Shown: positions 1-51,321 of the stretch, piece by piece
Layout of the letters: the number at the start of each line of letters is the position of its first letter
Position numbering within the stretch: position 1 is the first letter of the stretch
Source: Octopus bimaculoides
Lineage: Eukaryota
Direction of reading: 5' to 3'
Assembly: GCF_001194135.2 (NCBI RefSeq)
Contig: NC_068999.1
Coordinates: 21,931,435-21,982,755, forward strand
Length of the DNA stretch: 51,321 nucleotides
Translations under genes and position numbers: made by a program
The notes under the pieces: model-generated
What the model was told of the DNA's origin: nothing
Database searches by the model: none
Seen by the model: only the letters and a program-made list of their open reading frames with translations

Positions 1-215
1 AAGAGCCAGTTCAGCGGCACTGGCAACGATCTCGCTCGAAGAAATTTCATGTGTCACCAGCACAAGAGCCAGTCCAGCGGCACTGGCAACGATCTCGCTC
101 GAAAAACCTCATGTGTCACCCGCACAAGAGACAGCCTAGGGGCACCGGCAACGATCCCGCTCGGAAGATTTCATGTGTCGCCCGCACATGAGCCAATCCA
201 GGGGCACTGGCAACG
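1..215 (-). repeat. About 62-bp tandem repeat array (>=3.4 units) from an RTE LINE 3'UTR
   Basis: Units start at 1, 64, 126 and 188 (aagagccagtccagcggcactggcaacgatctcgctcg...). The same unit occurs in the RTE 3' ends at 25185, 29240 and 34590. Confidence 0.75.
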
Positions 216-221
216 CAAATT

Positions 222-320
222 TTGACACAAGGCCAGCAATTTAGGGGGAGGGGGCAAGTCAATTACATCGACCTCAGTGCTCAACTGGTACTTATTCTAT
301 TGACACGGATGGATTTGAAC
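222..320 (-). mobile_element. tRNA-derived SINE group B, 3' fragment
   Basis: ttgacacaaggccagcaatt...aagtcaattacatcgacctcagtgctcaactggtacttatt matches the other group B copies. Confidence 0.7.
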
Positions 321-335
321 ACGGCATTGCAAGTG

Positions 336-775
336 CAGGCATGGCTGTATTGTTAAGAAGCTTGCTTCCTAACCCTGTAGTCTAAGGTTCAGTACCCCTG
401 CTTGGCACCTCAGGCAAATGTCTTCTACTATAGCCTGAGCCCCAACTAAATCTTTGTGAGAGGATTTAGTTGACAGAAACTGGAAGAAGCTTATTGTTTA
501 CATACACATACATGTATATGTGTGTGTGTGTACCCTTGTCTTGACATCATATGCTTGTTATAAACAGTCATCACCATCATACACGTGATGGTGTTGATTG
601 CCAGTCTTCCATGGAAAGCATGTCTGGCCATGGAGAAATGTTACCTTGCTTGGAGACAGGTAGGGGTTGGCAACAAGAAGGGTATCTTGCTGTAGAAAAT
701 CTGCCTCAACAAATTCAATTTGACTTATGTTAGCATGGAAACATGGACATTAAATGATGTCGTGGTGGTGGCTGC
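336..775 (+). mobile_element. tRNA-derived SINE: group A head, microsatellite, alternative body and RTE-type (GAT)n tail
   Basis: Head gcaggcatggctgtattgttaagaagcttgcttcctaacc...; internal TA/TG repeat; tail agcatggaaacatggacattaaatgatg. Confidence 0.7.
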
Positions 776-929
776 TGCTGCTGGTTAATAGAACATTCAC
801 CAATCACACAGTGCTTCTAATGATCATTTCCTAAAGAATGCCTTTGTGAGCTAGTGCCCTGATAAAGACTGAGTTCAACAATAATGATTTACTACCAGCT
901 GTCAAATCTGGTTAGTAGTCTCTACTCTA

Positions 930-1340
930 TCATCCATGAAAGTTTTGGCTCAAAATTGTTCTTTGGGGGATGAAACCTATGTAAATATCAAAATGTGATC
1001 TTTGGCAATAATGGAAATGTTCATAATGTGATACCAAAGGTGGTCTTTTGTGGACTACTGCTCTGTTTATTGAACCTCTGAATGGTGTACTACCTAATGA
1101 TAGTCTGGAATATTCATACTTAACCATCTGAACCATATACAGCATAGTCTAAATGCACATCAGTTCTGCTGCTGCTTCTACTGCTGCAGTTGTTGAGTAA
1201 TCGTAGTTCTGCATGTGCAAGGGTAGTTTTTTTATGTATGTCTGGGAGCAACCTGTAAGTCCAGTTGTCCAGAGACATAGATGAATATTGTATTTGACAG
1301 GCATTTGATTGTGGCCATCCAATTCCTATTGAAGTGTTTA
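930..1340 (-). pseudogene. Highly degenerate CR1/L2-like reverse transcriptase remnant
   Basis: DVHLDYA and IPQRTILS resemble the DVIYLDFAK and VPQGTVLG RT motifs in the expected order; many stops and frameshifts. Confidence 0.35.
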
Positions 1341-1663
1341 TTTTATAATTTGGTCCTTTTTTAAAAAACAATGAGTTTGTTTAGGGACATTTAGCTTCAA
1401 TTTTGAATAGGCTGAGCACTTTCGCAGAATCTTCTTCACTGGAATTTGAGGTATTATTTAAGAAACTTTACAAAAGAAGCTGTTGATCACAAAATAGGAC
1501 AATATATTTATCCTGTCAGTAACTAGTAAAGTTTTCTCAAATGGAGAACTTTGCATTTCAATTTATGTTGTAATATGGGAGTTCTATTTTTAATTGAATT
1601 TGTTTCTTATTCTCCAAGTGATAACCTTCTCAGCAGTTACAAGGGATATATCCTTCACTCTCT

Positions 1664-1850
1664 CGCATTTAAACTAGCCATATCTGGCCCAATTCTCCCT
1701 GTTTATGTTCAAACCAGCCAGATCCAATCTCTCACACCTATCCTATAATGTCATTATAAAAACTAAATAATCACACAAAGCTATGAGATAATGCATGAGT
1801 AATTCAAAACAATGTGAATAAATCTGTATTGAAAGTAGACCCAGGAAGAC
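1664..1850 (+). mobile_element. Degenerate copy of the 220-bp piggyBac-like MITE family
   Basis: gcatttaaactagccatatctggccc...gataatgcatgagtaattcaaaacaatgtgaataaat is similar to 8569-8788. Confidence 0.6.
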
Positions 1851-1939
1851 GTGGGACGAGGTGGTGAAATTGCTGTGCTTGTGAAGACATGTCAAGCTAA
1901 GTGAACTTTTGTCATTGCCAGTGCTGGTGACATGTATTA

Positions 1940-2540
1940 TACATACATGCATAATACATACATGCGTACATACATACATACATACGTACGTACATCCATA
2001 CATACATATATGCACACATACATACAAACAAGACTATGGTGTTTGATGTTGTCAATATTCCAATGACAGACTATTGTTTCTGGGCTAGATCCGGTAGTCT
2101 CTCCATTGGGGAAAAATTCGAAATATAAAACCAAGACTGTAAACACACACACACATACATACGCGTGCACGCGCGCACACACACACACACACACATACAC
2201 ATACACAATTGATATACGTACACGTAAATGTCTGCATGCGCACGTGTGTGTGAGCAATAGATCGATTGAGAGTACTACGTATTTACATGAATATGTGTAT
2301 GTGTATCTGTGAATGCATATACATACACACATGCACACGTATTCAGAAACACACACATACACACAATTGGCATACGTACACAAACATACCTATGTATATG
2401 TGTGCGTGCGTTGTCGATAGGCATTTCTTCGTACATTAATATGATTTTAATGTGTATGTGCATATATAAGAGTATGTGCTCATGTGTGCATGCATAGACA
2501 CACACACATACACAGAAACACAAAGAAATGCACACACAAA
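1940..2540. repeat. Compound (TACA)n/(CA)n/(TG)n microsatellite field
   Basis: Direct inspection; source of several spurious ORFs. Confidence 0.9.
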
Positions 2541-2917
2541 CACACACATAGTCATATACTAATGCATATAAATTCAAGTGCATTCATGGCACTTGCGGCA
2601 GTGACACATAAAAAAATGTTTACAATCAGTAAAGTGGTTGATGTTAGGAAAGCATCCAACCATAGAAACCAAGCCAAAACAGATGATTGGAGCCTGGTAC
2701 AGCTCTCCAGCTTACCAGTTCCAGTGAAACTATCTAACTCATGCCAGCATGGAAAACAGACGTTAAATTATGATGACGATGGTGATTATGGTTGTGGTAG
2801 TGGTGAGAGATAGAGAGAGAGTAGATTGCTTTTCCTTGTTGGAACAAGATAGATAACTGTCACTTGTCTAACAGCATAACAAGAACATTCAAGACACATA
2901 GCATGGCATAAGCACAT

Positions 2918-3122
2918 AGGCGCAGGAGTGGCTGTGTGGTAAGTAGCTTGCTTACCAACCACATGGTTCCAGGTTCATTCCCACTGCGTGGCACCTTGGG
3001 CGCCTTGGGTGTTTGTGTGTCTGTGTTTGTCTCCCCAACATCGCATGACAACCGATGCTGTTGTGTTTATGTCCCCGTAACTTAGCGGTTCGGCAAAAGA
3101 GACCGATAGACTAAGTACTAGG
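2918..3122 (+). mobile_element. SINE group A1, internally deleted
   Basis: The head ggcgcaggagtggctgtgtggtaagtagcttgcttaccaacc is joined directly to the post-microsatellite body. Confidence 0.8.
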
Positions 3123-3339
3123 CATCCATTAGGTAAAAGCTCCTTGAACTTTTTCACCCCGTTATGCTTTCAGAGTACCCTCCTCCACTGCTATCAGGTC
3201 ACCTGGTTAACAGAAGTTACCAAATACTTTCATGTTAACATTTAATGGAAAGAATTTATTTCAGTGGTTCTCTGTTAACTATGCATGTGCAATTTGCCAG
3301 AAACAAAGCTACATACTGTGCCATACTGGAGAGGAATTC

Positions 3340-3572
3340 CATCTGATTGGCAGCAGTTGCCTGCATCAGATAAAAGGAATCATGAATTGTACAGATTTTC
3401 TGAAAATCTTGGAGAAGACATGCCAAATGTCATTTGGACCAGTCATGAATTTTTCGGCATGGTTGTGATCCAAACCATACTCCAAAAATAATCAAAAGAT
3501 TCATCGAAAGACAAAAAGAAATCTCGTTACTGCAGCTGCCAGCACCCTCTGCAAATTTGTATCCATGTGACT
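3340..3572 (+). pseudogene. Degenerate Tc1-like transposase fragment
   Basis: GSSCLHQIKGIMNCTDFLKIL, then after a frameshift FRHGCDPNHTPK...LLQLPAPSANLYP. These parallel the Tc1 G.LH.I.G.MN and FQQDNDPKHT...WPSQSPDLNP motifs. Confidence 0.6.
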
Positions 3573-3574
3573 GT

Positions 3575-3960
3575 TGTAAGAAGTTTACCTCCCAACCACA
3601 TGGTTCTGGGTTCAAACCCAGTGTATGGCACTTTGGGCAAGTGTCTTCTACTACAGCCTCAGGCTGACCAAAGCCTCGTGAGTGATTTTGGTAAATGGAA
3701 ACTGAAAGAAGACTGTTGTGTGTGCGCCTTTATCTCTGTGTTTGTTCTCCTCCTACCACATGACAACCAGCTTTGGTGTGTTTACGTCCCTGTAGCTTAG
3801 CAGTTTGGCAAAAGAGACTGATAGAATAAGTACCAGTACTTTAAAAAATAAGTACTGGGGTTGATTTGTTCAACTAAAATTCTTCATGGCATTGTCCCAG
3901 CATGGCCGCAGTCTAATGACTAAAACAAGTGTAAAGGTAAAAAGAAAAAGATAAAAAGAT
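3575..3960 (+). mobile_element. SINE group A1, diverged
   Basis: cccaaccacatggttctgggttcaaaccca ... cagcatggccgcagtctaatgactaaaacaagt. Confidence 0.8.
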
Positions 3961-4081
3961 CCTACTTGTTTATATAAACTACAATTTAAAATCAAAATCA
4001 ATTCATTATAAATTTTATGGCTACTTTGGTTTCTTTGTTTTGTTTTTATATTTTGTGATTTTCTTTTTTATATTTGTTTAG

Positions 4082-4180
4082 ATTGAGGAGCTAAAACCAG
4101 GTGGCAAAGACATTCAAGTAACTAATTATAATCGGATTGAGTATATCCATTTAATGGCAGATTATAAATTAAATAAGCAG
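4082..4180 (+). CDS. UBE3C: UBE3C HECT E3 ubiquitin ligase, internal exon ([33 protein letters not shown])
   Basis: AG at 4080-81 and GT at 4181-82; 99 nt, phase 0-0. The peptide matches the HECT segment ELKxGGKDIxVTxxNRIxYIHLxADYxLNxQ of UBE3C. Upstream exons lie before the window. Confidence 0.93.
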
Positions 4181-4316
4181 GTCTGTGGATTTTGCTTAAT
4201 TATCATTTTTATTTTTTTATTTTTTTTCAAATTATTAAATGACTCAAATTTTTTGTGCCTAGAACAATTTTCACTTTGATTTCAAAATGTCATGAACTTT
4301 TTTGTTTCTTCTTTAG

Positions 4317-4473
4317 ATTCGACCTCATTGCCATGCTTTCCGATTAGGTCTTGCTAATGTAGTCAATCTGGAATGGCTGCGTATGTTTGATGAACATGAA
4401 CTGCAAGAACTGATATCTGGAGCCAACACACCTGTGAATCTCGAAGACTTAAAACAACACACTAATTATTCAG
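4317..4473 (+). CDS. UBE3C: UBE3C internal exon (IRPHCHAFRLGLANVVNLEWLRMFDEHELQELISGANTPVNLEDLKQHTNYS-G)
   Basis: tttcttctttag acceptor and cag|gttagt donor; 157 nt, phase 0-1; open reading frame typical of the UBE3C HECT domain. Confidence 0.93.
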
Positions 4474-4590
4474 GTTAGTTTCTTAATTATGTTCTTTCAC
4501 TCTTTGATACTGCTTTCATTTTTGAAAGTGCACATACATTAACTACTGCTATCTTGATTTATCTTGGTTAATAGGAAGAATCTCCATCGA

Positions 4591-4805
4591 TTTCATATTT
4601 TGGCACAAGGCCAGCAGTTTTTTGTGGGAGAGGATAAGTCAATTACACCACCCCCAATACTCGACTGGTACTTATTTTATTGACCCCAAAAGGTTGAAAG
4701 GCAAAGTCGGCTTCAGCAGAATTTGAACACAGAATGCAAAGACAGACAAAATGCCAATAAACATTTCACCTGGCATGCTAACGATTCTGCCATTTAGCCA
4801 CCTTA
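4591..4805 (-). mobile_element. SINE group B, near full length
   Basis: The reverse complement shows a tRNA-like head (ggtggctaaatggcagaatcgttagc...gttcaaattc) and the gactttgcctttcaacc...gggtcaataaaataagtaccag core. Confidence 0.85.
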
Positions 4806-5096
4806 AGAAAAATCTATATTAAGTGTATTATCTCAGTGCACCTGTCTGGTGTAGGATTTTATATATATATATATATATATTGATGTGTAAAGGTAAGATC
4901 CAAGGATCAAGGTATAGGAACTTATTGAACTTCAAGCAATCCATAGAGGATATAAAAAACAACTTTCAGGAAAAATAGTGGTTTATTGGCACAGAAGGTT
5001 GAGAATTTTTCCCATATTGAAGTTCGATAAGCTGAAAAAAGTTAATTTTATAGTTCACACTTAGCAACAGGGATTGTTGTATCTGCGAATAAACAG

Positions 5097-5468
5097 CCAA
5101 AATTTAGAGAATGGAGTAGATAAAATCCAGGCTACATGTTTCATAGCTAGCGAAACCTTGGAAGTAGTAAATTATCCCAATGAGGGGCAGGCTGCAAGCT
5201 ACTTTTCAGGCCAAGGATACCTTAATTATCTGAAGTTTACATTGTCATTAGGAGATCCCATGTAAACTCGTTGGGGATTCAACTGAAATACAATCAATTC
5301 ATTAGGATCTCCTAATGACAATATAAACTTCATATAATAAAGGTATCCTTGACCAGAAAAGTAGCTTGTGGTCTATCCCTCATTTGGATAATTTACTATT
5401 TCTGAGATTCCATTAGCTATGAAACATATGTAGCCTGGATTTTATCTGTTCCATTCCCTAAATTTTGG
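5097..5468. mobile_element. Foldback/MITE-like element with about 160-bp inverted arms and a 46-nt spacer
   Basis: 5097-5258 is the reverse complement of 5305-5468 with scattered mismatches. Confidence 0.85.
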
Positions 5469-5726
5469 ATGTATATATATACATATATATATATATATAT
5501 AATATGTATTTTTTTATTTTTTTTATTTATTTATGTGTTTCAGCCAAGTGGCTGCGGTCATGCTGGTGCACCACCGTGAGGATGTATATTATTTATTTGC
5601 AACATTCTGTGTTGATGTATTTCATGGTCATGTAGAGAAAAATAGCTTTTGTAATGAAATTTATATTGGAGCAAAACTATGAAAGAGAAATTATATCTCA
5701 TATTTATTTATTTCTTCTTCTTCTTA

Positions 5727-5772
<46 letters not shown>

Positions 5773-5776
5773 CATT

Positions 5777-5983
5777 CAGAATCATTAGCACATCAGACGA
5801 AATGCTTAGCATCATTTCTTCTGTTTTTATGTTCTGATTTCAAATTCTACCAAGGTCGACTTTGCCTTCATCCTTTCAGGGATTGATAAAATAAGTACTA
5901 GTTGAGCACTGGGGTTGATGTAATCAGCTGACACCACCATCACACACACACACAATTTCAGGCCTTGTGCCTATTGTAGAAAG
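5777..5983 (+). mobile_element. SINE group B
   Basis: cagaatcattagcac...caaggtcgactttgccttcatcctttcaggg...ggccttgtgcc. Confidence 0.85.
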
Positions 5984-6386
5984 AATTATTTAGTCCAAGA
6001 AAGCAAGGCTCATAACTCTTAGAGTTTCTCCAGGAATAACAAGGCCGATGACTGGAGGGAGCAGTGACATAGTTGCAGCCTTGAGAAGTATTGGTATAAG
6101 AACATTATGGAAGATGAGATATGATAGAGAGAACGAGGTGTAGGGAGTAAAATGAAGAAGAGATATTTCAGAATTTTCTGGTCTAGCAGATCAGAAACCT
6201 TGTTGTAATGGTAAAAAAAACTCGAAGGTAAGAGCTAATGATTATAGAACAGTGAATGATGATTTACTCCTCAGTGAGATGATTTTCTTTAATGCAGACT
6301 TGTGTCTTTGAAGGGTTTGTGCATATAATAGCTGAGTTATTTCTAGACCTGAGTATTTAGCTAATGTGAGGTGTATTTGTACCTTG

Positions 6387-6796
6387 TAGAGGGTCAGCAA
6401 CTTCACAGAGCTGAAACAAATTTATTTTAATATGGGGTATGACCGCCTTTGACAGTAATTACAGCTTGAATTCTATGAGGTATGGACTTGTACAAAGTTT
6501 GAATTGTTTCCAAAAGAATTTTTGTCCATTCTTCAGCTAAAACAGTCTCCAGTTCTTGTGATGATGGTGGAGGATATCGACTCCTTACTTGTTTTTCTAA
6601 AATGCACCATAAATGTTCAATAATATCAAGATCTGGGGACTGTGGTGGCCAGATAAGATGTTCAACTTCACTAGAATGTTCTTCGTGTGTGCCATTTAGT
6701 AACAACTTTAGCTGTCTGAATTGGTGCATTATCATCATGAAAGATTACGTTTCCCTCCGAAAACAGTTCCACAACCATAGGATGAATTTGATCAGA
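6387..6796 (-). mobile_element. 3' part of a Tc1-superfamily transposon (DD36E-type spacing), frameshifted and cut off by an assembly gap
   Basis: FHDDNAPIQTAKVVTKWH/EEHSSEVEHLIWPPQSPDLDIIEHLW...GGHTPY*; a 4-nt AC expansion causes the frameshift. Confidence 0.88.
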
Positions 6797-7761
6797 NNNN
6801 NNNNNNNNNNNNNNNNNNNNNNNNNNNNNNNNNNNNNNNNNNNNNNNNNNNNNNNNNNNNNNNNNNNNNNNNNNNNNNNNNNNNNNNNNNNNNNNNNNNN
6901 NNNNNNNNNNNNNNNNNNNNNNNNNNNNNNNNNNNNNNNNNNNNNNNNNNNNNNNNNNNNNNNNNNNNNNNNNNNNNNNNNNNNNNNNNNNNNNNNNNNN
7001 NNNNNNNNNNNNNNNNNNNNNNNNNNNNNNNNNNNNNNNNNNNNNNNNNNNNNNNNNNNNNNNNNNNNNNNNNNNNNNNNNNNNNNNNNNNNNNNNNNNN
7101 NNNNNNNNNNNNNNNNNNNNNNNNNNNNNNNNNNNNNNNNNNNNNNNNNNNNNNNNNNNNNNNNNNNNNNNNNNNNNNNNNNNNNNNNNNNNNNNNNNNN
7201 NNNNNNNNNNNNNNNNNNNNNNNNNNNNNNNNNNNNNNNNNNNNNNNNNNNNNNNNNNNNNNNNNNNNNNNNNNNNNNNNNNNNNNNNNNNNNNNNNNNN
7301 NNNNNNNNNNNNNNNNNNNNNNNNNNNNNNNNNNNNNNNNNNNNNNNNNNNNNNNNNNNNNNNNNNNNNNNNNNNNNNNNNNNNNNNNNNNNNNNNNNNN
7401 NNNNNNNNNNNNNNNNNNNNNNNNNNNNNNNNNNNNNNNNNNNNNNNNNNNNNNNNNNNNNNNNNNNNNNNNNNNNNNNNNNNNNNNNNNNNNNNNNNNN
7501 NNNNNNNNNNNNNNNNNNNNNNNNNNNNNNNNNNNNNNNNNNNNNNNNNNNNNNNNNNNNNNNNNNNNNNNNNNNNNNNNNNNNNNNNNNNNNNNNNNNN
7601 NNNNNNNNNNNNNNNNNNNNNNNNNNNNNNNNNNNNNNNNNNNNNNNNNNNNNNNNNNNNNNNNNNNNNNNNNNNNNNNNNNNNNNNNNNNNNNNNNNNN
7701 NNNNNNNNNNNNNNNNNNNNNNNNNNNNNNNNNNNNNNNNNNNNNNNNNNNNNNNNNNNNN
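6797..7761. other. Assembly gap
   Basis: N run. Confidence 1.
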
Positions 7762-7838
<77 letters not shown>

Positions 7839-8373
7839 GTGCAAACAATGTGGAAAAAATTGTACTCAAATACCAAGGGTAGTGTAATATGTTTTATTAT
7901 AAAAGCTGCAAAATATTCACAGAACTGTTACTCGGTGTTTCACATTCTCATTTGTCAGGCAGTTGCGATGAATACTGTCTAACAAACGGGAACATGAAAC
8001 TTTGATCAGCCTGAGGCTGTAGTAAAAATCCCCTTGAAGACACCATGCATTGGGACTGAACTTGGAACCATGTGGTTGGGAAGCAAGCTTCTTATCACAC
8101 AGCTATGCCTGTGCCTATTAATCACCAAATATTTTCATATTTTCTAATTGAGACCCAAGGCCAACTATTTTGAGGGAAGTTGTTTAGTATCAACTTCAGT
8201 ACTTGACTGGTACTTTATCTTACTGACCCTGTAGGGATAAAAAGCTAAGTTGACCTCTGTGGGATATTCTAGATATTAATTTTATTTGTTGATATTTTCT
8301 AATTTTGTTGAAGTAATTGTTTACATTTATGTTATGTATTTTTTGTTTCTAATATAATATTTTTCTGTTGCAG

Positions 8374-8504
8374 GGGGCTTTACTGCTGAACATCCTGTGA
8401 TAGAAATTTTTTGGAAAGTTGTCTATGACCTGACTGACCAACAACTAAGGCAGTTGTTAAAATTTGTAACTAGCTGTTCTCGGCCACCTCTGCTGGGTTT
8501 TAAG
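8374..8504 (+). CDS. UBE3C: UBE3C internal exon (GFTAEHPVIEIFWKVVYDLTDQQLRQLLKFVTSCSRPPLLGFK)
   Basis: ttttctgttgcag acceptor and aag|gtaagc donor; 131 nt, phase 1-0; contains the LLKFVTSCSRPPLLGF HECT motif. Confidence 0.94.
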
Positions 8505-8568
8505 GTAAGCGATATTCTGAATTATTAATCTTGTAAAATAGTTTTGTTATCTCCTTTTACTCTTTTAA

Positions 8569-8788
8569 CCTTTTAGCATCTAAACCAGCCATATCCAGCC
8601 TAAATATTCAACCAGTTATCTGTTCAAATGAACCAGATCTGGCCTCTCGGACCTGCCCGACAATGTTATTCTAAAAATAAGCAATCACATCATTGAAATC
8701 TCAAAGCTGTGAGGTAATGCATGATTAAATCAAAATAATATGAATAAATCAGCATTACATTTGCCAGATTAATCTGAATGCTAATGGA
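8569..8788 (+). mobile_element. 220-bp piggyBac-like MITE
   Basis: TTAA flanks at 8565-68 and 8789-92; decayed CCCTT/AAGGG termini; same length as, and similar to, the reverse complement of 31991-32210. Confidence 0.75.
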
Positions 8789-9000
8789 TTAAATCAGTTA
8801 TCCACTTCTGCATGTATTGAATGGATTTAACAACATTGGACATTTATATATTGGTGGAGCAACTGGATTCACTTGTTCGACTAAGAAGTAGGTATGAAAC
8901 ATATTAGCCAAATAGACTGTTGTATGCAGCTATCTTGTCTGGGAACATAATATGATGGCTACAGCAATAAGGTTTCCACTCAGCAATATGATACAGCACC

Positions 9001-9332
9001 TTTATACTCTTTTACTCTTTTACTCTTTTACTTGTTTCAGTCATTTGACTGCGGCCATGCTGGAGCACCGCCTTTAGTCGAGCAAATCGACCCCAGGACA
9101 TATTCTTTGTTAGCCTCGTACTTATTCTATCGGTCTCTTTTGCCGAACCGCTAAGTTACGGGGACGTAAACACACCAGTATCGGTTGTCAAGCGATGTTG
9201 GGGGGACAAACACAGACACACACACATACACATATATATATATACATATATACGACGGGCTTCTTTCAGTTTCCGTCTACCAAATCCACTCACAAGGCTC
9301 TGGTCGGCCCGAGGCTATAGTAGAAGACACTT
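9001..9332 (-). mobile_element. SINE group A1 (young; head lost in the gap)
   Basis: (TTTTACTC)n tail; near-consensus body. Confidence 0.88.
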
Positions 9333-9567
9333 NNNNNNNNNNNNNNNNNNNNNNNNNNNNNNNNNNNNNNNNNNNNNNNNNNNNNNNNNNNNNNNNNNNN
9401 NNNNNNNNNNNNNNNNNNNNNNNNNNNNNNNNNNNNNNNNNNNNNNNNNNNNNNNNNNNNNNNNNNNNNNNNNNNNNNNNNNNNNNNNNNNNNNNNNNNN
9501 NNNNNNNNNNNNNNNNNNNNNNNNNNNNNNNNNNNNNNNNNNNNNNNNNNNNNNNNNNNNNNNNNNN
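9333..9567. other. Assembly gap
   Basis: N run. Confidence 1.
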
Positions 9568-10199
9568 TTTTTTTAATACACATGCATGATGCTCTAGAAT
9601 TCTAGCTGAAGACTATCTAACTGAAAAGTTATATAATTGTTTAAGAGATTTAGTGCAAGAAATATAATGATTCTGTTCTGAAATGAAAAGGTTTTGTTAG
9701 CAATTAATTTTAATCCTAAAATGCAAGTCAATAAATATATTTAAAATAACATGCAAAAAATTTTTTTCTAATTTTTTAAATTTTTGTCCCCATTTTGTAA
9801 GTTTAGATTTAAATCAGTTAAAATATCCAAAGAAAATAATTCTATTTGGTTGGGAGAGAAGTTATGCATGTGTGTGGTTATATATTTTTATGGAAGTAAT
9901 ATTCATGTTTATACATATATACATACACACACACATATGGATGGAGAGGTGGGAAGGGTTTAAGAGTCTATACAAATCAAAAATTATAGTTAAAAGAGTA
10001 AATATAAATATACTTTTGTGCCTTGGAAAAGGCACAAAAGTATATTTTACAGAATGTTTAATGTTTTTGCTACTGTGAATGATTTAAAATATAACCAGTT
10101 TTGATGTATCCATCTTATCAAATATATAAAAAGGAATTTCTCTTTGACTTCCAAAACAATTCTTTTCAATATTTGGCCAGCATGGAAGGTGGACGTTAA

Positions 10200-10460
10200 A
10201 CAATGACTTTGTGTTTTTGTGTCACCATGTCTTTACATCAGGTGATAGTAGTAAATGAGTGTCATTGTCAACCAAGCAGTGTCATTCATTTTCAGTAATC
10301 CATGGAAATACCCCTACCAATGGGAAAAAAATCCTATTTTGAAACAGATGGAGGGTGGGGACAGGAAAGGCATCCAGCCATAGAAATTCTGCCTCAATAT
10401 ACTCTTTCTGACCCATGGAAGCATGGAAAAGAGAATGTTAAAGTAGTGATGATGATGATA
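10200..10460 (+). mobile_element. SINE alternative body with RTE-type tail (as at 336-775)
   Basis: ggcatccagccatagaaattctgcctcaa...agcatggaaaagagaatgttaaaagtagtgatgatgatg. Confidence 0.55.
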
Positions 10461-10503
10461 ATGATATTTGTATAAAGATGTGCCATTATTTTTCTTTTTC
10501 TAG

Positions 10504-10674
10504 GATTTATATCCAGTCTTTTGCATCCATAATGCTGGTACTGAACTGGAGCGCCTACCCACTGCTAGTACATGTATGAACTTACTGAAACTTCCCGAGT
10601 TCTACAATGAAGAGGCAATGAGAAGTAAATTACTATATGCAATTGAATCAGCTACAGGATTTGAACTCAGTTAA
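10504..10674 (+). CDS. UBE3C: UBE3C terminal exon ([56 protein letters not shown])
   Basis: ttttctttttctag acceptor; catalytic Cys in [11 protein letters not shown] (codon 10573-75); ends GFELS-TAA. The [20 protein letters not shown] pattern fits UBE3C rather than UBE3B. Confidence 0.94.
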
Positions 10675-10952
10675 ACCATGCTCTTGTAATTCTTAACAAC
10701 TTGTCTTCAACACTGACTACTCCAGACTTCCTTTTATTTACTTTTATCAATTTTTTTTAAAGTAATCTAGGACCAAAAATCCAGAGTATGTGCTAAAATT
10801 GAAGTAACCTGGAATATTTTGTTAGAGAAACATCTAATATTCTTAATACACATCTTGACTCTCCATTTGGAAATAATATATTTCTTCCTAAGGATCAATC
10901 TGATAACAGCTATTAGGAAAATATTTAGATTATTGCAGCTCTCTTCATTTTG

Positions 10953-10997
<45 letters not shown>

Positions 10998-11173
10998 CAG
11001 TTTCAATGGTTCTTGTTCATATACTTTTGTTCTATATTTATTGTATGTCACTTTTCTTTGAATTTTCCCTTTTTTTCGTTTATTTTTTTCTATATGTAAT
11101 TTGAACCCTGATAAGTCTTTTAAGCATATTTTTTCACACCTGTTAGAAAAGCTAAGAATTCTATAAATTTATT

Positions 11174-11827
11174 NNNNNNNNNNNNNNNNNNNNNNNNNNN
11201 NNNNNNNNNNNNNNNNNNNNNNNNNNNNNNNNNNNNNNNNNNNNNNNNNNNNNNNNNNNNNNNNNNNNNNNNNNNNNNNNNNNNNNNNNNNNNNNNNNNN
11301 NNNNNNNNNNNNNNNNNNNNNNNNNNNNNNNNNNNNNNNNNNNNNNNNNNNNNNNNNNNNNNNNNNNNNNNNNNNNNNNNNNNNNNNNNNNNNNNNNNNN
11401 NNNNNNNNNNNNNNNNNNNNNNNNNNNNNNNNNNNNNNNNNNNNNNNNNNNNNNNNNNNNNNNNNNNNNNNNNNNNNNNNNNNNNNNNNNNNNNNNNNNN
11501 NNNNNNNNNNNNNNNNNNNNNNNNNNNNNNNNNNNNNNNNNNNNNNNNNNNNNNNNNNNNNNNNNNNNNNNNNNNNNNNNNNNNNNNNNNNNNNNNNNNN
11601 NNNNNNNNNNNNNNNNNNNNNNNNNNNNNNNNNNNNNNNNNNNNNNNNNNNNNNNNNNNNNNNNNNNNNNNNNNNNNNNNNNNNNNNNNNNNNNNNNNNN
11701 NNNNNNNNNNNNNNNNNNNNNNNNNNNNNNNNNNNNNNNNNNNNNNNNNNNNNNNNNNNNNNNNNNNNNNNNNNNNNNNNNNNNNNNNNNNNNNNNNNNN
11801 NNNNNNNNNNNNNNNNNNNNNNNNNNN
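11174..11827. other. Assembly gap (in the probable UBE3C 3'UTR/downstream region)
   Basis: N run. Confidence 1.
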
Positions 11828-12257
11828 TATTGACTTCATCATTATTGTTCAAATTTATTATTATTTTTCAAATTCTGAACCTGTGTTCTGTACATGTTTA
11901 TTTAAACAATGGTTATAGAAAAAGAGTATATTTTAATGCCGACTGTTTATTTATCTCTAATGTTTAAATGAAAAGGTTTAGAAATATCAAATTTTCTCAT
12001 GGACAAGTTGACATTTTCACAAAAATTTGCTTAACAAAATCTATTAATTTTTTTAATGGTAGATCATAAATGTTTTTAATAATCATTGAAAAAAGATGCT
12101 AATCTCAGACGAAATATCAAATGTTAGGTGGTAACTGTCAGCTCTTTGGGTTTTTTTTTTTTTTTCAGTTTTTTTTCTAGCAAAAGTTAATTAATATTGT
12201 CTATGTGTTTAGTTTTAAGGAATATAACAATCATTGTTGATGTATAAAAGAAAAAAA

Positions 12258-12578
12258 TAGCACTCCGTCAGTTATGGTGACACGGGTTCCAATTGATCCA
12301 ATCAACAGAACAGCCTACTAGTGAAATTAATGTGCAAGTGGCTGAGCATTTCACAGACACATTGTACCCTTAATGTAGTTCTCAGGGAGATTCAGCATAA
12401 CACAGAATGTGACAGGGCTGGTCCTTTCAAATACAGGTACAACTCATTTTTGACAGCTGAGTGGACTGGAGCAACGTGAAATGGAGTGTCTTGCTCAAGG
12501 ACACAATATACTGCCAGGAATCAAGCTCGCTATTTACGATTGTGAGGTGAATACCCTAACCACTAAGCCACATGCCTT
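12258..12578 (-). mobile_element. tRNA-derived SINE group C, full length
   Basis: Reverse complement: ggcatgtggcttagtggttagggtattc head, tgtgtccttgagcaagacact core-like box, and a body ending cataactgacggagtgcta. Confidence 0.82.
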
Positions 12579-13697
12579 CCTGTTGATATATAAGTTGATA
12601 CTAAAAATGCATAGGATGAGGAGTTAAAGGTTCATTACTAGGTAGAAACACTAAAGTGCATCCTTGAGGAAGACACTGAGCATAATTAAACCCATTTGAA
12701 AATAGGTACCAGTTAATTAAGTAAGTGCTTGAAGGTTAGTGAGAGATTTGATAATTATTTTTACATGAATGAAATATTTTATATAAACAGCTTTTATATA
12801 TCACTGCGTTCTGAGAAAGGGTTAAATGCATTGATGAACAATGAAAATGTCCAACATTTTAGAAGCTGAGAAGTTGAGTTTGTTATTTTAGCAAAAGATA
12901 AACCTTGATTGAGCAGACCTTCAATCAAAAGGATCCCAGTAATGACTACTTCATCTTTTCCAAGACCATATTCAATGTGTTCTTCCTTTTTTAAGATGGT
13001 ACAGTGTGACTTGAAGGAGATTTGGCTTCTCTTTCTAACAAACTGAATCACCACATGAAGGCTTTTGGCCTGGCTAATTGTAATTTAGTTACTCTGGAAA
13101 ATTACTTTAGGTTATTTAGGATTTCAATTTATCCACGTATACTGTTATTAAGCAAGCAAATGATATAGAAATATGATTACCTATCACTGAGTGGTTGGTA
13201 AAACAACTTTGTGTAGTCTGTCACCAGATATGGACAAAGAAATCAGCCTGATCATTTATCACACAAGTTGATTTTTAAACTTTTGTTTGAGAATTTCTGA
13301 AACACCTATTTCAGCATAAAGTAGTGTCTCTGATAATAGTATTTTCATTCATGATTAAGTTTACTGATTATATACCAATCACTATCCCAAAAGAACAACA
13401 AATTACCACCCTCACATACAGTAGAATAATAGGTATTTAGTTGAGTACAAAATGTTCAAAAGGAAAAGAATCTAATCTAAAAGTGAAAATGCCAATTGAC
13501 AGTTTCACTGATGGCAAAGTTTGAAGTGATAATTTCAGCCAATAACTGTACTTACTTTTGGATTAGATATTTTTCCCATAATATTTCATATCTTTCACTT
13601 GAATTTTGAACTTATTAATTCTGTTGTATTTGACAAATTGGTATTTTTGCTGTTGCTGATTATATAAAATTTCTCTTTTTTACAAATGTAAAGTTGG

Positions 13698-13908
13698 TTT
13701 CAAATTTTGGCACAAGTCTAGCAAGTTCAGGGTAGGAAATAAGTCAATTACATTGACCCTAGAGCTCAACTGATACTTATTTTATCAACCTTGAAAGAAT
13801 GAAAGGCAAAGTGGATCTCAGCAGAATTTGAACTCAGAATGTAAAGATGGCAAAATGCTTAGCAGCATTTTGCCCAGTGCAGTAACAATTCTGCCAGCTC
13901 ACTGCCTT
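13698..13908 (-). mobile_element. SINE group B
   Basis: Matches 4591-4805 along its length. Confidence 0.85.
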
Positions 13909-14499
13909 TTTTTCAAATGTAATATTACCATATTTTCTGGCTTACAAGTCGACATAGTATAAAGTGTGTGTATAAGTGTAGTGTAAGCATGCCAACATCA
14001 CTATCTTTCCAAATTCCATTTCATTTCACTTGGAATTTTTGATCCTCCAGTTTTGTCATGGTGTATAAGTTGCTTTTTGGCTGTAAATTTTGGTCTGAAT
14101 AATTTGATTTGCATGCTGGAAGATATGGTATATTTCAAGCTTTCTATCAAAATGACAGAACCATTCCCATTATTTTGTTTAACTTTCAACCACAAAGAAC
14201 CCCAATATCTCTTACAAGGACTGGCCTTGTGATATATTCAAACAAGATCAGCAATAATGATCACTGATATAACTGTATTGCCCTTCATCTGGAGCTCCAT
14301 TCAAAACTGGATTGTGAAGCAGAATTCTAACACATGAAAATGTAGCTAAACTGAATTCAATAAAAAGTCAAAGTTCTTCAGTCTCTTTACTACACTGGTT
14401 ACTAGATAAGGTTCTCGTGTTGAACTAATGCTTTGTTATTTTATGATTCTACTAATTGACCCAACTCAATGCTTCTTCAAGTGAGATACTTCATAGTGT

Positions 14500-15650
14500 G
14501 TGGTACTGGACCAGTAATTGCTCAAACAGAAATGTAGTGAGGCTTTTTGGAGATGAATCATTAATTAGACAAATTGAGTGAGAAGAGAGACCATTGGTGT
14601 AGCAATCTGGGAGTTGTTGATTCATGGATATTTGATAAGGCTATAGAGCTGTAAAGACATGTTTTTGGAATTCATTATTTGGTACCAATAATTTGTGAAA
14701 ATATTGTCCCTGATAATGTGGTTTGATCAGATCACTGGACAGCATACAGCAATAATGGAGGAGATGATGGACTTTGGCATTGCATTAAGGAACACTAAAT
14801 CCAAAGAAGTGTCTTTGTGATGATCTATCCAACTTTTGCAAGCAGGAAAAGCAGTTGTGAAATAATGATACAATGTACATGGACGAAAGGAGGAGGTGTG
14901 ATAGATTCACTCTTTCCCCTTGGGCTAGAGGCCACATAGAAAAGTATCCCAATGGAAAATTTTTTTTATTAGAAATTAGTGTTTATTTTGTTTGTATAAA
15001 ATTTCAGACAAATCAGTCCTTCTGTTCTGCAGTAATACCACAAATGTTTTGGGTTGCCTCAAAGTTATATGAGACGAGACCAATATTCCTTGCAAACAGC
15101 CAAGGCAGTGTACATCCTCTTATTTATTTTTTTATATTTATATTTTTGTGACAGTTTTATTATTAGAGGAAAAAGTTTAACAAGATCCATTTACTTTTGT
15201 AAGCTGTATACTCAGCTGCATTCTAAAGGTAGTTGACACCGAGATATGAAAATAGATCCAAGGGAGTGAAGAAAGACTAGAGAATCAAAAATAAGTGCAA
15301 AGAAGATGGTACAGAGTAAACTTTTTTTTTAAATGGTTAAGATTCATGTAAATTAGAAATTAATTACACTTTAAGTTATGTGGACAATGAGCATCTCTAT
15401 AGAAGCCTTCCAAAAGTGACCAACATGCTCTGAGAATGACTTCTCCACATGTCCGGTCATTGCATGCGGCATGAAGAGGCATTAAAATTTGTTCTTTGGG
15501 GAGCCATAACATGATACCAACCCCTGTGAGAGATATCATCTGATATTTATGATCAATCGGAAGAAAGACAGAATTTGATTCTTATCCACTTACTGAAGGT
15601 TGTGATGATAGATCAAGATGCTTGACAAAATTGCTTTGTCTTCAAGGAGC
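14500..15650 (-). pseudogene. Scattered, very degenerate CR1-like RT remnants
   Basis: APQRTN (about 15490) and LHYCCMLSS (about 14750) resemble VPQGTV and LDYCSQLWSP; heavily disrupted. Confidence 0.3.
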
Positions 15651-16360
15651 AGGTGAGAGTTGGCCAAAGTAAGTAATGTGGAAGAGTAATTGAATATACA
15701 GTACCAGACAAAATATCCAGCAATATACCACGCAGTAGGATCGAACCCGGAATCAAGTGGTTGGGAAGCAAGCCTCTTACTGCACCAGTGTCCATAAAGG
15801 ATATAGCTCCTTCCCACGTCATATGGACTCATAAGGCTTGTTTCTCAGTTCCTGTAGTGTATATATTCCCCTATGGATATGACGGTCTGTCGAGTGAATT
15901 GGAGCAATGTGAAATAAAGTGTTTTGCTCAGAAACACAACACACTGTCCAACCCAGGAGTCAAAACTACAATCCAACACCCTAACCACTGAATTATGTGC
16001 CTCCATGTTTTAAGAATTTTATGTGTATTAATAGATATCAAACAGACTCTGTTTTAAAAATGTACGATGCCAGAAAGATCACAAGAGGGACCTGTCAGTC
16101 TTGTCAGTTTATAACATCTCCCTTTCTGGTTCTGTTGCTGAAGGGGAGATAACCACTCCGAAATGCATGCATGTCTGCAGTGAGATTTTCTCCATAACAA
16201 AACATAGTAACATGTTATGGTTATCTTTTTTTTTGTTCTGTTTTTTTAATTGTTTCAGCTCAGAGCTGCGGCCATGCTGATGCACCGCCGTTTACAGATT
16301 TTCAATAGAAATTATAGCCAGCACTGATTTTTTATGAAGTTTCTTATCAGAAGATGTCAT

Positions 16361-16731
16361 AGGCACAGGAGTGGCTGTGTGGTAAGTAGCTTGCTTACCA
16401 ATCACATGGTTCCTGGTTCAGTCCCACTGCGTGGCGCTTTGGGCAAATGTCTTCTACTATAGCCTTGTGAGTGGATTTGGTAGACAGAAACTGAAAGACT
16501 GTCGTATATATGTATATATATGTGTGTTTGTGTGTCTGTGTTTGTCCCCCCCAACATTGCTTGACAACTAATGCTGGTGTGTTTACGTCCCCCATAACTT
16601 AGCGGTTCAGCAAAAGAGATCGATAGAATAAGTACTAGGCTTACAAAGAATAAGTCCTGGGGTTGATTTGCTTGACTAAAGGCGGTGCTCCAGCATGGCC
16701 GCAGTCATATGACTGAAACAAGTAAAAGAGT
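16361..16731 (+). mobile_element. SINE group A1, full length
   Basis: Complete tRNA-like head, short TA/TG repeat, body and gactgaaacaagtaaaagagt tail. Confidence 0.9.
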
Positions 16732-17159
16732 AATGTAAACAACAATGCAATTGATGATGGAAAAATAGGTAATGGGTGTATTATGCATATTTCAGGAGTT
16801 CTTCCTCCTTCTCCAACACCACTTCCAATCCATTAACCATCCATGAACACATTTGCATATGCACCCATTACCTATTCTTCCATCTTCGATTGCATTGTTG
16901 TTTACATTAGACATCTTCAGATATGAAACACCATAACAAATCAGTGCTGGCTTATCATTTCTATAGAGAATCTGTAGAGATAACCTTAACATGTGAATTA
17001 ATAGCACTGCTAACTCAGTAGGACACAGTATTGACTTATAAAGCATTCAATATACTTTGTAGTATATTATGGTTGCATAACAAAATGATGTCCCTACAAG
17101 TAATTAAAATAGAGTGAATGGCTTTCTTATGGATTCAAATATGTTTGAGGCTGTGTGTA

Positions 17160-17335
17160 TGCACAGGCATGGCTATGTGGTAAGAAGCTTGCTTCCCAAC
17201 CTCATGGTTCCAGGTTCAGTCCCACTGCATAATCCCTTAGGCAAGTGTCTTCTAATATAGCCTTGAGCCAACCAAATCCGTGTGAGTGGATTTGGTAGAT
17301 GGAAACTGAAAGAAACCCATTGTGTATGTATGTGT
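17160..17335 (+). mobile_element. SINE group A, 5' half
   Basis: gcacaggcatggctatgtggtaagaagcttgcttcccaacc...ggaaactgaaagaaaccc. Confidence 0.8.
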
Positions 17336-18945
17336 GTAGCAGCAGCAGCAGATATGATAATGCTTGTTGATGTGAAGAGGTAACAACTCCTTGTAATGAG
17401 AGTAGGTAACAGTGCAACAACTGTTGAAGTGAAAATGTAAGGTTCTCACGTCAGAGATCGGAGATACCAAGCAAAGAATAAAGAATATTATTTACATGTT
17501 TATGTGCCGGCAAGTGGTTGGTAAGTCAGATGCCAGTAATCATTAATAACTGACAGTAACAAAGCTTCGCTAGCTGGTTGGTAATGTAGAAGTTGCATTC
17601 TGTTGGTAGATAGAGAAAGAGTAAGGATTGCACTTTGCTGACAGAGAGGAAGAAAGGGTAGAGGTGGCATTGTCTCTTTTTGATTGCACCCTTCCGTAAC
17701 CAACAAAAGGTCCTTGGTCAAGTGTTTCCCATTAATCATCCAGTGTAGAGATGCAAACACAAAGGATTTTACACTTGTTTGACCAGCAACAAGCAAGAGG
17801 ATTTCATTTCAAATCTCAGGTAGGGCAAGGTGAGGAACCTATGTGTGTGTGTGTGTGTGTATTTAACAGCTGAAGGTTGAATTGATGAATTAAAGTTGGT
17901 TTGAGTAAGGCTATGTGTATAGATAAAGGAAGGACAAGGAAACCAAGATTAAATGCAATAAATTATTCAACCCGTTAAAGAGCATTAACACAGCAAAGCT
18001 GTTGAGATACATCTTGAAGGAATGGTCACAATATATACGCAATGGTTTAACATGCAGATGATATTTGATGATGTATGTGATGTAGAATAGGAAAACAAAT
18101 ATGAAACATAAGTTCTGCTAGAAGACAGGAACAAACATATGCGTCAAAAAAGACCTGTGAAAATAAACTTGCTTTCTGCCTATGTCCGAACTTCATCATG
18201 CAAACCCACCTCACTAAAGTGGAAACGGTTTCCTTATAAGGCTGATGGAAAAAGGAAAAACTTGCACAAATCTCCTGATCAAGAGGTTTATCTGTTGGGG
18301 AAGGCATGCTCTGACATGGAATAAACAAAGATTTATATAAGACAATTTATTGTAAAAATTGCCCGGCAATGTCGGACTATTCAACCAGTTTGTGTGTGTG
18401 TATCTCACCATCATTTGATGACTGGTGCTGGAGTGTTTACAACCTTGTAAACTAGCAGTTCAGCAAAAGAGAATGATAGAAAAGGTAATGGGTACCAAGT
18501 TTAAAAAAGTACCATGCTTAAAAAAATAAGTATTGTGACCAATTCAATCGACTAAAATTCTTCAAGGTGGTGCCCCAGCATGACTGTAGTCTGATGACTG
18601 AGACAAGTAAAAGATAGAAAATGTGTGTGTGTCATTGATATGTATGTCCCATACCAACGTTTGACAACTTATTTTGGTTTGTGCAGGTCCCCTAAAGTAG
18701 CAGTTCAGCAAGGGTCAATTAATTCAACAAAAAACTTTCCAAGGCAGTACCTAAGCAGGTGCTCGGTAATTTCACCATTACTGTCTATTCAAGCTCATTT
18801 TATCCAGGTTTTTATCAGATATCTCATGCAATGAACTGATCATCACAAAATTTCAAATTGTTCTAGATAATATGGAGCTAATGTAATAGTTTCAGCAAAA
18901 TTCAAAATCTATTTATCATATTACCTGTTTTGCATAAACAAAACT

Positions 18946-19175
18946 AGGGTGGCGAACTGGCAGAAATGTTAGCACGCTGGGCAAAATGCTTACCAGTATT
19001 TCATCTGCCATTGTGTTCTGAGTTTAAATTCTGCCGAGGTCGACTTTGCCTTTCATCCTCTTGGGGTCGATTAAATAAGTACCAGTTACACACTAGGATC
19101 GATGTAATCAACTTAATCCCTTTGTCTGTCCTTGTTTGTCCCCTCTATGTTTAGTTCCCTGTGGGCAATAAAGAA
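18946..19175 (+). mobile_element. SINE group B, full length
   Basis: gggtggcgaactggcagaaatgttagcacgctggg...gaggtcgactttgcctttcatcctcttggggtcgattaaataagtaccag. Confidence 0.88.
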
Positions 19176-19553
19176 ATAAATATTATGCAGAACTATATTT
19201 TACACACTTGTGTTGACAAATGCATTCAACGAGAAATCATGTGTCGAGAAATATATTCTACATGAAACCAGGTGTTGACACTGTATTCTGCTGTTTGTGC
19301 CTATATTTTTGGAAAGTTTTACCCATCTATTTGGATGCTTCGCTGATCTGTTGGCTATCAATTGGAATTGGTTTCAGACTTGTCATTGACCTGCCTGGAC
19401 GCATTGGTTGGCTCGAGGCTATAGTTGAAGACACTTGCCCAAGGTGCCATGCAGTGGGACTGAATCCAGAACCATGTGGTTGGGAAGCAAGCTTCTTATC
19501 CCACACACATTAAAAGATATCCATTTTCCTGAAAGTTACAAAAGAAAAAATCA

Positions 19554-20015
19554 GATCATGCGAATTTTCCAAGTCCTCTCCCACCCTCATTCATCAGCAT
19601 GAATTTTTTGTCTTCATATTCATTTACTACAAATTGTTTTACACCTATTACACTATTTTTTTCTTCATTTTTGTGACTGGATGTTAAAGTTGGGTTTTCG
19701 GATCCTGTTAGTTTGATCATGTGAATATTCCTCTCTCCACCCACCCACCCCATTCTTCAACACATTTTTTTCCCTATCTGTTTACTACACATTGTTTTAT
19801 AACTATTACACTTGTTTTTTTGTTTTTTTTTTTGGTGGCCAGGTGTCAAAGTCAGATTACAGGATCGTGTGAATTTTCCAAGTCCTCTCCCCACTCACAA
19901 AAATGAAAAAACAATAGTGTAATAAGTGTAAAACAATGTGTAGTAAACGAATATGAAAAACAAAAATTTGTGCCAATGAGCAAGGGGTGGGGAGAAGACT
20001 CGTGCCTGTTGATCG
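19554..20015. repeat. About 120-bp unit present as two direct copies, a third head and one inverted copy
   Basis: Heads gatcatgcgaattttccaagtcctctccc at 19554, 19715 and 19863; 19894-20015 is the reverse complement of the first unit. Confidence 0.75.
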
Positions 20016-20228
20016 TAGTGATTTGAACGACCGAGAATTCTTACATTCAGTTTCGAATCTAGGCTTGGAGAAGGAAGTGTTAATTTTTACAGATTCATAT
20101 CTGTGAATTTATTGTGACGCAGGGTATATGAAACTTGTGATTTGTTTCGAAAAATTATGGAATGTATTTCGGACTTTCGTCTTCAATGAACCGCTGTGCT
20201 ATGGTTGTTATCGCGAACAAAAATCTTT

Positions 20229-20371
20229 TCTAGTCTAGGCACAAGGCCCGATTTTGGGGGAAAGGGGGGCAGTCGATTAAATCGATCCCAGTTAATTACA
20301 AGTTGCGTACTGGGTCGATCTAATCGACTGGCCCCCTCCCCCAAAATTTCGGGCCTTATGCTTAGAGTAGA
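20229..20371. repeat. Hairpin made of two inverted SINE-B 3' tails (about 64-bp arms, 16-nt loop)
   Basis: 20229-20292 pairs with 20309-20371. Confidence 0.8.
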
Positions 20372-21002
20372 CAAGTTATTTCGAACAATATTGAATTTGT
20401 AATGTGTTGTTTATCGCATTAAATGCATATCGAATGCTTAAAACTACAAAATATATTGTTTACTCTTTTTTGTTTCGGTCATTGAGGTCGTGAAATGTAT
20501 GAAAACTATGATGATTTAGTACTTATGAGATATATTTTGCAAATAAAAATATGCCGATGATATTGCACTACTTTTTGTCTTGACTACTCTGTGTGTCGTA
20601 CGTCCCAAGATGAAATTACAGGAACGAAAACACCCGAAGTTACCTACATTCGCTTAAGCATGACCACAGTCTAATGATGGAAACAAGTAAAAGATAACAT
20701 ATATTTGCTACGCATACAGTATAATGTTATAGGATAAAAAGTAAAGAGCATGATAGTATTTAACATATACAAGTACAAATTAATACATTTCTAAAGCGGT
20801 GTATGTTTAATGCTCATCAATCCACTTAAGACAGAAAAGAACACAGTCTGTTTACTCAATACAGAATTCTTCTATTCCGGAAAGCCAAATCAGCTGCCCA
20901 GTTTCGTATTAATTTTCTTTCTTCTGCGAGGGTTATCTCCCTTGTCAGCGTATCGTCAGATGCCGTTGGTTCCTTGCAATTTGAAAAAGTGTTCTTTGCA
21001 AC

Positions 21003-21098
21003 ATGGATAATAATATTATTATCCTGGATTCTAGTGACTCAGAAGCAAGTGTTTTGGAAATTACTCCTGTGATAAAAGTTCAAAATTCGACTTGTCGG
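21003..21098 (+). CDS. Putative first coding exon of an unnamed SIM-repeat/C2H2 zinc-finger gene (MDNNIIILDSSDSEASVLEITPVIKVQNSTCR)
   Basis: gcaacATG start context, 32 open codons, cgg|gtatgt donor (phase 0). Homologous to the 24702-24794 exon; IIILDSSDSE resembles a SUMO-interacting motif. Confidence 0.72.
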
Positions 21099-21198
21099 GT
21101 ATGTATCTAAAAAAATAAACGTTTTCTTTTATGCTGAATAAATTTGTATTTATATGAAAGTGTTTTCGTTTGCCCACATAAAAAAATTTATTCTACAC

Positions 21199-21305
21199 CA
21201 GTGGTTCTCAACCCTTTTATTTAAATGAAGTTTTCCCACGTACCCCCTTTTAATATGCTTATATATAGATATGAAATTTTGCTGACCCCAGGTTGGGAAC
21301 CACTG
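21199..21305. mobile_element. 107-bp hAT (Charlie-like) MITE
   Basis: TIRs CAGTGGTTCTCAACC / GGTTGGGAACCACTG; the 8-bp flanks ttctacac / ttccctac match only partly. Confidence 0.7.
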
Positions 21306-21639
21306 TTCCCTACAAAAAAGAAAAATTACAGAATAAGAAACGAGGTGATGGTCATTGAAAGTTACAAAAACAATTATATTTACAATATTGTATATTCTAC
21401 ACCACTGTGATAATGTTTTTGAACATTATTTCCGGGTTCCATTCAAAGAAACGCATACAACTCGTTTCTAGCACATGAGTTGATGCGGGAATTGTTTTTG
21501 TTTATACTATTTTTAATTTTTCTTTTTCAGGCGAAGTTTTGGCAAATAAGAAAACAAAAGAAACACCCACATAACTTTTGTACAGTTTTTTTCTTTTTTT
21601 TTTAGTCGAAGAAAATTTGGTGGAGCTATGCTGTAAGCA

Positions 21640-22105
21640 CGGGTGCACTTGGCGGAGATATAAATGACCCCTCCAGCCCTTAAAAAACTTTTTTTGTTAT
21701 GGAATCCCACGTGTTCGGGTATGGAGATTCCGTTTACAATTTTTTTTTCAGATATAATCTCTGTATTTTTCTACGTATTTCGCAAAAAAAAAAGTTTCCG
21801 GAAAAATTGAAAAAGGAAGAAATGGGGGGATGGGGGCGGATTGAAATTTTGAAGTTGCGATTTTTGAAAAAAATTTTTTCAGAATCGGAATCTTCCTCCA
21901 AACCGGAAATGTGGGATTCCGTAAAAAAAAAAAAAAAAAATTCCGTTTACTTAATGTGCGCCTCCAAACAAGTGTCAACAGTAAAAAGACTGGTTAAAAA
22001 CAATCAAGAATTTGCAAACGATATTTTCGGGCCCCTCGTATCATTCATAATACCTGACTGGTAAAAGTAAATTACCGCCCCTTGTATCGTCCGACATGTT
22101 TGTTT
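21640..22105. promoter_or_regulatory. CpG-enriched segment near the 5' end of the SIM/C2H2 gene
   Basis: Visibly more CpG than the flanks; CCGGAA ETS-like cores (about 21798 and 21903), GGCGG boxes and TTTGAA motifs. Ends at an assembly gap. Confidence 0.35.
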
Positions 22106-22221
22106 NNNNNNNNNNNNNNNNNNNNNNNNNNNNNNNNNNNNNNNNNNNNNNNNNNNNNNNNNNNNNNNNNNNNNNNNNNNNNNNNNNNNNNNNNNNNNNN
22201 NNNNNNNNNNNNNNNNNNNNN
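22106..22221. other. Assembly gap
   Basis: N run. Confidence 1.
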
Positions 22222-22590
22222 TAGGGCAGCGGAGTCGCGGTCATAGGATCGCGATTTCGATTCCCAGACCGGGCGTTGTGAGTGTTTATTGAGCGAAAAC
22301 ACCTAAAAGCTCCACAAGGCTCCGGCAGAAGATGGTGGCGAACCCTGCTGTACTCTTTCACCACAACTTTCTCTCACTCTTACTTTCTGTTTCTGTTGTG
22401 CCTGTAATTCAAAGGGCCAGCCTTGTCACACTGTGTCACGCTGAATATCCCCTGAGAACTACGTTAAGGGTACACGTGTCTGTTGAGTGCTCAGCCACTT
22501 GCACGTTAATTTCACGAGCAGGCTGTTCCGTTGATAGGATCAATTGGAACCCTCGATGTCGTAAGCGACGGAGTGCCAACAACATTTTTG
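22222..22590 (+). mobile_element. tRNA-derived SINE sharing the group C 3' body but with a different 5' half
   Basis: gggccagccttgtcacac...gagaactacgttaagggtacac...cgacggagtgccaacaac matches the reverse complement of 12258-12430; the upstream 170 nt differ. Confidence 0.8.
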
Positions 22591-22959
22591 AGTATAAAAT
22601 ATTTAAAAATGGATGAATCTTTCTAATTTTTTTTGCATACATCATTTATTTTGTATGTATTTTCTATTTTCATAATTTTTTTTTTAATTGCATTTCATTT
22701 TCTTAGAGAGGTGCGTTTCTAAAGGAGCTCCATAGCATGCCTATTGAGAAGGTCGAAAGTCAACAACGTGTTGAAGCATTGAACCAAAGGGATCTAACCG
22801 TTTTTAGTCCAATCCCTTGTCACCATATAAAATCAATTTTTTAATGGGGGTGAGATAACCAAATTTACTAAGTAATTGTATGATGTTAGTATGTAGAATA
22901 CCTGGTTTCAGTGTTATTCTGTTTAGGGGTGAAAAAAATTAGACGCAGGTTTGACAATA

Positions 22960-23265
22960 ATTCCCAGCCACATGGTTCTGGGTTCAGTCCCAATACATGA
23001 TACCTTCGACCGATTATAGGCTTGTGAGTGGATTTGTTAGACAGAAACTGGAAGAAGCTTGTCGTGTGTGTGTATGTATATATATATATATATGTATGTA
23101 TATATGTATATATGTTTGTGCTTGACAACCGGTGCTGGTTTATTTTGTCCCTGTAACAAACAAAACTGACTGATTAAGTACGAGGATGGATTTATTCAAC
23201 TCATTCCTTTAAAGCAGTGGTCCAGTATGGCCGTAGTCCAATGACAAGAGATAAAAGAAAAGATG
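22960..23265 (+). mobile_element. SINE group A1, diverged and deleted
   Basis: cacatggttctgggttcagtccca ... ccagtatggccgtagtccaatgac. Confidence 0.65.
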
Positions 23266-23614
23266 CCTGTTTGAAAAACTATATCAATAAAGTTACTTAG
23301 TGATGCCAGTTGCATAAAAGAAATACATTAAATACTTAAACGGAAGTAGTAGCGCAGTGAAGTTTTAATCAACATTATTCAATGACTTGGTTCAATTTAT
23401 CAAACTTTTTCAGTCGGGTTATACTGCAACAGCCTAAGTGGTGAATAAAGCACTAAATGTACAATACTGTATACAAGTATGCATTAAAAAAAAAATGTTT
23501 AAAAAATAAATATCATTATTTGTATAGCTCCTTGAATAAGTGTCTTAGGCTATAACTCCAGAAAATGGAAACTGAAAGAAGCCTGTTGTGTATGTGTGTG
23601 TGTGTATGTATATA

Positions 23615-23815
23615 TTTACTCTTTTACTTGTTTCAGTCATTTGACTGTGGCCATGCTGGAGCACTGCCTTTAGTCGAGCAATTCGACCCCAGGACTTATT
23701 CTTTGGATGCCTAGTACTTATTCTATCTGTCTCTTTTGCTGAACCGTTAAGTTACGGGGACGTAAACACACCACCATCAGTTGTCAAGCGATGTTGGGGA
23801 GACAAACACAGACAC

Positions 23816-23912
<97 letters not shown>

Positions 23913-24072
23913 TGCAACAGGCTTCTTTCAGTTTCTGTCTACCAAATCCACTCACAAGGCTTTGGTCGGCCCGAGGCTATAGTAGAAGACACTTGCCCAA
24001 AGTGACACGCAGTGGGACTGAACCCAGAACCATGTGGTTGTTAGGCAAGCTACTTACCACACAGCCACTCCT
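23615..24072 (-). mobile_element. SINE group A1, full length, with an expanded internal (TA)n of about 95 bp
   Basis: Near-consensus head and tail; TA tract at about 23818-23912. Confidence 0.9.
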
Positions 24073-24082
24073 TGCAATAACG

Positions 24083-24295
24083 ACAATTATCATTGTAAAT
24101 AATTAATTATACCAACCTGAATAGTGAAACTTCATCAGAGCAGAAAAGTAAAGAAAAAGAGAAAGTAAGGATATACCAATTGATGTTACATGCTATCCCT
24201 CCGAAAACTTTCATCCAACCTTTTCTTTACTTTTCCACTCTGATGAAGTTCCACTATCTAGGTTGGTATAATTAATTATTTACAATGATAATTGT
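24083..24295. mobile_element. 213-bp MITE-like element with about 75-bp terminal inverted repeats
   Basis: acaattatcattgtaaataattaattataccaacct... is mirrored at the right end. Confidence 0.8.
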
Positions 24296-24701
24296 TATTA
24301 TTATTGTAATAATTAAGCCTGATTATTGCCCTAAATAACACGAACAGAAAGAGCTGTCAAATGAGATAATGTCTTTTTTTATAATCAATAAATGATAATT
24401 GATGTTTATCAATTACCTTGCTTGAAAACGAGTGAAAGTTGACAACAAGAAGGGCAACCAGCCATAGAAAAATCTCTCAAACTCTGTCCATCCCATGCAA
24501 ACATGGAGAAGAGGATATTAAGTAATGATATTTCAGCTGATGCAGTGATGCATGCTTCAAGATCTAAGGCTAAAATACGTCCAGAGTTGTCTCCCATATT
24601 AGTTGGAATTATTAAAATAATATTGTACCAATGTCTTTTTCTTCCTGCATTCCTATTTCTACTTAGGTATTATAATGATTATGACAATTTCTATTTTTCA
24701 G

Positions 24702-24794
24702 AAGAAAAATAATTCTGTTATTGTTGTCTCAGACTCAAGTGATTGTGAGATAGTTTCTCCATTACCAGAAATGAAGTGCCAGAATTCTGTCATT
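24702..24794 (+). CDS. Exon 2 of the SIM/C2H2 gene (KKNNSVIVVSDSSDCEIVSPLPEMKCQNSVI)
   Basis: ttctatttttcag acceptor, att|gtaagt donor, 93 nt, phase 0-0, open; SIM-like VIVVSDSSD. Confidence 0.72.
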
Positions 24795-25168
24795 GTAAGT
24801 CTCACATACATTAATTTCTTATTGTCACAAAGTTATAGATTTATGATGTTCAAAATGATGGTAGATAAATTGTATGGTTTCAGAAGGGGACTACTTCGAA
24901 GGAGAATAAACTCTGAATTGATCTGTGTTGTTGTTTTCTTTTTATAGCACAAGCTTTGATACTTTCTGATCTGACTTCGTATAATTTCAAACCATCTTTA
25001 CAGATAGTTTATGATTTGCTCATCTTGCAGCTGGCTACATAAGAATCAAACATAAATCTGGTAAAACCCACTGAGTTCTTATTTTCTGTTCTTCTCCTAC
25101 ACACACACACTCACACATACACATACACATGCACATGCACACACATATATACATACACACACAAACAT

Positions 25169-25178
25169 NNNNNNNNNN
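25169..25178. other. Assembly gap (10 nt)
   Basis: N run. Confidence 1.
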
Positions 25179-25184
25179 ATACAT

Positions 25185-25490
25185 GTGCTGTGCGTGAGAA
25201 GACCCGGCAAGCCAAGTAAGATCGTTGCCAGTGCCCCTGGACTGGCTTGTGCGGGTGGCACATAAAAGACACTATTTCGAGCGTGGCCGTTTTCGTGCGG
25301 GTGACACGTAAAAGCACCCACTACACTCTCTGAGTGGTTGGCGTTAGGAAGGGCATCCGGCTGTAGAAAATCTGCCAAATTAGATTGGAGCCTGGTGTTG
25401 CCATCCGGTTTCACCAGTCCTCAGTCAAATCGTCCAACCCATGCTAGCATGGAAAGCGGACGTTAAACGATGATGATGATGATGATGAGT
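25185..25490 (+). mobile_element. 5'-truncated RTE LINE: ORF end (AVREKTRQAK*) plus 3'UTR and (GAT)n tail
   Basis: gctgtgcgtgagaagacccggcaagccaagtaa aligns with the ORF end of the RTE copy at about 25735 on the minus strand. Confidence 0.75.
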
Positions 25491-25504
25491 TCATTATCAT
25501 CATC

Positions 25505-27555
25505 ATCAATTGGAGTGGTTGGCAGGCAGGTATGGTAGATATGTAAAGGCATGGAGAAAGTGTAGATAGACACATGAGGGAGAGTGGAGGGGCCTGCAGT
25601 GGGTAGTGGGGATGTTAGGAAGATGGGTTGTGGGAGTGTTTTGCCAGAGGAAAGAATTACGTGTGTGTATGTATGAGGGGAAGAGGGTTATGGCTGTAAA
25701 TGACATGCCTCTAAGTATTGGTGGCCATGATTTTACTTAGCTTGATGTCATCTCAAGAAGAGCAAATCTCCAGAATTCTCGGCCCCTTGTCATTTCCTCA
25801 ATGAGGCTCAATATCTGAAGATCATTTCTCATTTCGTTCCATGTCTTCCTGAGTATATCCCTTCCACAAGCTCCTTTCACAATTTGAGATTGTCACTTCT
25901 TTGTGCAGTTTTCTTCATCCATATGCATCGCATGATCATACCAGCACAGTCTTCTCTCTTGCACACTACATCTGATGCCTCTTATACCCAGTCATATATG
26001 CATGCTGACATTGCCCATCCAGCAGAGCATACTAGCTTCATTTCTTTCAAACCTTCACATGTCCTCTGTAGTTACAACCCATGTTTTACTGCCATGTAGT
26101 ATAACTGTAACTACACAGCCATCATACAATCTTCTTTTCATTCTGAGGGAGAGGTCCTTTGTTGCAAACAAAGGTAGTAGCTCTCTGAACTTTGCCCAAC
26201 CCATTCTTATTCTCGCAACTACACTTTCAAATCTTCCTCCTCTACTGCTGACTGGGTCACCTAGATAATGGAAACTATCTACTACTTCTGAGGATCCCCC
26301 TAGACATTTGAGGGAGTCTGTTTTCTGTACATTCTTAGTGTTTATTGTACGTGCACGTCTGCCACACACAAAGACTACTTTTTCTTTAACCTTCCTTTGA
26401 TATCACTGCATTTCTTATTGTCCATAGTTTGCAATATGTGCACCATATGGAGTTTCTACCAACACCATTTTTGCATATCAAGCAGGGCTATCTCCATGAA
26501 GGGATAAGTGATTTGTCTGTTTTCCTACTTACTAGGACTTTGGTCTTTGCTAAATTAACTCTAAGGCTCTTTGATTCCTGTCTTTACTTCTGCACCTGAG
26601 ATTTCTTTTGTTCTGGTAGTGATTCAAAATAGGAACAAGGTCATCAATGTAGATGAGCTCCCAAAGGCAACCAGTCTTGAAATCTTCTAATATAGCCTAG
26701 AGGAATATGATAAGCAAGAGGGTATTGAGAACTGATCCTTGGTGAATGCCTTCCTGTACCCTAAATTCATTACTAGACTCATTGTCAACTTTCACCTTAC
26801 TGAAAGCATCTTAGTACATAGCTTTTACGGCTCTCACCAACCATTTGTCTATCCCTCACTTCAATATTGAGCACCAGATAAGGGAGCAGAGGATGCTGTC
26901 AAAGGCTTTCTCCATGTCAAGTACAGAGTTTTATTTTTGGCTAAATACTTCTGCAGATGCCTTACCAAGGTACTTCCTTGTTTAAAATCAAACTGCACTT
27001 CATCTAGGCTAACTCTCTTCCCAATTAGTTGAGCTCTTTGCAGAATCACTAACTGCAAGTGAACCATCATCCATGCAAATACACTTCCTCAACATCATGA
27101 TTTTCTCTGATACACTGTCATGCAATCCAAGATACCTCAAGTCTCTGGTCCTCACACCACAGAACATCGGTACACTTTCTTTCTTTCTAATTCTCTCCTA
27201 GCTAAATATACCTGTCTCCTAGCTTCCCTTCTTGCTACCTGATATAGTTCCCTGCTACCACCACTTTTCCAATCCAATTTCTTCACACTGATGGCTCTGT
27301 TTACATCCCTCTCCCATCAGGGCCCTCATTAAATTGTCCTGTAGGAACCTCCAGTTGTCCTCTGTGTTATATGTTACTATCTCCTTCTACTCATAAAATG
27401 CTTCTGTTAGAACATCTCTAAATCTCTGACTATTCAGAAGATCCTCATGCTTCCATATCTTTCTTTTCCAGGCTGGTTTGCTTTTTGGCATCCTTCTAGC
27501 TCAAATTCTGATGTTACTAACAATTAACTTATGTTGAGGTGTGTACTCTTTACCC
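25505..27555 (-). mobile_element. Degenerate RTE-clade LINE (end of endonuclease plus RT)
   Basis: KSFLGKEYTPQHKLIV, LDEVQFDFKQGST, WELIYIDDL (YADD box), VDSFHYLGD...RIRMGWAKFRELLPL; stops and frameshifts. Confidence 0.85.
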
Positions 27556-27569
27556 AGGAAGGACTTTGC

Positions 27570-27850
27570 ATTTATAAGCCCGCCTGACTGGCTCCCGTAC
27601 GCGTGGCATATAAGAAGCACCATCCAAATGTGGTCAATGCCAGTGCCCTCTGACTGGCTCTTGTACTGGTGGCACATAAAAAGCACCCACTACACTCTCA
27701 GAGTGGTTGGTGTTAGGAAGGGCATCCAACTGTAGAAACATTGTCAGATCAGATTGGAGCCTGGTGCAGCCGCTGGCTTTCCAGACTTCAGTTAAACTGT
27801 CTAATCCATGCCAGCATAGAAAACAGACGTTAAACAATGATGATGATGAT
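27570..27850 (+). mobile_element. RTE 3'UTR/tail fragment
   Basis: 62-bp-type units, then gcacccactacactctc...cagacgttaaacaatgatgatg. Confidence 0.75.
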
Positions 27851-28374
27851 GAAGCCACTATTTTTCCTGTTTTCTGGTGATAGTGTAGTCAGTTTGGCTT
27901 GTGTGGCCACCAGATTGATAAATGAACTGGTGACTGGCTGGTTTCCTGAAGTTAGTATAGCAGATTCTAAAGTCATTTGCATCACAAACTCCAACAGCCT
28001 AGTTCACTCCTCATTGTGAGAACTAACTCCATAGCCTCCATGCACCCCATGGAAACCACCTGGATGCTGCTCAACATGTTCATTGAAGTCACCAGCCACA
28101 AACAGAAGGTCATTGTTGTTTGTGTACAGAGTAGTCTGCAAAAGGAATAAAATTGATCTTTCTGTTCATCTGGCAACCCCAGTTGAGGAGAATAAGCAGA
28201 AATAATAGTTCACAGAATAACAAATATGAAGTGAATTGTCTTCTGAAACTATAGTCATATAATGATTCCTTAATTGGTCATAGTTGGTGAGATCCCCTTC
28301 AGTTTATTAAGGATTCTTTATTGAGCTCTGAGAACATTCTCCTCTTCCTCCTCCTGAGTTTTTCCATACTTGTA

Positions 28375-28690
28375 GGCACATGCATGGCCCTGTGGTAAGA
28401 TGTTTTCCAGCCATATGGTGCCAGGTTCAATCCCACTGTGTTATACCTTGGTCTAATGTTTTCTACAATGTTCTGGACCAACCAAAGCCTTGTGAGTGAA
28501 TTTGGTCAACAGAAACTGAAAGAGACTTGTGTGTGTGTGTGTGTGTACGCCTCTGTCTCCTTGCATTGATATCCTGTGATAGTTGTCAATGAATGTCTCT
28601 GTCATGCCAGTGGTGTCCTCCATTCCCAATTTTCTGTGAAAATGTGTCTAATTATAAGGAAAATTTACCTTACTTGAAAACAGGTAAGGG
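28375..28690 (+). mobile_element. SINE group A head plus alternative body, diverged
   Basis: aggcacatgcatggccctgtggtaag... (GT)n ... ttaccttacttgaaaacaggtaagggtt, parallel to 336-775. Confidence 0.65.
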
Positions 28691-28694
28691 TTAG

Positions 28695-29200
28695 TTTTAA
28701 TATTGTGCTTTTCCACCCATTTGTGATCCTTCATTATTTACTCTGTAGAGCCCAAGATCCTAAGTTTTGCCATTACCACTTCTGTCCATGTCTTCTCAAT
28801 TTTGCTTCCCCAGACTCTTTCTACTTGCATTGTTTGATCCTTCTTCACATAACTATAACTATCCTTCCTCATGTATATCACATACCCATTATTATTGGAT
28901 TCTTTTTTCTTATACACTGTTATCTCAGATGCCCACATTTTTGTCTCATGCTGATGTTGCACATCTAGTGAGCATGCTCATCTCATTCTTTCCAACCTTC
29001 GCTTATACTCTACATTCAGTGCCCACATCCCACTTCCATGAAATATTACATTTTGATCTCGAGCATCATACAGTCTCTTCTTCATTCATAGAGAGATTTC
29101 AGATGCAAACCTTGAAAAGCTGATATTTCTTTACAAACTCAGATTTACCTAACATTAGTATACTCTTCGCATATTTAAGATGTTGCATCCTTCAATCTCT
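28695..29200 (-). mobile_element. Old RTE LINE 3' ORF fragment
   Basis: GYVIYMRKDSYSYVKKDQTMQVERVWGSKIEKTWTEVV resembles the RTE WYGHV.RM...GRGRPRKTW.EVV motif. Confidence 0.6.
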
Positions 29201-29239
29201 GTCTCTCACATACTGTCATACTTAATTAATCCAGACACC

Positions 29240-29572
29240 AACGTCGCTTCCCTAGCACTTGTGCCAGTGGCACGTGGAAAGACATTCGAGCGAGATCGTT
29301 GCTAGTGCCGATGGACTGGCTCCTGTGCAGGTGGCACGTAAAATACACCATTTTGAGCGTGGCCGTCGCCAGTACCGCCTGACTGGCCCTCGTGCTGGTG
29401 GCACATGAAAGCACCCACTACACTCTCGGAGTGGTTGGCGTTAGGAAGAGCATCCAGCTGTAGAAACTCTGCCAAATCAGATTGGAGCCTGGTGTAGCCA
29501 TCCGGTTCACCAGTCCTCAGTCAAATCGTCCAACCCATGCTAGCATAGAAGGCGGACGTTAAACAATGATGA
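29240..29572 (+). mobile_element. RTE 3'UTR/tail, young
   Basis: About three 62-bp-type units plus a near-consensus tail. Confidence 0.8.
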
Positions 29573-30803
29573 CTAGCCTACTTTCATGTTGTGTCTTCTT
29601 TTTTCTATTTTATTGACTGCTGTTTTAACTCTGTGCCTCCTCACATTAAGTTACTCATCATACTTCTATCATCTCACTTCATTGCCCTGACTATATCAGA
29701 TTTTTTTCTAAGAACAACCTTCCACTGGAACTCTCTTCCAGTTTCTTCTCCATCAGAATTCCCTGGTCTCCTAACATATTCTGCTAAATATTTTAGGATA
29801 TGCAGATATTTGAAAATACCTCACAGAATGACATCTGTGCCCTGCATAGTTACAGGTTGCTCTTTAACAAGGTATAGCGCCCCTTCGGCCACCCTGCCAT
29901 AGATACAACAAAGTCATGGGACGTATTGCGAAGAGGTAGCAGACTAGCTCAGCTGAGCCAATGATGCTTCTTACGTTGATGCTGAACAGAGAAATGCTAG
30001 ATCAATGGTCAGGATCACCAAGCTCTAACAAGAAAGTAATGGCAACACATCCATAAGGGTACCATCCATGGTTGTGTAATCAGCTAATGAAAGATTTGCT
30101 ATAACTCAAGCTCTCAATTCAAATTCATAATAATGGAATTGGATGGTGACAGAGTCATGGAAAGCAGTGTAAAAAAATAGTTTTAGGACATAATCAAATA
30201 GTGTAACTTGTGCTTTCTCTAATAAACATATTTTTCTTGTTTTTTATTTTCTGAAGAAAGTAAATGCCAATGTCATTTTTCTCAGTTGTGATTAGAAGCT
30301 GCATCCATGATGCAATAAATAAAATATGAGGATAAAGGTAGCTGGTTGAGTCAGCTAGTGCTGGCTGATTTGTTAAAGTGCAGATGGTCCTTAATCCCAG
30401 TTGTGAGTGTTGCTATGTAACTCAAGTAAAAAAAAATTTTTTAATAATATTTTATTCTTGATAACAGTTAAAAATTTGTACTATGATGAGGTAAATGTCA
30501 CTGTTGGTAGCAATTTGCAGAGTAAACTGAACCAAAACTCCTGATTCATTTCTAAAAGATATTTCAATTTCTTTGCCTTGCCTTTGGAAAGATAATTAAA
30601 TCTTAGTTTTTCTTAAGCTTTCTCTTCCCCAAATCACTCATTGATGGATACTTTTGATATGGAGGGTTAAGCAATTAACTCTTCTTCATCTTATTAGTGA
30701 TTAGGATAAATAAAAAAAACACTTTATAACTGGAATTGCAGATCTGTCTAATGCATATTGGTATAAAAAAATAAAACTTTTCTGTATTTTTCTTTTAAAT
30801 GAT

Positions 30804-30809
30804 TTTATT
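30804..30809 (-). terminator. Candidate AATAAA polyadenylation signal of the VWC gene
   Basis: AATAAA on the minus strand about 50 nt after the stop codon. The sequence is AT-rich, so a chance match is possible. Confidence 0.3.
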
Positions 30810-30857
30810 CATCTGTATTAGATTAACTGAGTCAGCACTCAATTGAATACATGACAT

Positions 30858-31018
30858 TCAAATGTCATCTAAAGCAGCAACTTCAGCTTTTTCTGAACAA
30901 TGTGCTGTAGGTTCTTCTAAGTTGTCTTCTGAGAATTTGCATTTACACTGGAGGCCAGATTCAGTGATTACTTCTCCAGCTTTTAAAATAACATTGTTAG
31001 GTGTGTAACAGTTCTCAC
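30858..31018 (-). CDS. Terminal exon of the secreted VWC-domain protein (G-ENCYTPNNVILKAGEVITESGLQCKCKFSEDNLEEPTAHCSEKAEVAALDDI*)
   Basis: gtgtttttatttcag acceptor, phase 1, completing Gly with the 41016 exon; TGA at 30860-58. CCPICPNG-ENC...I.AG...C.C...A.C parallels the C-terminus of vertebrate VWC2 as I recall it. Confidence 0.82.
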
Positions 31019-31704
31019 CTGAAATAAAAACACAAAAAATGAGTTTATTTCTATGACACTCATAAAGATTGGTTGGTTTTATGTTTTTTGAACATAACCA
31101 GATAGTGCAACTCATACCAACACATGCAAACAACCACCATTGATTAAGAACGTGGATGTATTTATATTATGTATTATTATTCCTTAAGACCTTCAAAGTT
31201 ACTACAAATGTTAGTTTCCACAATTTCTGCCTTTTCTTTGTGACCCTACATACATAACAAAGCTGAATTGTACCCCAAACACTAGTTTCTGTTAGTGCTT
31301 CTTTTATTTCTTTATTTGTCAAAATCACCCAAGCAAGACCCATAGGCAACTTGTATGCAATGTTAAGAGAAAAGACAGAAATAGGATTAATGCCACAATA
31401 CCTCTTTATATATGAGCATATTTAAGATAGCAAATAGAGGATGGCAATAAAGTAATTGACAAAAGATTTAAATGAAATACAATGAGATGGTAATAAAAGA
31501 ACTGATAAAAGCATTAACAGCAACAGAATCTGGTAAATTAGATGACAACAAAGTAAAATAGAATAAAATAAGAGGGTGATAAAAGAAATAATGGAAATCA
31601 TCATCATTGTTTAACGTCTGCCTTCCATGCTGGTGTGAGTTGGACAGTTTTACAAGAGCCAGCCATGCAGGGGCCTGCACCAGATTTCTGTGTCTGTTTT
31701 GGCA

Positions 31705-31922
31705 TATTGATTTCAAATTTTGGCACTAGGCCAGCAATTTCGGGGAAGGGGTAAGTCAGTTACATCAACCCCAGTGTTCAACTAGTACTTATTTTATTGA
31801 CCTCAAAAGGATGAAAGGCAAAGTCGACCTTGGTGGAATTTGAACTCAGAATGTAAAGACAGACAAGATGCTGCTAAGCATTTTGCCTTGCATGCTAACA
31901 GTTCTGCCAGCTCACTGCCTGA
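31705..31922 (-). mobile_element. SINE group B
   Basis: Matches the other B copies end to end. Confidence 0.85.
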
Positions 31923-31990
31923 AGTAATGGAAATATTAAAATGATAGAAACTACTAACATTTGGCAAGATACCTGTTATCTTGAATTTAA

Positions 31991-32210
31991 CCCTTCAATA
32001 TTTAGATTACTCTGTTAAATGTAATACCTTTTCACTCAAATCGTTTTGAATTAATCATGCATTATCTCATTGCTTTGAAATCTCAGTGATGTGATTATTT
32101 ATTTTTAGAATGTCAATGTGAGTTTGGTGTGAGAGGCTAGATGTGGCTAGTTCAAATATAAAACATGTAGAATATTTGGGCCGGATATGGCCAGTTTAAA
32201 CACTAAAGGG
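31991..32210 (-). mobile_element. 220-bp piggyBac-like MITE with intact TTAA-CCCTT...AAGGG-TTAA ends
   Basis: TTAA at 31987-90 and 32211-14. Confidence 0.85.
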
Positions 32211-32229
32211 TTAAAGATATGAAGGTCAT

Positions 32230-33200
32230 ACTACAGGAAAAATAATGGTAAAAAGAGTTTATTTCATAACTCAGCTGTTCTGGGAGATGAAGTCTTGTGC
32301 ATAGAACTAGAAATGTATCTGAGATACCAGGAAGCACAGATGTGATTTGCTAAATATGGCATCCCAGTCTGGTACAATTAGAGATTGATACTCATCTGAG
32401 CATCTTCCATAGAAGTAACAGTAGACAAAGGTCAGACTTCTAGCAGCATTCCATTGATGATAGAGTAGTTGGAGTGATAAATACTAGACTATATTCACTT
32501 CTGCACTGTCAAGAGTGAATAGTATCTGTTTGGAGAAAGTCACTCAAAGGTATGAGCAAGGCTTCATTTGGAGATTGATCTGGTTCTTGTAGAGACGCAA
32601 CAGAGATTGAGGTGTTAAGAACTATTTTGAATAGTAGAAAGAGCCCACCATTCTAGTGGCAATAATTGTGATTTAGGAATCCCATCCTGAATTAGATTTA
32701 AATTTGAGACTTAAGTGTCTCTTCAAGCAAAGAGATTCCTTCAAAATACTCATGTCCATCAAAATAAGATCAGGGGTTTCATGATGGTGATAGATATTAG
32801 GTTGTTCTTAAATGTAGCAAACCATGGCAATATTCCAGTTAAGTCACTGAAAAGATCTAAGTCTAAGTGCATGATGTTCTAAGTAGTGCACAGTGGGGTA
32901 TCATCAGCAAATGTGTCAATAAAGGATCTTATCAGGTAAATTATTAACACTTTGAAGAACATAGGTTTCAGGACAGATCATTAGGCCATGTCTGCATTGA
33001 TTTCATCAATGTTATAGGACTGATCATTAATGCAACTTTCAGGCATTATTCTTGGTAGGAATGGTGTGGTAGTAGAAAAGACTTCACTAGATATGCTACA
33101 GTTGATTAGTTTATAAAGCAGTCCTCTATATGATACTTTACCAAATGCATTGGAGATGTCTGAGTGAATAACAGGGGCATCAATGAAACATCCAAAGTAC
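32230..33200 (-). pseudogene. Degenerate CR1/L2-like LINE reverse transcriptase
   Basis: GSVLKPMFF, DTFADDTPL, PQSLLRLYKNQI and VYCYFYGRCSDE motifs in the correct order. Confidence 0.7.
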
Positions 33201-33227
33201 TAAATAGGAAATATATGTAGTAGGTAC

Positions 33228-33680
33228 TCATACCCACAGTTTATATTTATATACAGGTAGAATAGTTAGTGGGCTGTTATGTAGATGTATGTATATGCAC
33301 ATGTATGTAGGCAAATGGATATGAATGTAAACAGATAGACATACAGACGGATAGATGCATAGATAATATGAACAGATAAGCACACACACATACACATGTG
33401 ACGATTGAAACACATGACCATAAACACACATACTTCCCTTCACACAAGGACATGTGGAGACACACATCCATACATACAAGGACAGTACATAGTCACAAAA
33501 ACCCATACACAGACACACTCAGACATGCACACATAAGGAGACAGGTACACACACATAAAAACATGAACACACAAACGCCTAAATATGGAGAATACATATA
33601 TACATACATACACACATACGTGCATACACATGCACACTAACCCATACACATGCACACAAACAAACAAAAAACATAGCTCA
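33228..33680. repeat. Degenerate CA/TA-rich microsatellite field
   Basis: Direct inspection. Confidence 0.75.
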
Positions 33681-34589
33681 GATAATGGACTGTCAACAAA
33701 TATTGAAAAGGTTGCAAGAAGCAACTAAAATTTTAGGTAAAATAAATGAGTGGAAACTTTACCAGTGAGAGTGTTAAATAATAAGGTACTAAAAAAGAAT
33801 GACTGTCCCCAGACACAACAAAATATGCTTCAATACACAAACTCACATAAAGAATCTTGCAAACCAAATCCCAAAACGAAGTATTGTATTAACTATTCTC
33901 CATAAAAGAAATTACTACAGCTCTGAGTAGTTTCTGAGATTTTGCAATACTGCCCCCATCTGGAATAGCGTTGTTGCTATACACCTACAAACACAAACAT
34001 CTTTGCCTGCCTCCAAAAAAAGGGCTCAGAAAGACTCACTCACCAACCCACTATGACTTCTGTGTCATTGATGTACCTGTCTTCTTTCTCTGCATATTGT
34101 GTTGCTACTACAACAGCCTCTGTTTCTCTGACTTAGCTAGTTGCCTAACACTGTTATCTAGACCCTACTCATCTTACTTTTTTCATTATCCTTATTGTGA
34201 CTCACCAACCAGTCTCTGCAGAAGTCTACTGAGAGATGTTGAAAGTGAACATAAAGCACATCAATGCCACTTCTCTCAGATAGCCAGTGAAAGTTATGGG
34301 CCCTGCTCCTCAGATGTTACAAAACAACTTGTAAACAATGTTCTTAGATCAATAAATTTGAAGCATTTGACAAAATGGAAACAATATCATTCAGTGCATA
34401 AAATAATGAAATTAAGAACTAGAGATAACATTTAGTTTGACATTCTATGATTTCTGCCGCCCACACCTCTTTTACAACCTCATGGTGACATCCCTGCTTC
34501 AAGATGAGGTAAAGAGAATTAATAACAATGTTGGAATCTATGCACTAAGATTAAAGTCTTTGTCATCATCATTAAACATCTTTCATCAT

Positions 34590-35292
34590 CATCATCATCG
34601 TTTAACATCCGCTTTCCATGCTAGCATGGGTTGGACGATTTGACTGAGGACTGGTGAACCAGATGGCTACACCAGGCTCCAATCTGATTTGGCAGAGTTT
34701 CTACAGCTGGATGCTCTTCCTAACGCCAACCACTCCGAGAGTGTAGTGGGTGTTTTTACGTGCCACCAGCACGAAGGCCAGTCAAGAAGTACTGGCAACA
34801 GCCACGCTCGAAATGGTGTATTTTACATGCCACCTGCACAGGAGCCAGTCCAGCGGCACTGGCAACGATCTCGCTCGAATGTCTTTTCACGTGCTACTGG
34901 CATAAGTACCAGGGAGGTGACGTTGGTAATGATCATGCTCAAATGGTGCTATTTACATGCCCCCGGCACGAAAGCCAGACAGCTGGAGCTCTGGCAACGA
35001 TCACGCTCGGACGGTGCTCTTAGTGATCTACTGGTACAGGTGCCATCATGATTTCGCTTTCGCTTGCCCCAACAGGTCTTCGCAAGCCGAGTTTAGTGTT
35101 GAATGAAGAGATGTTGGCATGGGTGCCAGTCTACAAATTTAGTTAGATTTTGATTTCGATTTCACTTGCCTCAACAGGTCTTCGCAAGAGGAGTTTAGTG
35201 TCCAAAGAAGGAATGTTACGCGTAAGTGGGCTGGCTACATCCCAGGCAGAGGCCTTGGATTTTGGTCTTACTTGGCTTGCCTGGTCTTCTCT
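34590..35292 (-). mobile_element. 5'-truncated RTE: EKTRQAK* plus about 700-bp 3'UTR with 62-bp units and an internal 50-bp duplication
   Basis: Duplication gatttcg...aacaggtcttcgcaag...gagtttagtgt at about 35050 and 35152; (ATC)n tail at about 34590. Confidence 0.8.
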
Positions 35293-35334
35293 TTCAGTGT
35301 TGAATATTTGATTCCATTGGATTTAAGTGTTCTG

Positions 35335-35995
35335 AGGGATTGTACAGAACCCCAGCGATATTGCACATCTGCAGCAGGAGTTGGACTCAATTTACAGATG
35401 GGCTGAGGATAATAATATGCAGTTTAATGCTGAAAAATTCCAAGCCCTGCACTACCAGCGTCCAAAACTGAATATGAAACTTACAGGGTACATTGGTCCA
35501 CAGGGAATTACAATTCCAGAGCCTAAATCAGTGAGGGACCTGGGTATCGACATGAGTCATGATACCTCTTTCCAAGCGCACATCACCAGGATCACAACAA
35601 AGTGCAGACGACTGGCTGGATGGATCCTACGAACATTCAGAACCAGAGATAAGAAAACCATGATGGTTCTCTGGAGGACATTCGTCCTCAGCCACCTGGA
35701 TTACTGCTCACAGCTATGGTCACCCACCAGTGTGAAATTAACAGCGGATCTTGAAGCAATGCAGAGAAAATTCACAAAGATCGTCTCTTTGCAACTACTC
35801 AGCTACTGGGAAAGGCTGAAACAGCTAAGACTCTACTCCCTGGAGAGAAGACGGGAGAGGTATGCAGTAATATACATCTGGAAGATGCTGGAAGGAATTG
35901 TGCCAAATTTTGGCATTGAAAGCTACACCAATGCCAGAACGGGAAGACACTGCATAGTGCCAAAGATCCCAGCAATGCCATTGCACTTCAGGACC
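35335..35995 (+). mobile_element. CR1-clade LINE, C-terminal RT region (largely open)
   Basis: WAEDNNMQFNAEKFQ...RDLGI...LDYCSQLWSP...LYSLERRRERY in ORF 35381-36151. Confidence 0.88.
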
Positions 35996-36185
35996 ACAGC
36001 CTTCCAAATCATGAGGATGGGGGCATCTTTGTATGAAAAAGCCTTAACTCTTTATTTTTTAGACCCCCCCACTCATCATCCCACTCCAGACCTATTTTGG
36101 CCAATTTTTTTTGCATTTCAAAACAATGGGAAAAGGCATTTCAGTAATTAAAAATTTTAAAAATTAAAAATTTTAAAAATTAAAA

Positions 36186-37060
36186 NNNNNNNNNNNNNNN
36201 NNNNNNNNNNNNNNNNNNNNNNNNNNNNNNNNNNNNNNNNNNNNNNNNNNNNNNNNNNNNNNNNNNNNNNNNNNNNNNNNNNNNNNNNNNNNNNNNNNNN
36301 NNNNNNNNNNNNNNNNNNNNNNNNNNNNNNNNNNNNNNNNNNNNNNNNNNNNNNNNNNNNNNNNNNNNNNNNNNNNNNNNNNNNNNNNNNNNNNNNNNNN
36401 NNNNNNNNNNNNNNNNNNNNNNNNNNNNNNNNNNNNNNNNNNNNNNNNNNNNNNNNNNNNNNNNNNNNNNNNNNNNNNNNNNNNNNNNNNNNNNNNNNNN
36501 NNNNNNNNNNNNNNNNNNNNNNNNNNNNNNNNNNNNNNNNNNNNNNNNNNNNNNNNNNNNNNNNNNNNNNNNNNNNNNNNNNNNNNNNNNNNNNNNNNNN
36601 NNNNNNNNNNNNNNNNNNNNNNNNNNNNNNNNNNNNNNNNNNNNNNNNNNNNNNNNNNNNNNNNNNNNNNNNNNNNNNNNNNNNNNNNNNNNNNNNNNNN
36701 NNNNNNNNNNNNNNNNNNNNNNNNNNNNNNNNNNNNNNNNNNNNNNNNNNNNNNNNNNNNNNNNNNNNNNNNNNNNNNNNNNNNNNNNNNNNNNNNNNNN
36801 NNNNNNNNNNNNNNNNNNNNNNNNNNNNNNNNNNNNNNNNNNNNNNNNNNNNNNNNNNNNNNNNNNNNNNNNNNNNNNNNNNNNNNNNNNNNNNNNNNNN
36901 NNNNNNNNNNNNNNNNNNNNNNNNNNNNNNNNNNNNNNNNNNNNNNNNNNNNNNNNNNNNNNNNNNNNNNNNNNNNNNNNNNNNNNNNNNNNNNNNNNNN
37001 NNNNNNNNNNNNNNNNNNNNNNNNNNNNNNNNNNNNNNNNNNNNNNNNNNNNNNNNNNNN
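36186..37060. other. Assembly gap
   Basis: N run. Confidence 1.
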
Positions 37061-38090
37061 AAAAGCCTCTTCCCACAGTTTTTAAGTTAAAAAGAAAATG
37101 GTCAAAATCGGTCTGGATAGTTATTTTAAGGCTTATAGCATTCCAAATAGCCATAACAACAAAATCACTTTTAGATTTATTTTACAAAAATTATATGGGT
37201 ATTTTTTAAAAATTTTCATTCATAGATAATGTTTTTACATTATATATACATTAATAGATTAAACTGTCTGTTTTCCAAATAGCAAATTAAAACTTGAAAA
37301 CATTGAAAGAGAAAGTGAGAGACTTTGCAAATGAAAATGGTATACTCTGCAGTGAACGTAATGAATATTTAAATTTGCGAGAAATTGGAGTTGAAAAATT
37401 CAATAAACTTGAGAAATCGAAATTATAGGAAATTTCTTAGAACATGAATTTATAATAATATTTCCAAATGTTCAACCCTTTATAAATTGCTTTCTTTTAG
37501 TACTTTTAGTAACTGTTACATCCCTAATTAATAAGTAGCTTTCTCCATTATTGTATAGATATAGGTATTGTTATATATGTGTGTGTGTTTTAGATGTGCA
37601 ATATTTTGAAATCAAAAATGTTTAATATTTAATTTCATGTATTTTAAAATTTATGTGTATGAGTGAGATTGTTGAAGTAAACATAATTCTTGATAAAAAT
37701 TTGCACAGTGATTTGAGAACAAAACCTTTACTACATTTCACCTGCACTTAATGTCTCTGATTGCCACTCACTACCACTTCATTTGTTGTTTAATCTCCTT
37801 CTACCAGCATGACTGATGAGGCACATATTGCATTTCATTATTTGCAAGATGAATTCTAAATTAGCTCAGTCAGAAATTTGTAAGGAAGAAGTATTGTTGA
37901 TTGAATTAACCCCAGTACTTAGCTGGTACTGATACTTATTTATTGAACCTCAATAATTAAAAAGTTAATAAAATGTTCCCCACCCACACTAAGGGAGATC
38001 TGAACTCTCAACATAAAGCTATGCAAACTGTATGATTTATGACATTAATCTCTAATCTGCTATCCACTTACCTCCTAAAATATATATTAA

Positions 38091-38301
38091 CCCTTTAAAA
38101 TTTAGATTACTCCGTCAAATGTAATATTTATTTACGTTGCTTTAATTAATCATGCATTATTTTGTAGTTTTGAGATTTCGATTGTGTGACTGTTTATTTT
38201 TAGAATGACATTGTAGGGAAGGTGTGAGAAGCTGGGTCTTGCCAGTTAGAACGTAAAACAGCTGGAATATTGTGGTCAGACACTGCTGGTTTAAATGCTA
38301 A
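38091..38301 (-). mobile_element. piggyBac-like MITE copy
   Basis: TTAA-CCCTTT left end; body similar to 31991-32210; right end decayed. Confidence 0.7.
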
Positions 38302-38519
38302 CAATGAATCGAATAAAAGTAATAATAGCAATGGTAATAATGATGGTAGCAGCAGCAACTGCTGCTTCTATGGGTGCAAGGCCAGCATCTTTAAAGGAAA
38401 GAGTTGATGCTATTGACCAAAGTAGTTGACTGCTACTTTACTTTTTTAACCCTGAAAGGATGAAAGCAAAGTTGACCTCAGCAGTATTTGAAATAAGGTG
38501 AAGAGCTGGATCAAATAAT

Positions 38520-38735
38520 CTTTTCTACTCGAAGCACAAGGCCTCAAATTTTGGGGAAGGGATTAAGTCAATTACATCAACCCCAGTGTGCAAGTGGTAC
38601 TTATTTAATCGACCCCGAAAGAATGAAAGGCAAAGTCGACCTTGGCTGAATTTGAACTCGAAATGTAAAGACAGATGAAATACCACTAAGCACTCTGCCC
38701 AGCGTGCTAATGATTCTGCTAGCTTGCTGCTTTGT
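38520..38735 (-). mobile_element. SINE group B (best copy of a local cluster spanning 37880-40260)
   Basis: gcacaaggcctcaaatttt...aaagtcgaccttggctgaatttgaactc...ctagcttgctgc. Confidence 0.85.
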
Positions 38736-39529
38736 GTTGGATCAAATAATGCAAAACATTTTTTTGTTATGCTCTAATGATTCCACTAGCTAACTACCTT
38801 AACAGTAATAATAATTTCTTAAGTAAGAATGATTAACGATGAGGTACCTTTGTTGACTTGACCCCAATAGATGACCACTTATTTCATTCACTCTGGAGAG
38901 ATGGGAAGCAAAGTCGATTTGAATTTAAAATGCAATGGGATGAAATTAAATATTGTTAGGCATTCAGCTTGATACTATGTTATTTTTATTACTCTGTAAT
39001 CCAAAAGATAGTCTTATAAAGACAACACATTCTTTGAAAAAGGCTGTTGATAAAATAGTACAGAGAAGCTATTACTGTCCCTAATTTAGGGTCACAATAA
39101 TTACATGTGAATATGTGCATGTTAAACATTTTACAAAAATAATCATTTTTAATCCTATTTATGCAAGGTTGGCTTGCTTTATTGATGTGAACAAACTTTT
39201 TCCGTTTAACCTATCACCATTAGCTAGGTCCTGGAGGAGTAGTTTTCCCACTACAAACGGGTCTACGGTAGGTGCCTAAATTTGAACTCAGTGAACCAGA
39301 GGAAGTACTATAAGGCATTGTATTCCAATCTTAAAGAAAACAATAATAGTTTCTGGTTTAGGCTGAAGGCCAGCATTTTTGTATTGAAGGGTTTAGCTGA
39401 TACCGTTGATCTTGTGCTTAACTGCTACTTTTATTTTATAAACCTCAGAGGGATGAAAGGGAAAGCTTAGCTTGACAGGATTTGAATAGAGAGCATAAAG
39501 TGCTGAAAGCAATACCACAAGGCATGACT

Positions 39530-40072
39530 GTAGGTAAAAGTACATTGGGATGTTAACCAAGTGTCTGGATTCAAAGTAGCAGAAAAGTGCTATGAACACA
39601 AGCCAGATGTTGTGATTAGAGAATAAGAATTAAGGATTTAATGGAATTTCTCCATGAAGATTGACCATACTATTAAAGCAAGAAGACCAAATATGGTTTT
39701 AGAGGATAAAAGAAACAGTAAATCCTAGACTTTGCACTACCATGTGATAATAGAGTGGTTATGAAGAGAATTGAAAAATCTGAGAATTTTCAGGACTTAG
39801 CCAGAGCAATGAAGAAATTGTGGAAGACTAAGATAATTATTATTTCTGTGGTAATTAGTGCACTTGGCAAAACACCTGAACTGCTACCTAAGAGCCTGAA
39901 AGATTTTGGTATGAACACTCATTGTTGACTTACTGAAAAGTGCAATTCTATATTCTGCAAGAAACCTAAGAAATATTCTTGAGATTTGAGGAAACTTGTT
40001 ACCAAACCTCAAGATAACATCCCTGCTAACTAATACAGAATGTATTAGTTAATAACAATAGTAATAATGTTT
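39530..40072 (+). mobile_element. R4/Dong-like non-LTR retrotransposon 3' end (restriction-like endonuclease), degenerate
   Basis: VHWDV...YEHKPDVV...ARRPNMV...DFALPCD...KSENFQDLA...LWK...VVISALG, followed by a TAA-rich tail. Confidence 0.8.
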
Positions 40073-40260
40073 CTAATTTAGGTACAAGGTCAGCAGTTTT
40101 GAGGGCAGAGGGTTGGTCAATATCACTGACCCCAGCACTTAACTGGTATTTTATTTATTGACCACAAAAGGATGAAAGGCAAAGTTGTTCTTGACAGGAT
40201 TTGAACTTGGAACTTATAGATCTGGAGCAAATACTACAAGACATTTTTGTTGAATGCTCT
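40073..40260 (-). mobile_element. SINE group B, tail-to-tail with the Dong-like fragment
   Basis: tttctaatttaggtacaaggtcagcag...ggatgaaaggcaaagttg. Confidence 0.75.
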
Positions 40261-41015
40261 AACAAGTTTGCCAGCTTATAGCCTTAATAATAACAATTTT
40301 TAATTTTAGCACAAAACTACACAATTCTAGAGCAGGATATAGTAAATTCAAATCAACCTCAGAATAAAGACAATTTTGACAAAATTTAAATTTTGAAAGA
40401 AAAGAAATGTAACTAAATATCCACAAGCATTTTGACTTGAAAGGCAGGTTGTATGGTGCTTGTGTACTAAGTGTAATATTGCATGGTAGCAAAACACAAG
40501 TATTGAATGTGGAGGATGATTGAAAGCTGGAAAAGAATGAGGTGAGCATGTTCCATTGGATGTGTACTGTTAGTGTAAATGACTGATAGAGCACAAACGA
40601 GTCAATAGAAAAACTGAGTATAAGATAAAATGGCCATAGTTTGTCAGAGAGGAGACTGCATTGATATCTACATGTGATGCATATGGAAGATGACAGCTGG
40701 ATAAAGAACTTGCAGAAAGGATAAAGAAAGAAGAATTTTATGAAGGAAACAAGGGACTGAAAATAGTGGTGAGTAGCTGCATTAGAGAAGACCTGTCCAA
40801 ACCATTCAAGCAGGGGAAACATTATAAAATGGTAATAATTCTAGAAGTTACACAGAGAATTTTTTTAAAAAAGCATTATCACACAATACACTTATATTAC
40901 ATAAATATAAGGAAGACAAACTGTGTTACAAATACCCAAAGTACATAGAACTTTACTGGTGTGTGTATAAAGAGCACATTACCGACTGATAATAATAGTA
41001 TTTGTAATTACTTAC

Positions 41016-41358
41016 CATTTGGGCAAATTGGACAGCATTCATCTTCAACATCTTTGAAATCAACACAGTTAAGTTTAGGGCAAACAGTTTCATTACAATT
41101 CAGTCTACCATCTGCATTACATGTACATTGCTTGCACGGTTTCTTATTCACCGTTCTTCCAATTGGTATAAAACCATCTTCTGTTTCACATCCTTGAACA
41201 TCTTCATCACCCTCATCTACAGGTGCTATTGTTGGTTCCAGACTCAGCTGACTTTCAATTACATTTTCATCCACTGTAGGTTCTGGTGGCATCCCTTTTA
41301 TAGGGGATATTCCCCAGGTGCAGTAGAGCAGAACAAAAAGTATTACTGAATACTTCAT
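41016..41358 (-). CDS. First coding exon of a secreted VWC-domain protein (brorin/VWC2-like): signal peptide, acidic linker, 10-Cys VWC domain
   Basis: MKYSVILFVLLYCTWG hydrophobic N-terminus; C...CKQCTC...C...C...C...CCPIC VWC pattern; aatg|gtaagt donor, phase 1. Confidence 0.88.
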
Positions 41359-41511
41359 GATACTAAAAGAAAAGTATTGTTAGAAAAATTGCTTGAATGT
41401 AACTATGTAGGTATATGTATATATTTGTGCAAAAGTAAAATGTTGATGGCTTTCTTCCTTCACTTTCTATCTTCTTCTATAGAATGACAATTAATAGTGC
41501 GCTGTTAGCTC

Positions 41512-41519
41512 TTTATATA
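41512..41519 (-). promoter_or_regulatory. Candidate TATA box (TATATAAA) of the VWC gene
   Basis: CTATATAAAGAG on the minus strand about 155 nt upstream of the ATG. An acceptor-like ttttcttttag lies 4 nt before the ATG, so a short 5'UTR intron is possible. Confidence 0.35.
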
Positions 41520-42027
41520 GATTTATTTTTCTGTTGTTGATTTGATAACCTTTTTGCATTGTTCAAATTAAAATGGATAGGCTGGGCTCTAGTTACCTTA
41601 TTTTAGACTGAAACAGGTGTCTAAATTGATTTTACACAGTTGGCATTTGTAAAGGAAGTTATTTTGTTTGTTAAGGATTTGAAACTTTTCCAATGTCATT
41701 TTTTTTTTCTCTTATTTTATTTAAAATGATATGTCCATATCAAATGGCAGCCTATTTTATTTCTTTTTCCAAGATAATTTTACCACAGAATTATACCTTT
41801 TATCTTTTACTTGTTTCAGTCATTAGCCTGCGGCCATGTTGGAGGACCACCTTGAAGAATTTTTAGTCAAATGTTGTTTTTTTTTCCCCCAATTTCATAG
41901 TGGTCAGTGTTAATTTGGTTGGGAACAGACTTAAACATTAGTAACTTAATTCCTTCAGAGGAATGCAAACAGAAATCAGCTCTCTATTACCATCTAGGTT
42001 TAGCATTAGTGCTTTGAGCAACCTTAA

Positions 42028-42246
42028 CCCTTTCGTTACCGTATTTTTTCTGAGATGTTCTGTGTTTCTTTCAATTAATTTTAAATATAACAAAGAATTT
42101 AGTAAAATGACTTCGTTGTCATTAAGCTAGTGTTAGGAACATAAATTGAGACTAAGGTTTGGTAGATTTTGATTCGTAATTTTTGAAAACAAAACATTTG
42201 TACCACAGAGCCAGAGCCGGTTTCAGCCGGGTTGGTCATGAAAGGG
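42028..42246. mobile_element. Second piggyBac-like MITE family (219 bp)
   Basis: TTAA-CCCTTTCGTTACC ... GGTCATGAAAGGG-TAAA; a decayed inverted relative lies at about 43530-43730. Confidence 0.75.
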
Positions 42247-42249
42247 TAA

Positions 42250-42660
42250 AACAGATTCTTTAGCCAAATCCAGACAAATAAAAGTTCTCTCTGATCCACT
42301 ATCCAGTAGAGCGTGTGTCGTGTGATTGTTTACCTTAACTTTAATGAGTTTTGTTCATTCCTTGGAAAGAAAAATTGAAGCACAATTATTGTTAGTTGAA
42401 TTATTTCTGGGATCTGCGTTACCTTCTGTTCTAATTATGGCGATTTTCTGTTTGAAAGAAGTTGTTTTCTTTGTCATGCAAACGGTTCCCCGCTGTCCTT
42501 TTCAGGGGCAGTTATTACAGGTAGAGTTTCTGGCTGGACATGTTGATTTTAGATGAATAGGTCCATCATACCAATTGCAGGATCATTTTCCTGAAGCTGC
42601 CAGAACTGGAGGGCATGAAGGATTCATTCTTGACAAGTTCTTCACATTCTTGTTGGCCAA
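42250..42660 (-). pseudogene. Ty3/Gypsy-like gag zinc knuckles plus aspartic protease relic
   Basis: One reading frame gives CNWYDGPIHLKSTCPARNSTCNNCP*KGQRGTVC (42478-42540 region) and VNNHTTHALLDSGSERTFI (DSG at 42295-42303), with in-frame stops. Confidence 0.72.
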
Positions 42661-42664
42661 TTTC

Positions 42665-42848
42665 ATTCATCATCATCATCATCATCATCATCGTTTAACG
42701 TCTGCTTTCTATGCTAGCATGGGTTGGACGATTTGACTGAGGACTGGTGAAACCAGATGGCTACACCAGGCTCCAATCTGATTTGGTAGAGTTTCTACAG
42801 CTGGATGCTCTTCCTAACGCCAACCACTCAGAGAGTGTAGTGGGTGCT
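42665..42848 (-). mobile_element. RTE tail fragment with (ATC)n
   Basis: Near-identical to the tail at 34590-34750. Confidence 0.8.
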
Positions 42849-43868
42849 TAAAGCAATTTTTACCAATAATTCTAGGTTGTCTTTGGTAGACTCAAGTAAC
42901 CATTGACGAATGGTTAATGAATTTATTCTTGAGGCAAAAGCATTATGAATTAAATAAGTCAGTGTTGTTCTGTAGACATTAATTAATTTCTACAGGGGAA
43001 AAAATAATTATCTATTTTCTTTTATTAGAAAAAGCGTTTAGTAATTTTAATTATTCTTTTTTTAAACTGTGCAATATGGTACATTACCATCTCCCTTGGT
43101 TTCTTTGGATTGCTTTTGTTATAGCATTCTACATGAGAAGCAGTTACTAATCTCTGAGTTCAGCTCTCCACTATTTTTAGGAGGAGCAGGACAATGTGAG
43201 TGGTCATCCATGACCCTCTCACAATGCAGTATAGCCAATTCTGAGAGAGATAAGAGCCTAGTACTTGACTTATCCTTTATTTTATCAATCCTGGAAAATT
43301 GGAAAGCAAAGTTGATTTAGGTAGGATTTGAACTCTCAATGCAAAAAGCCATTCATCTGAAACTAATGAATCTGCCAATCATTTGCCTAAGTTTAATAAT
43401 ATCCATTTCTCTTTTGATTATTCTCTTTTAGAATTAACATAATCAGTTATATATTTTATCTAGATTGGTTGGATCATTAACTTATTGAGATTTTCTGGGA
43501 AATAAGCTTCAAATTCTTTAATAGATCTGTTCTCCTTTTGATACCAACTTGCCTGAATCTGCTCATGTTTCTATGATATAAATCTTTAATTTAAATGATC
43601 TAGATTAAAATCTTCCTTCAAAATTTCATGTTAATTCATGTTCCAGCTTAATAACGACAAAGTTATTTTGCTAAGTTTTCCATTATTTTCAAAATTAAAA
43701 CAGGAACAAAAACAGTGTATTTCTTTTGAATTATTGTTTATATTTTGCTTATACCAGTTCATTGACCATCAAGTACTCTAAAATATTGATCCACAGCAAA
43801 ATATATTGTTATATTATGGTCAGTAGTTTTAGAATTATAAACTACATTTTTTAATAATTTCATTAAAG

Positions 43869-43962
43869 GTTTCAACTATAAAAAGCAAGAGGAAGCGCTC
43901 ATTAAACAGAAATGAAACTTTGAAAAACAATTCAGTTCTGACACAGCCAAAACCAAAATACA
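43869..43962 (+). CDS. Exon 3 of the SIM/C2H2 gene (VSTIKSKRKRSLNRNETLKNNSVLTQPKPKY-S)
   Basis: cattaaag acceptor and a|gtacgt donor; 94 nt, phase 0-1, which matches the phase-1 start of the 46749 exon. NLS-like KSKRKR; repeats the KNNSV motif of exon 2. Confidence 0.6.
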
Positions 43963-44114
43963 GTACGTACCTTTATTTTTTCATACTATGCAGCTATTTA
44001 TATTTCTTCTGTCCTTGGATTAACATAACTTGCAATTCTAATTTAAGTTTTCGCTGTATTTGAGCCTCTTTAATGCAATTGCTAATAAACTCATTATCTT
44101 TCTCTCTGTTTATT

Positions 44115-44270
44115 GCATGGCTGTATGGTTAAGTTTGTTTTGCAACAACATGATATTGGGTCCCATCCTTCTATGTATCCCTTTGGACAAGGGCTTTCTA
44201 CTATAGCCTCAGTCTTGTGAATGAAATTGTATAGAAGCCTGTTGTGTGTGTGTGTGTGTGTGTGTTTTTC
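44115..44270 (+). mobile_element. SINE group A head ending in (GT)n
   Basis: gcatggctgtatggttaag...ctactatagcctc...gaagcctgttgtgtgtg. Confidence 0.65.
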
Positions 44271-45399
44271 TGTCTTTCTTCAGTTACATGTGAAGACTAA
44301 TAGACTAGAAATCCTTCATTTGAGAAAGCAGAGTTGGTAATAATTTCATGCATTAGCTTATTGCCAAACTCCTGTAGAGCAGAACATGAGTAATGGTAGG
44401 AAAAGCAAAGAATTAGTATAGTATATCAGTGTGCAAGATGTTGGAAGGTGCTAGTAGGAGATGATTTTCTCATTGTCATCATTATCATCATATACTTTAT
44501 TTTTCATGTTGGTATGTGTTGGACAGGTTGTTATAGTCTGGATTAGTTCTTATTTGGAGTTTACTGCATTCCGAAACAAATTGGTGATCATATCTCACTC
44601 GTATATTTTATTTATTGGCATAGTTTCTATGGCTGATTGCTCATCCTAACCCAAAGTATACTGGGTGTATTTTATTGAGACTCCAGCAATAGAAAAGTTG
44701 TCTTGTCCCTGATAAGGCTAGCGTCCTCTCTGCCTCATCTCTTTCAAGGCAACTTGACGAGAAGGTGAAAAGAAGAGAGAATGGTGGAAGAGAATGAGTG
44801 AGTGTGTGATAAAAAAGAGAAAATGATGAAAGAAAGTGATAGGATGAGGGAGGAGTAATGGGAGAAAGACAGTGACAGGCAGTTACATTTTGGTTGTTGG
44901 TAAGGAGACTGAGTAGGAGACAGCATGAACAATGTGATGAGAAACAGTGATGGAAAGGAGAGGGTAATGGAAGTGAGAGAGTGATGGTGGAGTGAGTTGT
45001 GTGAAAGAGAGGGAGAGAGAATGATGGGTAGCATAAAGATGGGTGATGGTAAGAGAGTGTTGAATGTCAAATAATAGGGGAGATATTAAAGGAAGAGAGG
45101 CAAAAGGTGAGTAGTGGCTAGCAATAAAGAGGGCTGATCGGAGAGGCATCTCATTACTGAGATGGCATGATGTGAAAGAGATAGTGATAGAAAAAGTAAT
45201 TGATAGAATGTAATAAAGAGAGATGGAGATTGGTAAAGGAGACTTAACATGAACATGATAGGTGGATGAGATCCAAATGTAGTCACTATACTTCTCAATT
45301 TCCATCACCACCACCATCCATTTTGCTATACATGCATGGGTTGGGTAGATATTTTCCATGTAATATTTTGTCATATCTCTTGTGAGCCTCTTGAAATCA

Positions 45400-46170
45400 A
45401 TCTTCACTTCAACTCATGTCTTCCCAGCTCTCTTATATCCAGTTTCTCTCTCAGTTAATTTGTGCTATTGCCTGTGCTTTCAGTGTAGTACGCTTACCTT
45501 ATTTCTTTCTCATGCAGCACCACGCTACAAATACAAATATCATACTGCTCCGAGAGAGAAATGTTTGTTGCGAGTAGAGATAATAGCTCCCTCAACTTTT
45601 TTCGTTTCATTCTTAGTCATCTGTGTTTTCAGAACATTCACCTCCATTGCTAATTGGGTCACCTAGGTTACAAAAACTATCAATTTTCCGAGAAAGAGCT
45701 CCTTGAGTATTGAAAGGAATCTATTCATATGCATTTTTATTCCCAGCTGCTCCTGAACATCCCACAATTACTAAGTCTACCATCAGCTTACTTGTAATCT
45801 TACCACACCTCTTGTGCATTCATAGTTTACATTGAGTATACCATATGGAAATTTCTTCCTGCTTATTTTCTACATGTTAAGCATAACCACTTCTTGACAG
45901 TTGTAAGGGACCTATCTTTCTTACTAAAACTTTAATCTTTACTAAGTTTATTTTCAGACTTCTCAATTCTAGGTTTTGTTTCCATGTCTGAAATTTCTTT
46001 TCTAAACATTCTAAAGATTCAGCAACAAGAACTAGATCATCGGCATTCAAGAGTTCTCACAGACTGCTGGTCTTAAACATTTCTCTGTTATTGGCCTGGA
46101 CACCTACTTGTACACTCGACTCTCTGCCAACTCTCGACTTGGTATGACACTCCTCTACATGGCCTGCACT
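45400..46170 (-). mobile_element. Degenerate RTE LINE RT fragment
   Basis: LLNADDLVLVAES (YADD box) and KLRELLSLLAT. Confidence 0.72.
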
Positions 46171-46748
46171 GCTTTGAAGCCATTTATCTATTAGTTTTGT
46201 TAGTGACGGCCAGAATACAGAGAGTGAAACCCTGTTAAATTTTTTCTCAAGAAATAGTGCATTGGTGGTACTTCAGCCTGACGTAAACCTGAACTCTATT
46301 TCATCTAAACTAATTTTCTTCCTCAACAAATGTGATATATAAACATACATATATATATTAGTTTTTTTAAATTTTAGATGTACTCTTTATTAGTTTTACA
46401 GAGCAGTACATTCCTTATTTAAGATTAATATTTTCCTTACATCTCTATAAATATAAAAAAAGCTATTAAAAAATGTTGATAATTATCTCATAACTCACAA
46501 ACCCTTGACTCATTAGTTGCATTTATGGTGTCATGTAGTGTACAGGAGAGGACTATGATGGTATAAACATGTGGTATTTTTAACCTTTTCAGGCCTTTCC
46601 AAGGCAATTAATGTTCTGGATAAATTTAAATAGGTACATTTGTATTATTAGATAGATGTTATTTAATGGTTTTAATTGGGAACCAGGAATTCTGTTCAGA
46701 TTAATATTTATTTTATTTTTGTCATAAACAAAATTGTTTCATTTTCAG

Positions 46749-47605
46749 GTGTTGGTTTACATTCTTTGCATTCTAAGTCATCTCTGGTAAATCCTTCCAA
46801 ACCACCTCCTGAAAATCAAGCAACAAAATCTCCACAGAATAAAACTAATGAGTGTCATCACAATCAGACCAAGCCATCTAAGAAGGATCTTCTCAAAACA
46901 CCTGTCAAACTTTCTCCCAAAATAAACAAAACTCTCGGGATGCCAACGAAAATACCAACCAGGTTCTCTCCCCGGTTATCATCTATGATACAGGCCAAGC
47001 AGTCTCTCAGGATGCCAACTAAGATCTCAGTTAGTCACCCTCATTGTACACCTGTAAAAGTTCCAGTCAGGCAATCTTCTAGAAACATAGCTAAGTCAAC
47101 AAGGAAGTACTCTCCCAGGAAATTAGCCAAAAATCCATCTAAAAAACCTATTTCGATGTTGAAATCTTCTCATAAAATTCTCAAGATGTTTGCTTCTAAG
47201 TCAAATAAGATACCTTCTGAAAAATCTACAAAAAAAAGAGTAAAACACAATGTATATCATAATAAAGAACCGTCTTCGAATAAGCATATCATTCCACAGT
47301 CTACTAATTTGCAGACTTCATTAAATCTAATAAACAACACTTCCAATTTGAATGGCCTAAATAGTTTGTTTACTTCTAATTCCGGTAAAAATCTCCAACA
47401 CAATTGTAAAGGTAATGGAATACAAACTCAGTTTTGCTGTCCAGTGATAAACTGTGAAATAAAATTCTCTTCCAAAGAAAATCTACAAAATCACATGGAT
47501 ATGATGATTCACAATTCATGTAATCCTTCAAAGAGCATTATGAATTCTTTTTTGTCCTGTGAAATCCTAAATTACATTTGTCCAAAATGTGGGAAAGAAT
47601 TTAAG
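46749..47605 (+). CDS. Large exon 4 of the SIM/C2H2 gene: Lys/Ser/Pro-rich region, one complete C2H2 finger (CPVINC...H...H) and half of a second (CPKCGKEFK)
   Basis: 857 open nt inside ORF 46676-47644; tttcattttcag acceptor (46747-48) and aag|gttggt donor (47606-07). The second finger is split by the intron, and no completing exon was found in the window. Confidence 0.8.
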
Positions 47606-48016
47606 GTTGGTTGTTTCCTTAAATATAGAATAAAGTATATCTAATAATGTTTATTAATATTTTTGCAAATATTCATTTTTGCCATTTAAATCACAATCCA
47701 TTGTAACCATTTCTTTGTCTGATTTTTTTCTTAATACTATAAGTATATTTTATTCATTTGTTTGCTTTATGTTTGTTTTTCCATGCTAGCATAGGCTGGA
47801 TGAATACATAATGAGGTATTGTTTTACAGCCCTTCTTCCATGTTCCAGAGACACTATCACTAAGTTATTCAAACTATTTTTTCTTTTCTTTTTACTATAT
47901 TGTTGGTGTGAGTGTATGCATGCACAAGTGTGTGTGTGTGTGTGTGCATAGATATGTATGTAAATATCTATCTCTCTCTCTACCTACTACTGATGGAACC
48001 ATTTATCTATTTCTCT

Positions 48017-48017
<1 letters not shown>

Positions 48018-48085
<68 letters not shown>
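48018..48085. repeat. (CA)n microsatellite
   Basis: Perfect dinucleotide tract. Confidence 0.95.
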
Positions 48086-48089
<4 letters not shown>

Positions 48090-48400
48090 CAGGGTGTCCC
48101 AAAAATATCTATATGCTTACTGACTGATAGTAAAGTCAGGGTTTATCAAAATATATTTTATTTTCAAAATTTAATAGTATCTACAGATAGAAATTAACTT
48201 TTTTTCTTATGAACATCAGTTTTCAAACTGATGAATGTTCTGGTTCCAGAAAAGTCTCGTGGTATGAGATCCAGCAAATGCAGAGATTATTCTACTGATC
48301 TATAAAGAATTAGAGTTTAAGCAGCTTAATTTTTGGTATAGTTAAAGATTGAAGATGGAAATAACCTTGTGTTGTTCAGTATTCACTATCGTATATCTAG
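48090..48400 (+). mobile_element. Possible Tc1/mariner left terminus
   Basis: TA-CAGGGTGTCCCAAAA is a typical TIR start; no partner end was found. Confidence 0.35.
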
Positions 48401-49842
48401 GAGCAAGGTGTATGTTGTTAATGCTTCTTTAAAAATCATATCTTGTTCAGAGGTTCTGAATGTTATTTATTCTTTCTTTAAGATAGGTTAACTCTTGTTA
48501 TATATTCATTATCATCATCATTTTAACATCTGCTTTGCTATGCTTACATGGGTCAGACAGAATTTGTTGAGGCAGATTTTCTACAGTTAGATGCCCCGCC
48601 TGTCACTGACTCTCACCCATTTTTAAATAATAAGTTTTCTCCATGGCCAGACAATTTTTCACGGAAGGTTGGAAATGATCAGCACCACTTGTATGGCGAT
48701 ATTTGTGATGAGTGATCTCAGTAATGCTTGCATTCAGCAAGGCAAGAGACAGCAATGAGCTTAGCAAGGTATTTGGCAAGCAATAGATGTCCATCCTCGC
48801 TTGGTTTTCATCCCCTCCTGTTTGTTTTAGTTCTTTCAATCATAACTGACTGGCTGAGTGTGCAAAATTTTGCGTGCCAATGATTTAGTTTTCATAGCTG
48901 AATCTGTTGAAGACGTAGAGGAAAAATTTCAAAAGGGAAAGCAAACCTCACAGTAAACCTCACAAAGACGTCAAAATAACAATTGGTGAGATGTTGTTCT
49001 GGAACTCATGCAAGCTTGGAAAAGTGGATGTGGGGGGAAAATGGTGATGGCGTTGAAGATAATGATGGCAGTGACAGCCTGTGGATCAGATATTAGTTTG
49101 AGATAGACATTTGTTTGTTTAAGTGAGACAAATGTGGGTAGGTCTGTATATTTTTTAAACAATTATCTTTTCTCTCATGAGTCTTAATTACTACAGAACT
49201 TCTTGATGTTGATGGCATTTCTCTTTACACTATTGCATCTAGGTGTAACTTGTTTCATTACAATTGTAAGAGCCTTTAGCATTGGTAGGTAAGGTTGAGG
49301 TGTAGTAGACAAAGAAGATACCATTTAGTAGAGAGAGATTGGTCTTTCAAGCTTGAAAAATCTCTCTTGCAAAAAAACAAAAAACAAAAAAAAAAGACAA
49401 TTATAGTAAAGTGTTCAATATCATTGTTATATGGCTTTTGGCATTGTCAAATATGAGGAAGTTGTTTGCTTCCTCACCCAAAGGGTCAGCATAAATATAT
49501 CAACTGCATATCTAGAGAATGATATACAAAAGTTGCAAGTACTTATTACATTGAACTCCTGTAAATTCAACCCCAGTAGATTTCTATATTCTCTGAATGG
49601 AAATATGATTTGTCTAAACACTGGTGGATAGTTGACTAAATTAGACTGAAGTAGTAAATGTTAGAAATAAGATCAATAAAAATATTATTGACAGCTTGTC
49701 AGATAGGTACAAATTATAAAATCTTTGTGTAACTATTAACTTTATTGATTTAATAGTGTCATTTTTTTTTTTCATATTGCAAGTTGAAAGTTTGAACGAT
49801 ATAAACTTAAAAAACACAAAAAGGCTGTTAAACCAATTGTAT

Positions 49843-50284
49843 ATTACATGGGAAAATGTGAGCAAGAGAAATAATATTCTTAAGATTATAAATCTGGAAA
49901 AGTACAGGACAAGTTATTACACTTGGAAAAGTACAGGACAAGTTATTACATCTGGCAAAGTACAGAACAAAAAAAATTGTACTTAAAATATTGCAGCTAA
50001 GGTTAAAATTTCAAATAGAATATTTAGATTTAGAAAATATTAACTTTTATTAAAACTAAAAATTTCATTACAAGTTATTACTTGTATTTGTTATCACTTG
50101 TTACTTCTATTAAAAATTTAAAAAATAACTCAATTAAAATATTTTATCCTTAGCTGCAATATTTTAAGTAAAACCAGATGTAATAACTTTCCTGAACTTT
50201 TCCAAGTGTTATAACTTGTCATGTACTTTTCCAGATTTATAATCTTAAGATATTATTTCTCTTGCTTGCATTTTTCCATGTAAT
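49843..50284. mobile_element. 442-bp foldback element with about 150-bp TIRs containing about 28-bp subrepeats
   Basis: 49843-50009 pairs with 50138-50284; subrepeat ggaaaagtacaggacaagttattaca; central hairpin tacaagt-tatt-acttgta. Confidence 0.85.
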
Positions 50285-51175
50285 CCATGTTTTTTCCAGG
50301 CTATGCTAGTATGCTTAATTAACAATGTGTCAAATTTGTCAATTAGTGGTGACATATATCAAAAGTCCCCTAGAACTATATTCATAAAAAAATATAGAAC
50401 TATATTATCACCCTCAAATAAATTTGAGAAACAAACACTCATAACTTTTTTTCTTTTTAAACTTCATTGCATGAGATTGATACCATGAAATTCCTCAAAT
50501 TGAACTCTTATCATTTAAGCTTAATTAAAATATAGTTTTTTTTTTTTTTTAATATAAAAAGTTAATTATACTTAAATCCAATTTTTTGCCTTACTTATAT
50601 TTTTTTTTCCATGATATTTTACCTCACAATTGTTTTGGTACAAATTTTTGTTGCATGGAATCAAAACTAAGACATTCTTCATGCTTTCTCCTATCATTGA
50701 AGCTAAGATAAATATATTTTGCTTTTAAAATAAAAAAAGTTATTTAGATCTAAACTTGACTGGTGGCATTACTTACCCACCTATAACGTTGCTACAAATT
50801 TTGATGAAAACTTTTTTCTACTTGACCAAATCTCAATTTTTTTTATGCCAAAATGTAGCTAGGGACCAATCCTCTTCAAAAATGTTAACGGTTTTCCATT
50901 TGGTTAAGAACTGAATTAGCAACAAGCTCTGAAAGATGCTGCATGTGTGTAAATTGTGGCCTTAAGAATATTATTCAACTACTTCTGTAGTTGAATGATA
51001 GTATATTTCTGTCATGCATCCATCCAAATTTGTTTAGATGTAAAAGACTTTTATAAGTAACCTGTGTGTGTGTTTAGCCACAAATGTAAATATAATTAGC
51101 TTCGTAACAACTACTGTTTAGCTAGGTGTATTAAATTATGTCTGAGGATGTATGTATTGATAGATTTATATACTA

Positions 51176-51266
51176 CTAGCAGAAATACCCGGCGTTGCCC
51201 GGGTTAAAGAGAATAATGATATCTAAAAACGCCGTCTAGACTACGCATCATCTTTATATATAGAGA
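51176..51266 (-). mobile_element. 91-bp non-autonomous Helitron
   Basis: 5' A|TCTCTATATATAAAG; subterminal hairpin CCCGGGCAACGCCGGG; 3' CTAG|T; inserted at an AT dinucleotide. Confidence 0.82.
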
Positions 51267-51321
51267 TGTATATACACACACACACCCAAACACACGCATG
51301 TATATGTATATCAATATAAAT

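What the first reader, a model, noticed from the sequence alone, without database searches (positions are those of the whole stretch)
21003..47605. Unnamed gene encoding tandem SUMO-interacting-like motifs, a basic phospho-repeat region and C2H2 fingers
Seen: four exons with canonical splice sites and compatible phases (0, 0, 1, 0) join into a 380-aa open frame. Exons 1 and 3 are absent from the ORF track. Architecture: IIILDSSDSE and VIVVSDSSD (plus VLEIT and EIVS), then KSKRKR, then a Lys/Ser/Pro-rich region, then a C-x4-C-x12-H-x5-H finger and a split second finger. Established: a hydrophobic core followed by Ser/acidic residues is the phospho-SIM pattern of PML, PIAS and Daxx; tandem SIMs read poly-SUMO (RNF4); tandem SIMs with C2H2 fingers occur in the vertebrate SUMO ligase ZNF451; octopus has a large C2H2 expansion. 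Inference: a candidate SUMO-reading chromatin factor, possibly functionally analogous to KRAB-ZNF/ZNF451-type repressors. It lacks the ZNF451 PxRP linker. This is the best candidate for an undescribed system in the window.
Basis: partly seen in the sequence, partly recalled or inferred. Interest (0 to 1): 0.78.

Follow-up and report, generated by a model that had tools for sequence, protein, structure and literature searches.

The report
Octopus ZNF451 gene, first four exons

Summary
The four exons (21003-21098, 24702-24794, 43869-43962, 46749-47605) have GT-AG borders and join into 380 aa. These are identical to residues 1-380 of the NCBI protein "E3 SUMO-protein ligase ZNF451 [Octopus bimaculoides]" (787 aa).

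All three assembly gaps lie in introns. Gap-free loci of O. vulgaris and Argonauta hians have the same nine coding exons with the same phases. Exons 5-9 lie beyond the window's 3' end and encode more C2H2 fingers and a PIN_11 domain (E 8e-64), the signature domain of ZNF451.

So this is not an unnamed gene or an undescribed system.

The SUMO-related reading is reasonable. An acid/Ser-flanked SIM cluster is conserved in octopods and is unlikely by chance. The "ligase" label is untested:
- The catalytic PxRP linker was found in both vertebrate representatives examined and in none of the 17 invertebrate relatives.
- Octopods show no detectable coiled coil, the part that binds TOP2 in vertebrates. 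A basic Lys/Ser/Pro-rich disordered stretch sits in its place.
- Octopods carry a duplicated SIM exon.

No cDNA evidence for junctions 1-2, 2-3 and 3-4 could be obtained. Interest is low.

The parts
21003..21098 (+). Coding exon 1 (aa 1-32). Holds the start codon, SIM core IIIL followed by DSSDSE (21015-21044), a second core VLEI exactly 8 residues later (21051-21062), and VIKV (21069-21080).
   Evidence: Identical to P0002. 66% nt identity to Argonauta against about 50% in the flanking introns. dN/dS of exons 1-2 against Argonauta is 0.23.
24702..24794 (+). Coding exon 2 (aa 33-63). Holds SIM core VIVV followed by SDSSDCE (24717-24749) and EIVS. It is a diverged tandem duplicate of exon 1.
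   Evidence: Exon 1 and exon 2 are 57.5% identical in DNA; the alignment score beats 2000 of 2000 shuffles in DNA and 5000 of 5000 in protein. The exon is present in O. vulgaris and Argonauta.
43869..43962 (+). Coding exon 3 (aa 64-94, plus the first base of codon 95). Holds the NLS-like KSKRKR (43881-43898). Poorly conserved.
   Evidence: Length is 94/88/79 nt in three octopods, always 1 mod 3. Only 49% nt identity to Argonauta.
46749..47410 (+). Exon 4, first part (aa 95-315). A basic Lys/Ser/Asn/Pro-rich disordered region with net charge +45 and six S/T-P sites. It contains the cephalopod-conserved motif VKHNVYHNKEP (47240-47272).
   Evidence: Composition. AlphaFold2 pLDDT is below 50 with no secondary structure over aa 1-322. 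dN/dS is 0.34 to 0.74. A transcript contig of a related octopod covers this frame.
47438..47527 (+). First C2H2 finger of ZNF451 type: C-x4-C-x12-H-x5-H followed by NSCNP (aa 325-354).
   Evidence: Pfam PF23101 Zf-C2H2_ZNF451_1st, E 9.5e-5, 22.7 bits (cut-off 27). C325, C330, H343, H349, C352 and P354 are invariant in 11 molluscan homologues. Aligns to finger 1 of vertebrate ZNF451.
47579..47605 (+). First half of the second finger (CPKCGKEFK), cut by a phase-0 donor at 47605|gt. The rest (FEQACSEHQRSSNH) is in exon 5, outside the window.
   Evidence: An intron-free transcript contig (L001) reads straight through this junction.
47606..51321 (+). Start of intron 4. It holds no further coding exon of this gene. 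The window ends at a 1358-N gap, and exon 5 starts about 1.96 kb beyond the window end.
   Evidence: tblastn of homologues gives no hit here. Window-to-locus mapping and exon chain.

Best explanation
Window 21003-47605 holds coding exons 1-4 of 9 (aa 1-380 of 787) of the Octopus bimaculoides orthologue of ZNF451/ZATT.

Shown:
- The gene structure.
- Identity to the annotated protein.
- Family membership, through the C-terminal PIN_11 domain and the ZNF451-type finger block.
- Predicted disorder of aa 1-322.
- Conservation of the SIM cluster in octopods.

Inferred mechanism:
- The N-terminal cluster of three or four SUMO-interacting motifs, each next to a Ser/Asp/Glu run that CK2-type phosphorylation could strengthen, binds SUMO or SUMO chains. 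This brings the protein to SUMOylated chromatin or DNA-repair substrates.
- KSKRKR and the very basic Ser/Pro-rich stretch give nuclear import and perhaps unspecific DNA contact and CDK/MAPK-type regulation.
- The conserved fingers and the PIN-like domain, encoded downstream of the window, do the substrate and DNA work, as ZF1-4 and the PIN-like domain do in vertebrate ZATT.

I think it is a multivalent SUMO reader rather than a proven ligase. The catalytic PxRP linker of the vertebrate enzyme is absent. The acidic runs also lie differently: between the two SIM cores in octopus (core, acidic spacer, core), but outside them in human (acid, core, spacer, core, acid).
For: Identity and structure:
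- Exon structure and frame.
- The 380 aa equal P0002 1-380, 'E3 SUMO-protein ligase ZNF451 [Octopus bimaculoides]'.
- The window maps to GCA_001194135.2 CM046619.1, and a unique nine-exon GT/GC-AG chain reproduces the protein.
- The same nine exons and phases occur in gap-free O. vulgaris and Argonauta loci.

Family membership:
- PIN_11 PF18479 at E 8e-64 and PF23101 at E 1.8e-4 in P0002.
- PIN_11 is described as the C-terminal domain of bilaterian ZNF451, specific to Eumetazoa (PMC5499597).
- A profile of molluscan homologues retrieves vertebrate proteins at E 8.9e-75. These carry all ZNF451-specific Pfam families, and the N-terminus of P0035 matches PDB 5D2M 'Zinc finger protein 451'.
- BLASTP of P0002 against vertebrate P0035: PIN 42% identity, E 2e-36; fingers colinear, E 3e-16.

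SIM cluster and disorder:
- The SIM cluster has a chance probability of 1e-4 to 2e-3 and is conserved in O. vulgaris and Argonauta.
- dN/dS of exons 1-2 is 0.23.
- SIM plus acid/Ser motifs recur in every family member examined.
- AlphaFold2 predicts aa 1-322 disordered, with fingers and PIN folded.

Literature. The vertebrate domain map and the functional weight of ZF1-4 and the PIN-like domain come from bioRxiv 10.64898/2026.07.14.738426.
Against: - No binding or activity data exist for any invertebrate ZNF451. SIMs are loose motifs.
- PF23101 scores below Pfam's cut-off in this protein (22.7 against 27 bits).
- The N-terminus gives no detectable sequence match to the human tandem-SIM peptide.
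- No PxRP, no UIM, no detectable coiled coil and no matches to the Pfam models of the later ZNF451 fingers (PF23102, PF23103, PF23107, PF23108), so function may differ from the vertebrate protein.
- Junctions 1-2, 2-3 and 3-4 rest on the NCBI model and on comparative evidence, not on cDNA I could see.
- dS against Argonauta is saturated, so the dN/dS values are rough.
Confidence: 0.85

Rival explanations
1. It works as a true ZNF451-type SUMO E3/E4 enzyme. Two neighbouring SIMs (IIIL and VLEI) hold the donor SUMO and the backside SUMO on Ubc9 and so catalyse chain growth, as in human ZNF451.
For: The two cores are separated by exactly 8 residues, the spacer length called critical in human ZNF451 (PMC12751080). 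Two correctly spaced SIMs can be enough for catalysis (same review). In cells, PLRP mutants R40A and R40E keep residual activity (PMC12630355). NCBI names the protein a ligase.
Against: The spacer DSSDSEAS has no Pro or Arg. In the human enzyme the PLRP motif is described as catalytically critical and the spacer contacts Asp19 of UBC9. The acidic flanks sit between the cores, not outside them, so the orientations of the two SIMs are probably swapped relative to human. PxRP is absent from all 17 invertebrate members examined and present only in the two vertebrate representatives. The founding paper calls it a 'vertebrate SUMO enzyme family' (title cited). The NCBI name is transferred by homology.
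Confidence: 0.3
2. One reading: an undescribed SUMO-reading chromatin repressor, unrelated to but analogous with KRAB-ZNF or ZNF451 proteins.
For: Tandem SIMs plus C2H2 fingers are present in the window. Taken alone, the 380 aa gave almost no database hits.
Against: The full protein is a clear ZNF451 family member and is already annotated as such. There is no KRAB domain or any other repressor domain.
Confidence: 0.03
3. Gene-model or assembly artefact: exons 1-3 are chance open frames or belong to another transcript, and were joined across mis-scaffolded gaps.
For: Three gaps lie between the exons. Exon 3 is poorly conserved, at 49% identity to Argonauta, which is intron level. No cDNA was seen for these junctions.
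Against: The same exon order, splice sites and phases occur in two gap-free assemblies, with length differences that are always multiples of 3. Exons 1 and 2 are conserved above intron background. cDNA-derived decapod cephalopod homologues also start with SIMs (MEDSIIILDNDSTIVLDSSDSE) on the same mRNA as the fingers and PIN domain.
Confidence: 0.03

Closest known systems
Vertebrate ZNF451 / ZATT (human Q9Y4E5; PDB 5D2M for the N-terminal SIM module)
   Same: - N-terminal SIM cluster with Ser/acidic flanks.
- ZNF451-type first finger (C-x4-C-x12-H-x5-H-x2-C-x-P).
- Colinear block of the first fingers (E 3e-16).
- C-terminal PIN_11 domain (42% identity).
- Same overall order: SIMs, linker, fingers, linker, PIN.
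   Different: - No PxRP between the SIMs.
- No detectable coiled coil, which is the TOP2 'hook' region in vertebrates. A 250-aa basic Lys/Ser/Pro-rich disordered region sits in its place.
- About 5-6 finger-like units by my reading of the AlphaFold2 model, against the 12 reported for human.
- None of the vertebrate models PF23102, PF23103, PF23107 or PF23108 is matched.
- No C-terminal UIM.
- 787 aa against about 1061-1084 aa.
Other molluscan ZNF451-like proteins (decapod cephalopods P0005/P0006, Haliotis P0008/P0010/P0011, Mya P0012)
   Same: Same fingers and PIN domain, with many invariant columns. SIM plus acid/Ser motifs. No PxRP and no UIM.
   Different: Those proteins keep a conserved helical segment (LLESV..RFEQN... 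then a V..W-A-K-type motif) between the SIMs and finger 1. AlphaFold2 predicts helices 49-90 and 106-127 in the decapod protein. Octopods give no hit to an HMM of that segment in protein or in six-frame DNA of three loci and have no predicted helix. Octopods alone have the extra SIM exon.
RNF4-type poly-SUMO readers (STUbLs)
   Same: Several closely spaced SIMs in a disordered N-terminus, which suits multivalent binding of SUMO chains (established knowledge; PMC12751080).
   Different: No RING domain anywhere in the 787-aa protein. No homology.

Membership tests
ZNF451 protein family (bilaterian) | C-terminal PIN_11 domain (PF18479), described as specific to ZNF451 homologues in Eumetazoa | tested here: met
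   P0002 aa 652-768, E 8e-64, 213.5 bits against a cut-off of 26.6. Family description in PMC5499597. The domain is encoded by exons outside the window.
ZNF451 protein family (bilaterian) | ZNF451-type first C2H2 finger (PF23101) | tested here: inconclusive
   E 9.5e-5 but 22.7 bits, below the cut-off of 27. Close orthologues pass: P0001 27.3, P0008 27.0, P0012 39.0. All zinc ligands and the C-x-P tail are invariant. Aligns to finger 1 of vertebrate ZNF451.
ZNF451 protein family (bilaterian) | Colinear similarity of the finger block and PIN domain to a verified vertebrate ZNF451 | tested here: met
   P0035 was verified through PDB 5D2M and through six ZNF451 Pfam families. BLASTP against P0002 gives E 2e-36 for PIN and E 3e-16 for fingers 1-4. 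The profile search gives E 8.9e-75.
ZNF451 protein family (bilaterian) | SIMs in the disordered N-terminus | tested here: met
   Motif level only. IIIL+DSSDSE, VLEI and VIVV+SDSSD are conserved in three octopods. SUMO binding itself was not tested.
ZNF451-type SUMO E3/E4 ligase (vertebrate enzyme module: SIM, PxRP, SIM) | PxRP (PLRP) motif in the inter-SIM spacer, with an Arg that contacts Ubc9 | tested here: not met
   No [PH]xRP occurs before finger 1 in P0002 or in any of 17 invertebrate members. It is present in the vertebrate representatives P0034 and P0035. The requirement is stated.
ZNF451-type SUMO E3/E4 ligase (vertebrate enzyme module: SIM, PxRP, SIM) | Eight-residue spacing of the two SIM cores | tested here: met
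   IIIL (5-8), then DSSDSEAS (8 residues), then VLEI (17-20). The spacing rule is from PMC12751080. The spacer's composition and the placement of the acidic flanks differ from human.
ZNF451-type SUMO E3/E4 ligase (vertebrate enzyme module: SIM, PxRP, SIM) | Catalysis of SUMO2/3 chain formation | not testable with these tools
   Needs an in vitro SUMOylation assay.
Vertebrate ZATT (TOP2cc resolution) | Coiled coil between the SIMs and ZF1, ending in the V134/W137 hook that docks on the TOP2 tower | tested here: not met
   An HMM of the molluscan helical segment gives a best E of 10 in six-frame translations of L003, L004, L005 and the window. No helix is predicted in aa 1-322, against two helices in the decapod homologue. 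A short motif, VKHNVYHNKEP, lies at a position comparable to the hook tip and is shared with decapods (ILTNDYHNAKRK). It resembles the fish variant VEYYAKKP. It is a possible remnant and was not tested.
Vertebrate ZATT (TOP2cc resolution) | C-terminal ubiquitin-interacting motif | tested here: not met
   The protein ends 3 residues after the last predicted helix of the PIN domain (...SLFQLSQV). No UIM-like pattern was found. That loose pattern also missed the UIM-like C-terminus (EEAIRRSLVEM) of vertebrate P0035, so the pattern test alone is weak.
KRAB zinc-finger repressors | KRAB domain | tested here: not met
   No KRAB hit in Pfam scans of the 380 aa (E up to 10) or of P0002 (E up to 0.01).
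RNF4-type STUbL | RING domain C-terminal to the SIMs | tested here: not met
   No RING hit in Pfam.

The most novel reading that the evidence does not exclude
Octopods have rebuilt the front end of an old SIM, finger and PIN protein. They doubled the SIM exon and turned the helical, TOP2-hooking segment into a long basic Ser/Pro-rich disordered region. Like all invertebrate ZNF451s, they lack PxRP. If invertebrate ZNF451s are SUMO readers and not ligases, then the SUMO E3/E4 activity is a vertebrate addition to an ancestral SUMO-guided zinc-finger and PIN (possibly nuclease) factor, and octopod ZNF451 may have lost or changed its link to TOP2.
Probability: 0.35. Interest if true: 0.35.

Novelty: already known. 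Interest (0 to 1): 0.15.

Why it matters
As a gene it matters little. It is an annotated orthologue of a studied protein, so the scan's 'best candidate for an undescribed system' can be dropped.

The comparative by-products are of modest use to people working on ZNF451/ZATT:
- They separate what is old in the family (SIM cluster, first fingers, PIN_11 domain with four invariant Asp) from what seems vertebrate-only (PxRP catalytic linker, later fingers, UIM).
- They show one lineage, the octopods, in which the segment that hooks TOP2 in vertebrates is no longer recognisable.

That gives a natural test of which ZATT functions need the ligase module and which need the coiled coil.

Tried and rejected
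- Homologue searches with the window's own protein. The 380-aa query returned only one related transcript protein (P0001). The 149-aa N-terminus returned nothing, not even the identical NCBI protein, which surfaced only when P0001 was used as the query. So these searches gave no cDNA support for junctions 1-2, 2-3 and 3-4.
- PDB sequence search with the 380 aa: only generic fingers at E above 0.2, and no match to the human ZNF451 SIM peptide. A PDB search with the molluscan profile also gave only generic fingers.
- Foldseek of the full-length model against PDB: only weak Rossmann-like matches (best E 3.9e-3, TM 0.1 to 0.3), which are uninformative for the PIN domain.
- Search for further coding exons in 47606-51321: none.
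- Search for a hidden coiled-coil exon in introns or next to gaps: none in three loci.
- Pairwise alignment of the vertebrate coiled coil with pre-finger regions. Haliotis gives a weak colinear match (z 2.5; 38 of 2000 shuffles reach it). The bivalve-like P0017, the decapod and the octopus give nothing (z at most 1.6). Homology of the molluscan helical segment to the vertebrate coiled coil is therefore only suggestive.
- O. bimaculoides against O. vulgaris is too close (introns 59-95% identical) for an exon-versus-intron conservation test. Argonauta was used instead.
- Cappadocia et al. 2015 (PMC4709122) is not held in the library.
- A KRAB-like repressor and an RNF4-like STUbL were considered and rejected for lack of the defining domains.

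Full report
**1. The observation**

Exons. The four exons are in the sequence as described. Joined, 21003-21098, 24702-24794, 43869-43962 and 46749-47605 give 1140 nt and an open 380-aa frame. Every border is AG|exon|GT, and the lengths 96, 93, 94 and 857 nt give phases 0, 0, 1, 0. There is an in-frame stop 7 codons upstream of the ATG, and the start context is AACATGG.

Gaps. The scan program asked for the gaps to be tested first. 22106-22221 lies in intron 1. 25169-25178 and 36186-37060 lie in intron 2. None touches an exon.

Independent check of the joins. The loci of the orthologous genes in O. vulgaris (L004) and Argonauta hians (L005) contain no N. In each, a unique chain of nine GT/GC-AG exons reproduces the annotated protein. 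Exons 2, 3 and 4 differ in length between the three species (93/87/99, 94/88/79, 857/851/731 nt) but always keep the same remainder modulo 3. That is what coding constraint predicts and what chance open frames would not give.

**2. What the gene is**

Identity to an annotated protein. A related transcript-derived protein (P0001) was the only hit to the 380 aa. Using P0001 as the query brought up P0002, NCBI "E3 SUMO-protein ligase ZNF451 [Octopus bimaculoides]", 787 aa, together with O. vulgaris, Argonauta, cuttlefish, abalone and clam proteins named ZNF451-like.

Position in the genome. The window is GCA_001194135.2, chromosome CM046619.1, at about 21.93-21.98 Mb (window position = L003 position + 11002). 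It stops at a 1358-N gap. The gene has nine coding exons, and the window holds the first four. Exon 5 begins about 1.96 kb past the window end. So 47605 is a splice donor, not the end of the protein. A transcript contig from a related octopod (L001/L002) reads without interruption from the exon-4 frame through CPKCGQEFK|FEQMCLKH into the PIN domain.

**3. Family membership**

- P0002 carries PIN_11 (PF18479) at E 8e-64 and the "first zinc finger of ZNF451" model PF23101 at E 1.8e-4, which is below the cut-off.
- PIN_11 was defined as the C-terminal domain of bilaterian ZNF451 and is specific to Eumetazoa (PMC5499597).
- A profile of 11 molluscan homologues (A1), searched against 1.84 billion representatives, found 367 family members. 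Among them are P0035 and P0034.
- P0035 and P0034 carry most or all of the ZNF451-specific Pfam finger models plus PIN_11. The N-terminus of P0035 (DIEFISEGHLRPVLECIDLVSSDD) matches the human ZNF451 peptide crystallised in PDB 5D2M.
- BLASTP of the octopus protein against P0035 gives 42% identity over the PIN domain (E 2e-36) and a colinear alignment of the first finger block (E 3e-16).

This is orthology, not analogy.

**4. Anatomy of the part in the window**

Predicted structure. AlphaFold2 on the molluscan alignment gives aa 1-322 pLDDT below 50 with no secondary structure. The finger block 323-568 scores 70-90 and the PIN domain 644-784 scores 60-78.

SIM cluster. The disordered N-terminus holds IIIL followed by DSSDSE, then VLEI exactly eight residues later, then VIKV, and in exon 2 VIVV followed by SDSSDCE. 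Three acid/Ser-flanked cores within 45 aa arise in 1e-4 of whole-protein shuffles and in 0.2% of shuffles of aa 1-63. The cores are kept in O. vulgaris and Argonauta.

Exon duplication. Exons 1 and 2 resemble each other (NN-IIILDSSDSE...QNS and NNSVIVVSDSSD...QNS). The DNA and protein alignment scores exceed all 2000 and all 5000 shuffles. Decapod cephalopods have the two cores only four residues apart in one stretch (MEDSIIILDNDSTIVLDSSDSE). The octopod arrangement therefore looks like a lineage-specific exon duplication.

Basic region. The rest of the N-terminus (aa 64-315) is 16% Lys, 15% Ser, 10% Asn and 9% Pro. It has net charge +45 and six S/T-P sites.

Selection. This basic region evolves fast, with dN/dS 0.34 to 0.74. 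Exons 1-2 give 0.23, the fingers 0.14 to 0.16 and the PIN domain 0.12 to 0.28. These values are rough because dS against Argonauta is saturated.

**5. How it differs from the studied vertebrate protein**

Human ZNF451 catalyses SUMO2/3 chain growth with two SIMs separated by an eight-residue spacer. The spacer contains PLRP, whose Arg40 is needed for full activity. The first SIM holds the donor SUMO and the second holds the SUMO on the back of Ubc9.

- PxRP. The octopus has the eight-residue spacing, but the spacer is DSSDSEAS. The acidic run lies between the cores, not outside them. No [PH]xRP is present in any of 17 invertebrate members I examined, whereas both vertebrate representatives have it. 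The founding paper speaks of a "vertebrate SUMO enzyme family" (title cited).
- UIM and later fingers. The octopus protein has no UIM, and none of the Pfam models for the later ZNF451 fingers is matched.
- Coiled coil. In vertebrate ZATT a coiled coil (aa 60-139) ending in V134/W137 hooks onto the TOP2 tower domain and is essential for release of trapped TOP2, while the SIMs are dispensable for that function (bioRxiv 10.64898/2026.07.14.738426).
- Other molluscs keep a conserved helical segment at that place (LLESV..RFEQN..., then V..W-A-K). AlphaFold2 predicts helices 49-90 and 106-127 in the decapod protein.
- In octopods an HMM of that segment finds nothing in the proteins or in six-frame translations of three loci, two of them gap-free (best E 10), and no helix is predicted.
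- A short motif, VKHNVYHNKEP (aa 259-269), is shared with decapods (ILTNDYHNAKRK) and resembles the fish hook variant VEYYAKKP. It may be a remnant of the hook tip. This is a lead, not a result.

**6. Mechanism**

Shown: the gene identity, the exon structure, the predicted disorder, and the conservation of the SIM cluster, fingers and PIN domain.

Inferred:
- The SIM cluster binds SUMO or SUMO chains multivalently and so recruits the protein to SUMOylated nuclear substrates.
- The Ser runs could tune that binding through phosphorylation.
- KSKRKR serves nuclear import.
- The fingers and the PIN-like domain act on the substrate.

I rate a true E3/E4 activity at about 0.3, for the reasons in section 5.

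**7. Verdict**

The gene is already annotated as ZNF451 and belongs to a described family. The octopod-specific remodelling of the N-terminus and the absence of PxRP in invertebrates are small comparative points worth a note.

**What failed**
- No cDNA support could be obtained for the first three junctions.
- The structure search was uninformative.
- Similarity between the molluscan helical segment and the vertebrate coiled coil is only weakly supported.

Noticed in passing
window 30858-41358, minus strand (coding exons 41358-41016 and 31018-30858): A small gene lies nested in intron 2 of ZNF451 on the opposite strand. It encodes 167 aa with a signal peptide, a VWC domain (PF00093, E 1e-6) and a weak VWC2L C-terminal match, so it is a VWC2L/Brorin-like secreted protein. 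Its single intron of about 10 kb contains the 875-N gap. The same nested, antisense arrangement is found in Argonauta hians (L005 10580-13118, minus strand), so it is conserved in octopods.
   Followed up: partly
window 21003-21098 and 24702-24794: Exons 1 and 2 are diverged tandem duplicates of one SIM-bearing exon (57.5% nt identity; the score beats all shuffles). Both copies are kept in O. vulgaris and Argonauta, whereas decapod cephalopod proteins have the two SIM cores only four residues apart. Whether exon 2 is constitutive or alternative is unknown; NCBI lists several isoforms in O. vulgaris.
   Followed up: partly
L001 about 290-330 (transcript contig of a related octopod, Logan SRR11869387): The contig's reading frame shifts at an A10 run (CCAAAAAAAAAAGT). 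The upstream 118 aa, homologous to the window's Lys/Ser/Pro-rich region, are therefore in another frame, and the 523-aa protein P0001 starts at an artificial Met. This is probably an assembly or sequencing error at the homopolymer.
   Followed up: partly
window 6427-6738, minus strand, next to the 965-N gap at 6797-7761: A fragment of a DDE_3 (Tc1/mariner-type) transposase (PF13358, E 1e-5, below the cut-off).
   Followed up: partly
window 35381-36151 (+) and 26055-26369 (-), both in intron 2: Open frames that by eye look like the C-terminal part of non-LTR retrotransposon reverse transcriptases. Pfam gave no hit at E 0.01 or better, so this is unconfirmed.
   Followed up: partly
window 25097-25414 (-) and 34689-35051 (+); also about 19400-19513 and 9185-9330: A dispersed repeat. 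Two copies in opposite orientation in intron 2 share the translated stretch LQ(P/L)DALPNANHSESVVG(A/V)FTCH, and one copy includes a 67-nt unit repeated twice at 34749-34879. Shorter related pieces (…EAIVEDT…) lie upstream of the gene. It was not classified.
   Followed up: no
window 48018-48085 and many other sites (for example 1743-2583 and 33228-33724): A (CA)34 microsatellite in intron 4, and many TG/CA-rich stretches that create long spurious 'VCVCVC' open frames in the ORF list.
   Followed up: no
P0002 aa 652-768 (outside the window; L003 exons 7-9): The PIN_11 domain keeps four invariant Asp (D660, D662, D722, D748) across 11 molluscan proteins. This agrees with the published suggestion that the domain may be an active nuclease. 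No activity has been reported in the papers I read.
   Followed up: partly
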